A stretch of DNA of 64,000 nucleotides from Sulfurimonadaceae bacterium (GTDB lineage: Bacteria > Campylobacterota > Campylobacteria > Campylobacterales > Sulfurimonadaceae). Positions within the stretch are counted from its first letter, which is position 1, and every line of letters begins with the position of its first letter. The notes below the pieces were generated by a model that had not been told where the DNA came from, made no database searches, and was given only the letters and a program-made list of their open reading frames with translations. The position numbers were made by a program, and so were the translations under genes. The DNA is taken from the NCBI GenBank assembly GCA_041571435.1, contig JBFFUI010000001.1:1-64000 (forward strand), written 5' to 3'. Of the stretch, positions 1 through 64,000 are shown in pieces.

Positions 1-147
1 GTCGGTGCCGACTTTGCTTTTTCGTCACTCTCACTTGATCGTGAGAACCTGCCAAGTATGGCTCCCCTCTAACTATTAAATCATTAACGCTTAAACGCAC
101 TAACATCTACTAGCTGCAATCCGCGTGTGTCACCAGCAACACCTGTC

Positions 148-175
148 CGGGTCAGGTGATGAATCTCCACTTTTA
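148..175 (+). repeat. Terminal inverted repeat (left)
   Basis: 28/28 match to reverse complement of 1001-1028. Confidence 0.95.
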
Positions 176-178
176 CAT

Positions 179-952
179 TCATGCATTAAATTTCTTTACT
201 ATTTTCGAGATTGCTGATGTTGATACGTCAAGGTGTTTAGCGATACTTGCTTGTGTGTAACCATCATCTATAGCATTTATTATAGCTATGTTTCTTGCAT
301 CTTTACCTGCCTCAACTTCAAAATGTTCTTGCAATGTTTTTGACTTCTGTAACTTGAGTTCATGTTCTTTGATCTCTATCTTTCTTGTTTGCTCTTTTTT
401 TAGATACTCCGTCTCATCAGTTGTCAGATCTAACGCTAAGTGTTCCAATATGCCTTCTTCTTTTAAAAGTGTTTTGAGTTGAGAGTGTTCTGCGCACTCG
501 ATGACAGATAGTTTTGGATTAAGTAGTGTAGCAATCAATGTGAATTCATATTTACCGACCGTTTGTGCTATCTTCGCTTTGATAGGGTTTTGCTCTATAT
601 ATCTATAGAGTGTAAAAAGATACTGCTCATCCAAAATATAGTATGACTTGAAACGTCCTTGCCAAAGATGCCCTGAACGGTTATATTTTTTATTGAAGTA
701 GATAGCGTAGTTACTATTGACTTGGCGCATAAACAGAGACAGGTTTTCTGAAGTAAGCTCAATTAACATATGGTAATGGTTATCCATCAAACAATAATCA
801 TGAACATTGATCTTGTATATCTTACACGCTTTACAAACAATCTTTAAGAACTGTTCTTTGTCTTTTTTTTCTCTAAATACATCGCCTCTATCTACACCTC
901 GATTGACGATGTGGTGAAACCCGGCAAAATCTATCCTTGGTCGTCTTGGCAC
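179..952 (-). CDS. Y1_Tnp (IS200-like/REP-associated) tyrosine transposase with C-terminal HTH
   Basis: MPRRPR...HHIVNRG start, YCLMDNHYHML (HUH), GHLWQGRFKS, YIEQNP catalytic Tyr motif, C-terminal YTQASIAKHLDVSTSAISKI helix-turn-helix. Confidence 0.9.
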   Translation of the reverse strand: MPRRPRIDFAGFHHIVNRGVDRGDVFREKKDKEQFLKIVCKACKIYKINVHDYCLMDNHYHMLIELTSENLSLFMRQVNSNYAIYFNKKYNRSGHLWQGRFKSYYILDEQYLFTLYRYIEQNPIKAKIAQTVGKYEFTLIATLLNPKLSVIECAEHSQLKTLLKEEGILEHLALDLTTDETEYLKKEQTRKIEIKEHELKLQKSKTLQEHFEVEAGKDARNIAIINAIDDGYTQASIAKHLDVSTSAISKIVKKFNA

Positions 953-961
953 TCTTTTTCC

Positions 962-1267
962 TTACGCTACTCTCTTGCTTTGTGTGGTTTTGGTATAGCA
1001 TAAAAGTGGAGATTCATCACCTGACCCGTATTTTTTAGTTTGGTTGTAGGCATACCAAACTTTTCCAACATGCTTTCTATATTCTCTTTCATTTACATAT
1101 AAATCCATTACTGATGATTGTAAAACAGTAAAAGTATTATATTCTGCTTGACTAGGAGAAGTTAAGATTCCATTAGCAAAATAAATATCAGTTTTACGCT
1201 CATCTATGTTTGCATAACAAGTGAAAGAAAAAGCATATACTAATAAAAAAAGAAAAAAGTATTTCAT
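962..1267 (-). pseudogene. Secreted protein truncated by the Y1 element (native part 1029-1267)
   Basis: Signal peptide, then IDERKTDIYFANGI...; the reading frame runs into the inverted repeat (GSGDESPLL is encoded by the IR) and stops inside the element. Confidence 0.65.
1001..1028 (-). repeat. Terminal inverted repeat (right)
   Basis: TAAAAGTGGAGATTCATCACCTGACCCG. Confidence 0.95.
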
Positions 1268-1277
1268 TGTTTATTCC

Positions 1278-2153
1278 TTAATTAACATTAAAATCACAAT
1301 AGTTTTTTCCTTGACTAGGCCATGGAACTGTGTATGAATCACCTGATAATGACTTTTGATAAATAACCCATTTAGACTTTCTCTCTGTAGTATTAAAATA
1401 AATATTTTCAAACTTTTTATCTATGATTCTTGAGTGTACAAGTAATTCATCTCCAAATTTATTTGCATAAATTAAATAGTAACCTTCGCAATATATCGGT
1501 GCACTCACTTCCCCACGAATTTCTTTAGCTTTCTCTGGCATTTCTAACACTTTTTTATAAGCCCTTGCTGCCTGCATCGCGATATCTATATGAATCGGGT
1601 GCTTGTCTTTATACGTCTCATAAATCCACCGCTCCACATCATCCCGCACCCCATTCCCATTAGCGTCAATCCCAAGCAAAGTCGAGTCATTAACAACCGG
1701 ATCCGGCTCCGGCGGTAGCTGATGCCCTTGAATCACTTCGGGGACATAGAAACGGTACTTGATCTCTTTGATCTGAGTCGACTTGTAGCCTTTGTCCGCT
1801 TTGAGGCTTTTGATCTCCACTTCATAAACACCTTCTTCCAGTAAAGCATTCGGTGTATAGAGCACTTTATTGTCATATTTGTCGTAACTGATGGCACCGT
1901 CGATGTGGTCGTTGGTCTTGGAGGAGAGATAAACAAGTTTGATGTTGTTCTTCTGCACGCTCGAAGCGTCGAGCGGTACGTTAAAAGAGACTTCGATCTT
2001 GGCATTGTTCCAGACATCGGTCTGTGCTACTGTAGGGGAGAGTTGAGCAATTACGGCTTGGTCGGTGCCTTTGGATATACTGAGATCATCACCGGAACCG
2101 TAGAGAGAGATAGAACTTGTTATAAGGAATAGAAGTGTCAAGAAGTGCTTCAT
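1278..2153 (-). CDS. Secreted protein with Ig-like (Big_5-type) domain and LPPEPD...GIDANGNGVRDDVE motif
   Basis: Likely start MKHFL at 2153 with signal peptide; IEVSFNVPLDASSV...YTPNALLEEGVYEV Ig-like pattern; EF-hand-like D-x-N-x-N-G loop. Confidence 0.7.
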   Translation of the reverse strand: MKHFLTLLFLITSSISLYGSGDDLSISKGTDQAVIAQLSPTVAQTDVWNNAKIEVSFNVPLDASSVQKNNIKLVYLSSKTNDHIDGAISYDKYDNKVLYTPNALLEEGVYEVEIKSLKADKGYKSTQIKEIKYRFYVPEVIQGHQLPPEPDPVVNDSTLLGIDANGNGVRDDVERWIYETYKDKHPIHIDIAMQAARAYKKVLEMPEKAKEIRGEVSAPIYCEGYYLIYANKFGDELLVHSRIIDKKFENIYFNTTERKSKWVIYQKSLSGDSYTVPWPSQGKNYCDFNVN

Positions 2154-2460
2154 CGTTGTGCCTTTTACATCAAATTTGCACAGTATATCACACATGTTTT
2201 ATTAGTATATATTGTAAATTATTTTCAAATTTAACTCACAGCACCATAGGTCAAGTGACAACTCCAAAGTCTACTCATGGTCTTCTTGACATCTTTTTTC
2301 TTCTCTCATTTTATCAATCATATTGCTGTGAAAGTAGTGGGTTGTCACCTGACACTAAATTTCCAGGTAGTAACTCGAAAGAAACAAGTTCTAATATGTT
2401 TAAATTTGTTTCATGTAAATATTTTGGCTATACTGTGTCAAAAAGAAACAGTAGTAACCA

Positions 2461-3585
2461 ATGCCAAGTAAAATATTTACTTATCTTCTACAGGAACGCG
2501 GACAATATAAGTCTCGGCCGCACACCGCATTTCAACACTCTCTGCTCTCCTCTTTGTTAACCTTTTTTGCCGTCGTATCAACACTGTTTGTTCTTCGTCA
2601 GATGCTTTTTGTTCACGACACGCCTATGATCATAGCCGACAGTAGCGGTGCAGTGGTTGGCGCTCTGCTTCTCTACAAACTGAAAAAGAAGAGAAAGGTT
2701 GTTCAAATTGCCAGAATCACCACTTATTTTATGTTCCTGTTTTTTTTACTGTTTAGTTTTGTCAACCAAAATCGGGAGTTTGGTCTGATCTGGAGCATCT
2801 TTTTTCCTGCTTTTGCCATTTTGCTTAATGGCATGCGCTTCGGACTGAGCATTACTGTTCTCTACTATCTTTTTTTGCTGCCAATGGCCTATCAGGGCAT
2901 CGGTGTCTGGGAAGGCGGGGCCTGGACTTTACAGGCATTCTTACGTTTCACCGCTGCCTCTTTTGGAACTGTTTTTGTCATCTCCCTTGCAGAGCATAGC
3001 CGTGAACGTGTCTTCAGGACCTTGCATCTTATGCATCAGAAAGAACGCCGCAATGTACGAAAACTCCACGAACTGTCCCATCAGGACCATTTAACAGAGC
3101 TCTATAACAGGCGAAAACTGCAGGAGATATTTCCAAAAAAGGTCGACATCGCATCAAGGGACAGCACCTACTTCTGTTTCTTTCTTCTGGACATCGACTT
3201 TTTCAAACTCTATAATGACACCTACGGCCATCAGATGGGGGACAAGACACTCAAAGAGGTGGCCAGGATCATGCACGAGCACCTACGCCGCAGTGATGAC
3301 ATGGTCTTCAGGGTCGGCGGCGAAGAGTTCGGCGGTATTATCTTAGGCAGTTCCAGAGCGGTGATAGAAGAGCGGCTGAACACAATACTGACCGCCATCA
3401 GAAATGCCAACATTGAACACCGCTCAAGCGAGGTTGCCGCGCATCTCACGGCTTCCATAGGTGCCGTCATCTATCAACCGAAACTGGTATGTCACGGTTT
3501 TGAGCACCAGTTCTCCGAGGCGGATAAAGCCCTCTATGACTGTAAAAGCCGTGGACGTAACTGTATCTCTATCGTTGAGATCTAA
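2461..3585 (+). CDS. Membrane-bound diguanylate cyclase
   Basis: Several N-terminal TM helices; DHLTELYNRR, DIDFFKLYNDTYGH, RSDD I-site, GGEEF. Confidence 0.92.
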   Translation: MPSKIFTYLLQERGQYKSRPHTAFQHSLLSSLLTFFAVVSTLFVLRQMLFVHDTPMIIADSSGAVVGALLLYKLKKKRKVVQIARITTYFMFLFFLLFSFVNQNREFGLIWSIFFPAFAILLNGMRFGLSITVLYYLFLLPMAYQGIGVWEGGAWTLQAFLRFTAASFGTVFVISLAEHSRERVFRTLHLMHQKERRNVRKLHELSHQDHLTELYNRRKLQEIFPKKVDIASRDSTYFCFFLLDIDFFKLYNDTYGHQMGDKTLKEVARIMHEHLRRSDDMVFRVGGEEFGGIILGSSRAVIEERLNTILTAIRNANIEHRSSEVAAHLTASIGAVIYQPKLVCHGFEHQFSEADKALYDCKSRGRNCISIVEI

Positions 3586-3600
3586 AACGTAAAAATAGGA

Positions 3601-4812
3601 CTAGAAGCGGTCGAGCTTGATGACCTTGACGGTCTCTCCCGCCTCTTTCGGGCCGTCTTCTTCGCTGCTGACGATCAGTGCGGCATCACCGAGCATGTTG
3701 GTCAAGATAGCCGATGTCCCCACCTTTTTACCTTCAAAGTCGACAACGTATCTGCCATCCTTAAAAGCAAGGTTACAGGCCGTAAACTCACTCTTTCTGG
3801 AGCGTTTGTTGAACGGCTCGGCCAAGGTCGCTTCGACCATCTCGAAGACCTTCTCGCTCCCGAGGAACTTCTTGATCAGCGGCACGACATAGAGCAGGAA
3901 CGTCACCGTCGACGAGTAGGCAAACCCGGGCAGTCCGAGGATGAATTTCTCCCCCTTTTGCGCCACGAGGATATGCTGTCCCGGCTTGATGTTCACCCCT
4001 TTGAAGATCACCTCCGCGCCAAGGGCCGGAATGACATCTTTGACAAAGTCGTAATCACCGACGCTGACACCCCCGGTACTGACCACGATATCGGCCGACG
4101 CCAGGGCATTTTCAAAGGCGGAGGTAATGGATGCTCTGTCGTCTTTGACGACCCCCATCTGCACCGCTTCTGCACCCGCCATCGTAGCGATAGCGGCAAT
4201 GGTATGGTGGTTTGAACTGCGGATCTGTGAGGCATGTTCCTGCGCTTCGCCGATCTCGAGGATCTCGCTTCCGGTAGAGAGGGTAGCCACACGAGGCCGA
4301 AGCATGACCGGTACCACGGCGATATTCAGTCCCGCCAGAACACCGATCTCGGCAAAACCGATCTTGGCCCCTTTTTTGATCAGGACATCGCCCTTGGAGT
4401 AGCTCTCGCCGACCGGACGGACGCTGTTGCCTAAAGGTACCGGTTCGTTGATGATGATCTCGTTCCCCTCCACAGTGACATTCTCGATCTGGATCAGGGT
4501 GTCCGCACCGCGCGGCATGCCTGCGCCGGTAAAGGTCTTGATACAGCTGCCGCTTGTCACCTCGCGTGTTTCGTCACTGCCGGCAGGGTTGTCGCCCAAA
4601 ATCGTAATACGTCCGCCTGCAAGGTCGCTGTGCAGCACCGCATAACCGTCCATCGCAGACGTCGGCTGTGACGGTGAGTTCTCATCGGCCACGATATCTT
4701 TTGCCAGGTAACGGCCAAGAGCATCCTGTAAAAAAACGTTCTCCTGGCGCAAAGTACCTGCTTCGAGTGCGTTCAACAGTTCTATTGACTCTTCATAACG
4801 TAAAAAACCCAT
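3601..4812 (-). CDS. moeA: Molybdopterin molybdotransferase
   Basis: SAMDGYAV, TGAGMPRGAD, STGSE, STGGVSVGDYDFVK, GLPG motifs. Confidence 0.95.
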   Translation of the reverse strand: MGFLRYEESIELLNALEAGTLRQENVFLQDALGRYLAKDIVADENSPSQPTSAMDGYAVLHSDLAGGRITILGDNPAGSDETREVTSGSCIKTFTGAGMPRGADTLIQIENVTVEGNEIIINEPVPLGNSVRPVGESYSKGDVLIKKGAKIGFAEIGVLAGLNIAVVPVMLRPRVATLSTGSEILEIGEAQEHASQIRSSNHHTIAAIATMAGAEAVQMGVVKDDRASITSAFENALASADIVVSTGGVSVGDYDFVKDVIPALGAEVIFKGVNIKPGQHILVAQKGEKFILGLPGFAYSSTVTFLLYVVPLIKKFLGSEKVFEMVEATLAEPFNKRSRKSEFTACNLAFKDGRYVVDFEGKKVGTSAILTNMLGDAALIVSSEEDGPKEAGETVKVIKLDRF

Positions 4813-5253
4813 CTACTCTCCTAACAGACCCGAACCGCTGATCGGTGTGGAACGCTCGGCCGCATAGAGACGCTTGCCGTCTTTGAGGTCATACTTCCAG
4901 ATCGGCGCGCTCGCTTTGAAATCCTCGACAAAGTCGTTGATCATCTTGAGGGCCACCTTGCGTTTCGGCGAGAAGACCGCCGCCACGTAGGAGGAGGTGT
5001 GCAGCGGCACATCACCGCGTGAGTGGGCCATCTTCAAGACAGCGCCCGCCTCTTTGGCTCTCGCCTGCCACGCATCGAACCATGACTCCAAAATCGGCTC
5101 ATAGATGTCAAAACTCAATCCCGAAATGCCCTCTTCGTCGCGGATCGTTCCGATAAAGGGGATATAGGCACCGTAATTGCTGCCTGCTTCCTCTTGGTAC
5201 CAGCGCACCAGTATCTCTTCGACCGGAACCGGCCCGTCGTATAACTCCAGCAT
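4813..5253 (-). CDS. moaE: Molybdopterin synthase catalytic subunit
   Basis: FIGTIR, HSRGDV, FKASAPIWK; start MLELY at 5253, directly after moaD. Confidence 0.9.
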   Translation of the reverse strand: MLELYDGPVPVEEILVRWYQEEAGSNYGAYIPFIGTIRDEEGISGLSFDIYEPILESWFDAWQARAKEAGAVLKMAHSRGDVPLHTSSYVAAVFSPKRKVALKMINDFVEDFKASAPIWKYDLKDGKRLYAAERSTPISGSGLLGE

Positions 5254-5254
5254 C

Positions 5255-5476
5255 TCAACCGCCACAGACAGGAGGAAGCAGAGAGACCTTGTCACCGGAC
5301 TTCAACTCGGTGTCAAGCGTTTTGACCATTGTATCGTTCACCGCCACTGCACAACTCTCCAGCCAATCTTTGACCTCAGCATCGTTTTGAAGCGCTGCCG
5401 CCACATCTCTAAGTGTCGCCGCCTCGATCTCCAAAGGCTCTTTCTGTATCGGTCCTAAAAATTCTACACGTACCAT
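5255..5476 (-). CDS. moaD: Molybdopterin synthase sulfur carrier
   Basis: 73 aa ubiquitin-like; VAVN...LLPPVCGG C-terminal GG. Confidence 0.95.
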   Translation of the reverse strand: MVRVEFLGPIQKEPLEIEAATLRDVAAALQNDAEVKDWLESCAVAVNDTMVKTLDTELKSGDKVSLLPPVCGG

Positions 5477-5520
5477 TGTATATCCTCAAAGGGTTCTTTG
5501 CCCTCTTAATTGTTAACGCG

Positions 5521-5529
5521 ATTATAGCA
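5521..5529 (-). promoter_or_regulatory. Extended -10 promoter (TGCTATAAT) for moaD-moaE-moeA
   Basis: ATTATAGCA on + strand, ~45 nt upstream of moaD start. Confidence 0.6.
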
Positions 5530-5639
5530 TATTTGCTGTTTCCGGGCCGTTGGGGGAGAGTGGATAAAGCGCAGCCCTGATGTTGCCGTGTCGTAATTAC
5601 CCGTTCTCTCTGCACGCACCCTTTGCTCTTAACCCATTT

Positions 5640-5648
5640 TGCTATAAT
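5640..5648 (+). promoter_or_regulatory. Extended -10 promoter (TGCTATAAT) for mqnA
   Basis: Exact TGnTATAAT 27 nt upstream of ATG at 5675. Confidence 0.6.
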
Positions 5649-5674
5649 TGCACCAAAAACAGAAGGGGACGAAA

Positions 5675-6343
5675 ATGTTGTTTGGCAAAATCGAATACCT
5701 GAACCTACTCCCGTTCCATCTGTTTATGAAACGCTACAGCCGTTCATCACGCCACTATATGAGCTTTCGCTACAAGAAAGGGGTCCCTTCCAAGATCAAC
5801 GCGGAGTATGCTGCCAGACGCGTTGATGCCGCTTTCATCTCCAGTATCAAAGGGCGAAAAGAGCGGTATGTCAAGTTGGGGATCATCGCCAAAAAAGAGG
5901 TTCTGAGCGTTCTTCTCCTGCCGGCTGAAACCGATGTGGAAGACACGGAGAGTGCAACGTCCAATATCCTGGCCAAGGTTCTGGGACTAAAAGGAGAGGT
6001 GCTCATCGGCGACAAAGCGCTTCGCCATTACCTCAAAGGGGATGCGAACGCCATCGATCTTGCCAAAGTGTGGCATGATCGCTACAACCTCCCCTTTGTC
6101 TTTGCCCTGCTCTGCTACCACCAGCACGACAGAGAGATCAAAAAAATTGCACGCACCTTCAAAAAAGCAGACCGGAAGATCCCGCAATACCAGCTTTCCA
6201 AAGCCTCTGAACGTACGGGGATCTCTCCCAAAGCGATCCGGCACTACCTGACCTACATCTCGTATGAGCTTGACAGCAAGGCAGAAGCGGGACTGCGCAA
6301 GTTCTGGCATCTCTCCAAAGAGCATACCAAGGCACATAAATAA
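5675..6343 (+). CDS. mqnA: Chorismate dehydratase, futalosine menaquinone pathway (MqnA/MqnD family)
   Basis: GKIEYLNLLPF, SATSNILA, LIGDKAL, DLAKVWH...LPFVFA. Confidence 0.85.
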   Translation: MLFGKIEYLNLLPFHLFMKRYSRSSRHYMSFRYKKGVPSKINAEYAARRVDAAFISSIKGRKERYVKLGIIAKKEVLSVLLLPAETDVEDTESATSNILAKVLGLKGEVLIGDKALRHYLKGDANAIDLAKVWHDRYNLPFVFALLCYHQHDREIKKIARTFKKADRKIPQYQLSKASERTGISPKAIRHYLTYISYELDSKAEAGLRKFWHLSKEHTKAHK

Positions 6344-6491
6344 GAAATAAACATTTTTTTTCGGCATGACCTATGGCAAGACTGCTGTTTTGACAAGCAG
6401 CAAGCCACCCTCTCCCAAAGATAGAGCGTTTTATTACCTTCGTGTGTTACAATAATCAAACCATACCAAACCTATTTTCAAAGGATTCATT

Positions 6492-9400
6492 ATGCCTCAA
6501 AATGAGATGATGAACGCCATCTGTTCCCAGCTGCTCACCCCGGACGACATCAATATTTCCGAAGAGCTTGTTACACGTATAGCGGCGGAAAAGATTGTCG
6601 TTCAGGTGCTCATTAAAGGCGAAAGTGCTGCCATCCGCATCTATTCACAGCAAGCGCTGATGCTCTCGCTCATCATGCCGATCCTGCACCACTTCGGCTT
6701 CAACATCGTCGATGAAGTCGCCTTCAGTTTTGACCATAACAAAGAGACCATCCACCTCAAACGTTTCAACCTTAACCTTTTCAAGATAAAACAGATCACT
6801 GAGGCAAAGAACAACATTGAAACCGTTATTACCCAGGCCCTCAAGGGGGAGAGTTTTAAGATCTCACGCCTCTTTTCGCTGGTATGCGAGGAGAACCTAA
6901 ACCTCAGGCAGCTTTCGCTTCTAAAAGCGATGGTCGAGTACATGAACCAGGCAGTCGTGGCCATCAATCTGGACACTTTTTTACACACCCTGACAACACA
7001 GTCGGAGATGGCAACCCTCTTTTTGCACTACTTCGATACCAAGTTCAACCCGGAAGTAAAAGCGCGTAAAAAGAAGATGAAAGAGCTCGAAGCGTCAATC
7101 GAAGCCACGATCAAAAAGGTGCCTAACATCACGGATGACAAGATTTTAAAACTTACCTACGCCCTGATCCAGTCAACCGTCCGTACCAACTACTTTTTCA
7201 ATCAGGAGAGCATTGCGTTCAAGATCGACACGGCAAACTTTGCCCACAACCTCAAAGGGATGCAGCCCCGCATTGAGACCTATGTCTCGCACAAAGATTT
7301 TTCCGGTATCCACCTTCGTATGTCCAACATTTCACGCGGCGGTCTTCGCTGGAGTGAACGCCATGAGGACTTTCGTACCGAGATCAAGTCGCTGATGATC
7401 ACCCAGGAGGGTAAAAATGCCATCATCATCCCCGATGGGGCCAAGGGCGGTTTTGTCATCCACCGCGAGAGAAATGAGATATCGAAGGCGTTTTTCACTG
7501 AAACGTACTCCACGTTTATCCACAATCTGCTTGACCTTGTCGACAACCGTGTCGAGGGGGAAGTGGTGCGTGACAAAAATATCATCGCTTATGATGATGA
7601 GGATCCCTACTTTGTTGTCGCAGCCGACAAAGGCACTGCGGCGATGAGTGATGTCGCCAATGCCATTGCGATCGAAAGGAACTTCTGGCTCGGGGATGCC
7701 TTTGCCAGTGGCGGCTCAAACGGTTTTGGCCACAAAGAGCTCGGGGTCACTGCAAAAGGTTCGCTCAAATCGACCGAACGTTTTTTCCTCGAAAAAGGGG
7801 TCAACTTTCGTGAGGAGAGCGTCACTGTTGTCGGTATCGGTTCTATGAACGGCGACGTCTTCGGAAATGGGATGCTGGAGTCCAGACACTTTAAACTTCT
7901 GGGGGCGATCTCACATCGGGAGATCTTTATCGATCCCAAACCGAATACCGAGGTCGCCTTTGCGGAGAGACAACGTCTCTTTGTTGCCAAAGACGGTTCA
8001 TGGAGTGCCTACAACCGTGACCTGATCTCTAAAGGCGGCGGTGTGTTTTTGCGCAGTGACAAGGCCGTAGAGCTGACGCCTGAGATACAGACGATGCTGC
8101 ATACCCAAAAGCAGTCGATGAGCGGTGAGGATCTGGCAAAAGCGCTGTTGTGCATGAAGGTCGACCTTCTTTTCAACGGCGGTGTCGGGACCTATGTCAA
8201 ACACTCCGAAGAGAGCAACCTCGACCTGGGCGACAAGCAGAATGAAGCGGTCCGTATCGATGCCAGTGATCTCAGGTGCGAAATTGTCTGTGAAGGGGGC
8301 AACCTCGGCTTTACCCAAAGAGCCCGTATCGAATATGCCGTCGGCGGCGGCAAGATCAATATTGACGGTATCGACAATGCCGCCGGTGTTGACACGTCGG
8401 ATCATGAGGTCAATCTCAAGATCCTTCTCAATATGCTTAAAGAGAAAGGGCTGATCAACAATAAAGAGAGCCAGCACACCCTGCAATCGTTAACACAGCA
8501 AGTCATCAATATGGTCCTCTGGAGCAACTACCGTCAGGCGCTGGCGCTCTCTCGGGATGAGATGCTCAGTCGACTCTACCCTGAAGATTTTCATACGACC
8601 ATTGATATATTGAGTGAGCATATCGAGGTCTTCAACCGCAGAGACTTCTTTATCCCCAAAACAGAGAACATGGAAGAGATTATGACCAAGAGTGGGGAGA
8701 TCGTCAGACCTATCCTCGCTTCGCTGCTCTCCTATTCCAAAATATTAGTAAAAAAACTGCTTCTGGGCAGTCCTTTGATAGACGACCTACACAGTATCGA
8801 CTATCTGTACAAATACTTTCCAAAGTCCTTTGTCAGCGTCTATGAGCATGAGATCAAGACCCATCCGCTCAGAGATCAGATCATCGCCACTGTCATTGCC
8901 GATACGGTCATCAACCTGCAGGGTGCCAGTTTTGTGCATGACTATAACCGCTTAGGCAAAGAGAAGTTCCTTGACAAGATCAAATCCTACCTCATCGGCA
9001 ACAATCTCTTTGGCGCCAATGATATCCGTTTTGAGATATTCAGACACGATTACGATATGCCGCTTCGTACGCAATACGAACTGTTGAGCAGCATCGAAAG
9101 AACACTCACCTTCTCTACTAAGTGGATGTTGAACTATCTCGACTCCGAACAGATCGACTCTGCCCACATCCTTGACTACAAAGACCGTCTCCATGAACTG
9201 CTGAACACGATGGAGACAGAGGTCGATCAGGAACTGGTCGCCGGCAATGAACACTTCAACCGTTTTTTTACGACCATCGACTATCTTCGCTTTGCCGTTG
9301 CCGCTATTGTCATCAAAGAACATAGTAACAACAGTTTTGAGAATGTTGCCAGTCTCTTCTACCTTATCTTCCGCGAGATGAAGATCATGAAACTGCTGCG

Positions 9401-9680
9401 CATCCTGGATGAGCTTAAGATCAACGAAGATGCCGACCGGGCGATCAAAGCGCAGATGCTTCACTACATCGAGTTTATTGTTATCAACCTCACGCAAAAG
9501 ATCTTAAGTTTTCAACGGGTCGGTGAATCAGCGCATGAAGCCTTTGAGAACTATCTCAACAGTAACAGAAAACACTTCGAGTCGACCGTAGAACAGATAG
9601 ACAAACTGCTCAGCGAAGAGCATAAAGAGGTCAAAGAGGTCGTGATCACGATCAATCAATTGATGGTGCTTGCCATCTGA
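6492..9680 (+). CDS. gdhB: NAD-specific glutamate dehydrogenase (large bacterial type)
   Basis: RGGLRWS, GAKGGF, YFVVAADKGTA, GDAFASGGS, GDVFGNGML, EGGNLG, DHEVNLKI. Confidence 0.9.
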   Translation: MPQNEMMNAICSQLLTPDDINISEELVTRIAAEKIVVQVLIKGESAAIRIYSQQALMLSLIMPILHHFGFNIVDEVAFSFDHNKETIHLKRFNLNLFKIKQITEAKNNIETVITQALKGESFKISRLFSLVCEENLNLRQLSLLKAMVEYMNQAVVAINLDTFLHTLTTQSEMATLFLHYFDTKFNPEVKARKKKMKELEASIEATIKKVPNITDDKILKLTYALIQSTVRTNYFFNQESIAFKIDTANFAHNLKGMQPRIETYVSHKDFSGIHLRMSNISRGGLRWSERHEDFRTEIKSLMITQEGKNAIIIPDGAKGGFVIHRERNEISKAFFTETYSTFIHNLLDLVDNRVEGEVVRDKNIIAYDDEDPYFVVAADKGTAAMSDVANAIAIERNFWLGDAFASGGSNGFGHKELGVTAKGSLKSTERFFLEKGVNFREESVTVVGIGSMNGDVFGNGMLESRHFKLLGAISHREIFIDPKPNTEVAFAERQRLFVAKDGSWSAYNRDLISKGGGVFLRSDKAVELTPEIQTMLHTQKQSMSGEDLAKALLCMKVDLLFNGGVGTYVKHSEESNLDLGDKQNEAVRIDASDLRCEIVCEGGNLGFTQRARIEYAVGGGKINIDGIDNAAGVDTSDHEVNLKILLNMLKEKGLINNKESQHTLQSLTQQVINMVLWSNYRQALALSRDEMLSRLYPEDFHTTIDILSEHIEVFNRRDFFIPKTENMEEIMTKSGEIVRPILASLLSYSKILVKKLLLGSPLIDDLHSIDYLYKYFPKSFVSVYEHEIKTHPLRDQIIATVIADTVINLQGASFVHDYNRLGKEKFLDKIKSYLIGNNLFGANDIRFEIFRHDYDMPLRTQYELLSSIERTLTFSTKWMLNYLDSEQIDSAHILDYKDRLHELLNTMETEVDQELVAGNEHFNRFFTTIDYLRFAVAAIVIKEHSNNSFENVASLFYLIFREMKIMKLLRILDELKINEDADRAIKAQMLHYIEFIVINLTQKILSFQRVGESAHEAFENYLNSNRKHFESTVEQIDKLLSEEHKEVKEVVITINQLMVLAI

Positions 9681-9800
9681 TCCCCACTTTCAAATACGGG
9701 ATAACTCTACTTTAAGAATTTGCTTTAATAAATTACGATACTCTTGTGGCATAACAGCGATAAATTAGAATTTCTTATTTTATAAGGAGCTTCTTTTTTA

Positions 9801-10571
9801 TTGAATATAATTGCAGGAGTGCCTACAGTGACCAAACATTTTCTTACCATTGTGATACAGATCTTCCTGATCGCTTCAACCGCAAGTTACGCCAAGAGTG
9901 GCGAGATGGAAGCGCATGCCTTTACTGCGGTCAAAGTCAGAGCACAGCAAGGCGATGCGAACAGCCAGTTTGCACTCGGAGGCATGTATTTTCAGGGGAT
10001 CGGCACGGAAAAAGACCCTAAAATGGCAGCCAATATGTACAGTAAAGCTGCTGAGCAGGGACATGTAAAAGCGATGTTTAACCTGGGTGAGATGTATGCC
10101 AACGGTATCGGCATAGAGAAGGACATGGATAAGGCAGTCTTCTACTTTTCCGAAGGCTCGAAACAAGGCGATCTCAAGTCGACAATGAACCTTGCCGCAA
10201 TCTTTTATAAAGGCAACGGGGTTGAAAAAGATCTTGAAAAGGCCTTTGACCTCTATAAAACAGCTGCCGATAAAGGCTATCCCAAAGCACAGCATAAGGT
10301 CGGTACCATGTATAAACGCGGCCTCGGCGTCTCCAAGGATATCCAGCAGGCGAAACTCTATCTGAAACTATCGGCGCTGCAGAGCTGTTCTGATGCACAA
10401 TACGATCTTGGCAAAATGTACTTTGAAGGCGACGGTGTTGCCAAAAACGACGAAGAGGCAAAACAGCTGCTGCAAGATGCCTACCTTAACGGAAGAGCCG
10501 AGGCAAAAGAGATTCTCGACAAGGAAAACTGGCATATCATAAAAGACCAATCGGTACTCCCTGAAGAGTAA
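9801..10571 (+). CDS. Sel1-like repeat protein, secreted
   Basis: Repeated AQFxLGxMYxxGxGxxKD units; start possibly GTG 9828. Confidence 0.9.
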   Translation: MNIIAGVPTVTKHFLTIVIQIFLIASTASYAKSGEMEAHAFTAVKVRAQQGDANSQFALGGMYFQGIGTEKDPKMAANMYSKAAEQGHVKAMFNLGEMYANGIGIEKDMDKAVFYFSEGSKQGDLKSTMNLAAIFYKGNGVEKDLEKAFDLYKTAADKGYPKAQHKVGTMYKRGLGVSKDIQQAKLYLKLSALQSCSDAQYDLGKMYFEGDGVAKNDEEAKQLLQDAYLNGRAEAKEILDKENWHIIKDQSVLPEE

Positions 10572-10637
10572 TAGACCCCTTTATGTATCTATTAAAAATA
10601 TGTCGATATGATATAAAGGATTTAAAGGAGTAGACTT

Positions 10638-11102
10638 ATGAAAAAGACATTGGTTCTTTTATCGCTTGCCTGTGCTGCTTTATCGGCAGCACCCATCGGT
10701 GCTGAAATCTTCAAACAGTGTGCCATCTGTCACGGAGATCAAGCCCAGAAGCATTCACTCGACGTCAGTGCTATCATCGCAGGCATGGATGCCAAAAAGA
10801 TCGTGGAAACGCTAAAAGGCTATCAGTCAGGCAAGCTTGATCAATACGGTTTCGGAAACATGATGCAGGGACAGGCAACAAAACTCTCAGAAGAGCAGAT
10901 GCATGCAGTCGCAACGTATGTCTCATCTTTGCCCCCTGTAAAAGAGGACGATGCCAAGAAAGCGGCCCCGCCAGAACCCACGATCACCAAAGAAGAGGTG
11001 AACTACAACAGCTTCATGAAAGCGTATTTCAAAGCAAACCCCAAAGCGACCTTCAAAGAGGCCAAACAGAAGTGGGACGACTCTCAGAAACAGGCAATAT
11101 AG
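10638..11102 (+). CDS. Monoheme cytochrome c553-like with C-terminal extension
   Basis: Signal peptide, CAICH, distal Met in GNMMQGQA. Confidence 0.9.
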   Translation: MKKTLVLLSLACAALSAAPIGAEIFKQCAICHGDQAQKHSLDVSAIIAGMDAKKIVETLKGYQSGKLDQYGFGNMMQGQATKLSEEQMHAVATYVSSLPPVKEDDAKKAAPPEPTITKEEVNYNSFMKAYFKANPKATFKEAKQKWDDSQKQAI

Positions 11103-11220
11103 CCTGATCCGTCTCATTCTAAACACCTTTTCGCCCATGCAGGTACCCTCTTGCCTGCTCAACCTTAATTAAAGTAAATGCAGGTATATTCTTAAAAAAT
11201 TTCAATAACCAAGGATTATA

Positions 11221-12072
11221 ATGAACAAAACATCTATCGCACTGGCGGCACTTTTACTGCTCCTCTCAGGATGCAGCGAGAAGCCGGAAGAGTCAGCAAA
11301 CACGGCCGAAGCCATCACGGAGAAAGCCGCACCGGCGCCAGCAAGCAAACCGGTCGACAACCTTTACGGAACATCGACGCAGCCACAGACGGCCGCAGCT
11401 CAAGAGAGCCAACCGCAGACCAACAATGTGCACGTGGCCAAGGTACTCGAAACCATGGATGCTTCCGGTTACACCTATGTCAAAGTCGATGAAGACGGCC
11501 AGGTCTACTGGATAGCAGGACCCGAGTCGAAAGTCACTGTAGGGAGCACCGTCTCGTATCTGGAGCAGATGATGATGCAGGACTTTACGAGCAAGACCCT
11601 GAACCGAACGTTTGAGATGCTGATGTTCACCAGCACTATCGTCCCGGAAGGAAAAGCTGATGCTGCCGCTGCTGCGGCATCTGCCGTTCCAGCGCAGCCG
11701 GCTGCACCGCACTACAGCGATACGCAAGCGGCGCAAAAAGAGCCGTCAGAAGCGATCAATGTCACCAAAGCGGAAGACGGTTACACGGTCGAAGAGCTCT
11801 ATGCCAAAAAAGCGGCACTCAAAGGACAGAAAGTCAAACTCAAGGCAAAGGTCATCAAGGTCTCTAAAAACATCATGGGCAAGGACTGGGTCCACCTCCA
11901 GGACGGGACAGGTGTCGCCGGCAGCAGTGATGACATTGTCGCGACCGGTCTGAATACAACGGTCAAGGCAGGTGACACCGTCACGGCGACGGCCACGCTC
12001 AACACCGATGTCGACCTTGGCTACGGCTACTTTTTTGCCGTCATCCTCGAAGAGAGCACCTTTACAAACTAG
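11221..12072 (+). CDS. NrfJ-like lipoprotein with OB-fold domains
   Basis: Lipobox LSGC; KVLETMDASGYTYVKV...FTSKTLNRTF; second domain IMGKDWVHLQDGTG...DLGYGYFF. Confidence 0.65.
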   Translation: MNKTSIALAALLLLLSGCSEKPEESANTAEAITEKAAPAPASKPVDNLYGTSTQPQTAAAQESQPQTNNVHVAKVLETMDASGYTYVKVDEDGQVYWIAGPESKVTVGSTVSYLEQMMMQDFTSKTLNRTFEMLMFTSTIVPEGKADAAAAAASAVPAQPAAPHYSDTQAAQKEPSEAINVTKAEDGYTVEELYAKKAALKGQKVKLKAKVIKVSKNIMGKDWVHLQDGTGVAGSSDDIVATGLNTTVKAGDTVTATATLNTDVDLGYGYFFAVILEESTFTN

Positions 12073-12252
12073 CCTTAGCCCCTCTTCGTCCCGTCGCGGT
12101 GTGTAGCACTGCGGCAAAACCTTTCCGAATCTTTAAATAAAAAAATATTATACTTTTTTATGTTTTTTTCATGTTTTTTTCATTTTAGCGCGATATACTA
12201 TAAGGTAATAGTGTATATAGAAAGAGTATGCACCGTTGAAGGAGTAATACAA

Positions 12253-13035
12253 ATGATAAAAAAGATAAACCTCTTGGCTGTCCTGCTTTTGGCATGCTCG
12301 CCATTAGTATATGGAGACATTACAGGCAGTCCGCATGACTTATCAGGGAAAACAACTGGTGCTGTAGGTTCTGATGACAATGGCGAACTGTGTGTCTATT
12401 GTCATACGCCTCACGCCGCAAATACCGCTTTTGACGGTGCACCGCTTTGGAACAAGACCGCAACAGCTGGACTTGATTATATGATGTATGGAGCTACGGC
12501 TGTTAACACGGCCGGTGCAACGATCGCCAACACCGCAACAGCAACGACACCGGCAAGCCCTTCACTGGCATGTCTGAGCTGTCATGACGGTATCAGCGCC
12601 ATCGATTCGATCGTCAATGCACCTGGCTCTGGAATGGGTGCTTTGGCAGCAGGTACGGCTGGACAGAATATCGTCGATGCACTCACAACTGCATACGGTG
12701 GTAATATCGGTGGGACTCCGGGTACTGCAACTGCCGGTACGACCGTTGACCTTTCAAACGACCACCCGGTCTCCATCCCTTATATGGGAACCGGTGCTAC
12801 AGACAGTCCAGCCAGCCTCAGAGCGACAACTTTTGATCTCACTACATACGGAGACGGTGTTGCATGGGTAGGCGCAACAACGATTGCCGATCTTCTTCGC
12901 AACGGCAACGTGGAGTGCGGCAGCTGTCACGATCCACACAATGGTGGTAAGGTACAGGGAACAGATACGGAAGTCAACTTCTTGCGACACTCCAATACAA
13001 ACAGTAACCTCTGTATTGGATGTCACGCGAAGTAG
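12253..13035 (+). CDS. Secreted tetraheme cytochrome c, OmcE-like
   Basis: ATG 12253 after GAAGGAG; signal peptide; HDLS, CVYCHTPH, PLWN, SLACLSCHDG, DLSNDHPV, ECGSCHDPH, FLR, LCIGCHAK-stop. Confidence 0.85.
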   Translation: MIKKINLLAVLLLACSPLVYGDITGSPHDLSGKTTGAVGSDDNGELCVYCHTPHAANTAFDGAPLWNKTATAGLDYMMYGATAVNTAGATIANTATATTPASPSLACLSCHDGISAIDSIVNAPGSGMGALAAGTAGQNIVDALTTAYGGNIGGTPGTATAGTTVDLSNDHPVSIPYMGTGATDSPASLRATTFDLTTYGDGVAWVGATTIADLLRNGNVECGSCHDPHNGGKVQGTDTEVNFLRHSNTNSNLCIGCHAK

Positions 13036-13079
13036 TCTTTATTTGGGTAAAAACCAGACACTTTACTTTCACTGCAAAC

Positions 13080-13102
13080 GGCAGGCGGGGCATGCCCCTG
13101 CC
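13080..13102 (+). terminator. GC-rich stem-loop downstream of the OmcE-like gene
   Basis: GGCAGGCGGGGCATGCCCCTGCC; core GGGGCATGCCCC palindrome; no strong U-tract. Confidence 0.45.
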
Positions 13103-13215
13103 TCTGCCTCTGCCTTCAATAAAGTTTTATTGATTATAATTAAAGTATTACCTTTGAACTGTTTTGTACAGTCTTAAGTTAATATTTAAAAAATGAAAAA
13201 TTTTAAAAGGGGTGT

Positions 13216-14307
13216 TTGGTGAGAACCGTTTTTCTTTTTACAGTAATGCTTTCCGTCTTTCTTTTTCAGGGATGTGCGACAAAACCTGAGGCTGTGCAAC
13301 AGCCCAAGATCGTCTTTCCATCTTATCCGGATGAACCGAAGATAGCGTATGTCGACACCTACCGGGGTGAGTCACAGAGTGAGAACGACGCCAGTGCCTT
13401 AGATCTCTTTCTGGGAGAAGACAAGGGTAGAAAGACAATCTCACCAGTCATCGTAAAACCCTACGGCGTCGGCCTGCAAGATGGCAAACTCTATGTCGCC
13501 GACACAGGTACCGACACGGTCTTCATTATCGATGAAAAGAGCAAAGAGGTCTCCTACATCGGCAACAATCCAGTCGGCAGGCTTGTCGCTCCCGTGGCCA
13601 TTGCTTTTGACAGTAACGGAACGGTCTATGTCAGCGATGCACGTCAGAAAAGGGTACAAGGCTACAACAAAGTAGATGGCAAGTTGAAGTTTGTGCTAGG
13701 AAGTCGGCTGGATTTTGTCCATCCCACCGGCATCGCGATCGATAAAAACTTAAACCGGCTCTATGTCGTCGACACCAAGGGGCACTGCTTTAAAGCATTT
13801 GACATTGCGACGAAAAAACTTCTTTTCACCATCGGCGAGCGGGGGAGAGGTGACGCACAGTTCAACTTCCCGACCAATGTCGCCGTCGACCAACGCAACG
13901 GTAATATCGTCATTGTCGATACACAGAACTTCCGTGTTCAGATCTTTGACAAGGAGGGCAAGTTTATACGCCGTTTTGGAAAGATCGGCGATAGACCCGG
14001 AATGTTCGCACGCCCCAAAGGTGTCGGCATCGATACGGAGGGACATATCTACGTCAGTGATGCCGCCTTTAACAATGTCCAGGTCTTTAATGAGACGGGA
14101 GAGCTGCTGCTCTACTTCGGCGCCGCCGGCTACACACCAGCGACGTTTCGTCTTATCGCAGGAATCTTTATCGATGAGACCGACAAGATAGCGATTGCTG
14201 ACGGCTTCAGCGGACGGGTACAGACCTTTCAGTACCTGAGCAAAAAGTGGAAAGCAGCGCACCCCGATGAATATAACGAGCTCAAAGAGTTCAAACCAGA
14301 AATTTGA
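13216..14307 (+). CDS. NHL-repeat six-bladed beta-propeller lipoprotein
   Basis: Lipobox FQGC; repeats PxGIAxD...YVxD...RVQxF. Confidence 0.9.
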   Translation: MVRTVFLFTVMLSVFLFQGCATKPEAVQQPKIVFPSYPDEPKIAYVDTYRGESQSENDASALDLFLGEDKGRKTISPVIVKPYGVGLQDGKLYVADTGTDTVFIIDEKSKEVSYIGNNPVGRLVAPVAIAFDSNGTVYVSDARQKRVQGYNKVDGKLKFVLGSRLDFVHPTGIAIDKNLNRLYVVDTKGHCFKAFDIATKKLLFTIGERGRGDAQFNFPTNVAVDQRNGNIVIVDTQNFRVQIFDKEGKFIRRFGKIGDRPGMFARPKGVGIDTEGHIYVSDAAFNNVQVFNETGELLLYFGAAGYTPATFRLIAGIFIDETDKIAIADGFSGRVQTFQYLSKKWKAAHPDEYNELKEFKPEI

Positions 14308-14321
14308 GATGAAGGAATAAT

Positions 14322-15254
14322 GTGAAAATACTCTTTTTCATGCTCTTGCTAAACTGTTTTGTTGCAGCTGGAGAAGTCCTGCTGCCCGAAGCAACCGTTG
14401 CCGTCGTTAACGGCATCGCCATCTCAGAAGATGAGCGGGACAAAGAGGTCGGTAAACTGATGCCCAAGGCCTATTTTCATTCTACGTTGAATGACGAAAA
14501 GCTTAAAGTCCTGCAAGAGAAGGCAACTGCATCCCTTATAGAGAAAACACTTTTGTATCACTATGCGCTCTCCCAGGATCTGCGTGTCACTGATACTGAG
14601 ATCGCAAAGGTAATTGCGAGACTGCAAGCGGCATATGGCTCCAAAGTGGAACTGGATCGGGCCATACAACGTCTGGGGTTTACACCCGAAGCGTTCAAGA
14701 CCGCAATCAAGAAAGACGAGGTCCTTAAGAAGCTGTACAAAAAAGAGATCGAAGCAAGCTATAGTGATGAAGAGCTCAAAACGTATTACGAGAAGAACCG
14801 GTACAAATTCAAAGAGCCCGAGAAGATCAGGGTGCGTCTTATCTATGTCAGAAACGACCCTAAAGATCCTGACGGAAAACAAAAAGCAAAGCTTAAGATC
14901 GAAGAGGCCTACAAGAAGCTGCAAGAGGGTGCCCTCTTCGCCGACGTTGCTGCAGCCCATTCCAATGCGATGAGTCGTATCAATGGTGGGGACATGGGTT
15001 ATCTTCACAAGGGACGGCTTGATGAAGCGGTCGAGGAGATAGCATTTGCCATGAAGGCGGGCGAGATGAGCAAGGTAATCGAAAAAGATGTCGGGTATTA
15101 TATCGTCAAGGTCGAAGATAAAAAAGTGTCAAATCAGTTGTCCTTCGACATCGTCAAAGAAAGCCTCAGAAAAGAGTTGAAACAGCGAACAGAAGACGAA
15201 CGAAAAAGTACGCTGCTTGCCAAATTAAAAGCAACCGCCGTGATCATAAAGTAG
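14322..15254 (+). CDS. PpiC/SurA-type peptidyl-prolyl isomerase chaperone
   Basis: VAVVNG..I, FADVAAAHS...GGDMGY...AFAMKAGEMS...GYYIVKV. Confidence 0.9.
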   Translation: MKILFFMLLLNCFVAAGEVLLPEATVAVVNGIAISEDERDKEVGKLMPKAYFHSTLNDEKLKVLQEKATASLIEKTLLYHYALSQDLRVTDTEIAKVIARLQAAYGSKVELDRAIQRLGFTPEAFKTAIKKDEVLKKLYKKEIEASYSDEELKTYYEKNRYKFKEPEKIRVRLIYVRNDPKDPDGKQKAKLKIEEAYKKLQEGALFADVAAAHSNAMSRINGGDMGYLHKGRLDEAVEEIAFAMKAGEMSKVIEKDVGYYIVKVEDKKVSNQLSFDIVKESLRKELKQRTEDERKSTLLAKLKATAVIIK

Positions 15255-15263
15255 TAAAAAACG

Positions 15264-17051
15264 ATGAAACATACGCTTCTTGTCCTTTTGTCGCTCTGGT
15301 ATGCAGGCTCTTACTTGCTGCATGCCGCCGACTATCCGGACAGAGGCTTCTATGGCAGCTTGAATTTTTACTATATCGATGACAAATACGAAACAGGGCA
15401 ATTCTATAACGCACAGCAGGACTTTGTACAGGAATATAAGCTCGGTTACATCGGTAACATCTACAGTCCCCGTCTGCTCGACTACACCCTAGAGGGGCTT
15501 TTTCGAATCGAAGACATCAAAACGCAGAACACGGGCAGCGAAGGCAAGACAAATATCAAGAGCCAAGACTACAAGATCAACATGAACTTCATCAAAGAGA
15601 CCAACTACCCTTTTACTGTCTACGCACAAAAGACCGACCGACCGGTCTCTACCATCTACAGCACATCAAGCACACGATATGAGCAGGAGCTAGAGCGCTA
15701 CGGTCTTCAAGGGGCATTGAAGTTCGATCTCTTTACCGTTGCGTACGGGGCCACCAGACAAAAGAGTCTCTATGACCGTCTCTTTACCTACCAGGAGATA
15801 GAGAGCGACCTCTACAAGGCATCCATACGTCGCAGCAAACAAGCCTACAGTTACCAGTTGGGCTACAGCCACCTAGAGCGCAATGTCAACACCACGACAC
15901 TTACAGACAGCAACATCTCGACCAACGAAGTCGATGATACCGTGGACTTCACCTATCGATGGAAGATCTCGGATACACTGACCTTCAACTCTGATGCCCG
16001 CTATACCGACAGCGAATACTACAAATACAAGACGACGATAGCCAACCTTTACCTGCGATGGCGGCCCAAGAAACAGTACAACGGTAGCATTGCCGTAAGC
16101 GGCAGCCATACCGACCACTTTAGCGATACGAATGACACCAGGATCTATTCTGAGACCGTCGACACCTTGGATGTCTCTCAGATGTTCAGCTACATGCCGA
16201 CATCAGACCTGACCTTCACCGAGAACATCGGCTTCCATACCTATAAGACAAGCGTTGTCGAAGGCGACAATGCCAATCTTAGGCTTGGTGCCCACTACAA
16301 CAAGCAGCTCACCCAAGACACCAGAGTGCGCATGTCGGGAAGCTTTGATACGCTTACAAACGAGACCCGTAGGAAGCCGACGCTTACCAATGATCTCAAT
16401 GGGACGACGAGACGAAATAGCTATACCCTCGATGCCCGTGCCACAGTGACCGAAAAGTTGCCTTCACTAAGGTCAACACTGGATGTCGGCGGGAACTACT
16501 ACATGGTGCGGACCTCACTGGATGAGAAGCGCGACCGCTACAGCGCCAACCTCGCGTTTGCCTCGCAACTGACAAGCGGATTGCGCAACAGGTTTGATGC
16601 AAGCTATCTCAATGAACAGGGGCGCGCTATCTTTCTGCGAAACAATGTTGATGAGTTTGTCTACCGCTCTGTCATCCGGACCGACATCAGCGAATACCTT
16701 GACTATACGACCCGTCTTGGCGTTAAAGGACGGGTAACAGGAAAACTGGGACTGCGCTATTCGGATATTGAGAACGATGGGCTTCACATAGAACGGATCG
16801 TACCACGGGCGGACCTGACCGTAAACTACCGCTTTTTTCAGCGGCTGATCGTTGCAGCCGGTGCCCATGCTGACAGGGATTTGAGCTATAATTATATGAA
16901 TTACTCCGGCAATGCAAGCATCAACTACAGTATACGTAAAACCACGTTTAGGATGGGCTATCAGTATTATAAAACAGAAAGAACTGATGACCTGTTCTTC
17001 CCCGATTATGAACGCACGCGGTTTGAGATAAAATTAACACGGACATTTTAA
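15264..17051 (+). CDS. Outer-membrane beta-barrel protein
   Basis: Signal peptide; Tyr/Thr/Ser-rich alternating strands; C-terminal beta-signal RFEIKLTRTF. Confidence 0.75.
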   Translation: MKHTLLVLLSLWYAGSYLLHAADYPDRGFYGSLNFYYIDDKYETGQFYNAQQDFVQEYKLGYIGNIYSPRLLDYTLEGLFRIEDIKTQNTGSEGKTNIKSQDYKINMNFIKETNYPFTVYAQKTDRPVSTIYSTSSTRYEQELERYGLQGALKFDLFTVAYGATRQKSLYDRLFTYQEIESDLYKASIRRSKQAYSYQLGYSHLERNVNTTTLTDSNISTNEVDDTVDFTYRWKISDTLTFNSDARYTDSEYYKYKTTIANLYLRWRPKKQYNGSIAVSGSHTDHFSDTNDTRIYSETVDTLDVSQMFSYMPTSDLTFTENIGFHTYKTSVVEGDNANLRLGAHYNKQLTQDTRVRMSGSFDTLTNETRRKPTLTNDLNGTTRRNSYTLDARATVTEKLPSLRSTLDVGGNYYMVRTSLDEKRDRYSANLAFASQLTSGLRNRFDASYLNEQGRAIFLRNNVDEFVYRSVIRTDISEYLDYTTRLGVKGRVTGKLGLRYSDIENDGLHIERIVPRADLTVNYRFFQRLIVAAGAHADRDLSYNYMNYSGNASINYSIRKTTFRMGYQYYKTERTDDLFFPDYERTRFEIKLTRTF

Positions 17052-17056
17052 GGAAT

Positions 17057-18067
17057 ATGATGAAGATTTTTTTGTGGATAGGCCTCGTTCTGATGACAAC
17101 AGAAAGTCTGCAGGCTAAAGCAGCCGAAAGACTAGTCTGGCCTGCGGCACCGGACCCGGCCAGGATCGAATATCTCTCAGCCGTGACAACGGCCAAAGAC
17201 ATAGGGATAAAAAAAGGTTTTTTTTCGAAGATCAGCGATTTTCTTTTTGGGGATGAAGAGAAGGGACTGAACGCACCCTTTGGAATCCACGCCGATGCAC
17301 AAAAGGTCTATGTCACCGATATCGGCGCCAAGACAGTGACGGTTTTTGACAAAAAAGAGGAGGAAGTCATCACAATAGAAGGGCCGAAGGAGAAGCGCTT
17401 TCTCTACCCTGTCGATGTTGTTTCGGACAGCAAAGGCAATATCTATGTTTCCGATTCGGTGCTGGCTAAAGTCTATGTCTTTGACAGTGACGGGGACTTC
17501 ATTCGCACTATCGCACCCAAAATGCTGCAAAGACCCGTCGGTATCGCTATCAGTGCGGATGGCAAACGGCTTTACATAGTCGATGCACTCGCCAGTCAGA
17601 TCCATATGACGACATTAGAGGGCAAATATGTCCGTTCCATCGGGCGTAAAGGCAGTGGTCAAGGGGAGTTTAACCGGCCGACCTATATCGATGTCGGCAT
17701 CGATGGCAAGATCTATCTCTCCGACTCGATGAACCACTGTATTCAAGTACTCGACAGTGAAGGCAACTTTATCCGTACCTTCGGCCATCTGAGCAAGAAC
17801 ATCGGTGGCTTTGGAAGTCCGCGCGGTATTGCCATCGACAGCGACGGCAATATCTATGTCAGCGACACGCTTTTCAACGTGATCCAGATCTTCAACCCTG
17901 ATGGGCAGCTGCTGATGCTCTTTGGGCAGTACGGCAGTGAACGCGGTGCCTTTGCACTTCCTGTCGATATCTCGATTTTGCCGGATAACACCATCTTTGT
18001 CAGTGACACCAACAACCGACGTTTTCAGCTCTTTAAGCGGCTGGATCCACCAAAAGCGAGGAGATAG
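17057..18067 (+). CDS. NHL-repeat beta-propeller protein (second paralog)
   Basis: VWPAAPDPARIEY N-terminus parallels VFPSYPDEPKIAY of 13216; NHL repeats. Confidence 0.9.
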   Translation: MMKIFLWIGLVLMTTESLQAKAAERLVWPAAPDPARIEYLSAVTTAKDIGIKKGFFSKISDFLFGDEEKGLNAPFGIHADAQKVYVTDIGAKTVTVFDKKEEEVITIEGPKEKRFLYPVDVVSDSKGNIYVSDSVLAKVYVFDSDGDFIRTIAPKMLQRPVGIAISADGKRLYIVDALASQIHMTTLEGKYVRSIGRKGSGQGEFNRPTYIDVGIDGKIYLSDSMNHCIQVLDSEGNFIRTFGHLSKNIGGFGSPRGIAIDSDGNIYVSDTLFNVIQIFNPDGQLLMLFGQYGSERGAFALPVDISILPDNTIFVSDTNNRRFQLFKRLDPPKARR

Positions 18068-18069
18068 CA

Positions 18070-20142
18070 ATGCGATTTATAATTTTGTGCGTGTTTGGTA
18101 TGCTGATGTTCAGCAGCGGCGAGCTTTCAGCTTCCATCGTGAACACAAAGCACAACCTCTCCGTCACCAATACGGCAGGGACTATCAAGGCACAGACGGA
18201 GACAGAACTCTGTGTATTCTGCCATATCCCGCACCAGGGAAGGCCCGATGGTAAACCACTGTGGAACAGGAGTATGCCGGCATCGGCTTATACGATGTAT
18301 GACAGTGACTATCTGCGACGCATGGGCTATGCCCCTGTAGAACCCGATCTCGGCATACTGAATGATACCCCGGGTGCCTTGTCACGCCAGTGTCTCAGTT
18401 GTCATGACGGCACCGTCGCTGTTGGCGCCATCTACAAGCTTCGAAGGGATTTTCTGGGTGCCGGTATCGTTCCTATGGACGGGGTCGAGACAGACGGCAC
18501 CATCCCTGCGACCTCGGCAGCATTTCTCGGAACAGACTTGACGATGCACCACCCCGTCGGCATAAAGTACGATCCGACCGTGACGAAAAGCTTTGACATC
18601 GGTGAACGGACGATGGAGCTTCTGACCCTGCCGACTGCGCCGCTCAAACTTTTCCAGTATAACGGTGAAAACTATGTCGAGTGCTCCTCCTGCCATGACC
18701 CCCACAAAGACAACACAATGTTTTTGCGGGTCGATACCGGTGCCAACCATGCACAGAACATCGTCACGACCTGTACCTCCTGCCATGACAAGGACGGTTG
18801 GACGGGAAGTGTCCACCAGACAGCGACCAACACCTATACAGACCCTGCCGTCCTCGCCGACTACGGAACCAACAAAGTCGCAGACCTGGGCTGTGCCAAC
18901 TGCCACACGCCGCACAATGCAGAGGGGGTTCCTTATCTCAACAGAAAGGTACAGGGCAACACCTGTTTTCAGGGGGCTGCTTCTGACATAGCCGGTGCGG
19001 CTTGCCACGGCGTAGGCGGTGCGAAAGATATCGAGACGATCCTCAACCGCGCCTACACCCATCCGGTAATCGCAAGCAGTGACCCCGCGGATCCGAAACA
19101 TACTAACCTGGATGTACTTTATGGTACTGGTATTGTCGATCCTAATGGCGGTGCCGGCATCGACTGGGCGACCAACAAACATGCGGTCTGTATGGACTGT
19201 CATAATCAGCATCAGGCACAGCCCGGTACCCATGCTCCGGACGGACAGTGGTATCCTAACCCCGGAACATCGACAAATACCGTTTCCAATGTACTGAAGG
19301 GAGTTCCCGGCGTCGAGCCGACATGGCCGACAGAGTGGACACAGCCAATGACATTTACAACCCTTGCCTCGGCGGAAAAAGAGTACCAGATCTGCTTTAA
19401 ATGCCACTCCTACTGGGGAATCGGAAGTGCGACCGGCGGTGTGAACGACGGCGGGCATGTCTCCCCGAGTGATAATGTAACGCCGATGACCGATGTGGCA
19501 TGGGAGCTGAATATCAACAATAAATCGGGTCACCCTGTTGTTGTCAGTTTGTTAAATCGTGTAGGCTCATACGCGCCCAAAGAATTGGATGCCATACAGC
19601 TTCTTTCACCATGGACGGAAAACCCTGGCGCCAACCAGATGTACTGTTCGGACTGTCACGGTGCGGATAATGAACTGGGCGGTGACCCGAAAGGGCCGCA
19701 CGGCTCCGACCTGAAGTATATCCTCAAAGGGACCAATCAGTTCTGGCCAGCCAATGCCAACGGCAATCTCTACACGATGGACGACATCAATGTTGCGGGG
19801 ATCGACCCGGGCGATGACGGACTTTTCTGTAAAAACTGTCACGACATCGCTCGTCCGCACACAGACTGGTCAACACAAATGTCTGGAAAAGGCTTTCAGT
19901 GTGTCGAGTGTCATGTAACGGTACCCCACGGTTCACCGGTATCCAGGCTTCTGGGATATGCAAATTTCCCGTCACCGTACAACTACAACGGCAACAGTTT
20001 GAAGATGGACGGCTATCGTAAAAGTATCTATACCGACCTGAACAACAAAGATGTATATTCACCGAATTGTGGCGGTGGAAACGGCTGCCACAATAACGAT
20101 GACAGTGCCAACGGTGCCTATGATGCCAACCCATTCCCGTAA
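18070..20142 (+). CDS. Multiheme cytochrome c: N-terminal OmcE-like domain plus C-terminal multiheme region
   Basis: Mature N-terminus SIVNTKHNLS; 10 CxxCH plus CX12CH (CFQGAASDIAGAACH) and CX5CH (CGGGNGCH). Confidence 0.85.
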   Translation: MRFIILCVFGMLMFSSGELSASIVNTKHNLSVTNTAGTIKAQTETELCVFCHIPHQGRPDGKPLWNRSMPASAYTMYDSDYLRRMGYAPVEPDLGILNDTPGALSRQCLSCHDGTVAVGAIYKLRRDFLGAGIVPMDGVETDGTIPATSAAFLGTDLTMHHPVGIKYDPTVTKSFDIGERTMELLTLPTAPLKLFQYNGENYVECSSCHDPHKDNTMFLRVDTGANHAQNIVTTCTSCHDKDGWTGSVHQTATNTYTDPAVLADYGTNKVADLGCANCHTPHNAEGVPYLNRKVQGNTCFQGAASDIAGAACHGVGGAKDIETILNRAYTHPVIASSDPADPKHTNLDVLYGTGIVDPNGGAGIDWATNKHAVCMDCHNQHQAQPGTHAPDGQWYPNPGTSTNTVSNVLKGVPGVEPTWPTEWTQPMTFTTLASAEKEYQICFKCHSYWGIGSATGGVNDGGHVSPSDNVTPMTDVAWELNINNKSGHPVVVSLLNRVGSYAPKELDAIQLLSPWTENPGANQMYCSDCHGADNELGGDPKGPHGSDLKYILKGTNQFWPANANGNLYTMDDINVAGIDPGDDGLFCKNCHDIARPHTDWSTQMSGKGFQCVECHVTVPHGSPVSRLLGYANFPSPYNYNGNSLKMDGYRKSIYTDLNNKDVYSPNCGGGNGCHNNDDSANGAYDANPFP

Positions 20143-20151
20143 GATCCGGTC

Positions 20152-20673
20152 ATGAAATCATTTGTCCTGGGGATCTCTGCTTTACTTATCTTTGCAGCAA
20201 CGCTGCATGCCAACGAGGACAAAGCCGTCAAGCACGCCCTGCTCAAATACAACTACGGCATCATCAAGATGGCTAAAAGCGGCGAGACCGAATTTTTTAA
20301 AAGTTTTGTCAACAAGGAGATCGTGACCAAGCTGATGCTTTGGGTCAAGGCCTGGCAGGATAACAACCTTGTCATGCTTGCCGAGATCAAAGACTTCCGG
20401 TTCGGCCCTATCAACTACAGCGGAGACCGTGCTACGATAACGACGATGGAGAACTGGAACTTCACCTATGTCGACATCGCAACGCGAAAAGTGGCAGCAG
20501 AGAAGGTCACCATGTTATATAAGATGCGCTACACGCTTCAGCAACAAAAAAACGGCTGGATGATCGTCGACATCCAGCATCTCGATGAGAAGCAGGTCAA
20601 TGTACCGGAGGACCATCCCGCGACAGGAAAAGGTGTCTCTGCCTATCCGCAAAGCGACATTGCGACACACTGA
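20152..20673 (+). CDS. Secreted hypothetical protein, possible NTF2-like fold
   Basis: Signal peptide; ATITTMENWNFTY...MRYTLQQQKNGWMIVDI pattern. Confidence 0.6.
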   Translation: MKSFVLGISALLIFAATLHANEDKAVKHALLKYNYGIIKMAKSGETEFFKSFVNKEIVTKLMLWVKAWQDNNLVMLAEIKDFRFGPINYSGDRATITTMENWNFTYVDIATRKVAAEKVTMLYKMRYTLQQQKNGWMIVDIQHLDEKQVNVPEDHPATGKGVSAYPQSDIATH

Positions 20674-20719
20674 AAACACACGTTATCTAAGAACTTAACG
20701 ACACAAGGAATATATAGAG

Positions 20720-23700
20720 ATGATTATTAAAAAGGTCTGGTCACTGCTGATCTCAATGAAGCTGATGCTGCTTCTGTTACTGCTCTTTGCCATCGCGAGC
20801 GGCGTAGCAACGTTCATAGAAAATGATTACGGCGTCAACACGTCATGGGCGCTTGTCTACAGCACACGGTGGTTCGAGGCCATCCAACTGCTTCTCGGTA
20901 TCAGCATCATCGGCAATATTTACCGATACAAAATGTACAAAAAGAAAAAATGGCCCGCCTTTATCTTTCATCTCGGGTTCCTGGTCATTCTGGTGGGTTC
21001 GGGTATCACCCGCTATTACGGTTATGAAGGCGTTATGCACATCCGTGAAGGCAACAGTGAACACCGCATCCTCTCATCCGATGCCTTTTTGCAGATTACT
21101 GCAAAGAAAAACGACAACACCTATTATGCAGAAGATATCGTCTACATATCAGAACTCGGCGGCAGAAAATTTCAAAACAGCCTGAAGGTAGACGGAAAAG
21201 AGGTTGTCGTTACATATAAAGACTTTATCGACAAGGCCGTAAAGACCGCCGTCGAAGATCCGGCCGGAACACCGATCGTCGTGTTCGTGATCCCGACACC
21301 GCAAGGACCCGAAAAGTATTTCTTGCGCAGCGGGGAGTCGGTTGACGTCGGACCATTGGCCGTCTATTTCGACAAGGCCCCGACTACCGACAAACCGTTT
21401 ATACGCTTTTTCAGCGACAACGGGGAGATCCGTTTCGTCTCCAATGTACCAATCCCCTGGATGAAGATGATCAACCGTTCGCAAGGTGTCTATAGTGCGA
21501 ATACCGATTATGAACTCGATGCGCGGCGCATGTACACCATCAACGGCGTGCAGCTCGTTACCAAATCAGTCCTCAACAAAGGATCTGTCAAAGTCGTAAG
21601 CGAAGCGAAATACAAAGAGTCCATGAAGATGCAGATGAAGATAGATTCTCTCTCTGCACTGGTCGTGGATGTGGCCTATGACGGCAAACATAAAGAAGTG
21701 ACACTTCTGGGCAAAGGCAAACGGTACAAAGGCTTTACCGAAAACCTGACTATCGGCGACGTTACCCTCTCTCTTGAATGGGGTTCCAAGACCATAAGGC
21801 TACCTTTCTCACTCTACCTTCGTGACTTTATCCTGGTAAAATATCCCGGCTCGATGAGCCCGTCGTCGTATGAGAGTCATGTGACTTTAGTTGATGAAGC
21901 AAACGGTATCCAGGAGGGGCACAGGATCTACATGAACCACACGCTTGACTACGGCGGTTTTCTCTTTTTCCAATCCTCTTACGACAAGGATGAGCAGGGA
22001 ACGATCCTCTCGGTCAACCATGACCCGGGCAAGTGGCCGACCTATGTCGGCTATATCCTTCTTGCCATCGGTATGTTTTTCAACCTGCTGAATCCTAACA
22101 GCCGTTTCGGAAAACTGGCACGTACCAAGTACGAATACCGCGCCAATGCGCTGCTGCTTGCGGTACTTCTTGCAGCGCTGTTCTATACGGAACCTCTCTC
22201 GGCATCTTCGAGTCAGCAAGCGGCACCGGTCGATATGGAAGCGCTTCTTGATGATGTCAAAAAAATCGACCGCGGGCATGCCGACCACTTTGCGACAATG
22301 CTGGTGCAAGGACGTGACGGACGAATCAAGCCGCTCGACACACTTGCCATAGACCTGCTCAACAAGATATCAGGCAAAAACAGTCTGCATGGTATGAATC
22401 ATAACCAGGTTATCTTGGGAATGGCCACCAAACCCGATGCATGGAAACAGATCGAGATGATCAAGGTATCGCATCCGAAAGTCAAAGAGATACTCGGGAT
22501 AAAAGCGTCACAGAAGCGTTTTGCCTATGCTGTAGCTTTTGACAAATTCGGGCAGTACAAGCTTGGTGATATAGCCGAAGAAGCGCTTCGAAAGCGTGCG
22601 GCGGAAAGAGACAAATACGATAAGGATCTGATCAAAGTGGATGAGCGGGTCAATATCGCCTACATGATCTATTCCGGCCGTTTTATGACCGTGTTCCCGA
22701 TGGAAGGCGATCTTGACAACAAATGGTACTACCCGGACCATGCGATGAAGAACTTCCCGCCAAAGTATCGCAATGAAGTGTATGAACTGCTCAAGAACAA
22801 CAGTGCAGGGTTCTCAAAAGGGCTCAATGACGGTGACTGGAAAATGGCTGACAGTGCGATAGATGCCATCAAGGCATACCAGTACAAGTATGGTTCGTCG
22901 ATCATCCCGGAGGCAACACTGATCAAAGCAGAGCTTCTCTACAATAAGCTGGATATCTTTGAACGCCTTTTCCCGATCTATCTGATAGCCGGATTTGTTT
23001 TGCTGGTGCTGATCTTTGCCCGTCTCGTCAAGCCGGCGCTTAATTTGAAGATAGCCATGCGTATTGTTCTGACTATCTTCGTGGCCGGTTTTGTAGCACA
23101 TACACTTAGCCTTGGCCTGCGATGGTACATTGCCGGACATGCCCCATGGAGCAACGGATATGAGGCGATGCTCTATATCTCCTGGACGATCATCCTCGCT
23201 GGTATCCTTTTTGCGCGAAGTTCCGAACTGGCATTGGCGACGACAGGTATCTTTTCGGGGATTGCCCTCTTTGTCGCACACCTGAGCTGGCTTGACCCGC
23301 AGATCACCACGATGGTCCCGGTACTCAAGTCCTACTGGCTGACTATCCATGTCTCCATCATTACCGCAAGTTACGGTTTTCTTGGCCTAAGCACACTCCT
23401 CGGATTTGTCTCGTTGATCTTCTATATGATGCTCAACAATGAAGCAAAGCGCGAACGTATCAGTGTGAATATCCTCGAATCGACCCGTATCAGCGAGATG
23501 TCGATGATCGTCGGCCTCTCACTGCTCACGGTAGGTAACTTCCTGGGCGGCGTCTGGGCAAACGAATCATGGGGACGCTACTGGGGCTGGGATCCAAAAG
23601 AGACCTGGGCACTGGTGACCATTCTGGTCTATGCCTTTGTCATCCACATGCGTTTTATACCGATGCTGCGTTCCAACTTTGTCTTCAATGCCATTTCGGT

Positions 23701-23893
23701 TGTTGCCTACAGTTCTGTTATAATGACCTATTTTGGTGTCAACTACTATCTCTCCGGTCTGCACTCCTATGCCGCCGGTGATCCTGTACCCGTTCCGGTG
23801 TGGGTCTACTATGCAGTGACCGTAGTTGCCGCCGTTATTATTGTTGCATCGTTTAACCGTAACAAATTGATGCAGATAAAACCCGTAAATTGA
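20720..23893 (+). CDS. ccsA: Fused system II cytochrome c synthase (CcsBA/NrfI type)
   Basis: ResB-like N-terminal half (IFHLGF, IYMNHTLDYGG..FFQSSYD); WWD motif WANESWGRYWGWDPKETW; GLHSYA. Confidence 0.92.
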   Translation: MIIKKVWSLLISMKLMLLLLLLFAIASGVATFIENDYGVNTSWALVYSTRWFEAIQLLLGISIIGNIYRYKMYKKKKWPAFIFHLGFLVILVGSGITRYYGYEGVMHIREGNSEHRILSSDAFLQITAKKNDNTYYAEDIVYISELGGRKFQNSLKVDGKEVVVTYKDFIDKAVKTAVEDPAGTPIVVFVIPTPQGPEKYFLRSGESVDVGPLAVYFDKAPTTDKPFIRFFSDNGEIRFVSNVPIPWMKMINRSQGVYSANTDYELDARRMYTINGVQLVTKSVLNKGSVKVVSEAKYKESMKMQMKIDSLSALVVDVAYDGKHKEVTLLGKGKRYKGFTENLTIGDVTLSLEWGSKTIRLPFSLYLRDFILVKYPGSMSPSSYESHVTLVDEANGIQEGHRIYMNHTLDYGGFLFFQSSYDKDEQGTILSVNHDPGKWPTYVGYILLAIGMFFNLLNPNSRFGKLARTKYEYRANALLLAVLLAALFYTEPLSASSSQQAAPVDMEALLDDVKKIDRGHADHFATMLVQGRDGRIKPLDTLAIDLLNKISGKNSLHGMNHNQVILGMATKPDAWKQIEMIKVSHPKVKEILGIKASQKRFAYAVAFDKFGQYKLGDIAEEALRKRAAERDKYDKDLIKVDERVNIAYMIYSGRFMTVFPMEGDLDNKWYYPDHAMKNFPPKYRNEVYELLKNNSAGFSKGLNDGDWKMADSAIDAIKAYQYKYGSSIIPEATLIKAELLYNKLDIFERLFPIYLIAGFVLLVLIFARLVKPALNLKIAMRIVLTIFVAGFVAHTLSLGLRWYIAGHAPWSNGYEAMLYISWTIILAGILFARSSELALATTGIFSGIALFVAHLSWLDPQITTMVPVLKSYWLTIHVSIITASYGFLGLSTLLGFVSLIFYMMLNNEAKRERISVNILESTRISEMSMIVGLSLLTVGNFLGGVWANESWGRYWGWDPKETWALVTILVYAFVIHMRFIPMLRSNFVFNAISVVAYSSVIMTYFGVNYYLSGLHSYAAGDPVPVPVWVYYAVTVVAAVIIVASFNRNKLMQIKPVN

Positions 23894-23910
23894 TAAATCA
23901 AGGAGTCGTT

Positions 23911-24522
23911 ATGAAACAGTGGCTTATAGCAGCAATTGCAGCTTTTTTCTTGAGCGGATGCTCGACACTTCAGGTGGAGATCGACAGTGATCCGGGGTAT
24001 GATTTCACCGCGCTGTCAAAATTCAATGTCATGTATACCAAGAAGAATGATGACAAAGACTTTTCTCGCAGCCGATTTAGCAAGATGCTGACGGCATACT
24101 TCGAAAAGAAAGGCTATGTCGCTGTCGATAAAGCTGATGCCGACTTCTATCTGATCTTCCACCTCGACATTACCAAAAAAAGTGAGATCGAGACGAACTA
24201 CGAAACGATGGATTTGCATCCGCGCATCGAGTACTATAACCACAGAGCTTATCCGACGCCAGATATGCCGGGTATCTATGCAGACCCCTATCGATATGAC
24301 GACAGAAGAACCGTGGCAACCACCCGTACCTATGAGTATGAAGAGGGAATATTGGTCATCGAACTGTTAGACGTTAAGCAGAATGCCGTTGTCTGGCAGG
24401 GGGTAGCCCAGGATGAACTCTCCAGTCTGCCGACACAAGAGGCCAAAAGCGCCTACATCCAAAAAGTGTTGGACAAATTGTTTGGCGACTTTCCGTCAAA
24501 AACTCCGCAAAAGCAAAAGTAA
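23911..24522 (+). CDS. DUF4136-type lipoprotein
   Basis: Lipobox LSGC; YEEGILVIELLD...VVWQGVA. Confidence 0.75.
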   Translation: MKQWLIAAIAAFFLSGCSTLQVEIDSDPGYDFTALSKFNVMYTKKNDDKDFSRSRFSKMLTAYFEKKGYVAVDKADADFYLIFHLDITKKSEIETNYETMDLHPRIEYYNHRAYPTPDMPGIYADPYRYDDRRTVATTRTYEYEEGILVIELLDVKQNAVVWQGVAQDELSSLPTQEAKSAYIQKVLDKLFGDFPSKTPQKQK

Positions 24523-24550
24523 GCAGCGTCTGCCAGATAGCGACGTAATT

Positions 24551-24566
24551 GGAGCAATATTGCTCC
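24551..24566. terminator. Perfect 16-bp palindrome (terminator or operator)
   Basis: GGAGCAATATTGCTCC after the DUF4136 gene. Confidence 0.4.
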
Positions 24567-24697
24567 GTTATACACCTGCCTAATCTTATTAAATATTATT
24601 ATAAGTTCAATCATGGAATAATTGAGTAATAGATATGTATAAGAAATATTTAATTTTACAGGTAAGTATGATGTCTACAGTACAAAACGGAGCGTAA

Positions 24698-25303
24698 GTG
24701 GGTAAAAAACGAAGCATTGTCATAACTTTTTCAACTCTTTTTGTACTGATGAGCAGTCAGATATTGACAGCACCGCTGGCTGCAGAGGAATCGCGGATTC
24801 AACAGGAGATGGCATCGCCGATGCCTGAAATCCCGTTACAAAGAGCTATGGGTAAAGAAGCTTATGACAAAGCAATGGCCTCCGGGCAGTACCGCTATCT
24901 TGACAACTCGAAATGCCGCCTCTGCCACCGCGAGTTTTTTATCGGTCGTAAAAACGATGCACATGACCATGCCATGGAAAATCTTGTCAAAAGTGGTCAT
25001 GACAAGAACCCTCGCTGCCTGACCTGCCATACGACCGGGTACGGCGTTGAGACCGGATTTGTCAATATGAAAAACACGCCTCGCCTCGCCAACGTCCAGT
25101 GCGAAGGATGCCACGGCCCCGGCAATGTTCATGTCGCCCAAGTAAAAGGCAAACAGGGATTTAAAGGTTTTCTTGCCGGACTGGACCATCCGGAGCGCCT
25201 GAAGAAGATGTGCACAAGTTGCCATACAAAACGCTGGAACCGTTCCTACCATGACCTGCAAAAAACGTATAAAAAATACGGTAAAGCGAATCCGAATGAT
25301 TAA
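24698..25303 (+). CDS. Tetraheme cytochrome c (c554-like domain)
   Basis: CRLCH, CLTCHTTGYG, NVQCEGCHGPG, CTSCH. Confidence 0.85.
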   Translation: MGKKRSIVITFSTLFVLMSSQILTAPLAAEESRIQQEMASPMPEIPLQRAMGKEAYDKAMASGQYRYLDNSKCRLCHREFFIGRKNDAHDHAMENLVKSGHDKNPRCLTCHTTGYGVETGFVNMKNTPRLANVQCEGCHGPGNVHVAQVKGKQGFKGFLAGLDHPERLKKMCTSCHTKRWNRSYHDLQKTYKKYGKANPND

Positions 25304-25312
25304 GGGTTCAAA

Positions 25313-26851
25313 ATGATAACAGCGATCTTCGGTTACCTTAAAAAGTACAATGTCGCTGCCCTGTTACTTACGCTCGTATTGAGTATCTCCTACCTCGCTT
25401 TTTACAACTACGACAAACAAAAAGATCTCCTACTCACTCAGATGAAAAGTGACACCGAGCATATCGTAAGCTCGATCTCATCAGCGATGCAGCGTTTTCA
25501 CGACATCAAGTCGACGATGAACCTTCAAAAACTGGTCAATGATGTCTCGTTCGGCCTTGAGATCTTCGAATTTCGCTATATGGAACCCAACGGTATTATC
25601 AAGAACTCTATGTTCAGCGAAGAGATCGGCAAGCAACACAGCGCCGAAAGTTTCAAGGAGGTCCTCCAGCGAAAACGAAAGTTGAAAACTTTCTTTTTCG
25701 AGGTACGTGATTATGTAAAGGTCATGGCCATCTATTATCCGATCTATCGCAACAAAAGGCTGATCGGCATCATCGATCTGGCCGTCGATGTCTCTGAATA
25801 TGCAGTGATCACCGGCCTTGATACCGATTTCGCACTGACACGCCGAAAAGTCGACATTTTAAACCTTCTTAAATCGATCGAAGGTTCCATAGAAAACAGC
25901 CTTGCTGTTTTTGAAGAGACCGATATGCACAACTTTTTGCGTGCTTATGTACAGTCTGCAACCAATATACTGGAAGTGTCACAGATCGATTCCGACAAAA
26001 AGGTCCTGATCAGTAGCAATAACAAAATAATCGGGAAGACCTTGAAGGCCGACAAACTGCTCCCTCTCGAACTCATCGAGCACGAAGGACACCAAGCCTA
26101 CAGAACAGTAACTGATATTGGCCAACTTAATGGGGATGAGAACAGCAAATTGATCATATTGATCGATGCCGCTCCCTATGAAGCCAACAGACGTCAGCTC
26201 TTGCAGACAGCCCTGATCACCTGTGTCATCGCGCTTATTATAGCCCTCTTTATTGCCAGATCGATCTACTACTTTGCACTGGAACGCTCACGCAGCGAGA
26301 AAGAGCGCCTGGAACGTCTGGTCAAAGAGCGTACGCATGAGATAGAGTTGTTAAGCAAGACCGATGGCCTCACTGGTCTGTGGAACCGCGGCTACCTCGA
26401 AGAGATGCTCGAGATGGAGTATAAGCGCGCGCGACGCTACATGCATGATGTTTCGATAATGCTCATCGACCTTGATCACTTTAAGCGTATCAACGACACC
26501 TATGGGCATATGGCCGGTGACGAAGTACTACGTCAGGTCAGCCAGCGTATCCGATGCTGTGTGCGCGAAACGGACTTTGTCGGACGTTACGGCGGTGAGG
26601 AACTGGTCATCATCCTGCCTGAGACGACAATTGTAGCAGCCCAGACAATTGCCGGCAACATTCTTAAGCGCATTGCGGAAGAGCCTGTCGTATTTGAATC
26701 GCATATCATTGATGTCACGACAAGTATTGGTCTGAACAACTTGCGTCTCACCCATAACAATTACCAGGCAGTCTTTGCTGAAACCGACGAAGCACTGTAT
26801 CGTGCAAAAGAAGAGGGACGCAACAGGGCCGTAGTCTTTAAGGCCGATTGA
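25313..26851 (+). CDS. Sensor diguanylate cyclase with periplasmic domain
   Basis: Two TM helices around a ~260-aa periplasmic region; DGLTGLWNR, RETD I-site, GGEEL. Confidence 0.9.
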   Translation: MITAIFGYLKKYNVAALLLTLVLSISYLAFYNYDKQKDLLLTQMKSDTEHIVSSISSAMQRFHDIKSTMNLQKLVNDVSFGLEIFEFRYMEPNGIIKNSMFSEEIGKQHSAESFKEVLQRKRKLKTFFFEVRDYVKVMAIYYPIYRNKRLIGIIDLAVDVSEYAVITGLDTDFALTRRKVDILNLLKSIEGSIENSLAVFEETDMHNFLRAYVQSATNILEVSQIDSDKKVLISSNNKIIGKTLKADKLLPLELIEHEGHQAYRTVTDIGQLNGDENSKLIILIDAAPYEANRRQLLQTALITCVIALIIALFIARSIYYFALERSRSEKERLERLVKERTHEIELLSKTDGLTGLWNRGYLEEMLEMEYKRARRYMHDVSIMLIDLDHFKRINDTYGHMAGDEVLRQVSQRIRCCVRETDFVGRYGGEELVIILPETTIVAAQTIAGNILKRIAEEPVVFESHIIDVTTSIGLNNLRLTHNNYQAVFAETDEALYRAKEEGRNRAVVFKAD

Positions 26852-26915
26852 GCTCAGACAGGTTTGCAGGACGTTCTAATTACATTTCTGCTTTTATCCT
26901 GTTGTCAGACACGTA

Positions 26916-27944
26916 CTACTTCTGATGACAGCGTTGGCACACGTTAAACGGCATTGAGCCCTTCATTCTCAGAAGACTGATCCCGCTTGAACCATGGGGA
27001 TTGTGGCAGCTGCTGCAATAAAACTTTCTATGCGGTCGTGCCGGGTCCTTGTCGCCTTTAGTCGGATGGGCACCCGCGTTTCGTCCAAAGACAAAACTGG
27101 AAACAACATGCTTCCCGCTGGCTTTTTCCGCATGACAGGTCGTGCAGAGCTCCCATACCGGCTTACGCAGGAAAAACTCGTTGTCTGAACCATGCGGGTT
27201 ATGACAACGCTCACACCGTCCATCATTGACGGGTCCATGGACATAACGGTTATTATCCCACTTTTTGACTTTGTCATGGCACTTTTCACACACCTTGTTT
27301 ACGGGGTCGCGCACCAAATATTTTGATATGTCATCAGACGGCGTATCATAGGCGCCGAGTTTGCCGTCATGACAATCTGTACAGCGCCAGTTTATGGTCG
27401 GCGCATGGCTGTTGCGCTTTGACACCAAGCTTTTGTGGCACGTGTAGCATGTCGTCTGTGACACATCGTCAAAGACCTTGTCTCCGGTGGGAATGTTGGA
27501 TTTCATATTATGGCATGAAGCACAGACTTTCTCCTTTTCGTCGACATGGAAAAAGCCTTCTTCGTAGGCATCAGGATCGTCATCAAACCCTTCATAAAGT
27601 TCAGGCAGGAAGAAGATATGGCGTTGGGACTGCTGTACCTTGAGACCCTTAAGATAGTTCGTCACCGTAATGATGTTTTCACCCTTGTCAATCTTTATGG
27701 TCTTACAGTAGGTCTCTTTTTTCGGATCGGCTTTCAATTCGTAAGAACTGTTGTTGTCCACTTCAATCAGCACAGTATCTATATCATCAGCAGATGCTTT
27801 TACAACAATAGTGACAAGCTCCCCGTCATAACGAAGGTAGTCAGCAGGTGCCAATAGATCTACCGGCGCCAAAGGCTCTGCCGCCTTAGTGATTGCCATA
27901 GCAAGGCAGAAGAGGAAAACGAGTCTAAGAAGTGTCATATGCAC
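26916..27944 (-). CDS. Octaheme cytochrome c (doubled-CxxCH type)
   Basis: 8 CxxCH; HGPV...CERCHNPHGS pattern; N-terminal non-heme beta-rich domain. Confidence 0.88.
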   Translation of the reverse strand: MHMTLLRLVFLFCLAMAITKAAEPLAPVDLLAPADYLRYDGELVTIVVKASADDIDTVLIEVDNNSSYELKADPKKETYCKTIKIDKGENIITVTNYLKGLKVQQSQRHIFFLPELYEGFDDDPDAYEEGFFHVDEKEKVCASCHNMKSNIPTGDKVFDDVSQTTCYTCHKSLVSKRNSHAPTINWRCTDCHDGKLGAYDTPSDDISKYLVRDPVNKVCEKCHDKVKKWDNNRYVHGPVNDGRCERCHNPHGSDNEFFLRKPVWELCTTCHAEKASGKHVVSSFVFGRNAGAHPTKGDKDPARPHRKFYCSSCHNPHGSSGISLLRMKGSMPFNVCQRCHQK

Positions 27945-27945
27945 A

Positions 27946-29169
27946 TTACTTAAGGTTTACTTTCGGCGTCTCACGATCGTAATGACGTCGGGCATGACAC
28001 GCCGGTGCACACGAACCGCCTGTCGGTGTCTCGATATAACGGATCGGAAAGTCGATCTTGCCAAAGTGTGTCTTTTTGCGAAGGTGGTGCGGGTACTCTT
28101 TTGTACCATGGAAATCGTGACAGGCACGACATGTACGTCCTTTCTCTCTATCAACATGGACAAAGTGCATGTTTTTGTCGCCATTTCTAAAGTTGGTTGC
28201 AGTAAGCGTCTTTTCATCCTTGATCTTTTCGGGTTCATGACACTCGAAACAGATATAGTTCTTTTCATCGAATTTCTGATAGAAACTTCTCGGGAACGGT
28301 TTTTTAAGCATCCTCAGGTTGTTCGACCCGTGAGGATTGTGACAGGCGGCACAGTCACCCCAGAGAATCGGACCGTGCCAATCCGGGTTTTGCTCCAGAT
28401 GCTTCGCCATATTGGCCAGTTTATGCCCCTCTTCGTCTGTTGTCAGACTTTGATTGTGACAGCTTAGACAAAGATCTTTGGCCGTGTCTTTGACCAGGAA
28501 CTTTGGATTTTCGGAACCGTGGGGGTCATGGCACTCAAGACATTTACGCGGACGATTCAGTGCCCCATGTTTTGCCGTGACCGTATTGATCCATACCTCT
28601 TTGTCCGTATGACACATGACACAGAGGTCTTTCTTGCCGTCAGCCTTAAGCTGGTACTGGTGGTCCTCTGTATGCGGATCATGGCAGTTCGTACATTGGT
28701 CTTTAACCGGCGGGTGGATGTTGCTCGTCTTTTTCAGGAACTCGCCTTTTGCCTGGTGGCACGAGGTACAAAGCTCGTTGATACTTGATGCGACCAGCAG
28801 TTTAGCATTGTCCGATTCATGCGGATTATGACACGCCGTACACGCACCTGCTGCTACCGGCCCGTGAACGAACTTTTTGTCCCCCTTTTCTCCATGACAC
28901 ATGACACAAAGTTCAGGTGGTTCCATGACCAGTTCTACACCGCCTTTTGGATCCGTATGACAAACGGTACAGTCACCCCATTCGTATGGAGGGTGCACCA
29001 CTTTTTTCGGTGCACGCAACGCTGTCCCGAAAAACTTTTCATCCTCGGTCAGTACGACCTCTTTTGCTGCAGATGCATTTGTCTCAACCGATGCTGCTGC
29101 AAAAAGGTTTGAAGACAACAGCAGTAACCCCGCCCATTTTCCGATAGCACACATATATCTGTTTTTCAA
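27946..29169 (-). CDS. ~12-heme periplasmic cytochrome c (doubled-CxxCH type)
   Basis: 11 CxxCH plus terminal CX3CH (CAPACH); repeated HGP...CxxCHxPH-S units. Confidence 0.88.
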   Translation of the reverse strand: MKNRYMCAIGKWAGLLLLSSNLFAAASVETNASAAKEVVLTEDEKFFGTALRAPKKVVHPPYEWGDCTVCHTDPKGGVELVMEPPELCVMCHGEKGDKKFVHGPVAAGACTACHNPHESDNAKLLVASSINELCTSCHQAKGEFLKKTSNIHPPVKDQCTNCHDPHTEDHQYQLKADGKKDLCVMCHTDKEVWINTVTAKHGALNRPRKCLECHDPHGSENPKFLVKDTAKDLCLSCHNQSLTTDEEGHKLANMAKHLEQNPDWHGPILWGDCAACHNPHGSNNLRMLKKPFPRSFYQKFDEKNYICFECHEPEKIKDEKTLTATNFRNGDKNMHFVHVDREKGRTCRACHDFHGTKEYPHHLRKKTHFGKIDFPIRYIETPTGGSCAPACHARRHYDRETPKVNLK

Positions 29170-29235
29170 TTGTTTCCCTTAATCTTTAAATCTCGTTGAC
29201 ATCTCATTCTGAGGAGAAGCACTCTCTCATTTGTC

Positions 29236-29580
29236 TTATAACGGACGATCAGAAGCGGCGATAATGTACTCAGCCAATGCGCGCATGTCCTCTTCGAACA
29301 GTGTACGTATTTTGATTAGTTGCGGGGCCATTACAGAGGCGCGTGTCGGGTCAATGATCGCACTGCCTTGTCCCTGAAGATACGGAACCAATGTGCTCTC
29401 CTTGCCTGCATAACCGATGGCAATTGTCTTTAGAGAAGGCCCGATTGTGTCAAAATCCGGTTTATGGCACATTGCACACCCTTTCTCTTCAAAAATCGTT
29501 TTACCCTGCTCGTTTTCTGCAAAAGCACTACTGATCAAGAACGTTGCTGCCAATGATAAACCCAATATTAACTTTTTCAT
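29236..29580 (-). CDS. Monoheme class I cytochrome c
   Basis: Signal peptide, KGCAMCH...IGPSL, distal Met (VMAPQ). Confidence 0.9.
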   Translation of the reverse strand: MKKLILGLSLAATFLISSAFAENEQGKTIFEEKGCAMCHKPDFDTIGPSLKTIAIGYAGKESTLVPYLQGQGSAIIDPTRASVMAPQLIKIRTLFEEDMRALAEYIIAASDRPL

Positions 29581-29869
29581 CTATATTCCCTTTGTAAGAT
29601 AACATCTTATTTTCTATACTAACATAAATAATTTTCGGTTTTGATTAAGCTTTAGTTATATCTCGATTCTCAGAACGGCCCTATCTATAAAGGCTTTTCA
29701 GGGTCTCAGTCAGAGACTTTCTAAAATATGTCGATGATTTCTTAAGAATGAAAGAGGGGATGATCAATTTCGATGGAATATGAAAATCAAGAGAGAAGTG
29801 GTCTGCAGTAAGATAGGTATCTCCCTGCGTTTCGACCGGGGCAATAGTAGAGTGCCGGATCAGACTGTT

Positions 29870-31153
29870 TTAGTCGTCGCAATCCACACAGACACGCTTT
29901 TGCAGCTCTTTTTTGTAGGAATTGATATCGAAATGGCTTTGCGTACTTGATCTGCTATGAAGCGCCGCAGCGGCAACGGCCGAAGAGACTTCAACGATAA
30001 GGCGTCTGTCAAAAGGTTTGGGGATCAGGTAATCACGTCCGAACGTTATCTCCGTGCCATACAGGTCGTTGATATACGCCGGCACCTCTTGACGTGCAAG
30101 GTTGGCGAGGGCTTCCGAGGCCGCTACCTTCATCTCCATATTGATCTTTTTGGCACGTACATCGATGGCCCCTCGAAAGATAAACGGGAAACCAAGGACG
30201 TTGTTGACCTGGTTGGGAAAGTCACTTCTTCCGGTTGCGATGATCGCGTCCGGACGTACTTCGGCCACCTCTTCCGGGAACATCTCGGGGGTCGGGTTGG
30301 CAAGCGTAAAGACAATAGGATCTTTACGCATACGTTTAATGTCTTCTGCACCGAAGGTACCCGGTCGCGAAAGTCCGACGACAACGTCGGCATCGGTGAA
30401 TGCCTCCTCCTGGTTCGTCTCTACCTGAAGCGAGAACTCCTGCTTGTACTCGTTTAGATCATTACGTCCGTTGTGGATCACCCCTTTCGAGTCGATCATA
30501 ACAATCGTTTTGACCCCCATATGACGATAGAGACGGCCACAGGAGATAGCCGCGGCACCGGCACCCACGATCACCACACGGATATCGGATATCTTGCGTT
30601 CCGTGATACGGCAGGCGTTCATGATTGCCGCTGCAGAGATCACCGCGGTACCGTGTTGATCGTCATGCATCACGGGGATATCAAGCGCTTCGACAAGACG
30701 TTTTTCGATCTCGAAACACTCCGGTGCTTTTATGTCCTCAAGGTTGATCCCGCCAAATGTCGGCGCGATCGCTTCGACAACATTGCAAAAACGGGTAATG
30801 TCCTTGGTGTCGACTTCAATGTCATACGCATCAAGATCACTGAACTTTTTGAAAAGGATCGCTTTACCTTCCATGACCGGCTTTGACGCCAGCGGACCGA
30901 TGTCCCCGAGACCAAGCACTGCCGTACCGTTAGAGATAACACCGACAAGATTGGCTTTAGCGGTATAGCGGTAGGCTTTTTCGGCGTCCTCTTCGATGTG
31001 CAGACAAGGTACGGCAACGCCCGGCGTGTAGGCAAGACTAAGGTCTTTCTGAGAATGGAACGACTTCGTCACTTCCGTTGCGATCTTACCGGGCCGTTCC
31101 CCCTCATGGTAGTCCAATGCTTCTTGTGCAAACGTTCCTTCTCTGATGCTCAT
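29870..31153 (-). CDS. maeB: NAD(P)-dependent malic enzyme
   Basis: LAYTPGVA, NGTAVLGLGDIG, INLEDI, HDDQHGTA, GAGAAA, NQVNN; lacks the PTA domain. Confidence 0.9.
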   Translation of the reverse strand: MSIREGTFAQEALDYHEGERPGKIATEVTKSFHSQKDLSLAYTPGVAVPCLHIEEDAEKAYRYTAKANLVGVISNGTAVLGLGDIGPLASKPVMEGKAILFKKFSDLDAYDIEVDTKDITRFCNVVEAIAPTFGGINLEDIKAPECFEIEKRLVEALDIPVMHDDQHGTAVISAAAIMNACRITERKISDIRVVIVGAGAAAISCGRLYRHMGVKTIVMIDSKGVIHNGRNDLNEYKQEFSLQVETNQEEAFTDADVVVGLSRPGTFGAEDIKRMRKDPIVFTLANPTPEMFPEEVAEVRPDAIIATGRSDFPNQVNNVLGFPFIFRGAIDVRAKKINMEMKVAASEALANLARQEVPAYINDLYGTEITFGRDYLIPKPFDRRLIVEVSSAVAAAALHSRSSTQSHFDINSYKKELQKRVCVDCDD

Positions 31154-31168
31154 CTTCTCTTCCTCTTG

Positions 31169-32557
31169 TTATGAAAGCGTCTCTACCGCTTTTTTGATGC
31201 GTGCTATCGTCTCATCCTTGCCGATGATCGCCATCACGCTGTCCATACCGGGACCGCCCATCGCACCCAAAAGGGCAACACGCAGCGGCATACCGATCTT
31301 TCCGAAACCGATCTCCATCTCCCCGACAAGCTCTTCCATCTGCTGATGATAGTCTGATGGCAAGTGAAGTTCTGATGCACCCTCCAGTTTTGTGACAAAT
31401 GCTTCCAAAACAGCGACAGCGTCGCTTTTGAATGCTTTCTTGACCGCTTTTTCATCATAAGAGGCCGGTGCTTCGATAATACCCGGGATCATCTCGGCCA
31501 GCTCTTTCATGTTTTTGGCACGCTCTTTGAGTGCGTCAAGCAGAATCTCTTTCTTGTCATGACCGTGAATATCCACGCCGTAATCATGCAGCAATGTCGC
31601 CAAATCTGTATTGGCACTGTTCTTTATGTAGTGGGCATTAAGCCAGTCCAGTTTCTCCACGTTGTAGATCGAAGCCGACTTGTTGATATTGGACGGATCA
31701 AACAGCTCCAGCATCTCTGCCATGCTGAAGATCTCCTGATCGCCGTAACTCCAACCCAGACGGACCAAAAAGTTCAACAGTGCTTGGGGCAGGTACCCCA
31801 TCTCTTTATAGGCCATAACATCGGTTGCACCATCACGTTTTGACAGTTTTTTCCCGCTGGCGTTGTGGATCATCGGTACATGATAGAACTTTGGCAGTGT
31901 AAACCCGAGCGCCTCATAGACGACCATCTGTTTTGGTGTGTTTGAGAGGTGATCATCCCCACGGATCACCTCGTTGATCCCCATCAATGCATCATCGATC
32001 GCGACGACAAAGTTATAGGTAGGCGAACCGTCGGCACGTGCGATGATAAAGTCATCCAGAATATCCTCTGCCTGAAAACTGACACGGCCCTTGATACCGT
32101 CTTCGATGACGATCTCGCCTGTCTGCGGTGCTTTAATGCGGATGACCGGTTCGACCCCCTTCGGCGGCGTCCCCTCAAAATCACGGTAGCGTCCGTCATA
32201 ACGGGTACGCTCTTTGTTGGCCATCTGCGTCTCCCGCAGTTCGGCCAGCTCATCTTTAGTCATATAGCAGCGGTACGCCTTGCCTTCGTCAAGCAGCTGT
32301 TGTACATATTTTGCATAGATCTCATCGCGCTGAGATTGATAGGTGATCTCACCGTCGTGTTCCAAACCGACCCATTTAAATGCTTCCACGATTGCCTTGG
32401 CCGCCTCCTCTGAGTTGCGGCTTTTGTCCGTGTCTTCAATACGCAAAACAAATTGACCACCATTACGACGTGCCCAAAGATAAGATAAGAGTGCTGTTCT
32501 AAGACCTCCGATATGTAAGTAGCCTGTCGGGCTCGGAGCAAAACGTGTCACAACCAT
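31169..32557 (-). CDS. gltX: Glutamate--tRNA ligase
   Basis: TRFAPSPTGYLHIGG, LRIEDTD, KLSKR. Confidence 0.97.
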   Translation of the reverse strand: MVVTRFAPSPTGYLHIGGLRTALLSYLWARRNGGQFVLRIEDTDKSRNSEEAAKAIVEAFKWVGLEHDGEITYQSQRDEIYAKYVQQLLDEGKAYRCYMTKDELAELRETQMANKERTRYDGRYRDFEGTPPKGVEPVIRIKAPQTGEIVIEDGIKGRVSFQAEDILDDFIIARADGSPTYNFVVAIDDALMGINEVIRGDDHLSNTPKQMVVYEALGFTLPKFYHVPMIHNASGKKLSKRDGATDVMAYKEMGYLPQALLNFLVRLGWSYGDQEIFSMAEMLELFDPSNINKSASIYNVEKLDWLNAHYIKNSANTDLATLLHDYGVDIHGHDKKEILLDALKERAKNMKELAEMIPGIIEAPASYDEKAVKKAFKSDAVAVLEAFVTKLEGASELHLPSDYHQQMEELVGEMEIGFGKIGMPLRVALLGAMGGPGMDSVMAIIGKDETIARIKKAVETLS

Positions 32558-32695
32558 AGTTGACCTTTACAGTAATGTCGAAACATCACAAAAATTGATC
32601 TGAATTCTAACAAAAGTGCGCTTTAAAAGCAGAGTCTCTTGTAGCATTATATTAAAGTAGGTAAAATACGCCCAATATCATCCAAGTGAGCACTT

Positions 32696-33532
32696 TTGAA
32701 ATACCTACTTCCCTTACTTTTGTTTATCACTCTACATGCCGAGACTGTTGATGGTATCGCGATCATGGTCAAAGACCAGCCTATCACGCTTTATGACATT
32801 TCCGAAGCGATGCAAGAGCACAACATTCCCCAAGAGCAGGCAGTCGAACTTCTGGAGCGCAAGAAACTCGAAGAGATAGAGATCAAAGAGCGCCATATCA
32901 CGGCATCCAAACAGGAAGTTTTCGACGACATCCAACGCATGGCCGAACAGAACCATATGAGCGTTATTGAACTCTATTCGGCTATTCAGAGCTCACAAGG
33001 CCTCAGTGAGGCAAAACTCAAGGAAAAGATCGAAGAGAAGATCCTGAACCAAAAGCTCTACAGTGCCATCGCCTTTTCCCACCTTGAGCAGCCGAACGAT
33101 GATGAGATCGACGAGTATTACAGACTCCACCTAGAAGAGTTTCAAAAGCCCGATTCGTTTGATGTCCTTCTCTACCTCTGCCCGGACAAGAACCGTCTTC
33201 AAGAGAAGATCGATAACCCGATGTTCTATTCACCGGATGTGACCAGTGAAGCGCACACGTTCAAAACAGCTGAGATGAACCCCCGTTTAGCCGAGCTGCT
33301 GAACGGAACATCGCTGAACAGTTTTACCCCGATCCTTCCCTCACCAAACGGCGGTTTTATGAGCTTTTACCTAAAGGGAAAAGGGGCAAGCAATACGCCT
33401 GATCTTGAAACGATCCGACCACAAATATCAAATGCACTTATGGCGCAAAAGCGCGAGACTATTCTAAAAGACTATTTTGATCGTCAGCGGCTCAATGCTG
33501 AGATCAAGGTGATCCGCCTGCCACGTAACTAG
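32696..33532 (+). CDS. SurA-like periplasmic chaperone
   Basis: VDGIAIMVKDQPITLYDI N-terminus typical of Campylobacterota SurA-like proteins. Confidence 0.7.
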   Translation: MKYLLPLLLFITLHAETVDGIAIMVKDQPITLYDISEAMQEHNIPQEQAVELLERKKLEEIEIKERHITASKQEVFDDIQRMAEQNHMSVIELYSAIQSSQGLSEAKLKEKIEEKILNQKLYSAIAFSHLEQPNDDEIDEYYRLHLEEFQKPDSFDVLLYLCPDKNRLQEKIDNPMFYSPDVTSEAHTFKTAEMNPRLAELLNGTSLNSFTPILPSPNGGFMSFYLKGKGASNTPDLETIRPQISNALMAQKRETILKDYFDRQRLNAEIKVIRLPRN

Positions 33533-33708
33533 TCTCATCGCTTTCACTTTTCTGAATAACGTCGTCATGCCGTCATTCATCTGCTTCTATGCAAACAATC
33601 AAAAGAACAGCAAACGTAAAAAAATTATGATTTCCGGGTCTGACCCGGTAGGAAATAGAAAGTAAAGGTTAAACAGCTCAGGAGCCCGTCCCTCGCTGTG
33701 TTGGAGCG

Positions 33709-35049
33709 TTAGCCCTTGTAGTTCTCTAGATACTTCGTATCGAAGTTATTGTTGATGAAGTCAGGGTTCTTCATCATCTTTTTGTGGAAATCGATCGTCG
33801 TACGGATGCCCTCGATCTTAAATTCGCTCAATGCGCGGTGCATACGTGCGACCGCCTGCTCGCGAGTGTCTGCTTTGACGATCAGCTTACCGATCATAGA
33901 GTCATACGTTGATGGTACCGTGTAACCAGCGTGGGCGTGTGTATCGATACGTACACCCAGACCACCCGGCGCAACCCACTCTTTGATCGTACCCGGAGAC
34001 GGCAAGAAACGCACCGAGTCTTCTGCAGAGATACGACACTCTATAGAGTGCCCGTGGAATTTGATACTCTCTTGTGACGGAAGCTCTTCGCCCTCAGCAA
34101 CACGGATCATCCACTCGATAAGATCAAGTCCGCTCACCTCTTCAGAAACAGTGTGCTCGACCTGAAGACGTGTGTTCATCTCCATAAAGTAGAAGTCGAG
34201 GTTTTTGTCAAGAAGGAACTCAAATGTTCCCGCACCTTCATACTTGATGAACTGTGTTGCACGAACTGCTGCAGCGTGAAGACGTTTACGCACGTCAGGA
34301 GTCAGTACATTTGCCGGCGACTCTTCGATCAGTTTTTGGTGACGACGCTGCATTGAACAGTCACGCTCACCGACATGGATAACGTTACCGTGGCTGTCTG
34401 CCATGACCTGTACTTCGATGTGACGCGGTGCTTCAATGAACTTCTCCATATAGATAGTACCGTCGCCAAATGCGGTGATCGCTTCAGACTCAGCTGCCAA
34501 AAAGGCGTTTCTAAGTTCTTCTTCTCTCTCAACAACACGCATACCGCGTCCGCCGCCGCCTTGTGCCGCTTTCAAGATAACCGGATAACCGACCACTTTG
34601 GCACGCTCAGCAGCATCTGCGATGTCGTGAATCGCGCCATCAGAACCCGGTACAACGGGAACCTTCGCAGCGATCATGACATCTTTCGCTTTGGACTTGT
34701 CCGCCATCATCTCCATTACCGCTACAGTCGGTCCAATGAACTTGATACCGTGATGCGTACAGATCTCAACAAAAGTCTGGTTCTCACTCAAAAAACCGTA
34801 TCCAGGGAAGATCGCATCACAATTACTGATCTCGGCAGCAGAAATGATCGCCGGAATATTCAGGTAACTCTCAGAGCTTGGCGCCTTACCGATACAGATC
34901 GATGCATCCGCAAGATTGAGGTATTCAGAACCTTCATCACCTTTAGAGTAGACAGCAACAGCCTCTTTACCCATCTCTTTAATGGTGCGGATAGCACGAA
35001 GAGCGATCTCTCCGCGATTCGCAACTAAGATTCGTTTGATCTCAGCCAT
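33709..35049 (-). CDS. accC: Acetyl-CoA carboxylase, biotin carboxylase subunit
   Basis: ILVANRGEIA, PGYGFLSEN, GGGGRGM, FMEMNTRLQVEH. Confidence 0.97.
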   Translation of the reverse strand: MAEIKRILVANRGEIALRAIRTIKEMGKEAVAVYSKGDEGSEYLNLADASICIGKAPSSESYLNIPAIISAAEISNCDAIFPGYGFLSENQTFVEICTHHGIKFIGPTVAVMEMMADKSKAKDVMIAAKVPVVPGSDGAIHDIADAAERAKVVGYPVILKAAQGGGGRGMRVVEREEELRNAFLAAESEAITAFGDGTIYMEKFIEAPRHIEVQVMADSHGNVIHVGERDCSMQRRHQKLIEESPANVLTPDVRKRLHAAAVRATQFIKYEGAGTFEFLLDKNLDFYFMEMNTRLQVEHTVSEEVSGLDLIEWMIRVAEGEELPSQESIKFHGHSIECRISAEDSVRFLPSPGTIKEWVAPGGLGVRIDTHAHAGYTVPSTYDSMIGKLIVKADTREQAVARMHRALSEFKIEGIRTTIDFHKKMMKNPDFINNNFDTKYLENYKG

Positions 35050-35051
35050 AT

Positions 35052-35504
35052 TTAGATCTTCTCTACGACAAACAGTGGCATATCGTACTCAACGGCCTGA
35101 CCGTCAACAACAAGGATCTCAACGATTTTACAATCAAACTCTGCTTCCAGCTCATTCATAATCTTCATCGCTTCAAGAACAGCGACCGCTTGACCTTTTT
35201 TGACCGTATCCCCAACTTTAACAAACGGAGCCGAGTCTGGTGATGGTGCTGCATAGAATGTACCCACCATTGGAGAATCAATCGTATCACCACTGATCGC
35301 TGCTGCAGCCGGTGCCGGAGATGCAGCTGGTGCTGCCACTGGAGCTGCTGCAACAGGTGCCGCTGCTACTGCTTGAACCGGTGCTGCGACAAGACCTGTT
35401 GCTTTTTCCATCTCGATCTCAAATCCATCTTTATTGATTTTGATCTTTGAAAGACCGCTTTCGTCAAACTTAGTGATAAGTGAGTTAATTTGCTTCATTT
35501 CCAT
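35052..35504 (-). CDS. accB: Biotin carboxyl carrier protein
   Basis: SPMVGTFY, EAMKIMNE, Ala/Pro linker. Confidence 0.97.
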   Translation of the reverse strand: MEMKQINSLITKFDESGLSKIKINKDGFEIEMEKATGLVAAPVQAVAAAPVAAAPVAAPAASPAPAAAAISGDTIDSPMVGTFYAAPSPDSAPFVKVGDTVKKGQAVAVLEAMKIMNELEAEFDCKIVEILVVDGQAVEYDMPLFVVEKI

Positions 35505-35687
35505 AGTTAAAGGCTCCTAAATAGCTTCTAAACACCTTTGCCTCCCTTATAAAGGGGCGCAAGTGCTCTTAAATTTATTGCGATATAATAGCACAAATCA
35601 TATTAATAGAAGTAATGTTTGCTTCTCAGTATACTTTAAAACAAGATCTGTTTTTTACAGATTTACACAGATGAAAAAGGAACAAAC

Positions 35688-36248
35688 TTGGGTTTAAAAG
35701 CTGATACATGGATTCGGGAACAGGCACTTGAAAATGGAATGATCTCTCCTTTTTGTGAAGATCAGGTGGGCAAAGGCGTTGTCTCTTACGGATTGAGTTC
35801 ATACGGGTATGACATTCGTGTCAGCAATGAGTTCAAAATCTTTACCAATCTAAACTCAACAGTCGTTGATCCGAAGCACTTTGATGATGCCAATGTCGTG
35901 GATTTTGAGGGGGACGTTTGTATTGTTCCACCAAACTCATTTGCCTTGGCGCGCACGGTCGAATACTTCAAGATCCCTCGTGACGTTCTTGCGATCTGTC
36001 TGGGCAAATCGACGTACGCCCGCTGTGGTATCATAGTCAATGTCACCCCGTTCGAACCGGAGTTCGAAGGGCATATTACCATTGAGATCTCAAACACAAC
36101 ACCGCTTCCGGCAAAGATCTATGCCAATGAGGGAATCGCACAGGTCCTTTTCCTCCAGGGGGATGAAAATTGTGAGACAAGCTATAAAGACAAAAAAGGT
36201 AAATATCACGGTCAAGAGGGTATCACCTTGCCAAGGATCTTGAAATAA
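35688..36248 (+). CDS. dcd: dCTP deaminase
   Basis: [30 protein letters not shown]. Confidence 0.95.
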
Positions 36249-36283
36249 GACCCCTGGGCAAAGCGCTTTTAGAGCTCTTCTTT

Positions 36284-36643
36284 TTGGGCGGCGTCTTGCT
36301 GCCTCTTCTTATCAGTTTTACCGACATTACCCTGCGCATCACTCTACAAGATGAGCTCCCTGCAGATATCGTCCTCGTTGTCAGTTTTTTCCTGCTGCTC
36401 GTGCTATATACATTGGGTTACCGTTCGCTTTGGAGATGGATACTGAAAAGACATCAGACCGACACTACAAAACTGCTCGAACTGGGTACGCTTTCGATCG
36501 TATTCAGCGATCTTCTCATCTATGCCTCGCTCTATCAACAGGGTAATACGCTCTCCAATCTTATCTGGCTTGTTTTCTATCTTGTTTTAATCGCACTCTT
36601 TTATCTTTTGGGAAAGCGAAGTATCAAACAACTAGCGATATAA
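36284..36643 (+). CDS. Hypothetical membrane protein
   Basis: Hydrophobic segments; start uncertain. Confidence 0.5.
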   Translation: MGGVLLPLLISFTDITLRITLQDELPADIVLVVSFFLLLVLYTLGYRSLWRWILKRHQTDTTKLLELGTLSIVFSDLLIYASLYQQGNTLSNLIWLVFYLVLIALFYLLGKRSIKQLAI

Positions 36644-36674
36644 TTTCACATTCACACTACAGAAGGAAAGATCG

Positions 36675-36905
36675 ATGTTACACGAATACAGAGATATTAT
36701 TACACACATGAAAGAAAATGAAGCGGACAACGCTCACTTTTTACACATTTTTGACAAGCACAATGCACTTGACGATCAAATTGTTGCCGGTGAAAAAGGG
36801 ACAATGACAGACGTTGAGCTGGAAAAACTTAAAAAAGAGAAGCTTCTTTTAAAAGATGAAGCCTATGCTATCTTGATGAAATACAAACAAGAGCACAACC
36901 TTTAA
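36675..36905 (+). CDS. DUF465/YdcH family protein
   Basis: MLHEYRD...HFxxIFDKHNALD...LKKEKLLLKDE. Confidence 0.85.
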   Translation: MLHEYRDIITHMKENEADNAHFLHIFDKHNALDDQIVAGEKGTMTDVELEKLKKEKLLLKDEAYAILMKYKQEHNL

Positions 36906-36935
36906 TCCTATTGCGGTGCATCTGCACCGTATTTT

Positions 36936-37289
36936 CTACCCTTTTAGAAAATCAACCACCTTTTCAGGCGGTCTTCCTATCACGGCTTTATCACCTTTGA
37001 TGACAATCGGACGCTCAATCAGTTTCGGAAAACGGCTCATCGCACGGATCAGCACCCCCTCATCTTCGACATCGGCGAGATTTAACTCTTTGAATTTATC
37101 TTCTTTGGTGCGCATCAGCTCTTTGGCATGAATACCCAGCTTTTTGAGCACATCTTTGATAGCCTCTTCATCCGGTTCAGCCTCAAGGTATTTCACCACA
37201 TCAGCTTCCACTCCGTTCTCCTCCAAAAGCTTCATCGCCTCTCTTGATTTTGAACATCGTGGGTTATGCCAAATTTGAATTTCGCTCAT
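36936..37289 (-). CDS. arsC: Arsenate reductase (glutaredoxin) / ArsC family
   Basis: HNPRCSKSR, LIERPIV, IGRPPE. Confidence 0.9.
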   Translation of the reverse strand: MSEIQIWHNPRCSKSREAMKLLEENGVEADVVKYLEAEPDEEAIKDVLKKLGIHAKELMRTKEDKFKELNLADVEDEGVLIRAMSRFPKLIERPIVIKGDKAVIGRPPEKVVDFLKG

Positions 37290-37411
37290 TATAATCTCCT
37301 GATATTTTTAAAAATAATAACAGAGTCGCTATAAAAAGCTGTCTTGTTTTTGGTATCGTAGAAAAAGATTAAGAAAAAAGTTGCGTCTTGCGGAGAGCCT
37401 CCGCATGCGTA

Positions 37412-37993
37412 TTAGTCTTCGATGCTGGAGACTTTTCTGTTGGTGAAGTGATAAATAATCTTGTCTGACACGTAACCGCGTTGAAACTTCCAGTACGTCC
37501 AACTATTTTGTTCCAGACTTGGCGTGGCGTGTGCCGGCGGATACCCTTGCGCAAGAACGACCGCCTCTTTGCGCATCCCGACTTCGACTCTGCCCGCTTT
37601 GATAGCAGCCTGCTCTTGTGCTGTGAACTTGGAGAGGTCCACTTCCTTGCCGGCAAAGTAACGGTCGAGCATCTGATCCATGTTGGTTTTTGAATGTCTT
37701 GGACTGTTTCTAAGATAATAACGTTTGTCATTGTAGGTAAAAGCAATTTGTCTGGAGTTAATGTCTTCGTAAAAGATGACGCTGTTAACCGGAATAGGAA
37801 AGCCCAGCGTATAGTTCAATGTCGAAAGCCCGCTGCCCTGTGCTAACATAGTATGCTGCGTATACATTTTTGCATGTTCGCTGACCTGTTTCTGGTGCGC
37901 AGGGTTAACAGCTGCCCCGCCACAACCGCTAAAGCCGAAGCCCATCAAGCCGATAATACTGCCTAAAAAAACCTGTTTGACAACGTAGTTCAT
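37412..37993 (-). CDS. Hypothetical lipoprotein
   Basis: Lipobox FSGC; GMRKEAVVLAQGYPP (BamE/SmpA-like tail); start 37993 or 38020. Confidence 0.65.
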   Translation of the reverse strand: MNYVVKQVFLGSIIGLMGFGFSGCGGAAVNPAHQKQVSEHAKMYTQHTMLAQGSGLSTLNYTLGFPIPVNSVIFYEDINSRQIAFTYNDKRYYLRNSPRHSKTNMDQMLDRYFAGKEVDLSKFTAQEQAAIKAGRVEVGMRKEAVVLAQGYPPAHATPSLEQNSWTYWKFQRGYVSDKIIYHFTNRKVSSIED

Positions 37994-38204
37994 TTCATTC
38001 CTTGGTTTCATAAATTTCAATAATGTACAACAAAAATCATTTTATCAATGTTAAATTATCCTCTGAAATACTCCGCAACATTCAAAAGCTACTCTTTTCG
38101 TCTCCAGACAAAACCTTTCGGATACTGCCGCTTTCGCATCAACACCGTGGAAAGCGCGTTAACAAGCCAGAAGCATTACCTATGATATAAACAGGCCCGC
38201 ACGC

Positions 38205-40016
38205 TTATAATAGATGTTTATTGATCCAATACGACAGTACATAGAGGCCCCAGACATGCTGTTTAAAACGACCGCGTTTGCCGCGTTCAATATACTCTTT
38301 AAGTACTTCACGGTTAAAGAGCCCGGTCTTGTCGTTCACGGCTTCGATAAGGTCTATCTTGCCTGAAGCGGCCAGCCACTCCATATAGGGGTTGGAGAAC
38401 CCTTTTTTCTTTCGACTGATCACCGAATCGGGAAGATAGTCCGCTGCGACTTTTTTCAACAGCGCCTTCGTAACGCCATCCTGATAGCGTAGATGCGGTG
38501 CGATACTGAAGACCGTCTCCGCCAGATTATGGTCAAGAAACGGCGTTCGTGATTCGATGGAGTGTGCCATCGAGACGCGGTCAAGCTTGGTCAAAAAGTG
38601 TTCGGCCTGGAAGAGCTTGAGGTCTATATAGCTGTACCAGATGCTCGGATCGCTATGCCCGCTTGCCTCAAATGCACTGCGGTATGGTGCCAGGAAACGC
38701 AGACCGTCCCCGTCTTTGATGTTTTGACGCATCAGGATGTTTTTTTGCAGATCGGTGAACTTCTCACCCGAGGTCCGAAAGAGCAGCTGCTCGTCAAAGA
38801 CCCGCTTGTACCACTCCCACTCCCTGTTCATGGAGAAGTTGGCGCGAAAATACTTTTTAAGCCAGTTCTTGTGCTGCAGCGAAGCCGCCTTTTCGATATC
38901 GAGGTACTCAAAATACTGACGGTATCCAAGAAAGAGCTCGTCGCTTCCCTCACCGCTGAGCACCACTTTGTACCCCTTTTTTTTGATCCCCTCAAAGAGC
39001 AGATAAAGTGGGATCGCGGCCGGATCGTTAAGCGGCTCGTCCATTGTATCAAAGACCTTTTCACTCGCCCCGATAAAATCATCCTGTGTTATCTCGATCG
39101 CACTGTTCTTGACCCCCAGAGCCTCCGCCGTAAAATTGGCATTTTGGCGTTCGTCATAGTTCTTATACTCGGCATAGCCCAGAGTGAAGGTGTGCAATGA
39201 CGTCCCCTGCTCTTTGGCGATCGCCGCGATCAGCGCACTGTCTATGCCGCCGGAAAGCAGTGACGCCATCGGCACATCGGCACTCAAACGCAGCCTGATA
39301 CTCTCGGTCAAACCCTCTTCTATCTTCTCTATCGCCACCTTTTCATCAGTGATGGACGATGAGGGGGTATCCAACAGCGAGTAGTAACTTTTTTTCGCGA
39401 TCTTCGTACCGTCAAAATGGAGCATCTCGCCCGCTTCCAGCTTCTGGACCCCTTCAAAAAAGGTGTGCGGCGGTGTCGGTGCCAGAAAACCCAGGTAACT
39501 GCTCAAGGCATCTTTATTGAGTCGTTTTTTGTTCAGAAACGGGACAACTCCTTTTATCTCGGAAGCGAAGACGAAGCGGGCTCTGTCATGCAGATAATAG
39601 AGGGGTTTTTTGCCCAAACGGTCACGTATGAGATAGAGGTCCTTGCCGTCCAAAAGGGCAATAGCGAACATCCCTACAAGATGTTCAATAAAGTCCAGAC
39701 CCCACTTTTTATAGGCAGCCAGCAGCACCTCCGTGTCCGAGTCACTCTTAAAACTGAAATCGGAAGAGAGCTCTTCGCGTAACGTTTTATGGTTGTATAT
39801 CTCCCCGTTAAAGCTGAGCAGCAGCTCTCCATGACGCATCGGCTGGTGGGCCTTGGCCTGCAGGTCAACAATACTCAGGCGGTTGTGGGCGAAAAAGAGT
39901 TGTTCCTGCTCAACGATCCCGCAGTAGTCAGGTCCGCGGTGCGTCATACTGCCAAGTGCCTGACGCGCCTGAGCAGGGTTGTACTCACCCAGTATCCCAA
40001 AGATGGCGCACATCAC
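38205..40016 (-). CDS. asnB: Asparagine synthase (glutamine-hydrolysing) family amidotransferase
   Basis: N-terminal MCAIFG, HRGPD, FNGEIYN, LLSGGIDS, SGEGSDELF. Confidence 0.92.
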   Translation of the reverse strand: MMCAIFGILGEYNPAQARQALGSMTHRGPDYCGIVEQEQLFFAHNRLSIVDLQAKAHQPMRHGELLLSFNGEIYNHKTLREELSSDFSFKSDSDTEVLLAAYKKWGLDFIEHLVGMFAIALLDGKDLYLIRDRLGKKPLYYLHDRARFVFASEIKGVVPFLNKKRLNKDALSSYLGFLAPTPPHTFFEGVQKLEAGEMLHFDGTKIAKKSYYSLLDTPSSSITDEKVAIEKIEEGLTESIRLRLSADVPMASLLSGGIDSALIAAIAKEQGTSLHTFTLGYAEYKNYDERQNANFTAEALGVKNSAIEITQDDFIGASEKVFDTMDEPLNDPAAIPLYLLFEGIKKKGYKVVLSGEGSDELFLGYRQYFEYLDIEKAASLQHKNWLKKYFRANFSMNREWEWYKRVFDEQLLFRTSGEKFTDLQKNILMRQNIKDGDGLRFLAPYRSAFEASGHSDPSIWYSYIDLKLFQAEHFLTKLDRVSMAHSIESRTPFLDHNLAETVFSIAPHLRYQDGVTKALLKKVAADYLPDSVISRKKKGFSNPYMEWLAASGKIDLIEAVNDKTGLFNREVLKEYIERGKRGRFKQHVWGLYVLSYWINKHLL

Positions 40017-40618
40017 GCACCTCCTTGAGACGATGGTTGCGTGTTCTTCTGTAAATAGACCGTAAAGTCTTTCGGCAGATACCCTCTCTGCATACGAAAC
40101 GATACCCCAAGCGCTTTGGCAAGCTCCTCGATCTCTTCCGGTCGGTAATAGTTATAGACCATCGAACTGTCCTCGCCTTCCAACAGGTTAAAAACAAACC
40201 CTTTTTTGCTCGCATGCAGACAGCGTATGATAAACATGTCCGTCTCTTCACGCGTCAATATGTTCATCGCACCGCTGCAGATGTAGTAGTCGGCTTCCGG
40301 CAGAGGGTCTCTCAGCACATCACACTTTCTAATCTCACTATCGACCCTCTTACGTGCCGCTTCGACCATCGTTTCCATGATCTCCAATCCGATATAAGAT
40401 CGGGGAGCGCAATGCTCTTTTTCCATATAGATATAGAGGTCGGCGAACCCGCATCCCACATCCACGACGCTCTCGTTCCCGCTGAGCTCGATCATTTCCA
40501 GAAGGATCTCAAACCGCTTGTACTGCGTCTGCTGTGAATTCCAATGTACCCCTCGGGCACTGACACCGTGACGTTCAATCACTTCACTGTAATACCGATC
40601 ATTATCAATCCGACTCAT
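40013..40618 (-). CDS. Class I SAM-dependent methyltransferase
   Basis: VVDVGCGFADL. Confidence 0.85.
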   Translation of the reverse strand: MSRIDNDRYYSEVIERHGVSARGVHWNSQQTQYKRFEILLEMIELSGNESVVDVGCGFADLYIYMEKEHCAPRSYIGLEIMETMVEAARKRVDSEIRKCDVLRDPLPEADYYICSGAMNILTREETDMFIIRCLHASKKGFVFNLLEGEDSSMVYNYYRPEEIEELAKALGVSFRMQRGYLPKDFTVYLQKNTQPSSQGGA

Positions 40619-40685
40619 AGCGGTATTATAGTAAAATCCATAGATATATTACGACTGCCGCACAAAAGTGGAGAAAGGGGTAACA

Positions 40686-41558
40686 ATGGCGAAACGAAAA
40701 CCTATCCATGCTCTGGAGCTCGGCGGTACTCTCTTCGTTCCGGCTTCGCACAAAAACCTGGATGCCATTCTCTCCGGCCGGAAATACCCCGAACTGCGCT
40801 CCGTCGTCATCGATTTTGAAGACGGGCTGACCAGTACCGACCAGCCTAAAGCCTTGTCCAACCTGGGAAAGCCCCTGGACAAACTGCAAGAAAGCAAGCT
40901 CCTGCGTTTTATCCGGCCCCGAAGCCCGCAGATGTTAAAAACATTGCTGCGACATAAGAGCATCAATAGACTAGACGGGTTTATTCTTCCCAAATTCGGT
41001 CTCTACAACGCTGGCGAATACCTGACCTTAATAGACGGACACAGTTTCATGCCAAGCATTGAAGGCGAAGAGCTTTTCGACACCCAAAAGCTCCAACAAC
41101 TCCGCGACCTTCTGCTGCCACATCAAGAACGTATCATCTGCATCCGTTTCGGTGCGCAGGACATGCTGCGCCAACTCAGACTCCGGCAAGCCGGTTCCAT
41201 CTACGACATGCTCGCTCCAGCCCAGGTCATCGGAAACCTCATCGCCACCTTTAAGTCCCACGGTTTTGAGGTCAGTGCCCCGGTCTTTCCAGACTTTTCT
41301 GACACAGAGGGCTTTCAAAAAGAGATCAGCTATGAACTACACAACGGATTCATCTCCAAGACCATCATCCACCCTGGCCAGATCGAGCCATTGAATGTGC
41401 TCTACCGTGTAACGGAGCAGGAGCTGCAGGAGGCAAAAGCCTTGCTGTCGCAACAAGATGGGGTCGTGAATCTTGAGGGGAAAATGGGCGAGACCAATAC
41501 CCAAAGTCCCTGGGCCAAACAGATTCTGGAGAGGTACAAACTTTTCAATGTTGTCTAG
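40686..41558 (+). CDS. HpcH/HpaI aldolase / citrate lyase beta-like protein
   Basis: LGGTLFVPA, IDFEDGL, KTIIHPGQI. Confidence 0.8.
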   Translation: MAKRKPIHALELGGTLFVPASHKNLDAILSGRKYPELRSVVIDFEDGLTSTDQPKALSNLGKPLDKLQESKLLRFIRPRSPQMLKTLLRHKSINRLDGFILPKFGLYNAGEYLTLIDGHSFMPSIEGEELFDTQKLQQLRDLLLPHQERIICIRFGAQDMLRQLRLRQAGSIYDMLAPAQVIGNLIATFKSHGFEVSAPVFPDFSDTEGFQKEISYELHNGFISKTIIHPGQIEPLNVLYRVTEQELQEAKALLSQQDGVVNLEGKMGETNTQSPWAKQILERYKLFNVV

Positions 41559-42744
41559 AATAGTGCTCTTTTGTCTCTCTACATTAGCTATCTGGGCCCA
41601 AGAGGCCGCCCCGGCTGGCCTTGACCTTCGCAATTTCCGGGGAGATGTCCAGCTTTACACCTATGACATCAACCTTCCGGGTTCGGATTACGATGCCTAT
41701 GCAACAGCCATTGGAGGCAGGTTGGGCTACAAAACCGGCCCCTACTACCGCTTTGGTATCGAGCTTGAATATGCCGGATCACATGCGGTCGGAAACACCA
41801 AAAATGCTGAACGGCTTCAACTTTTTGACAACGACACCCCTTCCCTTCATCTCAATGCGCTTTCCCAAGGCAATCTCTTCTATCAGAACCCGACCACCTA
41901 TTTCCGTCTCGGCGCACAGACCATGAGCACCCCGCTCTTCAATGAAGACCCGACCCGCATCGTACCCTGGGGTGCAACCGGTGCGACCATCACCTATAAT
42001 CGGGTAGAAGACCTTACTTTGATCGGGGCAGCGATCAACACAATCCGCAGCAACACCTCCTCTGTCTATCGTAAAGAGAGTGCCAGCGGACCGATAGACC
42101 ATGGGCTCTATTTTCTTGGCGGCAGCTATAGCATCAATGACGGAAACTGGATGCAGGCCTATTACTATCTGGCGCCAAACCTCTATGACTCGCTCTACCT
42201 GCAGTACGAATACCGCCGTACGCTCTTTGACGATGCCCTGGTCTGCTTCGGTATTCAATACATCAAGACCTACACCAACGGCGGGAGCAGTTCGCAGGCC
42301 GTAACCGACAGCCCGATAGGCGGTGATGATGTCAATCTGGCAGCTTTCAAAGCCAGCGTCAACTATCAGGACCTCGACCTGCAGTTGAGCTACTCTAAAA
42401 ACAGCGGCCAAAGCGGTATCAGTAATGCCTATGGCGGATTGAGCAAGGTCTACACCTCTTCCATGATCGCCAACGGCCGCAAGAACAACCGCCCGGAGAC
42501 CTGGTCATTCAAAGCGGCCTACGACATTTTTCACTCCGAATATTTTGGCAATACCGAAGCAGGACTGTGGTTGACAAAAACAGATTATCAGGACGTCACC
42601 GAAGCAGACTTCTTCTCCACCTATGCCCACCTTCGCCACTACTTCGGCATTAACACATCCGCCTATCTGCGTGTTGAACAGATCGACTATGACGGCATAG
42701 ATGATGCGGTGTTTTTACGGCTTATTTTGAAACAGGAGTTTTAA
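41548..42744 (+). CDS. Outer-membrane porin (OprD/Campylobacterota type)
   Basis: Start MLSRIV at 41548; signal peptide; C-terminal LRLILKQEF. Confidence 0.7.
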   Translation: MLSRIVLFCLSTLAIWAQEAAPAGLDLRNFRGDVQLYTYDINLPGSDYDAYATAIGGRLGYKTGPYYRFGIELEYAGSHAVGNTKNAERLQLFDNDTPSLHLNALSQGNLFYQNPTTYFRLGAQTMSTPLFNEDPTRIVPWGATGATITYNRVEDLTLIGAAINTIRSNTSSVYRKESASGPIDHGLYFLGGSYSINDGNWMQAYYYLAPNLYDSLYLQYEYRRTLFDDALVCFGIQYIKTYTNGGSSSQAVTDSPIGGDDVNLAAFKASVNYQDLDLQLSYSKNSGQSGISNAYGGLSKVYTSSMIANGRKNNRPETWSFKAAYDIFHSEYFGNTEAGLWLTKTDYQDVTEADFFSTYAHLRHYFGINTSAYLRVEQIDYDGIDDAVFLRLILKQEF

Positions 42745-43119
42745 GGTCATCTGGAAGTCTGATATCGATATTGATACAAGTGGGTAAAACAGACCTGTTC
42801 CTTGTCGTCAGGTCCACAAGAAAGTTTTGACAATAACTATGAATCTCTACCCCGCACCCTAGTCATAGTATCTGTCGCTATACTCGGTACAAACAGATAA
42901 ATTACGTTACAATGATTTGGATCATTTGTATCAATTAATGGACAGTTCAATCTATACTTTATTTCTATGATCTACTGCTCTTTTGAAACAATGGGGCGAA
43001 TAAGGAACATGTTAGTATTGGACTTATCTGGAGAAGAGTATTATGAATCCATTAATGGCATCCGACAAAGCTATACTGCTTGATCACGATATGATATTTT
43101 TCGAAAAAGAGCTGTAACG

Positions 43120-44052
43120 ATGCAAAAAACTTCTGTCAGTGTCATCATTCCGACGTATAACAGAGCTCATTTAGTCGAAAAAGCCATCCAAAGTGTTCTG
43201 CAACAAGACTATCCTGACTTTGAAATCATTGTTGTCGATGACTGTTCCACCGATAATACTGAAGACATTGTAAAAAACATAAATGACAGACGCATAAAAT
43301 TTATTAAGCATCTCCAGAACAAAGGGGCCAATACCGCTAGAAACACCGGTATCAAGGCTGCGATAGGAGAATATATTGCTTTCCAGGACAGTGATGATGA
43401 ATGGGCACCTGGTAAACTATCCAAACAGGTAGCTGAATTTAATAAGGCTTCTCAGGATATCGGTGTCGTTTATACTGCTTTTTGGCGTATTGAGGGAGAG
43501 AAAAAAACCTATACACCCTCAGCCGATATACTTAAAACAGACGGCTTTATCCTTGAAGAGCTCTTAAAGCGCAACTTCATCACGACCCAGTCGATCCTGG
43601 TCAAAAAAGCTTGCTTTGAAGAGGTCGGTCTTTTTGACGAGACGATGCCGCGTCTTCAGGATTGGGAGTTGTTGCTGCGCCTCTCCAAACGGTACCCGTT
43701 CCTTTTTATCGACGAGCCGCTGGTTAACGTCTACCACACTCCGGGCAGCATCACCTCCAATCAAGAAGCGTTGACAAAGGCTCTGGTGTTGATGCTTGAA
43801 AAACATCATGACGATTTTGCCAAATACAAAAAGGTACTTGCCAATTTCAACTGCTATATCGGTCAGCAGTTTTTCTTGTCCGGCGACCTCAGGAAAAGTT
43901 TGTACTACTGTAAAGAAGCCTTGAAAATCCAACCGGGCAATCCAAAGTTCTGGCTCATTCTGGCCACTTTTTTACTGGGAAGGACCCTCTATGTCAAAAT
44001 CAAAAATTTTGTCATAACCGTCATCAAACTCTTTTCCATAAAAAAACGCTAA
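43120..44052 (+). CDS. Glycosyltransferase family 2
   Basis: VSVIIPTYNR, VVDDCSTD, FQDSDD. Confidence 0.92.
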   Translation: MQKTSVSVIIPTYNRAHLVEKAIQSVLQQDYPDFEIIVVDDCSTDNTEDIVKNINDRRIKFIKHLQNKGANTARNTGIKAAIGEYIAFQDSDDEWAPGKLSKQVAEFNKASQDIGVVYTAFWRIEGEKKTYTPSADILKTDGFILEELLKRNFITTQSILVKKACFEEVGLFDETMPRLQDWELLLRLSKRYPFLFIDEPLVNVYHTPGSITSNQEALTKALVLMLEKHHDDFAKYKKVLANFNCYIGQQFFLSGDLRKSLYYCKEALKIQPGNPKFWLILATFLLGRTLYVKIKNFVITVIKLFSIKKR

Positions 44053-44097
44053 AATGCAGCAAAAGCCTGACAGCAATCTAAGAGGAACAGATATAGC

Positions 44098-44802
44098 ATG
44101 ATATCCGTCTGCATCGCGACCTATAACGGTGAACAGTACATCAAAGCCCAGCTTGACTCGATTTTATGCCAACTTTCAGATGGTGATGAGATCATCATCT
44201 CGGATGACAGTTCCAGCGACCGGACAGTCGAAATAATCAAGAGTTTTGATTCCGACATCATTGTTCTGTTGGAGAACCAAACATTCAGAAGTCCGGTTTT
44301 CAATTTTGAAAACACCCTGAACCATGCAAAAAACGACTTCATTTTTCTTTCGGATCAGGACGATATATGGGAAGAGAACAAAGTCAGCACTATCATGCAA
44401 CATTTGCAGCACAATGATCTCGTCTTGAGTGACGCTTCACTTATCGATGCCGAAGGAAAAGAGATCAATGCCTCTTTTTTTGCGCTTAACGGATCCGCTC
44501 CCGGACTGTTCAAAAATCTGGTGAAAAACTCCTATATCGGCTGCACGATGGCCTTTAACCGAAAGATCCTTGAGCAGGCACTCCCTTTTCCGGAGAACAC
44601 ACCTATGCACGACTGGTGGATAGGGCTGATCGCTGAGATGTTCGGAAAAGTCTATTTTTGTAAAGAGCCGCTTGTCCACTACCGCAGGCATGATGCCAAT
44701 GCATCCGCGAGTGCCGAAAAAAGTCCTTATGGTTTCGGAGAAAAAATATCGATGCGCCTTATTCTTCTCGTCAACTTGGCAAAAAGGTGGTTCAGAAAAT
44801 GA
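44098..44802 (+). CDS. Glycosyltransferase family 2 (rhamnosyltransferase-like)
   Basis: SVCIATYNGE, LSDQDDIW, HDWW. Confidence 0.9.
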   Translation: MISVCIATYNGEQYIKAQLDSILCQLSDGDEIIISDDSSSDRTVEIIKSFDSDIIVLLENQTFRSPVFNFENTLNHAKNDFIFLSDQDDIWEENKVSTIMQHLQHNDLVLSDASLIDAEGKEINASFFALNGSAPGLFKNLVKNSYIGCTMAFNRKILEQALPFPENTPMHDWWIGLIAEMFGKVYFCKEPLVHYRRHDANASASAEKSPYGFGEKISMRLILLVNLAKRWFRK

Positions 44803-45629
44803 GCCTTGTCACCGCCTCTATCGTTATCTACAACAATGCACCTGATGTTTTAAACAAAGCCATCGACAGCTTTTTAAACACCGAACTTGATGTTCACCTG
44901 TACCTTGTGGATAACTCTCCAACCGATCAGCTGCATACGGCATGGGATGACCCGCGCGTCACTTACATCTTTAACGGTCAAAACCTCGGCTACGGTGCCG
45001 CACATAATGTTGCCATCAAGAGGGCCATGAAGCAAGAGAGCCGCTACCATCTCGTGCTCAACCCGGATGTCTATTTTGAACAAGGGGTGATTGAAACGCT
45101 CCAAACGTATATGGATGACAATCCGGATGTCGGGCTGGTGATGCCGAAGGTCCTCTACCCGGACGGCAGGGAGCAGAGGCTGTGCAAACTCTCTCCGGCA
45201 CCTAAAGACCAGTTCTACCGCCGCTTTATGCCGATCCGCTCCATTCTCGAAAGACGCAATGAGCTCTATGAACTGCGTGGAGCTGACTTTACGCAAGAGA
45301 TGAACGTCCCTTTTCTATCGGGGTCATTTATGTTTTTGCGTATTGATGCCCTTAAAAAAGTCGGCTTGTTTGATGAGCACATCTTCATGTACCTTGAAGA
45401 TGCCGACCTCTGCAGACGGCTGCATCGTCATTACAGGACCATGTACTATCCAAAGGTATCCATTGTCCATGAGTTCTTCAAAGGCTCGCATAAAAGCTGG
45501 CGCCTGATGTTCTTTCACATTCGCAGTGCCCTCTACTATTTCACAAAATGGGGATGGTTTATCGACAAAGAACGCGACGAAATTAATGAAAAAACGATTC
45601 AGCGAGAGCTGAAAAAAGTTGGAACATAA
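44799..45629 (+). CDS. Glycosyltransferase family 2 (WbbL-like)
   Basis: NLGYGAAHN, LNPD, FDEHIFMYLEDADLC. Confidence 0.88.
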   Translation: MSLVTASIVIYNNAPDVLNKAIDSFLNTELDVHLYLVDNSPTDQLHTAWDDPRVTYIFNGQNLGYGAAHNVAIKRAMKQESRYHLVLNPDVYFEQGVIETLQTYMDDNPDVGLVMPKVLYPDGREQRLCKLSPAPKDQFYRRFMPIRSILERRNELYELRGADFTQEMNVPFLSGSFMFLRIDALKKVGLFDEHIFMYLEDADLCRRLHRHYRTMYYPKVSIVHEFFKGSHKSWRLMFFHIRSALYYFTKWGWFIDKERDEINEKTIQRELKKVGT

Positions 45630-45686
45630 CCACATCTTATGCCATTTGAGATAAAATACGACATAATCTAACAAAGAGAGTTTCAC

Positions 45687-47777
45687 TTGCCACACATTAA
45701 TACAATAACAACCAAGCACATCCTCATATTGGCCGTCATTGCCTATCTGTTTTCATTCGCGGTACGCATGATCTGGGTCTTCCAGTTTCAGGACAACCCG
45801 CAGTTTATCTGGAACGGCCAGTTGATGATCAACACCAATGACGGCTACTTCTTTGCTTCAAGTGCACAAAAATGGTTGGAGGGGACACTGCAACATAATC
45901 CGCAGACGGGGGGACTTTTTTATACAGCAGCTATCACATTTTCAGCATTGGCTACCAAATATCTGCCTTTTTCTCTCGACACCGTGATCCTCTATATGCC
46001 TGCTGTTGTCTCCAGCCTTGTCGTTATCCCTATCATTCTTATCGGACGCCTTTTCGGTATGACCGCAGTCGGCTTTTTCGCGGCACTTTTAGGCTCTATC
46101 GCATGGAGTTACTACAACCGTACCATGATAGGGTATTTCGACACCGACATGTTCTCTGCAATGGCGCCGATGTTTATCCTCTATTTCCTCCTTGCTACGA
46201 TAAAAAGTGAAAAATTTGTCTTTGCCCTGTTAAGCGCTTTGGGTATTTTGGTCTATCCGTTCCTCTATGACCATGGGCGTGCCATTGTCTATGCGATGGG
46301 AATCCTCTACATGCTCTACATGATCATATTCCACCGCAAAGATGCCTTTACCTATCACTCTATATTGCTTATTGCCATCAGTTTGATGGCGATCAATCCC
46401 TGGGTGCAGCTCGCAGTTATCATTGCACTTTTCATCGCCATAAAAAGAGAGCTGATAAGCGCCAATGCCTCTCTCTACAGCTCTATCCTCGCCGTTTTCC
46501 TGTTTCTCTACACGGGGCATGTGTTCGAGCTGCTCTGGATGCGGGTCTCGATGTACTTCAACCGTGGTGTCGAAAGCAGCGGCCTGCACTTTTACCAGGT
46601 CATTCAAACGGTGCGTGAAGCGGGCCAGATCCCCTTTGAGACCATGGCGAACCGTATCTCCGGTTCTGTGCTTGGACTGTTCGCTGCACTTGCTGGCTAT
46701 ATCGTTCTTGTCGTACGCCATAGAGAGTTTATTTTGGCACTGCCGCTTATCGGTATCGGTGTCTTTTCCCTCTTCGGCGGGTTGCGCTTTACCGTCTATG
46801 CGGTGCCTGTGGCTGCGATCGGTGCCGTCTATTTGTTTCATGTCATCGCAATGTATGCGAAAGAGAAGAAACTCTACTACCTTATTCTGTCCCTATTGAC
46901 AGCAGCAGCGATCTATCCGAATATCACCCACATCATAGGGTACAAAGTACCGACCGTCTTTATGCAAAAAGAGGTGCAGATACTGGATGATCTGAAAAAA
47001 CAGTCATCCTCAAAAGACTATGTTATCACTTGGTGGGACTACGGCTACCCTATCTGGTACTACGGAGACAAAAACACCCTGATCGACGGCGGTAAACATA
47101 ACAATGACAACTTCATCGTCTCCGAGATCATGCTCACGACATCACCGCTGGAAGCGGCACGCCTTTCGCGTCTTGCTGTAGAGACCTATGTGGCTTCTGA
47201 CTACAAAAACATTGCCAACACCCTCTTCAAGAACCGTCAGCCGGATCAGGTCGATGTAAGCGCTTATCTTGAGAACCTGCGTTATGGTGATGTCCAGCTT
47301 CCTGAAAAAAGCCGTGATATCTTTCTCTATTTTCCGATGCGTATGCTGGACATTCTGCCGACGGTCAAGATATTCTCCAACATCGATCTTAGTACCGGTA
47401 AAGCGCTCTCTTCGCCATTCTTTTACTCGACGCAGCGTTTCCAGGATAACGCCGGTATTCTCAATCTTGGCAATAGCGTCGCCTTGCTAAAACAGGAAGG
47501 TGTGGTTCAGATCGGCAATCAAAAAGTGCCTCTGGGTGAATTCATCAAAGTGCGCTACAACCAACAAGGCAAGATTGAAGTCAACAGACAGACCATTACT
47601 CCGATGTCGCGTCTCTCTCTGATCTACCTTGAGTCATACCAGAGGTTTATTCTGCTCGACAGCGAGTACCTCAACTCGACCTACATCCAGATGTATATCT
47701 TCGAGAACTATGATAAAGAGCTCTTCGAACCGGTGATCCTGGATCCGTTGGTAAAAATATACAAACTAAAGATATGA
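45687..47777 (+). CDS. pglB: STT3-family N-oligosaccharyltransferase
   Basis: NTNDGYFFA, YYNRTMIGYFDTDM, RFTVY, WWDYGY, DGGKH. Confidence 0.95.
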   Translation: MPHINTITTKHILILAVIAYLFSFAVRMIWVFQFQDNPQFIWNGQLMINTNDGYFFASSAQKWLEGTLQHNPQTGGLFYTAAITFSALATKYLPFSLDTVILYMPAVVSSLVVIPIILIGRLFGMTAVGFFAALLGSIAWSYYNRTMIGYFDTDMFSAMAPMFILYFLLATIKSEKFVFALLSALGILVYPFLYDHGRAIVYAMGILYMLYMIIFHRKDAFTYHSILLIAISLMAINPWVQLAVIIALFIAIKRELISANASLYSSILAVFLFLYTGHVFELLWMRVSMYFNRGVESSGLHFYQVIQTVREAGQIPFETMANRISGSVLGLFAALAGYIVLVVRHREFILALPLIGIGVFSLFGGLRFTVYAVPVAAIGAVYLFHVIAMYAKEKKLYYLILSLLTAAAIYPNITHIIGYKVPTVFMQKEVQILDDLKKQSSSKDYVITWWDYGYPIWYYGDKNTLIDGGKHNNDNFIVSEIMLTTSPLEAARLSRLAVETYVASDYKNIANTLFKNRQPDQVDVSAYLENLRYGDVQLPEKSRDIFLYFPMRMLDILPTVKIFSNIDLSTGKALSSPFFYSTQRFQDNAGILNLGNSVALLKQEGVVQIGNQKVPLGEFIKVRYNQQGKIEVNRQTITPMSRLSLIYLESYQRFILLDSEYLNSTYIQMYIFENYDKELFEPVILDPLVKIYKLKI

Positions 47778-48637
47778 GACTCCTGCTCACGGGTGCGACC
47801 GGCTTTATTGGCTCCTCTTTTTACGCGCACTATCGAGACAGGTTTGAGATAGAGACCTTCGACTTTCGAAATGATCCGAAGGCTCTCTTTCTGGACAATA
47901 TCGACACAGTTGTCCACCTTGCAGCTCTTGTCCACCAGATGGACGGCGCTTCTGCAGAGGCTTACCGTGAGGTCAATGTCGTAAAGACCGTCGCTCTTGC
48001 CAAACAGGCCAAAGCCGACGGTGTAAAACAGTTTGTCTTTATGAGCAGTGTCAAAGTCTATGGCGAAGAGAGCGATACACCCTATGATGAGACGACACCC
48101 TGCCATCCAAAAGACCCTTACGGAGAGAGCAAACTGGAGGCCGAAAACGCACTGCTCTCTCTGCAGAGTGACACCTTTACCGTCTCTATTATCCGTACAC
48201 CGGTCGTCTATGGAGAAGGGGTAAAGGCCAATATCCTAAAACTCATCAGCTTGACAAACCGCTACAGCTACCTCCCTTTTGGCGGGATCAACAACAAACG
48301 CAGCATGGTCTACCTTGAGAACCTGACGCACCTTATCGCCGAGGTTGTCTTACAGAACAGGGGTGGTATCTTTTTGGCCAGTGATGACAGCCCGATCAGC
48401 ACATCATACTTGATAGAGCAGATAGCAACTGCTTTAGAGAAAAAATGCAGACTTTTCTCTTTTATACCGTTAAAAGTTCTGCTTCAACGATTTAAACCCC
48501 AGCTCTTTCAGCGCCTTTATGGCAATCTTTATGTCGACAACGTACGTACAAAAGCCTCTTTGCATCTTAGCAACCCCTACACTGCCCAGGAAGGCATCGA
48601 AAGAATGGTATCCTGGTATAAGGAGCAAAGGCAATGA
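47774..48637 (+). CDS. NAD-dependent epimerase/reductase (WbpK/WbpV-like)
   Basis: TGATGFIG, HLAALVH, SSVKVYGE, YGESK. Confidence 0.85.
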   Translation: MRLLLTGATGFIGSSFYAHYRDRFEIETFDFRNDPKALFLDNIDTVVHLAALVHQMDGASAEAYREVNVVKTVALAKQAKADGVKQFVFMSSVKVYGEESDTPYDETTPCHPKDPYGESKLEAENALLSLQSDTFTVSIIRTPVVYGEGVKANILKLISLTNRYSYLPFGGINNKRSMVYLENLTHLIAEVVLQNRGGIFLASDDSPISTSYLIEQIATALEKKCRLFSFIPLKVLLQRFKPQLFQRLYGNLYVDNVRTKASLHLSNPYTAQEGIERMVSWYKEQRQ

Positions 48638-49602
48638 CGATCACCCTCATACTGCTCACATTCATCCTATCGCTGGTCCTCACCCTTGCTATCCGCTACT
48701 ATGCGCACCGTAAAGATCTGCTTGACCACCCTAATGACCGCAGTTCGCATGTCACACCTACACCCAAAGGCGGCGGTTTGGCGGTCATGGTCGCCTTTTA
48801 CGGTGCGTTGAGTTTTCTCTACTTTCAAGATCAGGTCGAGGGCCGGCTCTTTTTTGCATTGTGCTCCGCACTGCCGGTAGTTCTCGTCAGCCTGATCGAC
48901 GACCTCTATCCGCTCTCGGCCAGAGTACGTTTTGCAGTTCAGCTTCTGAGTGCGCTCACTGCCCTCGCTTTTTTAGGCGGTGTCGACACCCTCAACCTTG
49001 CCCTTTTTCCACTCTCGGGCATCTGGGTAAACCTCTTGGCCCTAATGGGTATCATCTGGATGACGAATCTCTACAACTTCCTCGACGGCATCGACGGCTA
49101 CGCCGGTTCACAGGCCCTTTTTGTCGGCGTGGCGGCCTACGACCTCTTCGGCAGTGAAACAGCATTTCTGATCGCAATAGCCGCTGCAGGCTTTTTAGTG
49201 TTCAACTGGCACAAGGCATCCATCTTTATGGGCGATGTCGGCAGCGCACCGCTTGGTTTCATCTTTGCGGTCCTCATGCTGTATGATGCCGCTTCGACAC
49301 ACTTTCTGGGCTGGCTTATGCTGCTCTCTCTCTTTTGGTTTGATGCGACACTCACCCTTCTCCGTCGTGCGATCAGAGGCGAAAAACTGTCACAGGCACA
49401 TAAGAAACATGCCTACCAGCGGCTCAATCAGTCCGGATATTCCCACAGCAAAGTGGTTCTCTTGGCCATGTCACTTAACCTACTTATAGGGGTCATACTC
49501 TATTTTGCCCCTGAAAACAGCTACTTATATCTCTTTTTAGCCCTCATGGTGGTATTATATTCTCTCATAAAATGGATCGACACCAAGAAGGCCTTTGATT
49601 GA
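48634..49602 (+). CDS. Polytopic MraY/WecA-family initiating phosphoglycosyl transferase (WbpL-like)
   Basis: PNDRSSH..PTPKGGG, DD, NLYNFLDGIDG, FMGDVGS, HKKHAYQ. Confidence 0.9.
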   Translation: MTITLILLTFILSLVLTLAIRYYAHRKDLLDHPNDRSSHVTPTPKGGGLAVMVAFYGALSFLYFQDQVEGRLFFALCSALPVVLVSLIDDLYPLSARVRFAVQLLSALTALAFLGGVDTLNLALFPLSGIWVNLLALMGIIWMTNLYNFLDGIDGYAGSQALFVGVAAYDLFGSETAFLIAIAAAGFLVFNWHKASIFMGDVGSAPLGFIFAVLMLYDAASTHFLGWLMLLSLFWFDATLTLLRRAIRGEKLSQAHKKHAYQRLNQSGYSHSKVVLLAMSLNLLIGVILYFAPENSYLYLFLALMVVLYSLIKWIDTKKAFD

Positions 49603-51374
49603 ATTTATTACAACCCAGCTTTGCAAAACGGCTTCTCTTCTTTTTACTCAGTGACCTGATCCTCTTTTTCATCTCGCTGCATCTGGCCTATGCACTGCGT
49701 TTTGACTTTGTCATTGAGCCGCGATTCATGGAAAACTTTGTGACAGTATTCGTCACGCTGGCACTCTTAAAAATACTCTTCTTTTTTCTGTTCAGGGTCT
49801 ACAACATCACCTGGCGCTTCTTCGGTCTTGATGATGCCCTGAACCTCATAAAAGCCCATTTAGCAGCCGCTATCACTTTCGGTGCCCTCTTTTACCTCTT
49901 CTATGATTTCTTTATGCCGATCCCGAGAAGCGTGATCCTTATCGACCTCTTTCTCTCACTGATGCTGACCGGTGCCCTGCGCATCTCGAAACGAGCACTC
50001 TCGGAACAGCTCACAAGAGGCGAACATAGACAGACGCTCATCATCGGTGTCAACCCTAAGACAAGTTCTATTATCAAAAGTGCGCTTAACGGCGAACTGA
50101 ACTACTTTCCGGTAGCTATCTTCGCGCTTCTCGAAGAGAATCAGAGTGCCATCAACACCTACATCAACAAAGTGAAGGTCTATGCATCGGCAGCGCTTGA
50201 ACAGCAGATATCAAAACTGAACATCACCGCCGCCATCATCACCGCCGATCTCTCCCAAACCGACCTGAAAGCGCTCTTTAAACGTCTGAATGAAGCCGGT
50301 ATAGAGGAGATAAAGCTGGCCAAGATCCTGGGATCGCAACATGAAAGACTGGAAGACCTCTCCATTGAAGATCTGCTTGCACGCCATCCGCAGGATCTTG
50401 ACAATGAAGCAATCGCCGCATTTATAAAAGGCAAGAACGTCCTGATCACCGGAGCCGGCGGCAGTATAGGCTCGGAGATAACGATGCAGTGCAGAGCCTT
50501 TGGTGCCGCCTCACTGACGCTGGTCGACAACAGTGAGTTCAACCTTTATCAGATCGCTGAAGAGCTTCCCGAAGCCACACACGCACTCTGTTCTGTCACC
50601 GACTATCAAAGTCTGGATCGGCTCTTTGCTGAACATCCTGCCGACATCGTCATCCACGCCGCCGCCTACAAACATGTTCCGCTCTGCGAAGAGAACATAG
50701 AGATCGCCCTCACCAACAATATCATCGGCACAAAGAACGTGGTGGATCTCAGTATCAAACACAAGGTCAAAAAAGTGGTCATCATCTCCACCGACAAGGC
50801 TGTCCGTCCGACCAATGTCATGGGGACGACCAAACGCATCGGCGAGCTTTACGCCCAAAATGTCGACAGCAGAGAGACAGAGATCGTCGCCGTACGTTTT
50901 GGCAACGTCCTGGGAAGCTCAGGCAGTGTCATCCCGAAATTTAAAAAGCAGATCGAAGCCGGCGGTCCGGTCACGGTGACGGACAGAGAGATGACCCGCT
51001 ACTTCATGTTGATCCCGGAAGCCTGTCAGCTTGTGCTGCAGGCAGCGTCAATCGCCAAAGGAAACGAGCTCTTTATTCTCGACATGGGCGAACCGGTCAG
51101 GATCTATGACCTGGCCCAGCAGATGATCAGACTGTATGGCAAAGAAGATGAGATAGAGATCACCATCTCAGGCCTGCGCGCCGGCGAAAAGCTCTATGAA
51201 GAGCTGTTGATCGATGAGAGTGAGAAAAAGACAGAGTACAGCTCGATCTTTATTGCCAATCCGACACACTATCCTATAGAACAGTTGGAAAACGACATTG
51301 AAGCGCTACTGCAATCGGAGAACAAGATAGAAGCTCTGAAGAAGATCGTGCCTGAATTTACGCATAAGGCGTAG
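49599..51374 (+). CDS. pglF: UDP-GlcNAc 4,6-dehydratase (PglF/WbpM/CapD)
   Basis: N-terminal TMs; TGAGGSIGSE, HAAAYKHVP, STDKAVRPTNVMG, RFGNVLGSSGSV. Confidence 0.9.
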   Translation: MNLLQPSFAKRLLFFLLSDLILFFISLHLAYALRFDFVIEPRFMENFVTVFVTLALLKILFFFLFRVYNITWRFFGLDDALNLIKAHLAAAITFGALFYLFYDFFMPIPRSVILIDLFLSLMLTGALRISKRALSEQLTRGEHRQTLIIGVNPKTSSIIKSALNGELNYFPVAIFALLEENQSAINTYINKVKVYASAALEQQISKLNITAAIITADLSQTDLKALFKRLNEAGIEEIKLAKILGSQHERLEDLSIEDLLARHPQDLDNEAIAAFIKGKNVLITGAGGSIGSEITMQCRAFGAASLTLVDNSEFNLYQIAEELPEATHALCSVTDYQSLDRLFAEHPADIVIHAAAYKHVPLCEENIEIALTNNIIGTKNVVDLSIKHKVKKVVIISTDKAVRPTNVMGTTKRIGELYAQNVDSRETEIVAVRFGNVLGSSGSVIPKFKKQIEAGGPVTVTDREMTRYFMLIPEACQLVLQAASIAKGNELFILDMGEPVRIYDLAQQMIRLYGKEDEIEITISGLRAGEKLYEELLIDESEKKTEYSSIFIANPTHYPIEQLENDIEALLQSENKIEALKKIVPEFTHKA

Positions 51375-51393
51375 AGGAGTGTGGATAAGGGCA

Positions 51394-51418
51394 ACGCTTG
51401 AGCTGTTGCGTCAAGCGT
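51394..51418. terminator. Hairpin between convergent pglF and ilvD
   Basis: ACGCTTGA-N9-TCAAGCGT, 8-bp perfect stem. Confidence 0.5.
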
Positions 51419-51426
51419 CTGCCGGA

Positions 51427-53112
51427 TTACAGTTCAGTCTTTAGCGCGGCACCGTTCGATGCATTGCTGACAAGAAGGCTGTAACGTTTCAGCCATTTTG
51501 AAGTGATCTCCTTCTTGACCGGTTTCCAGTGAATACGGCGACGCTCAAGCTCTTCACCGTCGACATTCAGCTGAAGAAGATGCGTATCAACATCAAGTTC
51601 GATCTCGTCACCGTCTTCGATCAGCGCGATTAGACCGCCCTCTGCCGCTTCTGGAGAGACGTGGCCGATACTTGCACCGCGCGTCGCTCCCGAGAAGCGG
51701 CCGTCTGTGATCAGTGCAACACTTTCGCCAAGTCCCATACCCATGATCAGTGACGTCGGGGCAAGCATCTCCTGCATACCCGGACCGCCTTTAGGGCCTT
51801 CGTAACGGATCACGACAACATTGCCCGCTTTGACTTTGTGGCCCATTATACCAGCGATCGCCTCTTGCTGCGAGTTGAAACAGACCGCCGTCCCTTTGAA
51901 CTGACGCATACCCGCTGCGATACCTGCTGTCTTGACAACGGCACCCTCTTCCGCAAGGTTACCGAACAGGATCGAAAGACCGCCGACAGGCGAGAAGGCG
52001 TTGTCATTGGTATGGATGATGCTGGTATCTTTGATGTCGGCATCTTTGATACGTTCCGCCAGGGTCTCACCCGTAACGGTCAACACATTCGTACGCAGGA
52101 TGTCCCCGCGCTTGCTGACCTCTTTCATCACCGCGTTGACACCGCCGGCACGGTTGATGTCGTCCATGTGAACGGTTGAAAGCGACGGCGATATCTTCGC
52201 AATGTGCGCGACATCTTTACCGATCTCATTGATGTTGGTGATATCAAACTCGACCTCGGCCTCTTTGGCGATAGAGAGAAGGTGCAGTACCGTGTTGGAC
52301 GAACCGCCCATCGCCATATCGATGACAAAGGCGTTGTGGATCGCATCTTCGTTCAGGATGTTGCGCATCTTCCATTTAGGGTCTTCGCTCTTGGCCATCT
52401 CCACGATGCGTTTGGCAGCCTCTTTGACCATCTCGATACGCTCCGGTGTCATGGCCAGAACCGTACCGTTACCCGGCAGTGCCACACCCATCGCTTCACA
52501 CAGTGTGTTCATCGAGTTCGCTGTGAACATACCCGAGCATGAACCGCCGCTTGGACAGGCTTCGCACTCGATCTCGTAAAGCTCTTCGTCCGACATCTGC
52601 CCTTCGGCATGTTTTCCGACCGCTTCAAACGCGGTAGCAAGATCGATCGGTGTACCGTCGGCCTTGTGACCTGCCTTCATCGGACCGCCCGAAACAAAGA
52701 TCGTCGGTACGTTGACACGGAGTGCTCCCATCAACATACCCGGAACGATCTTGTCGCAGTTGGGGATACAGATAAGCGCATCCAGTTTATGCGCATTCAT
52801 AACGGTCTCGATCGAATCGGCGATCAGCTCACGTGACGGCAGCGAGTAGAGCATACCGTCATGCCCCATCGCGATACCGTCGTCGACACCGATCGTGTTA
52901 AACTCGAACGGCACGCCGCCCGCCTCACGGATCGCCTCTTTAACGATGCGGCCGTACTCCTGCAGGAAAAAGTGTCCCGGAATAATATCGATGTGGGAGT
53001 TGGCCACACCGATAAACGGTTTGTCAAAATCTTCGTCTTTTAGACCTGTTGCCCGCAATAGAGAACGGTGGGGTGTTTTATCGAACCCTCTTTTTATAGT
53101 ATCACTGCGCAT
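51427..53112 (-). CDS. ilvD: Dihydroxy-acid dehydratase
   Basis: [40 protein letters not shown]. Confidence 0.97.
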
Positions 53113-53211
53113 GAAGTACCCTTGCTGTATATAATAGTGATGCGATTATATCAAATTACAGCCCTTATTCTAAGGCTTGTTCAAAAAATTTATATTTTTT
53201 CAAAAAAACCC

Positions 53212-53240
53212 TTTACAAGGCAAATCTTTTTTGCTATACT
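53212..53240 (+). promoter_or_regulatory. Sigma70 promoter of the tRNA operon
   Basis: TTTACA-17 nt-TATACT with extended TG and GC-rich discriminator. Confidence 0.7.
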
Positions 53241-53261
53241 TCCGCCCTACAACGACAAAGT

Positions 53262-53336
53262 GCGGGAATAGCTCAGTGGTAGAGCACAACCTTGCCAAGG
53301 TTGGGGTCGCGAGTTCGAACCTCGTTTCCCGCTCCA
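53262..53336 (+). tRNA. tRNA-Gly(GCC)
   Basis: Cloverleaf, anticodon GCC, encoded CCA. Confidence 0.97.
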
Positions 53337-53405
53337 TAAACACTTTATATGATTTCTTTTATAAGAAGTTATATAAAGTGTTTGCGTTGTACACAATGGC
53401 AAGAT

Positions 53406-53492
53406 GCCCGGATGGCGAAATTGGTAGACGCAAGGGACTTAAAATCCCTCGGTGGTAACACTGTACCGGTTCAAGTCCGGTTCCGGGCACCA
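53406..53492 (+). tRNA. tRNA-Leu(TAA)
   Basis: Anticodon TAA, long variable arm, CCA. Confidence 0.97.
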
Positions 53493-53499
53493 CCAGAGT

Positions 53500-53573
53500 G
53501 GTGCCATCGCCAAGTGGTAAGGCCGCAGCCTGCAAAGCTGCTATCCCCGGTTCAAATCCGGGTGGCACCTCCA
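53500..53573 (+). tRNA. tRNA-Cys(GCA)
   Basis: Anticodon GCA, U73, CCA. Confidence 0.97.
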
Positions 53574-53596
53574 CCTTTTTACGTAACACTTAACAT

Positions 53597-53685
53597 GGAG
53601 ATCTGGCTGAGTTGGTCGAAAGCACCGGTCTTGAAAACCGGCGAGGGTCACACCTCCCAGGGTTCGAATCCCTGGGTCTCCACCA
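53597..53685 (+). tRNA. tRNA-Ser(TGA)
   Basis: Anticodon TGA, long variable arm, CCA. Confidence 0.95.
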
Positions 53686-53999
53686 CTACATTTTACAATC
53701 CCTAACAAACCCCTAAATTACGAACTTTCAAACGATTTAAAAAACGATGCTTTTCTAAAAGTGATACCTAATATGTATTTTTATCAACTTTCTTTTTACG
53801 TTTTAACTTTCTAAATTTCACCACATGTCTCCTCTTTTATCTCTAAACAAGAACAATTTTTGTCGTATTGAACTGTTTTGTTAATTTTAAACATTTTTTG
53901 TAGAAAAAAGTAATTAATTGTTTAAGACTATAGTGTATAGAATGTCCGGTATTAAATAGTTAGGCTAAAAAAATAAAAACGCTATTATTCATATCAGTT

Positions 54000-54452
54000 T
54001 TGCTCTTTAGCGTTATTGGTAATGCACAGTCTCAAGATGTATGCATAGCTAATAATTTGGCACAAATATCAGGTGTCATGCCCGGTGATTCTAAAAAAAT
54101 CGTTATAGAGAAACTAGGCAAACCTGATTCTGTAACACTTAAGCATGATAGGGATTCTAGCGGACAAAATGCTGGAGAATTTCTTCAGTATAAAGGGCTT
54201 GAGTTATTTGTTGCTAACATAGGTGGCGTTTCATATATGAAAGCATACAACGCTAAATATGAAAGCGTTTATGGTATTAAAGTAGGCATGTCATATGAAA
54301 AAGTTAGCAAATTACTCGATTCAACTGATAAGAACAAAATAATTATTTATCTTTGTAATCAACCTGATATCGTAGATACTCATTTTATTTTTAATTTCAG
54401 CGCTATAGGAGGCACTCTTGAATCTATTGAATTACAACAAAGCGAATTGTAA
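54000..54452 (+). CDS. Cassette-encoded secreted hypothetical protein
   Basis: Frame opens at ATA 53973 (IKTLLFISVLLF signal peptide); GDSKKIVIEKLGKP and GIKVGMSYEKV repeats. Confidence 0.6.
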   Translation: MLFSVIGNAQSQDVCIANNLAQISGVMPGDSKKIVIEKLGKPDSVTLKHDRDSSGQNAGEFLQYKGLELFVANIGGVSYMKAYNAKYESVYGIKVGMSYEKVSKLLDSTDKNKIIIYLCNQPDIVDTHFIFNFSAIGGTLESIELQQSEL

Positions 54453-54524
54453 GCCTAACAAACCAAAGGAGACCAATCAAAAACCCGCGAGCGGCTTTTT
54501 GATTGCTCATCTTAAACGTTATGT
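54453..54524 (+). repeat. attC-like recombination site (72 bp)
   Basis: R'' GCCTAAC immediately after the stop; internal palindrome CAATCAAAAA..CCGC/GCGG..TTTTTGATTG; R' GTTATGT. Confidence 0.75.
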
Positions 54525-54546
54525 TCCCAAATCTAAAGGATAAAAA

Positions 54547-55338
54547 ATGATAAAAATATTATCGTCAGCCATACTTCTCTTAAGTATAGGTGTCGACCTG
54601 CACGCTTACAACTATGGCTCACTTGAAGGCAATATGAAAGGGTGTGAAGAAGGTAATCCAAAGGCATGCAATGATTTGGCCGGAATGTATCTCTCTGGTG
54701 AGAGTAAATATAAATTAAGAGAAGACAAAACAAAAGCCCAAGAGTTCTATGACAAATCAATGAGCCTATATAGCAAATATTGTGATGAAGGGGATGCAAA
54801 AGCCTGTTTCGATTTAGGAGACAAATATAATGGAATGAGATAGGGTATTGACCAGAACTATACGATGATGATGAAGTACTATACCAAGTCATGCGAATAT
54901 GGTTATGGTTTTGCGTGTAATGAACTTGGGGGAGCATACAAGAGGGGCAGAGGTGTCAACAAAGACAAAGCTAAGTCACAAATATTTTATGACAAAGCCC
55001 TTGTTCTGTATGAAAAAGAGTGTGTAGGTGGAATGGCAAAATCTTGTAAACACCTAGGCCTAATCTATCTGCTTGAAATGTACGGCACTAAAAATATCGA
55101 CAACAAAGCAAAAAAACATTTTAAAAAAGCATATGATATTTATGAAACTGATTGTAACAATAATGATGCAGAAGGATGTTATCAAATCGCATCATCTTAC
55201 CTGAGAGGCGATAAAGTTATAAATATTGTCAAAGACGAAATATTAGCCAAAGAATTTTATGAGAAGTCATGCAAACTAGGCGAATCAAGTGCCTGTCATG
55301 AAGCAAGGCGAATTGGCGAAAAACTAAATATGCCCTAA
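54547..55338 (+). pseudogene. Sel1-like repeat (Hcp-like, Cys-rich) protein split by in-frame TAG at 54841-54843
   Basis: ORFs 54547-54843 and 54865-55338 are in the same frame; the repeat pattern continues across the stop. Confidence 0.75.
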
Positions 55339-55374
55339 TAATGAGGGAGATAACAAAGGAGACCAGTTAAAAAC

Positions 55375-55479
55375 CTACGGTTGTCCCAGTTTGATATAGA
55401 CCGATACTGCGATGATGCCCATATAGACGATCGCAATGTAATTTATCTTTCTTCGGTAGTAGTGTGTCAACGCTTTCAT
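55375..55479 (-). CDS. Small 34-aa membrane peptide
   Basis: AAGGAAACAAG-ATG; MKALTHYYRRKINYIAIVYMGIIAVSVYIKLGQP; follows 55492 gene. Confidence 0.4.
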   Translation of the reverse strand: MKALTHYYRRKINYIAIVYMGIIAVSVYIKLGQP

Positions 55480-55491
55480 CTTGTTTCCTTT

Positions 55492-55914
55492 TTATAGCTT
55501 GAGTTGGATATTTTCGCAGTGGTCCTGCTCATGGGAACAGGCCGTAGAGACTTGGCGGTCCAGCGGTTTCTCGATCAACGACTCCACGATCGTCTGCTGG
55601 AACCCGCACAGTTTTTTGCCGCTGATGACCATTAGCGGTCTTTTGATAAGGATCGGTTCGCGCATCAGCAGCTGCAGTGCCACCGCCGGACTCATCTGCT
55701 CCGGTTTGACCGTCCCGTTCTTGATGGCCGGGGCATTCGGATTGAACCACTCGGTATGCGGCTTGTCCAGTAAAAAGGCGTAGAGCTCGTTGGTAGCCAG
55801 CCCGTGTTCCAGAAGATTACACTCGATCACGATACACCCCGCTTCACGAAGGATCTTCTTCTGCTTGGCATTGGTGACGCAGCCCGGTTTTTCGTAAAAG
55901 AGAACGATTTTCAT
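55492..55914 (-). CDS. Nitrogenase-associated ArsC-family protein
   Basis: FYEKPGC..NAKQKxxL, WFNPNAPAIKNG, PILIKRPL. Confidence 0.8.
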   Translation of the reverse strand: MKIVLFYEKPGCVTNAKQKKILREAGCIVIECNLLEHGLATNELYAFLLDKPHTEWFNPNAPAIKNGTVKPEQMSPAVALQLLMREPILIKRPLMVISGKKLCGFQQTIVESLIEKPLDRQVSTACSHEQDHCENIQLKL

Positions 55915-56165
55915 CCCATTTCCACCATATCGATCGCTTTGTCGGTCAGACAGTAGGTCTGGATACCGTCGTCATGCAGGTTCATGCATTCGCTGACACA
56001 GCCTGCATCGGAGAGGGTCTCTATGGTCGCTTCGATGACAGAGAGCTCAAGCCCCAGATATTCGGCCAAATCATACGAATCATAGACATTGTAGTTGTCT
56101 TCGTCACAAAGGTTGTAAATTCCTTTCATAACACTTTTGATAATAGGCGGTGTCACAACACTCAT
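55911..56165 (-). CDS. Small winged-helix-like hypothetical protein
   Basis: 84 aa, translationally coupled on both sides; DLAEYLGLELSVIEATIETL. Confidence 0.6.
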   Translation of the reverse strand: MSVVTPPIIKSVMKGIYNLCDEDNYNVYDSYDLAEYLGLELSVIEATIETLSDAGCVSECMNLHDDGIQTYCLTDKAIDMVEMG

Positions 56166-57199
56166 GCCGTCTCCTTAAGTACGTTGATCTGCTTCTGCCA
56201 GGCGATCTTCTGAAGCGGGTGAAGCGAGGTCCGCTCCATCCACTGCTCAAAAGCGCTGACATAATGCTCTTTTACATACAAATGCAAGTTCTGTACCTGT
56301 TCGCCAAGCAGCTGCAGGTAAGCTCTCGCCTCATCGACACTAAACCTTTTCACAGGCTGCAGGCGGCGTGAAACACCCTCGAGAAGCTTCTCATCGGCCG
56401 CGTCGCCGACGATCTCCAAGAACCTTGACGCCGCGCTCGGGTCGGCAAAGGTCTCGTTCCAGATACGCCCGTTGATCACCTGGTCGCAGGCCAGGTCCAT
56501 AAAGACGGGGTAGCGCTCCAGCACTGCCACCAGCTCGGTAAAATCATTGTCGACCATGGCACGAAACAACATTCGGCTACGATTGCGTATCTTGACACGC
56601 AGTTTGTCGTCGTTGATCACCTCTTTGTTGACCAGGTTAAAACGCTCGAGTGCCCAAAGACGCGAGTGGTTGAAGGCCATGATCGCAACAATGACATTTT
56701 TGTCGCTCACCTGGTCGGGGTGTGATCCGGATGGTCGGTAAAAGGCCCACTCCAGGCGCGCCTCCACATCCTCATGGTGCATGTAGAGCGCATCGCCTCT
56801 CGCTTCGTAATCACTCTCTTCCTGAAGCGCCTCTATCGCCTCGGGTCTGTAGTGTTCCATGATGTAGTCGATGGACTCCTCAAGGCGCTTGTCGCCGCCG
56901 AAGATGACGTCGTTTGTCGTGATGCCCGTCGTAAAGCCCATCACCGTGTGGTCACGCCCTTCATACGAGCTCAGGGTCTCGCGGGTCTCCCACGAGGCGC
57001 CCAGACAGGTCTGCGGCCCGTGCACCAGGTGCACGGCGTCGGCATAGGGAAAGAGCGAGATCTGCGCGCCGTCAAACGCACAGCCCCCCGCCGCCAGTCC
57101 GGGTTTTGGCATGTCACAGCCGGCACCCGGTTTTTTGTCCTTACTGTGCGAACAGGCACTCTCGTTCATCAGCTCTTTGATCTTTGCGCGATTGACCAT
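56162..57199 (-). pseudogene. nifE: Chimera: NifE N-terminal ~122 aa fused in frame to an unrelated C-terminal region
   Basis: PGLAAGGCAFDGAQISL.P.ADAVHLVHGP..C...NDVIFGGDKRL...YRPEAI, then similarity ends where FVY.TCV is expected. Confidence 0.75.
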
Positions 57200-57234
57200 G
57201 GGGTCTCCTTGCGATCTGTTGTTCTATACCCTAG

Positions 57235-57250
57235 TGCAAGAAGTGTGCGA
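57235..57250 (-). promoter_or_regulatory. Degenerate sigma-54 (-24/-12) promoter upstream of nifE
   Basis: TCGCAC-N5-TTGCA versus consensus TGGCAC-N5-TTGCA. Confidence 0.5.
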
Positions 57251-57300
57251 GTTGGCAGGAAGATAAGTATTTAAGGAGCTTTTACTCTTCACCCTCCAAC

Positions 57301-57438
57301 ATCAGAAAGGTCACCTGCTCCTTCGGCGTCAGCGCCGCCAGAAACCAAAACGACACCTTCGAGACCCTCTTCGAACAGGCCGACAAAGCGCTCTATCTTG
57401 CGAAAAAACTGGGGAAAAACAGGGTCTGCAGCTGGTAA
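57301..57438 (+). pseudogene. Orphan C-terminal fragment of a GGDEF domain
   Basis: IRKVTCSFGVS...LFEQADKALYLAKKLGKNRVCSW-stop; no start codon. Confidence 0.8.
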
Positions 57439-57453
57439 CGGCTAGCGGGAGCG
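57423..57453 (+). repeat. 31-bp direct repeat, copy 1
   Basis: GGTCTGCAGCTGGTAACGGCTAGCGGGAGCG, identical at 59385-59415. Confidence 0.9.
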
Positions 57454-57485
57454 AATGCTCTCGTTTAACAGCTCATTGATCTTTG

Positions 57486-57562
57486 CGCTTTTTCGAACAG
57501 AGAGGCTTCAGCGTCGAAGAGACCGTCATCGATGAGGACTAAGAGCTGTCCGAAGAGCTGGA
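57486..57562 (+). repeat. Degenerate 77-bp copy of an internal mdaB segment
   Basis: Aligns to 59597-59673 with ~6 mismatches, including TAC>TAA. Confidence 0.85.
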
Positions 57563-57652
57563 CATCCAAGCTATCTCGCCTATTCTTAAGTTGAATGCTG
57601 TATTATCAATATAAGTAATACTACTAAACACCTCTACGCTAAAAGGACCATC

Positions 57653-59368
57653 ATGGATAAACTTAATGACCTGTTTCTGTTTTCTATCCAGTTGTTTGTC
57701 ATTGTTTTCATCATGTACACGATCTACAAATTCATCTACGACCGCTTTTTGCAGCACAAAAGTACCCTGCTGGAAAACTACCCGGTACTCGGCAGGATAC
57801 GCTATCTTTGCGAAGCGATCCGCGAACCGATGCGCCAGTACTTCGGCTCCGAGGACGGTTTCGGTACCCGCGACAAACTCGACTGGGTCTACAAAGCTGC
57901 AAAGAACCAGAAAAACTATATCTCCTTCGCGCTTGGTTCCAAGACCAATGAGGCGAAATACATCCTCAAGCATGCCAACTTCGCACTCAACGACAACGAA
58001 GTAAGCGACGATATGTCGGTGACGTTCGGTGCAGATCTTCAGCATCCCTACACCAGCCACTCCATCGTGATCCGTTCCGCCATGAGCGACGGGGCACTCA
58101 GCCCCGAAGCGACCCGGGCATTTTCGCGCGCTTCATACTTGGATCAATTCCCCATCAACACCGGCGAAGGGGGACTGACATCTAACCTCTTCGAGACGCA
58201 CGCTATACCGGACACGCACGACTACCTTGTCACACGTTCAGGCAGCGCTTGGCAGCGCGCGCTTTACCGCATGGCGTACAAGATTGTCAGCCCCATTTAT
58301 GCCATCCGTCTCTACAGAAAACTGCTCCTTCCCAAAGAGGAACGCTACCGCTATATCCTCGACCGCGAGAAACTTGTCTTTTTCCATCCGGACTGGAACG
58401 CGCCACTTGAGAGCTTCCCGCAAGAGGTGCCCGAGGATATGCCTGACATCGTTTTGCAGATAGGTTCGGGACTCTACGGCGTACGCAATGCGACAGGCGA
58501 GTTCGATCCGCAGCGTTACAAGAAAGTGATGCGTTTCTGCCGGATGACCGAGATCAAGCTCGCCCAGGGGGCAAAACAGACGGGCGGAAAACTCACCGGC
58601 AGCAAAGTCACCTCGGATATAGCCTACTATAGGGGTGTCAATGCCGGCGTCGACCTCTTCAGCCCGAACCGTTTTCCCTACGGCAAAGACTTGGAGACGT
58701 TCATAGGTTTTGTCGACAACCTGAAAACGCTCTCGGAAAAACCCGTAGGGATCAAGATCGTGATCTCCGACAAGGACTATGTCGACACACTGCTTGCGAC
58801 CATGAAACAGTACAGTGACGAAGGCAAACGCATCATCGACTTCATCACCGTCGACAGCGGCGAAGGGGGAAGCGCCACCGCACCGCTTGCCATGATGGAA
58901 GCCGTGGGACTGCCGCTGGACAGTTCCCTGTTCATCCTCGATACGCTGCTCAAGAAGCATAAGCTGCGAGACCAGGTGAAGGTCATCGCCAGCGGCAAGA
59001 TACTGACGCCTGACGATGTCATCACCACCCTCGCACTGGGTGCCGACATGATCTCGATCGGCAGGGGTTTCATGCTCAGTGCGGGATGCATCCGTGCACG
59101 GGTCTGCTCCGGTGCGACCGGGCAGGCCTGCCCGGTCGGACTTGCCACCCAGGACCCAGGGAAACGGGCCTCCTTTCATGTCATCGAAAAATCCCGCACG
59201 ATCGCCAACTACCACCACAACCTGATCAACGGGGTCAAAGAGATGCTCGCCATTCTCGGCAAGAAAAAGGTCAATATGCTAAACATCCGCGACCTGACCT
59301 ACATCAAAAAAGACGGTGAAGTCTTTTACGATGTCCAAGAATACCTTCACCAGAAGGTCCATGTTTGA
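57653..59368 (+). CDS. FMN-binding glutamate synthase family protein
   Basis: SAMSDGALS, NTGEGG, EIKLAQGAK, EGGSATAP, GCIRARVC...CPVGLATQD. Confidence 0.9.
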   Translation: MDKLNDLFLFSIQLFVIVFIMYTIYKFIYDRFLQHKSTLLENYPVLGRIRYLCEAIREPMRQYFGSEDGFGTRDKLDWVYKAAKNQKNYISFALGSKTNEAKYILKHANFALNDNEVSDDMSVTFGADLQHPYTSHSIVIRSAMSDGALSPEATRAFSRASYLDQFPINTGEGGLTSNLFETHAIPDTHDYLVTRSGSAWQRALYRMAYKIVSPIYAIRLYRKLLLPKEERYRYILDREKLVFFHPDWNAPLESFPQEVPEDMPDIVLQIGSGLYGVRNATGEFDPQRYKKVMRFCRMTEIKLAQGAKQTGGKLTGSKVTSDIAYYRGVNAGVDLFSPNRFPYGKDLETFIGFVDNLKTLSEKPVGIKIVISDKDYVDTLLATMKQYSDEGKRIIDFITVDSGEGGSATAPLAMMEAVGLPLDSSLFILDTLLKKHKLRDQVKVIASGKILTPDDVITTLALGADMISIGRGFMLSAGCIRARVCSGATGQACPVGLATQDPGKRASFHVIEKSRTIANYHHNLINGVKEMLAILGKKKVNMLNIRDLTYIKKDGEVFYDVQEYLHQKVHV

Positions 59369-59384
59369 GCATTAAAACCGCCGC

Positions 59385-59415
59385 GGTCTGCAGCTGGTAA
59401 CGGCTAGCGGGAGCG
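59385..59415 (+). repeat. 31-bp direct repeat, copy 2
   Basis: Identical to 57423-57453. Confidence 0.9.
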
Positions 59416-59506
59416 CTCTCTCCCCTTCATTGCTTCTTTGCCCTTTGCCCGTTTTCCTTTGAGGGATATACTATGCGGATACCCCTAAGAAAACAAGGAG
59501 ACCCCC

Positions 59507-60094
59507 ATGCCGAACATCCTAATACTAAACCTGCACCAGAAGTACGAAGGCTTCGCCGAAGGCAAGCTGAACAAGACGATCACCGAAGCGGCGAAACGCT
59601 TTTTCGAACAGCGAGGCTTCAGCGTCGAAGAGACCGTCATCGATGAGGGCTACGAAATCTCCGAAGAGCTGGAGAAGTTCGGCCGCGCCGACACCATTTT
59701 CGTCCAGAGCCCCGTCTACTGGATGGGGCTGCCGTGGCTGGGCAAAAAGTACCTCGACGAGATCCTCTCGGGCGGCTACGGCAGCGTCACCTACAACAAC
59801 GACGGGCGCGCGGACGGCGGCAAGTACGGCAGCGGCGGCCTGATGAAGCCAAAGCGCTACATGCTCAGCTTTACCTACAACTGCCCGACGAGCGAATTTG
59901 ACAATCCCGACGGCTTTTTCGAAGGGCTCAGCGTTGACGGGGCGAACGTCGCGCTGCACAAGGCCTTCCAATTCTGCGGAGCAACGCCGCTGGAGAGCTT
60001 CTCCGTCCACGACGTCTACGGCAAAGGGTTCGAACTCGCCCCCAACCTCGAACGTCTGCAAGCCCTGCTGGAACGCAACTTCCCCACAGCATAA
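59507..60094 (+). CDS. mdaB: NAD(P)H:quinone oxidoreductase, MdaB/flavodoxin-2 family
   Basis: PVYWMGLPWLGKKYLDE, DGR...YGSGG, YMLSFTYN. Confidence 0.88.
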   Translation: MPNILILNLHQKYEGFAEGKLNKTITEAAKRFFEQRGFSVEETVIDEGYEISEELEKFGRADTIFVQSPVYWMGLPWLGKKYLDEILSGGYGSVTYNNDGRADGGKYGSGGLMKPKRYMLSFTYNCPTSEFDNPDGFFEGLSVDGANVALHKAFQFCGATPLESFSVHDVYGKGFELAPNLERLQALLERNFPTA

Positions 60095-60098
60095 CGCA

Positions 60099-60197
60099 CC
60101 GACCAAGCGCTCTATCTTGCGAAAAACTGGGGGAAAATAGGGTTTGCAGCTGGTGATAGTATAGCAATAGCGAGAACTTTCGTTCATCAGCTTTTGA
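60099..60197 (+). repeat. Degenerate third copy of the GGDEF-tail/nifE-fragment repeat
   Basis: Aligns with 57380-57480 (AAGCGCTCTATCTTGCGAAAAA...GCAGCTGGT...TCGTTCATCAGCT). Confidence 0.8.
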
Positions 60198-60273
60198 CAG
60201 TGCCAGTCCGTAAAAAGATCGCGGAGCAGGAAGCGGCAGACGCCCACTAAGCTACACCCCGGGAGTTGAACCT

Positions 60274-60753
60274 CTAGGCGTTGTTCCATGCAAGTTCATA
60301 ACCGCTGATGATCTCTTTTTGGATGAGGACCTCTCGTATGAGATTAAATCCCGCATTCCCTATGGGAAACACTTCAAACTGCATCGTCAGTCTGTCTAGG
60401 CCCAGGCGTTCTTTGTTTTGAAACGCGATGATGCCAGTCCACATCCCTTTTGAGACACCCACTTTCAGACTCGAAAGTTCTATGCTCCGCTTTCCGAAGA
60501 AAAACCACTCTTTTGTAATGCGCGTCTTGCCGATGGTAAGGCGCTTAAAAAAGCTGACATCAAAAAGCTTGACCAGACCTGCGGCCAACACGAAGCTGCC
60601 GAAGATCGAAGTAATGCAATGGTTTAGATAGAGCATTAGTAACCCCACTACGATCATCGTAAGTGATCCCATTGCCATAACAATGCGTTTATCATCATCA
60701 TATACGAAGGTATAGACCGGTCTCTCTCTTTCCATTACTGTCGTCAGGTACAC
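60274..60753 (-). CDS. Hypothetical membrane protein
   Basis: Two TM helices plus a PH-like tail; start uncertain. Confidence 0.55.
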   Translation of the reverse strand: MYLTTVMERERPVYTFVYDDDKRIVMAMGSLTMIVVGLLMLYLNHCITSIFGSFVLAAGLVKLFDVSFFKRLTIGKTRITKEWFFFGKRSIELSSLKVGVSKGMWTGIIAFQNKERLGLDRLTMQFEVFPIGNAGFNLIREVLIQKEIISGYELAWNNA

Positions 60754-61001
60754 ATCAACTCTCTTATAACTTTTCTATTTAGTCTATATTCTAGTGGTAT
60801 AAAACTTAAACTACATCATACGCAATAACATCTTTTGTTTCTATAGAACAGCTATCTTTTCGATCAGCCGCTTGTGCCACCCTGCTAAAATTTAATCACT
60901 TTCTTGCTGCAGCTGTCCAAAAAAATGGCCATACGGGCGCTACCCCCTCTTCTCAAAATATCGCTACAATAGAGGCATAACTGTTTCAAAAGGAGCCTCC
61001 T

Positions 61002-61745
61002 GTGAAAGCGTTACTGTGTGATATAGGCGGGGTGCTGTATGTGGGGGAGACGCCCATAGAAGGTGCTGTTGAGGCGATCGCCCTGTTGAAAAAACGCGTG
61101 CCGGTGCGGTTTTTGACCAACACCACCCAGAAGACGGGCGCCCAGGTGGTCGAAAAACTGCTGAAGATGGGCTTTGACATCGAACCCTCCGAAGTCATCA
61201 CGGCGCTCGACGTCACGAAGATGCTGCTTGAGCGCGAAAAGAGCGGGGCCCTCTTCCTCCTCACCGATGACGCGACACGCTTTTTCGACGACCTCCCCAA
61301 AGAGCCCTGCCACTACGTCGTGGTCGGCGACGCGCAACAGAACTTCAGCTACGAGAACCTCAACCGGGCCTTCAAGGTGCTGCTGCAGGGCGGCGAACTG
61401 CTTGCCGCGGCGAAGAACCGCTACTTCAAGGACCATGACGGCGAACTGAGCATGGATGCCGGCGGGTTCGTGGCGACGCTGGAGTACGCCAGCGGTCAGG
61501 AGGCCCGCATCGTCGGCAAGCCCAGCAAGGCCTTCTACCACCTCGCCTGCAGCGCAATGGGGATGAAGCCCGAAGAGACGGTGATGGTGGGCGACGACAT
61601 CGAAGGCGATGTCCTCGGGGCACAGGAGGCCGGTATCAAAGCCGTCCTCGTGAAGAGCGGGAAGTTCTCGCCGCAGGACCTCGAGCGCGGCATCACCCCG
61701 GACGCGCTCCTGGACTCCGTCGCAGAGATCGGCACCCTATTCTGA
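61002..61745 (+). CDS. HAD-IIA hydrolase (LHPP/HDHD2-like)
   Basis: CDIGGVLY, LTNTT, GKPS, MVGDDIEGDV. Confidence 0.9.
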   Translation: MKALLCDIGGVLYVGETPIEGAVEAIALLKKRVPVRFLTNTTQKTGAQVVEKLLKMGFDIEPSEVITALDVTKMLLEREKSGALFLLTDDATRFFDDLPKEPCHYVVVGDAQQNFSYENLNRAFKVLLQGGELLAAAKNRYFKDHDGELSMDAGGFVATLEYASGQEARIVGKPSKAFYHLACSAMGMKPEETVMVGDDIEGDVLGAQEAGIKAVLVKSGKFSPQDLERGITPDALLDSVAEIGTLF

Positions 61746-61812
61746 CGGAGGCCGCTCGAAAACTGTGTGCTTTAGCAGCTAGCCTCTCTGCGCGCTGTGA
61801 ACTGGAGTGCTG

Positions 61813-63759
61813 CTAGGCCATACACCTCTTGTCAACGACCACACGGTTTCTGCCGTCCGCCTTGGCCTCGTAGAGTGCCCGGTCCGCTTGCTTGAGCGTC
61901 TCTTTAAAATCTTCGCCTTCACAGTGACAGGCACCCCCGATACTGGCTGTCAAGTGGCCGACCTGCGGAAAGCTGTCGACACTGATATGCTTGCGTATCT
62001 TCTCCGCGATCTGCGTCACATTCTCGATCGAATCCACCATTGTCAACAGCAGGAACTCCTCGCCGCCCCAACGGATCAGGTAGTCCTCCTGACGCACGGT
62101 CTCACGGATGATCTCGACAAACCGCTTGAGCACCTCGTCACCGCTCGCATGGCCGTAGGTGTCGTTGACCCGTTTGAAATAGTCGATATCCAGCATGACA
62201 ACACCCAGCTTTTTCCCTTTTGCCTTGACGGCAAGCTCGATGGCATTCAGGTTTGTCTCCAAAAACTCACGGTTGTAAGCGTCGGTCAGCTTGTCGCGGG
62301 AGGCTCTCTCTTCCAGTTTTGCCTGCTGGCTGATCGTCAGACTGATGTCGGTGAAGGTCGCAATGTAGTTGTGTTCGCCGACATGGTTGATGGCCACGGT
62401 AAAAATATGTTTTGAACCTTTTCTGTTCGTCATGGCAACGATGCGCTGCGTTGCCGGCAGCGCGCAGAGCGCGTCAATCCAGCTTTGCCCCTTTGGCACT
62501 TTGCCGAGATGAAAATAGCGTTCGTCTTCGATAAAGAGCTCGCGAATGCTGTCATGCTCCTCCTGAAACGCTGAGAGCGAGGGATAACCGAAGGAGTCGA
62601 AGAAGAGCTTGTTGGCGTACTCTATATGTTGACCGTCGGTCAGTACGACGATGTTCTTTTGCAGCTCCAAAAGGTTGTGAAGACGCTGACGTTCCGACTC
62701 TATCTTGTATTTTTGGTCATCAAAACGGCACAACAGATAGAACAGCAGTCCCAGCAGTGCCGTACCGCCAATGATCAAGAATATCGGACGGCTCGCGACA
62801 TACTGGATGTCCTTGTGCTTTCTGTTGAGAATGATGTAGCCTATCGTCTCTTTCGTGACCGCATTGACAAGCGGCAAAAAGGTCAAAATATGAAAACTTT
62901 TGCTTCCCGGTTCGATAAAGCTGTAGGGTTCGTCGCCGAGCAGCTTTTGCTGTGCCTCCCCGTGCGACTCCATGTATTTGCCTATCAGCCTGTTCGTCTC
63001 GGGATTGCGCAGCGACAGGATCTCCCGCTCGTTCATAAAACCGTCGAAGACCTCACAGGGCATGTAGTTCTGTTGTTCGTTCGAAAAGACCTTCCTCTCG
63101 ACGACATCTTTTCGGATGATAAAATCGACATCGGCCCGGGTGGCCTCGCGGAACTTCTCAAGAATTGTTTTGATGGAGACGGAGAGCTCCACGCTGCCGA
63201 TCGGCTGCATGCCGTCGAACAGCGGGTAGACAAAACGGTAGCCGTTAAAGATACGCCCCTCTTCAAAACCCTCTATCGGTTGATGTGTACGATTGACGTA
63301 CGCCACCGTGCCCCGTATGTCGCTCAGGTTATCGCCGAACGTTTCCGGGCGGTGAAACCGCAGAAAGCTGTCGTTGTTTTTCAGGTGAAAGTGGAGCTGC
63401 TTGAGATGGTTAAGCTGAATGTTCTCATAGACCGGCAGCAGTCTGTTGTAGAGCTGCTCGCGGATCTCTTGTTGGCGCTGAGGCGACGCGCTGGCGGCAT
63501 CGCGGTAGAGAGAGATGATCTCCGGCACCTGGATCCGGTTGTAAAAGACGATGTCCGACTGCGATTTCAAGGCACTTACGATGATGCTGAACGCCGTCGA
63601 CATCATCTCCTTTTCCGCATTGAGCTGTTCGCTGAGACGCTCTTCACGCAGTCTTAGCAGCAGGACAATAAACGTTACGGCAGTGATCATAAAAAAGAAC
63701 ATGTATTTAACAAAAAGCTTCTTTTTTATACTGTCACTGCGTTTCGTTTTTGCTGTCAT
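61813..63759 (-). CDS. Diguanylate cyclase with periplasmic Cache-like and PAS-like domains
   Basis: TM-Cache(SFLRFHRPETFGD)-TM-PAS; DKLTDAYNR, RQED, GGEEF. Confidence 0.9.
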   Translation of the reverse strand: MTAKTKRSDSIKKKLFVKYMFFFMITAVTFIVLLLRLREERLSEQLNAEKEMMSTAFSIIVSALKSQSDIVFYNRIQVPEIISLYRDAASASPQRQQEIREQLYNRLLPVYENIQLNHLKQLHFHLKNNDSFLRFHRPETFGDNLSDIRGTVAYVNRTHQPIEGFEEGRIFNGYRFVYPLFDGMQPIGSVELSVSIKTILEKFREATRADVDFIIRKDVVERKVFSNEQQNYMPCEVFDGFMNEREILSLRNPETNRLIGKYMESHGEAQQKLLGDEPYSFIEPGSKSFHILTFLPLVNAVTKETIGYIILNRKHKDIQYVASRPIFLIIGGTALLGLLFYLLCRFDDQKYKIESERQRLHNLLELQKNIVVLTDGQHIEYANKLFFDSFGYPSLSAFQEEHDSIRELFIEDERYFHLGKVPKGQSWIDALCALPATQRIVAMTNRKGSKHIFTVAINHVGEHNYIATFTDISLTISQQAKLEERASRDKLTDAYNREFLETNLNAIELAVKAKGKKLGVVMLDIDYFKRVNDTYGHASGDEVLKRFVEIIRETVRQEDYLIRWGGEEFLLLTMVDSIENVTQIAEKIRKHISVDSFPQVGHLTASIGGACHCEGEDFKETLKQADRALYEAKADGRNRVVVDKRCMA

Positions 63760-64000
63760 ATCAGACAGTGTCCTGTTGTCGAACGATCATTTATCCTTCT
63801 CGCCTGTCGCTGTTGGCGCCTGCATAAAATGCATCACCGGACGACAGTTATAACTATGGTTCTATAGTATTAGTGTACACAAAATCAGGGAGAATCGGCT
63901 CTCTATCATTGACCTATAATCAAAAGTTAAGACATCTGTTACATTTTAGTAGTATCATAATAGTAGACCTACCTATGGGAGAAGATCATGGAACCGAATT

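Follow-up and report, generated by a model that had tools for sequence, protein, structure and literature searches.

A probable OmcE-type extracellular cytochrome ("nanowire") gene cluster in a Sulfurimonas-like sulfur oxidiser

The region from position 10638 to 29580 of the window (the whole 64,000-nucleotide stretch of Sulfurimonadaceae DNA that was analysed) probably encodes an OmcE-type extracellular cytochrome ("nanowire") system of a Sulfurimonas-like sulfur oxidiser. The gene content, the homology to OmcE, the accessory genes and the convergent cytochrome operon, taken together, point to an OmcE-type extracellular electron-transfer (EET) cluster; if this is right, the system could account for the delivery of electrons to solid minerals or partner cells by sulfur oxidisers of the Sulfurimonas type.

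Gene content and conservation of the locus

The locus encodes seven secreted c-type cytochromes with 39 CxxCH motifs and exactly three atypical ones, namely C-X12-CH and C-X5-CH in the 690-aa protein and C-X3-CH in the 407-aa protein (Table 1), and each of its ends falls on the start codon of a monohaem cytochrome gene, the outermost one on that side. This motif recount agrees with the number given in the sequence-only reading, whose gene order was also recovered, with the ORFs at the positions it had listed and with Pfam and NCBIfam matches to NHL (twice), PpiC/SurA-like, ResB+CcsA fusion, DUF4136, cytochrome c554-like and Cache-GGDEF families; no gene of the locus matched a catalytic family above the cut-off in either collection.

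The gene set is far beyond chance: the same set recurs in the same order elsewhere. Among the 22 Campylobacterota loci that reach 8 kb or further downstream of their omcE homologue, 17 have the core NHL-PpiC-barrel-NHL-headed cytochrome after omcE, and the small secreted protein and CcsBA are also present in 14/21. The genes for c1 and for the 12-haem and 8-haem proteins lie directly upstream of omcE in 16/24 Campylobacterota loci, the 8-haem gene being its immediate neighbour in most Sulfurimonas loci, and the monohaem gene precedes the 12-haem gene in relatives. The core also occurs in three Nitrospirota loci and partially in one Nitrospinota and one Syntrophus-titled locus. Against the nanowire reading, the cluster is patchy, being found in 5 of 41 related genomes, this one counted.

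Table 1. Features of the cytochrome locus and its upstream neighbour, with the supporting matches and motifs
Feature	Coordinates	Strand	Evidence
Sel1-repeat protein, travels with the block in relatives	9801..10571	+	Pfam Sel1 E=3.6e-45
Monohaem class I cytochrome c (c553-like)	10638..11102	+	1 CxxCH; PF00034 E=2.2e-7; signal peptide
Lipoprotein without family	11221..12072	+	0 CxxCH; lipobox LSGC
OmcE-type tetrahaem cytochrome, putative filament subunit, 260-aa precursor	12253..13035	+	4 CxxCH; PDB 7tfs
NHL beta-propeller 1, probable lipoprotein	13216..14307	+	PF01436 E=6e-27
PpiC/SurA-like periplasmic prolyl isomerase chaperone	14322..15254	+	Rotamase_3 E=8e-20; SurA_N_3 E=7e-13
Outer-membrane beta-barrel, 28 strands, plug-less; putative pore/sheath	15264..17051	+	AF2 model
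NHL beta-propeller 2; signal peptide, no lipobox Cys	17057..18067	+	PF01436 E=5.8e-24
"Headed" multihaem cytochrome, 690 aa	18070..20142	+	10 CxxCH; OmcE module + C-terminal multihaem domain
Small secreted protein, conserved after headed cytochrome	20152..20673	+	Homologues in 20 ORFs of related loci
CcsBA (ResB-CcsA fusion) haem lyase paralogue, cluster-specific	20720..23893	+	PF05140; PF01578
DUF4136 lipoprotein, peripheral	23890..24522	+	PF13590 E=7e-25
Cytochrome c554-like tetrahaem protein, peripheral	24698..25303	+	4 CxxCH; PF13435 E=5.8e-14
Membrane Cache-GGDEF diguanylate cyclase	25313..26851	+	GGDEF E=2e-47
8-haem periplasmic cytochrome, 342 aa	26916..27944	-	8 CxxCH
12-site cytochrome, 407 aa	27946..29169	-	11 CxxCH + C-X3-CH
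Monohaem class I cytochrome c, 114 aa, first in convergent operon	29236..29580	-	1 CxxCH; PF00034 E=1.8e-9

OmcE-type cytochromes and their companions

The tetrahaem subunit matches over its full length PDB 7tfs (E=3.8e-20; long-ORF residues 39-291 aligned with chain residues 11-232), which we take to be the OmcE filament of G. sulfurreducens, the PDB name being only "Cytochrome c". The most likely start of the gene is the ATG at 12253, which has AAGGAG 8 nt upstream and is where homologues also begin; it displaces 12160. In an alignment of 25 subunit homologues from several phyla, including a Geobacter-type OmcE, the four CxxCH motifs and H28, H54, H171 and H229 are invariant in 25/25, in agreement with the conserved ligands reported in section 7 of PMC13712944; passages of PMC9473688 describe one OmcE haem as ligated by a histidine from the adjacent subunit. 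The subunit shares 30% identity (E=3.6e-23) with the OmcE encoded in a Geobacter-type genome, a protein about 80% identical to 7tfs (E=7e-119). Two points count against the nanowire reading: identity to OmcE is only about 30-34%, with differing loops, and at E<=10 the subunit still gave no match to 9yuq, the other solved chain of OmcE type, which the Geobacter-type OmcE does match.

The N-terminal part of the headed cytochrome (residues about 22-245) is a complete OmcE module, which matches 7tfs over residues 9-224 (E=2.8e-25), aligns in register with OmcE proteins and contains nine invariant histidines; it carries HHPV instead of DHPV, and HHPV is invariant in the headed-cytochrome class. The 7tfs matches and the in-register alignments indicate that true homology lies behind both proteins that the sequence-only reading had called OmcE-like, and no OmcS chain was found among the PDB matches of either. 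Beyond the module, C299, C312 and H313, which form the C-X12-CH site, are invariant in 25/25 members, a C-X12/13-CH site being present in all of these, and the C-terminal C-Xn-CH is variable. The family numbers 780 representatives at E<=1e-30, and the Geobacter-type genome encodes the two halves as adjacent genes. The headed cytochrome is a candidate filament anchor or tip.

The cluster carries an extra copy of CcsBA, 45% identical to a second copy elsewhere in the genome. In a set of 41 related genomes including this one, which are kin and hence not independent samples, a copy with at least 70% identity was present in 5/5 omcE-positive genomes and 0/36 omcE-negative relatives. This arrangement resembles that of Wolinella succinogenes, another Campylobacterota genome in which a housekeeping CcsBA is accompanied by a further copy beside a cytochrome with an unconventional haem motif; there, dedicated CcsBA-type lyases serve CxxCK (NrfI) and the CX15CH of MccA (CcsA1), whereas the motif here is C-X12-CH in another cytochrome family and the lyase specificity is putative.

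The AF2 model of the 595-aa barrel protein, which has a signal peptide, a C-terminal Phe and no Pfam or NCBIfam family match, folds into 28 strands (pLDDT 89.4, pTM 0.70), and the closest fold in the PDB is that of MtrB (6r2q_B; E=2.8e-11, TMq 0.49). At the sequence level the barrel is without detectable kinship to that of the Geobacter-type omcE locus, which also counts against the nanowire reading: hhalign aligned only 76 N-terminal columns (probability 46%), and the barrel profile found no match in the Geobacter-type genome at E<=1.

The Geobacter-type omcE locus (L121) has the order resB-ccsB, 9-haem protein, 8-haem protein, NHL lipoprotein, omcE and a 746-aa barrel, and the 12-haem, 8-haem and NHL proteins of the window match their counterparts in it. 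Propeller 1 is 33% identical to the propeller lipoprotein beside omcE (E=1.3e-51), and homologues of propeller 2 adjoin OmcE-like genes in the same genome. The 12-haem protein is 38% identical to the first cytochrome of the cluster (13737-14747 of L121; E=4.9e-65) and the 8-haem protein 28% identical to the second (12725-13717; E=8.7e-38), so that sequence comparison shows homology of the subunit, the propellers and both multihaem cytochromes of the convergent operon to a Geobacter-type omcE cluster. The absence of PpiC and of a headed cytochrome from L121 weighs against the nanowire reading; the position of the PpiC gene is conserved in relatives, and its best match in the Geobacter-type genome lies outside any cytochrome cluster. 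The companions that the sequence-only reading had assigned to the subunit are borne out: the barrel, which is large and MtrB-like, the NHL propellers, the PPIase and CcsBA, whose copy here is specific to the cluster.

Electron transfer and alternative readings

We infer the following scheme for how the subunit would polymerise and be exported and which way electrons would flow. The CcsBA of the cluster would attach haem to the cluster cytochromes, including the conserved C-X12-CH of the headed cytochrome, a site that the housekeeping lyase may not serve. PpiC would hold the largely coil-structured subunit assembly-competent in the periplasm, and the 28-strand MtrB-like barrel with the two NHL propellers would pass or anchor the cytochrome chain through the outer membrane. 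Tetrahaem subunits would polymerise head to tail, the invariant N-terminal His ligating a haem of the neighbour as in OmcE; the headed cytochrome would dock on the filament end via its OmcE module, and its extra haems may connect this end with the periplasmic side, as an anchor would, or with the substrate, as a tip would. Electrons would enter from the periplasmic cytochrome c pool, passing from monohaem c to the 12-haem and 8-haem proteins; sulfur oxidation and the bc1 complex, and not a CymA-type quinol dehydrogenase, would supply this pool. The final acceptors would be partner cells or insoluble compounds, for example Mn(IV) or Fe(III) oxides. The locus had been described as "self-contained", which is not supported: it encodes no inner-membrane quinol dehydrogenase, a point against the nanowire reading, and the genome contains no NapC/NirT-family match over the cut-off, in keeping with the proposed route of electron entry.

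Outward flow is only slightly favoured over uptake. It is possible, if somewhat unlikely, that the same hardware serves mainly electron uptake. Electrons from Fe(II) minerals, cathodes or partner cells would then reach the cytochrome c pool of the periplasm and, in a chemolithoautotroph, continue to the terminal oxidase or to nitrate reductase. The locus has two class I monohaem cytochromes and no CymA/NapC-type quinol dehydrogenase, and therefore the system would join the cytochrome c pool, from which terminal oxidases can be fed; in addition, Mtr-type wires are described as bidirectional in parts of PMC9473688. Nevertheless, no sequence feature of the locus sets the direction, and published Sulfurimonas physiology, as given in passages of PMC9122950 and PMC11748539, points to solid Mn(IV) oxide as acceptor.

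It is improbable that the locus encodes a porin-cytochrome conduit without filament, in which the barrel would enclose the headed or the 12/8-haem cytochromes, much as MtrA is sheathed by MtrB. The OmcE-like tetrahaem protein would then act as a surface cytochrome in monomeric or oligomeric form, and electron travel would be limited to the crossing of the outer membrane instead of spanning micrometres. The fold match of the barrel to MtrB of the MtrCAB complex fits such a conduit, as does the partial match of the 12-haem and 8-haem proteins to the DmsE/MtrA family, although their 111 and 80 bits remain under the cut-off of 192. According to section 7 of PMC13712944, tetrahaem sequences resembling OmcE occur widely and some of them may form no wires; in the subunit, however, the invariant N-terminal His is preserved together with every ligand of filament-forming OmcE, and its neighbours are those by which, in that same section, Petersen et al. 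chose nanowire-competent homologues.

A redox module confined to the periplasm and working on a soluble sulfur or nitrogen compound, with the propellers as enzymes, the barrel as substrate porin and no EET, is very improbable: some NHL propellers are enzymes and the headed cytochrome weakly matches NrfA nitrite reductase chains (E=0.003-0.04, 36-66 residues), but these matches span only haem-motif stretches, no gene reaches the cut-off of a catalytic family, the plug-less 28-strand barrel is far bigger than a solute porin needs, and the subunit is homologous over its full length to a filament protein.

Known systems and peripheral genes

The OmcE-type reading places the locus beside the omcE nanowire clusters of Desulfuromonadia (Petersen et al., mBio 2026, PMC13712944), to which the OmcE filament of G. 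sulfurreducens and the OmcE bundles of D. soudanensis belong. Shared with these are a tetrahaem subunit that carries the same four CxxCH motifs and the four additional histidines, a propeller lipoprotein, a large barrel, adjoining haem-maturation genes and two homologous periplasmic multihaem cytochromes in conserved order. PpiC, the non-lipoprotein second propeller, the 690-aa headed cytochrome, the small conserved secreted protein and the dedicated fused CcsBA paralogue set the present cluster apart from them; the barrel is 595 aa against 746 aa, with no clear sequence similarity, an adjacent glycosylation island is absent, and the cytochrome operon opens with a monohaem cytochrome c and has moved to a convergent position in this lineage.

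Compared by roles, the proposed split of tasks between prolyl isomerase, channel and propeller resembles the osc (omcS-companion) system of G. sulfurreducens (Shen et al. 2025; see PMC13194489), in which OscH is reportedly a prolyl-isomerase folding chaperone, while OscE/F/G are reported to be secretion channels and OscD to be propeller-like and to act on the wire; the subunit here, however, is OmcE-type and not OmcS-type. As in Shewanella MtrCAB (PDB 6R2Q), a large plug-less outer-membrane barrel is encoded among multihaem cytochromes, with the differences that the model has 28 strands, against the 26 of MtrB, that its TM-score to MtrB is only 0.49, that no cytochrome reaches the DmsE/MtrA cut-off and that an OmcE-type subunit is present. 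A further point against the nanowire reading is that even in Geobacter the physiological part played by cytochrome filaments in EET is contested, according to parts of PMC11077965.

The sequence-only reading had regarded the locus as without characterised precedent in sulfur-cycling Campylobacterota, which stands in part. No characterised bearer of an omcE cluster within Campylobacterota was found in the searchable literature; nevertheless, passages of PMC13712944 (Petersen et al., mBio 2026) already list this phylum as one of five with omcE clusters and report in it omcE homologues whose neighbours include a porin and a beta-propeller. The kind of cluster is thus not new, and the architecture, with PpiC, the headed cytochrome (candidate anchor or tip) and the dedicated lyase, appears to be.

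The peripheral genes (c553, the lipoproteins, the c554-like tetrahaem protein and the diguanylate cyclase) only co-travel with the system in close relatives, and their membership may be suggested from this. The c553-like protein is a candidate periplasmic carrier. A Sel1-repeat gene lies upstream of c553-lipoprotein-omcE in L012, L037, L038 and L062, and in L030 accompanies c553 and the lipoprotein about 8 kb upstream; homologues of this lipoprotein (11221-12072) adjoin c553 in the same five loci and in L049. Its earlier name, "NrfJ-like", is unverified, with no haem motif and no Pfam or NCBIfam family above the cut-off. The small secreted protein gave no Pfam or NCBIfam match; in the Atlas, a SnoaL-like cluster came up as a weak lead (score 0.91). 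The DUF4136 lipoprotein and diguanylate cyclase genes are kept at the same place in G002 and G004, and L041 too has a c554-like and a GGDEF gene beside the c1/12-haem operon; the link of the DUF4136 lipoprotein to the locus is uncertain, as is that of the cyclase, a possible regulator.

Gene content and haem sites of the cytochrome block

The ORFs named in the sequence-only reading are present between 10638 and 29580, and its count of 39 CxxCH motifs over seven proteins was recovered in the translated ORFs (1+4+10+4+8+11+1), together with exactly the three unconventional haem sites it had claimed. Pfam and NCBIfam agree with the named genes regarding the two NHL propellers, the PpiC/SurA-like isomerase and the ResB-CcsA fusion, and also recognise a DUF4136 lipoprotein, a c554-like tetrahaem protein and a Cache-GGDEF cyclase. 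The label of NrfJ-like given to one ORF finds no support, as this ORF carries no haem site and matches no family in Pfam or NCBIfam. By inspection of the sequences, every cluster product has a signal peptide or a lipobox at its N-terminus.

For the OmcE-like gene, 12253 is the most likely start codon; an AAGGAG motif lies 8 nt before it, and the homologues begin at the same place. A promoter and terminator scan of 10400-29900 gave nothing above the shuffled level (21 vs 22.5 and 17 vs 18.9). Directly after the subunit stop codon there is a G+C-rich hairpin, located in a 180-nt intergenic gap which, taken complete, folds better than its shuffles (z=-2.9); the hairpin was left unflagged by the consensus terminator scan, and it may be an attenuator raising the dose of the subunit over that of the accessory genes.

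Features of the window and of related loci (window positions unless a locus or genome is named)
Feature	Position	Strand	Remarks
IS200/Y1-type transposase ORF	179-952		left end of the window
GGDEF diguanylate cyclases (three)	2461-3585, 25313-26851, 61813-63759		sensors MASE6, Cache, dCache_3
OmcE-type tetrahaem subunit	12253-13035	+	260-aa precursor
G+C-rich hairpin	13060-13110
First NHL propeller	13216-14307
Predicted outer-membrane barrel	15264-17051	+	595 aa
Second NHL propeller	17057-18067
Headed cytochrome	18070-20142	+	690 aa; unconventional sites C-X12-CH and C-X5-CH (motif scan, spacing recounted)
Small conserved protein	20152-20673	+
CcsBA fusion	20720-23893	+
8-haem cytochrome	26916-27944	-	342 aa
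12-haem cytochrome	27946-29169	-	407 aa; unconventional site C-X3-CH (motif scan, spacing recounted)
Monohaem cytochrome c	29236-29580	-
pgl-type glycosylation cluster	43120-51374		PglB/STT3 oligosaccharyltransferase at 45687-47777
Three tandem OmcE-like genes	L061 9103-11700
Tandem pair of headed cytochromes	L037 14952-19700
NHL, HHPV-type tetrahaem and 7-haem genes	L130 7461-10559	-	G144:C1:3052000-3067999
Two ~365-aa cytochromes	L124, L125		G144:C1:1838769-1846012

The tetrahaem subunit and the Geobacter-type omcE cluster

The OmcE-like identity proposed for the tetrahaem protein is borne out by a full-length phmmer match in the PDB to 7tfs_A (E=3.8e-20, query 39-291 against chain 11-232), the G. 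sulfurreducens OmcE filament; 9yuq, however, was not matched in the same search at E<=10. When 25 homologues are aligned, among them the Geobacter-type OmcE of genome G144, the four haem-binding motifs (C47/C50/H51, C107/C110/H111, C222/C225/H226 and C254/C257/H258) and four additional histidines, including the N-terminal one (H28, H54, H171 and H229), are invariant in 25/25 sequences, and the four CxxCH and four further His are likewise invariant in all 14 sequences of a second alignment. The same set is named as the haem ligands of OmcE in section 7 of Petersen et al. (mBio 2026, PMC13712944), and a passage of PMC9473688 describes one OmcE haem as taking a His ligand from the adjacent subunit. 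The neighbourhood also agrees with the rule by which Petersen et al. selected homologues, a large outer-membrane barrel and a beta-propeller lipoprotein as neighbours, in that two NHL propellers and a predicted 28-strand barrel follow the gene. The subunit, a putative filament protein, has a visible signal peptide.

A reference cluster was sought in 401 genomes, sampled from the phylum to which a Syntrophus-titled locus belongs. A match was obtained in 39 of them, one being G144, whose protein is ~80% identical to 7tfs (E=7e-119). In this genome omcE is found, at locus L121, in a setting of pur genes, resB, ccsB, two multihaem cytochromes, a propeller lipoprotein, omcE itself, a 746-aa barrel and glycosyltransferases, the same synteny that section 8 of PMC13712944 describes for Desulfuromonadia. 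The comparison with a Geobacter-type omcE neighbourhood that the sequence-only reading had called for comes out in its favour, with counterparts in L121 for the 12-haem protein (38% identity, E=4.9e-65, tblastn), the 8-haem protein (28% identity, E=8.7e-38, tblastn) and the NHL propeller (E=1.3e-51), and cytochrome c maturation genes adjoin both clusters, as the CcsBA fusion in the window and as resB and ccsB preceding the cluster in L121. By every testable feature, the locus is an OmcE-type cluster. Beyond the genes of the Desulfuromonadia cluster it has PpiC, another propeller, the headed cytochrome, a conserved small protein and its private CcsBA. Its barrel also differs, having no recognisable sequence relationship to the 746-aa one: hhalign aligned 76 columns of the two at a probability of 46%, and a profile search of the G144 genome with the window barrel returned nothing at E<=1.

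The barrel has no family match in Pfam or NCBIfam, and its model, built from a 27-row alignment, has 28 strands and no plug (pLDDT 89.4); of the two barrels, it is the one for which the fold class was established. The top Foldseek match is MtrB of the Mtr complex (6r2q_B, E=2.8e-11), but with a TMq of 0.49 and an identity of 11%, and the next fold matches are TonB-dependent receptors and LptD at a TM of about 0.3. In contrast to MtrCAB, the window holds no cytochrome over the cut-off of the MtrA/DmsE family TIGR03508 (192 bits), the 12-haem protein scoring 111, the 8-haem protein 80 and the headed cytochrome 27.

A similar division of labour is found in the osc system for OmcS, as described in parts of PMC13194489, where OscH, OscEFG and OscD agree in domain class with the PPIase, channel and propeller of the window. 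The OmcS-type hexahaem subunit of that system has no equivalent in the tetrahaem or the headed cytochrome of the window, and OmcS chains are absent among the PDB matches of both proteins at E<=10. PpiC could not be linked to an osc-type cluster of G144, where its best match sits among non-cytochrome genes.

The description of the system as self-contained is not supported as regards electron entry, as the locus encodes no quinol dehydrogenase; in the whole genome no protein exceeds the cut-off of the NapC/NirT family. Two class I monohaem cytochromes are included in the block, and the system would tie in with the periplasmic pool of cytochrome c; the sequence sets no direction for the flow of electrons.

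Geobacter OmcE is glycosylated. In the subunit, no D/E-x-N-x-S/T sequon was seen by eye. An N-linked protein glycosylation (pgl-type) cluster is located ~14 kb from the cytochrome cluster and comprises three family-2 glycosyltransferases, a PglB/STT3 oligosaccharyltransferase, an epimerase, a family-4 transferase and a polysaccharide biosynthesis protein.

The headed cytochrome and the private haem lyase

The 690-aa protein begins with an OmcE module, residues 9-224 matching 7tfs at E=2.8e-25, in which the alignment with OmcE proteins shows the four CxxCH and the four extra His to be complete; HHPV takes the place of the DHPV carried by OmcE proteins, which gives nine His for four haems. In the discussion of PMC13712944, nine His for four haems are proposed for an ideal OmcE filament anchor, and the omcE operons examined there are said to encode no OmcE-like candidate for an anchor or tip. 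The unconventional C-X12-CH site is found in 23/25 family members, with C-X13-CH in the remaining two. The family profile recovers 780 representative proteins at E<=1e-30, and among the best 150 of these many match head to tail in a single stretch.

In G144, an NHL gene, an HHPV-type OmcE-like tetrahaem gene and a 7-haem gene lie side by side at locus L130, the 7-haem cytochrome matching residues 256-552 of the 690-aa protein. As its two halves thus occur as adjacent genes, the headed cytochrome looks like a fusion of HHPV tetrahaem and 7-haem cytochromes. The closest G144 relatives of its C-terminal domain are two ~365-aa cytochromes (L124 and L125), each following a 290-aa protein that carries PKD/Ig-like repeats, and both adjoining leuB. 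An OmcS-like nature of this domain was rejected, as the Geobacter-type homologues are of ~365 aa and the PDB relative is only a weak NrfH match (E=0.0014); an AF2 model of the whole protein from a 25-row alignment was unusable (mean pLDDT 34, pTM 0.22).

Two CcsBA genes, 45% identical, are present in the genome. Copies of at least 70% identity to the one in the window occur in 5/5 omcE-positive and 0/36 omcE-negative genomes, relatives that are not independent samples, and share a contig with omcE in three of the five positive ones. In 34/36 omcE-negative genomes all CcsBA copies are at or below 55% identity, and the other two, both incomplete genomes, are without any copy. Dedicated haem lyases are known from Wolinella, and by analogy the CcsBA of the cluster would mature its unconventional haem sites.

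Distribution and possible role in Sulfurimonas

Nearly all of the closest public loci bear Sulfurimonas, Sulfurimonadaceae or Campylobacterales in their titles, and the whole cluster is present in the cultured strain Sulfurimonas sp. CS5 (locus L035). Among sequencing runs, four of DNA were found, all belonging to a single marine-metagenome study that may be the source, and no RNA run was listed. The cluster is patchy, as a homologue of the tetrahaem gene occurs in 5/41 related genomes, that of the window counted among them: 3/15 other genomes of the genus, 1/9 from other genera of the family and 0/16 from other families of the order.

Gene order was compared over 80 related loci. The commonest order in Campylobacterota, with every gene on the same strand, is monohaem c, 12-haem, 8-haem, omcE, NHL, PpiC, barrel, NHL, headed cytochrome, small protein and CcsBA. 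Of the 22 Campylobacterota loci that extend at least 8 kb beyond omcE, 17 have the complete set of five genes behind it; the small protein and CcsBA come next in 14/21, and in 16/24 omcE is directly preceded by the cytochrome operon of three genes. Among loci from other phyla, the full core is found in 3/18, all three Nitrospirota, under the thresholds of this analysis. In the lineage of the window, the cytochrome operon is downstream and convergent, behind the DUF4136, c554-like tetrahaem and GGDEF genes, a variant retained in two relatives, G002 and G004; behind the block of G004, neither malic enzyme nor GltX was recovered. Some loci carry extra copies, with three tandem OmcE-like genes in L061, an additional OmcE-like gene separating the first propeller from PpiC in L032, L034 and L044, and a tandem pair of headed cytochromes in L037.

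At redox boundaries in the sea and in groundwater, Sulfurimonas rank with the most abundant oxidisers of sulfide. In some strains the oxidation of sulfide is coupled to solid Mn(IV) oxide, with no mechanism named in the abstract and relevant passages of PMC9122950, and parts of PMC11748539 report a correlation of Sulfurimonas with cable bacteria and no complete conduit recognised in them; Mn(IV) oxide use and this correlation are two indications of extracellular electron transfer by Sulfurimonas. What cytochrome filaments contribute to such transfer is contested (PMC11077965). Equipped with a pore, a chaperone and a haem lyase of its own, a putative wire of OmcE type is a concrete candidate for the missing Sulfurimonas electron route, and the headed cytochrome bears on what anchors or tips an OmcE filament, a point left open by Petersen et al. 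(PMC13712944). A tentative, and on balance doubtful, reading would combine these elements: Sulfurimonadaceae, Nitrospirota and other groups may share a second OmcE cluster architecture, in which the headed cytochrome, with the nine invariant His of its full OmcE module and its multihaem tail, would be the missing terminal subunit of the wire, either an anchor in the 28-strand barrel or a substrate-contacting tip, its C-X12-CH haem being installed by the private CcsBA, and the machine as a whole may be the Sulfurimonas route to solid Mn(IV) oxide or cable bacteria. Regarding novelty, omcE clusters in Campylobacterota were mentioned once in the literature searched, with no characterised member, and the figures or supplements of PMC13712944 may already depict the architecture; titles and abstracts on Sulfurimonas nanowires and multiheme cytochromes described no such cluster.

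Elsewhere in the window, GGDEF diguanylate cyclases with three different sensors were recognised, one of them within the cytochrome block, and the transposase ORF at the left end is located in a low-GC stretch (GC 0.37).

Follow-up and report, generated by a model that had tools for sequence, protein, structure and literature searches.

An OmcE/UetA-type tetrahaem cytochrome gene and its conserved cluster in a Sulfurimonas-like sulfur oxidiser: a candidate extracellular electron-transfer system

The 260-amino-acid tetrahaem cytochrome encoded at positions 12253 to 13035 of the 64,000-nucleotide stretch of Sulfurimonadaceae DNA analysed here (the window) was found to be homologous to OmcE along its whole length, and we consider it fairly probable that this protein, small, abundant and extracellular, serves a Sulfurimonas-like sulfur oxidiser as the subunit of an electron-transfer system of the OmcE/Uet type. 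The cluster to which it belongs is of the already known omcE/uet kind and is no new system. The genes and features concerned, with the evidence for each in brackets, are as follows.

10638 to 11102, + strand: periplasmic monohaem class-I cytochrome c, 154 aa (Pfam Cytochrom_C).
12253 to 13035, + strand: OmcE/UetA-type tetrahaem cytochrome, 260 aa, the subunit (translation, 7tfs_A match, 42-sequence alignment, family profile).
13074 to 13113, + strand: G+C-rich stem-loop in the 180-nt gap after the subunit gene (folding of 125 nt, -30.2 kcal/mol, z -1.94).
13216 to 14307, + strand: NHL-repeat six-bladed beta-propeller, 363 aa, lipobox ..LFQGC (Pfam NHL E 6e-27, N terminus, synteny).
14322 to 15254, + strand: SurA-like PpiC-type peptidyl-prolyl isomerase (PPIase), 310 aa (Pfam Rotamase_3 8e-20, SurA_N_3 7e-13).
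15264 to 17051, + strand: outer-membrane beta-barrel of 28 strands, 595 aa, C-terminal ..R-T-F (AlphaFold2, Foldseek).
17057 to 18067, + strand: second NHL-repeat beta-propeller, 336 aa (Pfam NHL 5.8e-24; signal peptide, no lipobox Cys).
18070 to 20142, + strand: multihaem cytochrome, 690 aa, about 11 haems (7tfs_A match, identity to the subunit, motif conservation).
20152 to 20673, + strand: secreted conserved protein, 173 aa (adjoins the undecahaem gene in 22 of 27 loci).
20720 to 23893, + strand: fused CcsBA (System II cytochrome c synthase), 1057 aa (Pfam ResB and Cytochrom_C_asm).
24698 to 26851, + strand: c554-like tetrahaem cytochrome (201 aa) and GGDEF diguanylate cyclase (512 aa) (Pfam).
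26916 to 27944, - strand: MtrA-like multihaem cytochrome, 342 aa, 8 CXXCH (6r2q_A E 1.2e-14; three Paired_CXXCH_1).
27946 to 29169, - strand: MtrA-like multihaem cytochrome, 407 aa, 11 CXXCH (6r2q_A E 4.6e-14; five Paired_CXXCH_1; synteny).

The resemblance to OmcE, which the preliminary description had pointed out, was borne out by phmmer, by the family profile and by the invariant haem and distal-His positions. In a phmmer search against all PDB chains, the sole significant match was 7tfs_A, the conductive OmcE filament of Geobacter sulfurreducens encoded by GSU0618 (E 2.9e-20), with residues 8 to 260 of the query matched to residues 11 to 232 of that chain. A profile of 42 homologs matched both 7tfs_A (E 1.2e-35) and 9yuq_N (E 1.1e-29) over the full length; 9YUQ, the second solved OmcE-type chain, is presumably the bundle of Desulfuromonas soudanensis. 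In the alignment with OmcE (7TFS), to which the identity is approximately 29%, all four CXXCH motifs and all four distal histidines fell at aligned positions. Judged from these comparisons of sequence, the match of the subunit to OmcE is not due to chance. One homolog, 54% identical, carries the label Ca. Sulfurimonas baltica.

The start at 12253 competes with an upstream ATG at 12160 that opens a longer, 291-aa ORF; 12253 was preferred because an AAGGAG box lies 8 nt 5' of it and because this start is common to 41 aligned homologs. The signal peptide, read from the sequence rather than by a predictor, is of the Sec type and comprises approximately residues 1 to 21. The translation of 12253-13032 then contains, in the order first described, HDLS (H28), CVYCHTPH (C47-H54), PLWN, SLACLSCHDG (C107-H111), DLSNDHPV (H171), ECGSCHDPH (C222-H229), FLR, and LCIGCHAK followed by the stop (C254-K260), and thus all four haem motifs. 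The last haem had been placed at the extreme C terminus, in agreement with a chain that stops two residues past the last haem His (CH-A-K). Across the 42-homolog alignment the eight Cys, the four proximal His, the terminal K260, and H28, H54, H171 and H229 were invariant, so that all 16 haem-ligating residues and the CH-x-K end of the chain were present in 42/42 sequences. The latter four histidines, which align with those of OmcE, are consistent with the predicted bis-His layout.

Both Ala/Thr/Gly-rich stretches noted earlier were present in the translation and are situated at gaps of 5 and 14+2 residues in OmcE in the pairwise alignment. Since they are insertions relative to OmcE, their interpretation as surface loops stays reasonable. 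The accompanying suggestion of glycosylation sites failed in its N-linked version, as the 260-aa subunit contains no D/E-X-N-X-S/T sequon. A PglB locus is present elsewhere in the window; N-glycosylation of the subunit by this PglB was rejected on the same ground. Lipoprotein anchoring was likewise dismissed, as the aligned homologs do not conserve the Cys at residue 15, and so was a recent transfer judged from base composition, the G+C content over the cluster being unremarkable.

In the structural comparison, 7TFS was the only Foldseek match, and the match was weak (E 0.014, TM 0.25-0.30) for a query that was itself a poor AlphaFold2 model of the haem-free subunit (pLDDT 56). Structure therefore adds nothing to the sequence evidence. 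Complex prediction with two mature subunits and four haems gave a score of 0.17 (mark 0.42), which weighs neither for nor against polymerisation. A scan for consensus promoters and terminators around the subunit gene yielded nothing useful, a search of sequencing runs returned only four DNA runs from one marine-metagenome study, possibly the origin of the present DNA, and no RNA run, and the literature search found no filament, expression or localisation report for this protein or any Campylobacterota homolog.

Downstream of the subunit gene, the intergenic gaps from 13216 to 20673 are only 2-14 nt, suggesting that these genes form an operon. The subunit gene is set apart from them by the gap that contains the stem-loop at 13074 to 13113, which may act as a partial terminator setting a high ratio of subunit to machinery; comparable hairpins were present in 39 of 46 related loci, as a raw count with no control set. 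The AlphaFold2 model of the barrel (pLDDT 90.4) exhibited 28 strands, and its best Foldseek match was MtrB (6r2q_B, E 1.3e-11, TM 0.48). This 595-aa protein had no Pfam match and no NCBIfam match, and a C-terminal R-x-F is common to its homologs. The 173-aa protein had no Pfam match, and an atlas search gave weak leads. The CcsBA gene is the second copy in the genome, with a paralog of 45% identity on contig C9, and comes after the undecahaem gene in 20 of 27 loci.

The arrangement of the cluster was compared among the 42 loci whose downstream flank reaches 7.5 kb or more. The order NHL, PPIase, barrel, NHL, 690-aa cytochrome after the omcE-like gene was observed in 30 of them, three were partial and nine were without the cluster. 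Loci with the full order are labelled Campylobacterota and Nitrospirota, with Nitrospinota, Aquificota and one Syntrophus-labelled MAG coming in through the partial and inverted cases. The whole cluster is also present in a complete genome labelled Sulfurimonas sp. CS5 (locus L033). Within the Sulfurimonadaceae, an OmcE-type gene was found in 33 of 224 species genomes, approximately one in seven. According to Petersen et al. 2026 (PMC13712944), OmcE homologs of the nanowire type occur in five phyla including Campylobacterota, and Campylobacterota homologs with porin and propeller are already published; their homolog lists may already include Sulfurimonas sequences.

The 690-aa cytochrome at the end of the conserved order itself contains a complete OmcE-like four-haem module at residues about 9-240. 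It matched 7tfs_A over residues 9-224 (E 2.8e-25) and the subunit with 33% identity (residues 12-260). Besides its four haems, the module has the N-terminal His; at least nine of its His are conserved, H249 just past haem 4 among them, and from the point where the subunit chain stops the 690-aa chain runs on into approximately seven more haems. Across 32 sequences its haem sites were 10 CXXCH, an invariant CX12CH and a variable C-terminal CXnCH. Because the chain continues past the module into extra haems, the protein could join a filament at one end only, and on its sequence it is a candidate filament cap or anchor. We tentatively propose, as a reading that falls clearly short of probable, that it is the missing end piece of OmcE-type wires and that the in-cluster CcsBA paralog is a dedicated haem lyase serving its invariant CX12CH site. 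As a base or nucleator, it would link the filament to the MtrA/28-strand-barrel conduit; as a tip, it would offer its extra haems to minerals. According to Petersen et al. 2026 (PMC13712944), omcE operons encode no OmcE-like tip candidate.

Further cytochromes lie on both sides of the cluster. The 342-aa MtrA-like gene was directly 5' of the omcE-like gene in 27 of 65 loci; in the window, the MtrA-like pair is 14 kb from the subunit gene and on the opposite strand, which counts against the proposed joint system. By Pfam, two class-I monohaem cytochromes flank the cluster. A 283-aa lipoprotein next to the 154-aa cytochrome c was directly 5' of the omcE-like gene in 5/65 loci, in which the cytochrome c adjoins the lipoprotein, giving the 154-aa protein a loose link to the cluster. 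The same pair of c554-like and GGDEF genes was found near omcE-like genes in two other loci (L037 and L059) and is a possible regulatory pair.

Whereas the homology, the conserved motifs, the barrel fold and the synteny are shown by the results above, polymerisation, the tasks of the accessory proteins and the direction of electron flow are inferred. Sec would export the subunit, which would receive its four haems in the periplasm from a CcsBA synthase. Its folding, and its passage through or docking at the 28-strand barrel, may then be assisted by the SurA-like isomerase together with both NHL propellers. Outside the cell, the subunit most likely stacks head to tail like OmcE, with one His per subunit completing a haem of its neighbour, so that an unbroken chain of bis-His haems results. 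The two MtrA-like cytochromes would carry periplasmic electrons through or to the barrel, and the 690-aa cytochrome would probably join the barrel conduit to the filament or form the end piece between them. In this way, the oxidation of sulfur or hydrogen would release its electrons to Mn(IV)/Fe(III) oxides or partner cells. Solid Mn(IV) oxide serves a related Sulfurimonas as the oxidant of sulfide (PMC9122950; PMC11748539), and in Geobacter both OmcE and OmcS are tied to Fe(III)/Mn(IV) reduction and have inter-subunit His ligation (PMC9473688). Against the proposal, OmcE is reported to be dispensable for Fe(III) oxide reduction and current production in Geobacter (PMC13194489). The midpoint potential of the D. 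soudanensis OmcE bundles, about -145 mV (PMC13712944), would suit low-potential donors feeding higher-potential acceptors. On balance, discharge appears somewhat likelier than uptake in this organism.

Haem chains conduct in both directions. The same parts could have the opposite physiology, with the wire or conduit taking electrons up, a role proposed for Uet in Tenderiales that oxidise cathodes and in Gallionella, which oxidises iron; here, electrons from metal sulfides, Fe(0), cathodes or partner cells would pass through periplasmic monohaem cytochromes to a terminal oxidase or nitrate reductase. We regard this as a serious possibility that comes a little short of an even chance. The architecturally nearest named cluster, uet, has been proposed for uptake and not discharge, and it occurs in aerobic lithoautotrophs, a lifestyle common to Sulfurimonadaceae (bioRxiv 10.1101/2022.05.06.490989). 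Gene content and order in the window match uet, including the 28-strand barrel, the 11-haem cytochrome and the adjacent Ccs gene, with one NHL gene placed differently, and the two flanking monohaem cytochromes fit the same route. However, the likeness to the Tenderia Uet proteins rests on architecture and not on sequence, and the triheme c7 proteins and cupredoxin of uet are absent here. The bis-His pattern is that of OmcE, for which low potentials were measured (PMC13712944), and from haem chemistry moderate-potential donors would be uphill. Moreover, the solid substrate used by a cultured Sulfurimonas, Mn(IV) oxide, is an acceptor (PMC9122950; PMC11748539).

It is also conceivable, but in our view unlikely, that the tetrahaem protein forms no long filament and is instead a monomeric outer-face adaptor or periplasmic shuttle of a Uet/Mtr-like porin-cytochrome complex comprising the 28-strand barrel, the MtrA-like cytochromes and the 690-aa cytochrome. 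An MtrB-like barrel with two MtrA-like cytochromes would make a closed complex sufficient to explain the gene set, and UetA has been treated as an extracellular tetrahaem protein that may simply interact with UetJ (bioRxiv 10.1101/2022.05.06.490989). OmcE-like tetrahaem genes occur widely, and wire formation is not expected of every one (PMC13712944). Orphan paralogs are present at the nine loci without the cluster. The identity to OmcE is low, at approximately 29%, and the packing could be changed by the two long inserts. In contrast, the features of OmcE polymerisation are invariant here, namely an N-terminal His near the mature start, a chain that ends after haem 4, and eight His, two per haem. 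Each of the two solved homologs forms a filament (PMC13712944), and the hairpin-bearing gap sets the subunit gene apart in the manner of a highly expressed major subunit gene.

At redox boundaries in the sea and in groundwater, Sulfurimonadaceae rank among the main oxidisers of sulfide, and the cluster is a concrete molecular candidate for how some of them reach Mn(IV) oxide, cable bacteria, and other solid or cellular electron partners. The route to the electron partner was left open in PMC11748539, where 'incomplete' porin-cytochrome sets were cited. The clusters supply an in-operon OmcE-like protein with extra haems, which omcE operons lack according to Petersen et al. 2026 (PMC13712944), and they tie together the separately named uet and omcE systems, on the uet side by architecture. 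If the tentative end-piece reading were true, the 'Uet' porin-cytochrome complexes and the 'OmcE nanowires' would be the same machine. No paper tying UetA or uet to OmcE was found in the literature search, a review that names both leaving them unconnected, and none of the best 12 of 198 hits mentioned an undecaheme protein or UetJ together with Sulfurimonas or Campylobacterota.

Among known systems, the OmcS nanowire is the more distant relative: its subunit has six haems, whereas the subunit here has four, and no significant similarity to OmcS (6EF8) was detected with the family profile (E 0.022 over 15 residues). The osc operon of OmcS in Geobacter can nevertheless be likened to the cluster in pairing a filament subunit with folding and secretion factors; we take OscH to be a prolyl isomerase and OscEFG to include a porin and propellers. 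The filament subunit is there combined with the folding factor OscH and the secretion factors OscE/F/G (PMC13194489). In MtrCAB of Shewanella (PDB 6R2Q), MtrB is the best structural match of the barrel and MtrA is matched by two cytochromes here, the common logic being a haem chain threaded through a barrel. MtrB has 26 strands (bioRxiv 10.1101/2022.05.06.490989), compared with 28 in the AlphaFold2 model of the barrel. The cluster is not of the MtrCAB type, as the barrel and MtrA-like parts are present and an MtrC-type decahaem cytochrome is absent, with Mtrc-MtrF Pfam matches in the cluster region below cut-off; the outer partner is instead OmcE-like.

Besides OmcE itself and a large barrel, the minimal omcE cluster encodes a pair of multihaem cytochromes and a pair of propeller lipoproteins; Petersen et al. 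2026 recognise nanowire-type OmcE homologs by a nearby large beta-barrel and beta-propeller lipoprotein (PMC13712944), both of which are encoded near the subunit gene. As in the minimal Desulfuromonadia cluster, a barrel, beta-propeller (lipo)proteins and two further multihaem cytochromes accompany the subunit here, and, as in the marine/minimal type, there is no adjoining glycosyltransferase block. The differences are the two A/T/G-rich insertions in the subunit; the SurA-like PPIase, the OmcE-module 11-haem cytochrome and the CcsBA paralog, which are not listed for the omcE operons by Petersen et al.; and the host, which is a metal reducer for omcE and belongs to a sulfur-oxidising lithoautotroph lineage here. 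In the uet (undecahaem electron transfer) cluster of Ca. Tenderia, the tetrahaem cytochrome is UetA, the PPIase UetB, the barrel, predicted with 28 strands, UetC, the NHL proteins UetH and UetI, and the extracellular cytochrome of about 11 haems UetJ, after which come Ccs genes for System II synthesis (bioRxiv 10.1101/2022.05.06.490989). Compared by architecture only, the parts list of uetABCDEFGHIJ-ccsAB in Ca. Tenderia electrophaga and Gallionella equals that of the present cluster for UetA, UetB, UetC, UetH/I, UetJ and Ccs. In contrast to uet, with its triheme c7 proteins (UetDEG) and cupredoxin (UetF), Pfam scans between 9.8 and 29.6 kb of the window detected neither, and the MtrA-like cytochromes with 8 and 11 CXXCH are found instead. 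The gene order also differs, with one NHL gene between the tetrahaem and PPIase genes; CcsBA is fused; and one of the eleven haem sites of the undecahaem cytochrome is CX12CH instead of CXXCH.

The ORF ending at 13035 on the forward strand has two possible starts, 12160 or 12253. An AAGGAG box lies 8 nt 5' of the latter, which is also where all aligned homologs begin. In the resulting 260-aa product, a hydrophobic signal peptide precedes the mature chain, which ends two residues past the haem-4 histidine. Translation recovered every motif listed in the preliminary description, in the order claimed, and a 42-sequence alignment showed the 8 cysteines, the 4 proximal histidines, H28, H54, H171, H229 and the terminal lysine to be invariant in the family.

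Pfam and NCBIfam recognized nothing beyond a C-terminal domain of the generic "doubled CXXCH" type. When the subunit was compared with every PDB chain using phmmer, the single significant match was 7tfs_A, the OmcE filament chain of Geobacter sulfurreducens (E value of 2.9e-20; subunit residues 8-260 against 11-232). All four CXXCH motifs fell in register, two of them with their CXXCHxxH extensions, as did the N-terminal H-D-L-S, the FLR motif and the histidine of D-H-P-V, so that pairwise alignment bore out the likeness to OmcE proposed in the preliminary description. A profile built from 42 homologs matched 7tfs_A at 1.2e-35 and also matched, over its full length, 9yuq_N (1.1e-29), a 218-aa chain from an entry of 16 chains that is probably the D. 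soudanensis OmcE bundle; OmcS gave no significant match to this profile (E value of 0.022 over 15 residues). The AlphaFold2 model of the subunit without haems was poor (pLDDT 56), and Foldseek with this model returned 7TFS alone and weakly (E value of 0.014, TM 0.25-0.30, 29% identity), which neither strengthens nor weakens the sequence evidence. We conclude that the gene is a genuine OmcE-family member in a conserved omcE/uet-type cluster, the parts of which are as follows.

12253..13035, +, OmcE-like tetrahaem subunit
13216..14307, +, first gene after the subunit, six-bladed NHL propeller with lipobox (domain scan)
14322..15254, +, second, SurA-like PpiC isomerase (PPIase)
15264..17051, +, third, 595-aa protein with no family match
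17057..18067, +, fourth, second NHL propeller
18070..20142, +, fifth, 690-aa multihaem cytochrome
20152..20673, +, sixth, 173-aa secreted protein
20720-23893, +, seventh, fused CcsBA cytochrome synthase
26916..27944, -, MtrA-like cytochrome, 8 CXXCH
27946..29169, -, MtrA-like cytochrome, 11 CXXCH

The packed genes downstream of the subunit gene are spaced by 2-14 nt. The 595-aa protein was predicted with high confidence to be a 28-strand beta-barrel (pLDDT 90.4), its closest structure being MtrB of the Shewanella Mtr complex (6r2q_B; E value of 1.3e-11, TM 0.48), and its homologs end in R-x-F, a signature typical of outer-membrane proteins. The minus-strand cytochromes with 11 and 8 CXXCH matched 6r2q_A (E values of 4.6e-14 and 1.2e-14, respectively), which we take to be MtrA although the label of the PDB molecule differs. 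The gap behind the omcE-like gene (13036-13215) and its equivalents in related loci (L003-L079) have a median of 159 nt, and 39 of 46 loci, counted without a shuffle control, have a stable hairpin in this gap, in many cases with a T-run; the genes beyond it nearly abut. This arrangement looks like attenuation behind a major-subunit gene. A c554-like tetrahaem cytochrome gene lies immediately 5' of a Cache-GGDEF diguanylate cyclase gene (24698-26851, +), and since this pair is also found close to omcE-like genes in L037 and L059, both labelled Sulfuricurvum, c-di-GMP control of the system is hinted at.

The two Ala/Thr/Gly-rich stretches of the subunit coincide with gaps in OmcE in the pairwise alignment, and parts of them, such as Y-G-G-N-I-G, are kept within the Campylobacterota clade. 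The suggestion that these inserts are glycosylation sites gained no support for N-linkage, as the D/E-X-N-X-S/T sequon was absent from the whole protein sequence and the +2 position of its single N-X-T was not conserved in the homolog alignment. Bacterial sequons were found in the barrel (three), the first NHL propeller (one) and each MtrA-like cytochrome (one); the 690-aa cytochrome had none, and no glycosyltransferase block adjoins the cluster. A pgl-type N-glycosylation locus is located at 43120-51374 (+), containing a PglB/STT3-type N-oligosaccharyltransferase gene (45687-47777), three GT2 genes, a GT4 gene, an epimerase gene and a PglF-like dehydratase gene.

Conservation was assessed using one genome per species, for which 269 relatives were found and 79 loci kept. 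In 42 loci, 7.5 kb or more of sequence lay 3' of the omcE-like gene; 30 of these had the NHL, PPIase, barrel, NHL and 690-aa cytochrome genes in the same order and strand, 3 had a partial set, and 9 lacked any gene of the set downstream on that strand. In one of these 9 (L074, Persephonella) the set lies on the other strand; the remaining 8 look like orphan paralogs. The full loci carried the labels Nitrospirota or Campylobacterota (Sulfurimonas, Sulfuricurvum and Hydrogenimonas among them); incomplete or inverted sets came from Nitrospinota, Aquificota and one Syntrophus-labelled MAG. Of the 65 loci with enough upstream flank, 27 have the MtrA-like gene pair immediately ahead of the subunit gene. 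In five loci, as here, a 283-aa lipoprotein gene takes that place, so that the window shows the common layout locally rearranged. Within the Sulfurimonadaceae (genomes at least 90% complete), matches at an E value of 1e-25 or better occurred in 33/224 genomes and 5/22 genera, and in 4/16 genomes of the same genus, which makes the cluster an accessory trait. Another class of OmcE-like paralogs, at 36-48% identity (L050, L056, L059, L061, L063, L064, L065, L069 and L081) lacks the barrel/propeller cluster and often shares a genome with a full cluster, as in Sulfurimonas sp. CS5 (L033 with, L064 without).

The G+C content of the cluster is unremarkable. At the window start, a low-G+C stretch (38% versus ~48% in the rest) holds a 257-aa ORF (179-952, -) whose N-terminus, judged by eye, resembles REP-associated/IS200-like Y1 transposases. 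Also by eye, a 1062-aa ORF immediately 5' of a Sel1-repeat gene (6492-9680, +) looks like a large NAD-specific glutamate dehydrogenase.

Only two OmcE-like sequences were present in the genome, the subunit and residues 12-240 of the 690-aa cytochrome, which are 33% identical. The latter protein alone matched 7tfs_A better than the subunit did (E value of 2.8e-25, residues 9-224). Its OmcE-like module keeps the N-terminal histidine and the three remaining distal ones along with all the haem motifs of the subunit, and has an extra invariant histidine, H249, ten residues past haem 4. The protein has 10 CXXCH motifs, invariant C299 and C312-H313 (CX12CH in 30/32 homologs, CX13CH in 2/32) and a variable C-terminal CXnCH, together suggesting about eleven haems. 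In 25 of the 30 full loci its conservation exceeded that of the subunit (median identity 60% versus 52%), the barrel being the fastest-evolving part (32%). In Petersen et al. 2026 (PMC13712944), an OmcE "anchor" is expected to be OmcE-like with a ninth histidine, a "tip" perhaps OmcE-like with more exposed haems, and omcE operons are stated to encode no such tip candidate. By sequence, the 690-aa cytochrome is such an end-piece candidate within the operon. Since the subunit always ends right after haem 4 and the 690-aa chain continues beyond that point, it would fit one filament end only, which may be either.

The cluster CcsBA gene was within 2.5 kb after the 690-aa gene in 20/27 loci, and the genome encodes two full-length fused CcsBA proteins, 45% identical, the other on a separate contig (C9:15529-18639, L083). 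In Wolinella, dedicated System II lyases are described as attaching haem at CXXCK and CX15CH sites (PMC6976685). Because the cluster CcsBA travels with a cytochrome carrying an invariant CX12CH, it may, by analogy with Wolinella CcsA1 or NrfI, serve that site as a dedicated lyase. The in-operon OmcE-module undecahaem and this possible lyase are most worth following up.

In the best-supported reading, the secreted tetrahaem subunit would polymerise like OmcE on a barrel-plus-MtrA-type conduit, with the PPIase and propellers as putative helpers of assembly and the 690-aa cytochrome as a junction or end piece. Polymerisation itself is, from sequence comparison, reasonably likely. As to direction, analogy tips the balance slightly toward electron discharge, since OmcE is tied to Fe/Mn oxide reduction (PMC9473688), sulfide oxidation dependent on Mn(IV) oxide is described in a cultured Sulfurimonas (PMC9122950; PMC11748539), one subunit homolog is labelled Ca. 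S. baltica, and a low potential is reported for OmcE bundles (PMC13712944). Uptake, favoured by the uet precedent in lithoautotrophs, is nearly as probable.

We found no literature linking Sulfurimonas with OmcE or UetA with OmcE; as far as found, such clusters are mentioned in this lineage without description. OmcE homologs passing a porin and propeller criterion are reported from five phyla, with "some examples" in Campylobacterota, and the minimal Geobacter/Desulfuromonas omcE cluster comprises OmcE, a large barrel and two each of multihaem cytochromes and propeller lipoproteins (PMC13712944). A third literature on such clusters concerns OmcS and its osc operon (PMC13194489). The uet cluster of Ca. 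Tenderia electrophaga, for which electron uptake is proposed, is described as encoding UetA (tetrahaem), UetB (PPIase), UetC (barrel, 28 strands predicted), UetH/I (NHL) and UetJ (extracellular undecahaem), followed by ccsAB (bioRxiv 10.1101/2022.05.06.490989); the same cluster is reported from Gallionella (PMC10734462). Compared by description rather than by alignment with the Tenderia sequences, the present cluster has a matching parts list except that the triheme and cupredoxin genes are absent and the MtrA-like cytochromes stand in their place.

Follow-up and report, generated by a model that had tools for sequence, protein, structure and literature searches.

In this study we focus on MHC690, a c-type cytochrome of 690 residues encoded in a gene cluster of the window (the whole stretch of DNA analysed, 64,000 nucleotides). 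Our best explanation, to which we give about an even chance, regards MHC690 as the large twelve-haem cytochrome in a nanowire cluster of the OmcE type, most likely serving as a cell-proximal adaptor at the end of the filament; an end-piece role of this protein is plausible. How cytochrome nanowires start and end, and how they are anchored and electrically coupled, is an open question (PMC13712944, PMC12307469), and the OmcE operons described in PMC13712944 show no anchor or tip candidate.

The sequence of MHC690 contains ten CxxCH motifs (Cys 48, 108, 205, 235, 275, 374, 442, 526, 587 and 611), one CX12CH motif with the sequence CFQGAASDIAGAACH, and one CX5CH motif, CGGGNGCH, a count that agrees with the tally of a preliminary description of the gene. 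The sequence shows neither a membrane anchor nor a lipobox. The AF2 model of MHC690 was calculated from an alignment of 112 sequences and has a pLDDT of 90.4; a model calculated from a 29-sequence alignment had a pLDDT of 42.5 and was dropped. The sequencing runs containing this stretch of DNA are of marine metagenome DNA only, and no RNA run is found among those listed.

Residues 22-243 of MHC690 are a complete OmcE module. At the sequence level, MHC690 matches the OmcE filament chain 7tfs_A (PDB 7TFS, Geobacter sulfurreducens) with E 2.8e-25, and the OmcE-module profile (E 5e-34) covers OmcE residues 10-232. At the level of the fold, comparison of the MHC690 model with the 7TFS chain in VIA gives Z 16.1 and an rmsd of 2.5 A over 184 of 202 residues, with model residue 27 pairing with residue 30 of the mature OmcE chain at the start of the match, and Foldseek matches the model to the OmcE chain with E 6.7e-10. 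Residues 22-243 also have sequence and fold in common with 9yuq_N, the second solved OmcE-type chain. Members of the wide family from Dissulfurispiraceae and Desulfuromonadales match 7tfs_A as well (E 2.6e-24 and 4e-24), and both match 9yuq_N. The OmcE type of the N-terminal domain had been proposed from the sequence, together with a parallel to the small protein encoded at 12253-13035, and the parallel holds too: the two proteins are 28% identical in a BLASTP alignment of 265 columns (E 4e-18), and hhalign of their families gives a probability of 100% and E 1.6e-42 over 200 columns.

The module of MHC690 and OmcE each carry four haem motifs, four extra His and an N-terminal NTKH(D/N)LS arm, and their genes are found in the same type of cluster. 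In the module H28, H55, H161, H212 and the four motif His are kept, and the N-terminal arm with His28 is invariant (112 of 112 sequences). OmcE terminates just after haem 4, whereas MHC690 continues with eight further haem sites. With its 690 residues and 12 sites, it lies outside the OmcE-type small subunits, which have about 200-260 residues and a C-terminal CxxCHxK. It has 13 spare His, not 12, and, unlike OmcE, it offers no free haem-4 end for more polymerisation.

The genes that surround MHC690 are listed in Table 1. According to PMC13712944, the minimal OmcE cluster consists of two multihaem cytochromes, two propellers, OmcE and a barrel; the cluster of MHC690 matches it in that it encodes a small OmcE-like protein, NHL propellers and a large presumed barrel, and MHC690 would be one of the 'two multiheme cytochromes' of that paper. 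The presumed barrel gene, two genes upstream of MHC690, has no Pfam or NCBIfam match, and its place in the cluster is as PMC13712944 describes for OmcE clusters. The family of the small OmcE-like protein has eight invariant His for four haems and a C-terminal CxxCHxK in 20 of 20 homologues. The window copy of the 173-aa protein has no Pfam match, while its homologue L017:9366-9860 matches Pfam ARC6-like_IMS with 23.4 bits (cut-off 22.8); its gene always lies between those of the cytochrome and CcsBA, the gene order in Campylobacterota being cytochrome-u173-CcsBA.

Table 1 Features of MHC690 and of the surrounding gene cluster, in window coordinates.
Feature	Position	Strand	Basis or remark
Small OmcE-like tetrahaem protein, 260 aa, presumed filament subunit	12253..13035	+	7tfs_A E 2.9e-20, full length
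NHL beta-propeller protein 1	13216..14307	+	Pfam NHL E 6e-27; lipobox-like FQGC read from sequence
SurA-like PpiC-type peptidyl-prolyl isomerase	14322..15254	+	Pfam Rotamase and SurA_N families
Presumed outer-membrane beta-barrel, 595 aa, C-terminal Phe	15264..17051	+	Nearest Atlas clusters: outer-membrane beta-barrel proteins, 0.98 (lead only)
NHL beta-propeller protein 2	17057..18067	+	Pfam NHL E 5.8e-24; stops 3 nt before MHC690
MHC690 (name used in this report), 12-haem c-type cytochrome, 690 aa	18070..20142	+	ORF, motif count, family, AF2 model
Predicted Sec signal peptide, residues 1-21	18070..18132	+	Read from sequence; probable cleavage before SIVNTKHNLS
OmcE-type tetrahaem module, residues 22-243, haems 1-4, His 28/55/161/212	18133..18798	+	
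C-terminal part, residues 244-690, eight more haem sites	18799..20142	+	No solved sequence relative
Haem site 6, CX12CH, residues 299-313	18964..19008	+	Aligned with CxxCH/CX3CH/CX4CH/CX7CH/CX10CH of relatives
Presumed haem site 12, CX5CH, residues 667-674	20068..20091	+	Aligned with CX3CH of the wide family
Exported protein (u173), 173 aa, probably NTF2-like	20152..20673	+	Atlas SnoaL-like lead 0.91
Fused CcsBA (ResB + CcsA) cytochrome c synthase, cluster-linked paralogue	20720..23893	+	Pfam

The arrangement recurs across the family. In 49 of 51 loci the gene immediately upstream of the large cytochrome encodes an NHL protein. Of the 47 loci that extend for at least 6 kb to one side, 39 have a separate small OmcE-like gene; it is absent nearby in the other 8, which include both Desulfuromonadales loci. 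Among 19 loci whose cytochrome has no OmcE-part match (several are cut by contig ends), none has an NHL gene and one has a small OmcE-like gene; this co-occurrence, counted on loci that are not independent rows, suggests that the OmcE module and the gene for the small subunit are lost together.

Modelling of MHC690 together with the small protein, proposed in the preliminary description as a check, predicts that the two dock. The complex model, a heterodimer limited to the N-domain of MHC690 and 4 haems, reaches ipSAE 0.80 (runs 0.81, 0.78 and 0.80), against a best of 3 of 0.00 for the controls; 116 of 157 solved complexes attain the mark used for docking, as do 2 of 215 mismatched pairs. The pLDDT of the partners is at least 89, and at least 92% of the contacts are common to the runs. 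The modelled interface involves residues 169-171 and 248-260 of the small subunit and residues 22-33 and 45-64 of MHC690, so that the N-terminal arm and haem-1 face of MHC690 are predicted to pack against the small subunit at its haem-4 end. The modelled complex is similar to the OmcE filament structure, so its passing score may partly echo that structure, already known to the predictor; it shows likeness and not binding.

For residues 244-690, sequence searches give weak NrfA motif matches only and no solved relative, and Foldseek, run with this part inside the full model, finds no solved relative of it, a result that does not in itself point to a new fold. In VIA, residues 100-629 of the model align with MtrA, the decahaem wire in the MtrB barrel (6r2q_A, PDB 6R2Q chain A), with Z 8.2, a value within the range VIA calls common for best matches, and an rmsd of 4.7 A over 237 of 265 residues; the surface cytochrome OcwA gives Z 2.9. 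MHC690 would, like MtrA, be an elongated multihaem protein, and its gene is near that of a large presumed outer-membrane barrel; unlike MtrA, it has twelve haem sites and an OmcE-like N-terminal module. It is not a member of the MtrA/DmsE family, as the model TIGR03508 scores 27.2 bits, below its cut-off of 192.2. To see whether the C-terminal part might consist of two further OmcE modules, we used hhalign, whose scores are biased here by haem motifs: the small-OmcE profile matches residues 244-455 over only 27 columns around CxxCHTPH (probability 97%) and residues 456-690 with a probability of 19%, and module 1 aligns with module 2 over 115 columns (89%).

The motif His of all 12 sites are kept in 112 of 112 sequences from many phyla, and so are the motif Cys, save C673 (111 of 112) and C667 (93 of 112). 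The protein had been described as an OmcE domain fused to further haems; twelve haems are instead the conserved architecture throughout a huge family, which counts 3592 representatives at E <= 1e-30, and not the outcome of a local fusion. Neither do the two odd motifs stand for additional sites, both appearing as loop expansions of ancestral ones. In particular, the alignment places CX12CH at haem site 6 and shows it to be an ordinary CxxCH in which the loop between the cysteines has grown. C299, C312 and H313 are invariant (112 of 112), and the 120 closest homologues all have a long motif (X12 in 116, X13 in 3, X14 in 1). In 81 aligned rows of the family, the spacing at this site is X2 in 55, X3 in 2, X4 in 4, X7 in 1, X10 in 1 and X12 in 17, with no motif in 1. 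Lack of conservation of the atypical Cys pairs had been named as a finding that would speak against the preliminary description; the CX12CH pair is conserved and its position is an ordinary haem site in relatives, while in the CX5CH pair the final CH is kept and the upstream Cys varies. Haem binding at CX12CH would be expected from this positional homology to CxxCH sites.

Among the ORFs of the genome with at least two CxxCH, MHC690 is the only one with so long a CXnCH, and the term CX12CH was not found in the literature searched. In Wolinella succinogenes, MccA, which has a CX15CH motif, is paired with a dedicated system II lyase, CcsA1. MHC690 likewise is a multihaem protein with a conserved long CXnCH, and an extra cytochrome c synthase gene lies beside it as beside MccA in Wolinella, a Campylobacterota genome. 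MccA (4rkn_C) has no sequence or fold relation to MHC690, however (Foldseek E 5.7), and the long loop of MHC690 would be a stretched ordinary electron-transfer site and not an active-site haem as in MccA. SirA of Shewanella, treated in PMC6976685, also shares the conserved long motif in a multihaem protein. The nanowire cytochrome OmcZ has, like MHC690, one long-spaced motif, a non-canonical one at haem 1 (PMC9473688, which uses the term CX14CH); its sequence and haem packing are unrelated to those of MHC690, and it has no inter-subunit His.

In this lineage the haems are probably attached by the cluster-linked CcsBA paralogue, which would tolerate long loops. The cluster-linked copies form one clade (SH-aLRT 100 in trees of 18 and 15 rows). 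Of 151 genomes searched throughout the order, 9 have the MHC690-type cytochrome; these 9 and G060 contain CcsBA copies that share 53-62% identity with that of the window, the next best copy being 51% identical, and the second CcsBA of the genome, on contig 9, is 44% identical to the cluster-linked one. Furthermore, a fused cluster-type CcsBA lies beside 12 of 17 rows with X12 at site 6, against 0 of 64 rows with other spacings, and the paralogue clade crosses family boundaries along with the cytochrome. These last two observations, with the Wolinella precedent described above, argue against the view that the linked synthase serves capacity or co-regulation, a nanowire needing much haem attachment, and not a special need of long-loop motifs. 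To this view we nevertheless give a chance only a little below even. The cluster-type CcsBA cannot be a strictly dedicated lyase and would handle ordinary CxxCH, being the only CcsA-family gene in four genomes that are 99-100% complete (G099, G038, G126 and G113); the specificity of the MccA/CcsA1 pair thus does not extend to a paralogue that can be the only synthase of its genome. A search for a signature of the clade found one separating column (F601 vs A), no indels and an unchanged WWD motif. Distant relatives with CxxCH at site 6 are followed by separate ResB and CcsA genes (L017, L019 and L021), and the synthase linkage is therefore not bound to the long loop alone; in Desulfuromonadia, housekeeping resB and ccsB flank OmcE clusters (PMC13712944). 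Two MAGs with CX12CH have no cluster-type CcsBA, one having a standalone CcsA (G151) and the other a housekeeping-type CcsBA (G154).

The CX5CH motif is, on the same alignment evidence, site 12, derived from CX3CH. This spacing is found in 47 of 47 wide-family sequences, and PMC11492766 lists CX3CH among the known haem motifs. In the close clade only the final CH is fixed: H674 is retained throughout (112 of 112) and the final CH as a whole in 111 to 112, while the upstream Cys is variable in distance or absent. Among 115 full-length close homologues, the spacing is X1 in 19, X2 in 12, X4 in 42, X5 in 16, X6 in 1, X7 in 4, X8 in 1, X9 in 5, X11 in 1 and X12 in 1, with a single Cys in 10 and CxDKH in 3. 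Such a spread, together with the alignment of C667 in only 93 of 112 sequences, would fit a site that in this clade is not a two-thioether haem site, but either a one-Cys haem or a place where H674 is an axial ligand elsewhere, leaving 11 haems; given the uniform CX3CH of the wide family and the retained final CH, we find this doubtful.

Outside the motifs, 13 His are conserved for 12 haem sites, 11 of them in 112 of 112 sequences and H249 and H620 in 111 of 112. PMC13712944 proposed that an anchor should hold one His beyond twice its haem number, and the count in MHC690 takes this 2n+1 form provided that haem is bound at site 12 and that all of the conserved His serve as ligands.

In the adaptor role that we favour, MHC690 would be exported by Sec and its haems then attached by system II. 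Its arm with His28 and its haem-1 face would sit on haem 4, the C-terminal end of the small subunit, as between filament subunits, which is what the controlled complex model and the comparative data point to. Its own haem-4 end would be continued by its own eight haems; with this end occupied, only one end of the filament is open to MHC690, which could not be an internal subunit. The MtrA-like C-terminal haem wire may reach through or to the barrel.

MHC690 could instead be a stand-alone envelope electron carrier, periplasmic or barrel-bound like MtrA, that works with the NHL propeller outside filaments and owes its OmcE-likeness to common descent only. The size of the family, which far exceeds the known nanowire producers, and the 8 loci that miss the small OmcE-like gene would fit such a carrier. 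So would DFE_449 of Desulfovibrio ferrophilus IS5, likened to MHC690 by description only: it has twelve haem sites, lies beside an NHL gene, was found in the outer-membrane fraction and is predicted to be periplasmic (PMC5815863). Reduction of Fe(III) oxide continued after DFE_0448-0450 had been deleted (PMC9769857). We consider this role unlikely, since the invariant His28 arm, the predicted docking of the haem-1 face on the small subunit and the co-occurrence of the OmcE module with the small subunit gene all argue against it. Still more improbable is a distal tip or initiator, whose OmcE module would cap the outward end and whose eight extra haems would give a larger or more exposed surface for minerals or partner cells: the same docking model and one-ended logic fit it, as does the lack of a visible membrane anchor or lipobox, but the C-terminal part resembles barrel-threaded MtrA and not the surface cytochrome OcwA, and the gene is flanked by barrel and propeller genes.

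Beyond the adaptor role of MHC690 itself, members of the twelve-haem family could, in many phyla, be the terminal subunit so far missing from OmcE-type nanowires, plugging the filament via the barrel. Separately, the family would record a natural stretching of a haem c site, step by step, from CxxCH to CX14CH, enabled by a mobile and broadly tolerant CcsBA variant. We offer this wider proposal tentatively, well short of an even chance. The N-terminal arm of the family would supply the spare His that the last filament subunit lacks, following the 2n+1 rule proposed in 2026, and His249 would replace the arm of the next subunit at haem 4 of MHC690 itself. With its C-terminal wire through the barrel of the cluster, one protein would both end polymerisation and connect the filament to the periplasm.

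MHC690 is thus a candidate of the kind that the described OmcE operons do not show, with a gene inside the cluster, a full OmcE module, one spare conserved His and a predicted head-to-tail docking. Because the family is very large, the idea is testable in cultivable organisms; one homologue is assigned to Nitrosophilus alvini, a cultivable carrier of the cluster. Moreover, the two haem sites of variable spacing are a natural substrate series for the tolerance of system II synthases, and the cluster suggests that marine Campylobacterota that oxidise sulfur perform extracellular electron transfer.

The gene at 18070–20142 (+) encodes a 690-residue protein (hereafter MHC690) containing, as the preliminary description had stated, ten CxxCH motifs together with CFQGAASDIAGAACH (CX12CH, residues 299–313) and CGGGNGCH (CX5CH, residues 667–674). 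Across the whole 2.16-Mb genome, no other ORF with at least two CxxCH motifs has so long a CXnCH. The likeness of its mature end (SIVNTKHNLS, following a putative signal peptide) and first four haem motifs to the small OmcE-like protein encoded upstream was borne out by BLASTP (28% identity, E 4e-18), and profile-profile comparison of the two families gave a probability of 100% (E 1.6e-42). MHC690 matches the OmcE filament chain 7tfs_A with E 2.8e-25, and the small protein matches it over its full length with E 2.9e-20. An AF2 model of MHC690 computed from alignment A3 (pLDDT 90.4, pTM 0.90) returned 7TFS as the only Foldseek match (E 6.7e-10, target-normalised TM 0.75), and VIA-align superimposed model residues 27–240 on this chain (Z 16.1, rmsd 2.5 Å, 184 of 202 residues). 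MtrA of the Mtr complex came well above the remainder (Z 8.2, rmsd 4.7 Å, 237 aligned residues, model residues 100–629; OmcS Z 3.7, OcwA Z 2.9), a likeness we treat as a lead only since a Z of 8.2 is inside the range common for VIA-align.

The 120 best database homologues, whose source records name Sulfurimonas, Nitrosophilus and Persephonella, are 50–100% identical and mostly 680–720 residues long. A one-genome-per-species scan found at least 327 relatives across many phyla, from which 80 loci were retained, and a profile built from 112 sequences retrieved 3592 representatives at E ≤ 1e-30 among 1.84 billion. The typical relative has 550–600 residues, 11 CxxCH and a C-terminal CX3CH, and members from Dissulfurispiraceae and Desulfuromonadales match both 7tfs_A (E about 1e-24) and 9yuq_N, a further chain of OmcE type. 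From these motif counts and matches, the twelve-haem layout with a front OmcE module is the usual state of the family; the OmcE domain described earlier is present, and its fusion is no local event.

The gene lies within a tight row on a single strand (see table), in which the 595-residue protein found no family in Pfam and NCBIfam searches. Among the 80 loci, whose counts are not independent because the rows are mutually related, the cytochrome has an OmcE part matching that of MHC690 in 61. Of these, 51 have enough upstream sequence, and 49 of the 51 carry an NHL gene immediately before the cytochrome; 39 of the 47 with 6 kb or more to one side also encode a small OmcE-like protein as a separate gene. 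The 19 loci without this match, several of them cut by contig ends, have the upstream NHL gene in none and the small OmcE-like gene in one. MHC690 is shown to be a conserved cytochrome of the twelve-haem type, bearing an OmcE module, and to belong to an OmcE-type cluster; an envelope electron carrier independent of filaments is a rival reading. OmcE homologues are reported from Campylobacterota and Aquificota in PMC13712944, according to which OmcE operons show no anchor or tip candidate.

Coordinates of the gene row, its neighbours and related features (L-numbers denote loci with relatives of MHC690)
Feature	Coordinates	Strand	Remark
Small OmcE-like protein	12253–13035	+	first gene of row
NHL propeller	13216–14307	+	second gene
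SurA-like PpiC isomerase	14322–15254	+	third gene
595-aa protein, C-terminal Phe	15264–17051	+	nearest Atlas clusters are outer-membrane barrels (lead only)
Second NHL propeller	17057–18067	+	ends 3 nt 5′ of MHC690 gene
u173, 173-aa exported protein	20152–20673	+	3′ of MHC690 gene
Fused ResB-CcsA synthase CcsBA	20720–23893	+	3′ of u173
DUF4136 protein			closes the listed row, after CcsBA
GGDEF diguanylate cyclase, membrane-bound	25313–26851	+	Pfam E 2.1e-47
Multihaem cytochrome	26916–27944	-	8 CxxCH
Multihaem cytochrome	27946–29169	-	11 CxxCH and CX3CH (CAPACH)
Extra tetrahaem paralogue	L083:7993–8682; L084:7680–8444; L086:10969–11655; L007:1623–2285
Five-haem protein	L054:5214–5771; L071:5971–6660; L055:6226–6795; L046:139–798
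960-aa cytochrome ORF	L011:9986–12868		Persephonella MAG
u173 homologue	L017:9366–9860		Nitrospiraceae

In several related clusters the first NHL gene and the isomerase gene are separated by an extra OmcE-like tetrahaem paralogue (about 220–250 residues, first motif CIWCH) that is absent from the window. In many wide-family clusters the barrel gene is directly preceded by the gene of a five-haem protein (185–229 residues), judged lipoprotein-like by sequence in L054 and L071; this protein probably represents the other of the "two multiheme cytochromes" of the minimal OmcE cluster (PMC13712944), and its gene is absent from the window's cluster. In two genomes, G126 (L090) and G113 (L091), with L089 and L092 as further loci, the large cytochrome has left the cluster and adjoins a five-haem OmcE-like gene. 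The cytochrome ORF of L011 extends into u173-like and monohaem-cytochrome-like sequence, probably through a frameshift or assembly error, a genuine fusion being possible. Between the nanowire cluster and two opposite-strand cytochrome genes, the GGDEF cyclase hints at c-di-GMP control. Both of these cytochromes gave DmsE-family matches below threshold; genes resembling them, with the same CAPACH motif, lie close to the cluster in L084 and L085, so that they may share one system with it.

The CX12CH aligns with an ordinary CxxCH of the wide family, at the sixth haem site. The 81 aligned rows form a series of spacings: X2 in 55 (wide family), X3 in two (both Desulfuromonadales), X4 in four (Chlorobi- and Bacteroidota-type), X7 in one Nitrospirae MAG, X10 in one Zixibacteria MAG and X12 in 17 (the MHC690 clade), with no motif in L036; 116 of the 120 closest homologues have X12, three X13 and one X14. 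Together with the invariance of C299, C312 and H313 (112 of 112), this series is strong indirect evidence that the site binds haem and that its loop was lengthened stepwise. The counterpart of the CX5CH in wide-family alignments is the C-terminal CX3CH (47 of 47). Spacing at this site in 115 full-length close homologues is X1 in 19, X2 in 12, X4 in 42, X5 in 16, X6 in one, X7 in four, X8 in one, X9 in five, X11 in one and X12 in one, with a single Cys in ten and CxDKH in three. Conservation of the long-spaced Cys pairs therefore holds for the CX12CH; for the CX5CH, the close clade fixes only the final CH, and an eleven-haem protein is the rival count. On the alignments, it is well supported that both motifs are stretched ancestral haem sites.

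The earlier proposal that MHC690 joins the filament through its OmcE module agrees with modelling of the mature small protein, with four haems, against MHC690 residues 22–243, which gave an ipSAE of 0.80 (0.81, 0.78, 0.80) against three controls that reached 0.00 at best, with partner pLDDT at or above 89 and no less than 92% of contacts common to the runs. Of 157 solved complexes 116 attain the tool's mark, as do 2 of 215 mismatched pairs. A like filament is already solved, so the pass may echo that structure, and the model indicates likeness, not binding. The predicted contact is head-to-tail, the C-terminal haem-4 region (248–260) and DH loop (169–171) of the small protein facing the N-terminal arm (22–33) and haem-1 region (45–64) of MHC690. 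The small family conserves 8 His per 4 haems, and OmcE filaments need one His supplied by the adjacent subunit (PMC9473688 and PMC12307469). The twelve-haem family conserves 12 motif His and 13 further ones (11 in 112 of 112; H249 and H620 in 111 of 112), that is, twice the haem number plus one, as PMC13712944 proposes for an anchor. His249 lies ten residues past haem 4, and we infer that it stands where the arm of the next subunit would come. MHC690 would dock on the haem-4 end of the filament and act at one end only, its own haem-4 end being taken up by its C-terminal haems. A cell-proximal adaptor, possibly acting via the barrel, seems more likely than the rival role of filament tip.

The haems of MHC690 would be attached by system II, with aid from the cluster CcsBA. 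The source genome encodes CcsBA twice, the copies sharing 44% identity. MHC690-type cytochromes occur in 9 of 151 genomes of the order, the source genome included, and a CcsBA 53–62% identical to that of the window is found in exactly these genomes and in G060, whose copy lies at the start of a contig (next best 51%). Five loci keep the row from small OmcE-like gene to CcsBA intact, and elsewhere it is divided among contigs; the cytochrome of G126 and G113 is relocated, with u173 and CcsBA remaining directly 3′ of the second NHL gene. In two trees the cluster-linked CcsBA group together as a single clade (SH-aLRT 100; 18 of 41 rows in the first, 15 of 46 in the second, which leaves out seven redundant rows), separate from the taxonomy-following copies and the roughly 900-residue forms, and the fused cluster type shares the locus in 12 of 17 X12 rows versus none of 64 others. 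Several observations speak against a strictly dedicated lyase: the cluster type is the sole CcsA-family gene in G099, G038, G126 and G113 (99–100% complete); of two MAGs with CX12CH, one shows just a standalone CcsA and the other just a housekeeping-type CcsBA; one alignment column only marks the clade; and unfused ResB and CcsA genes lie immediately downstream of distant family members whose site 6 is CxxCH. These four genomes belong to one family, whose members lacking the cytochrome carry the ordinary type; their general synthase looks to have been replaced by the mobile one. We read the cluster CcsBA as a mobile, broadly tolerant synthase accompanying the cytochrome rather than a CcsA1-like specialist, and a service to capacity, not specificity, is the rival explanation. 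The small exported u173, always found between the large cytochrome and synthase genes, may be a maturation helper. In L017 its homologue scores above the Pfam cut-off for ARC6-like_IMS (an NTF2-like family) and is followed by ResB and CcsA as separate genes.

The term "CX12CH" was not found in the literature searched, nor was a twelve-haem partner with an OmcE module described in the literature examined; DFE_449 of D. ferrophilus (12 haems, adjoining an NHL gene) may be a family member. MHC690 and its cluster represent a variation on two known systems, the OmcE-type nanowires and the long-loop haem motif with its linked synthase.
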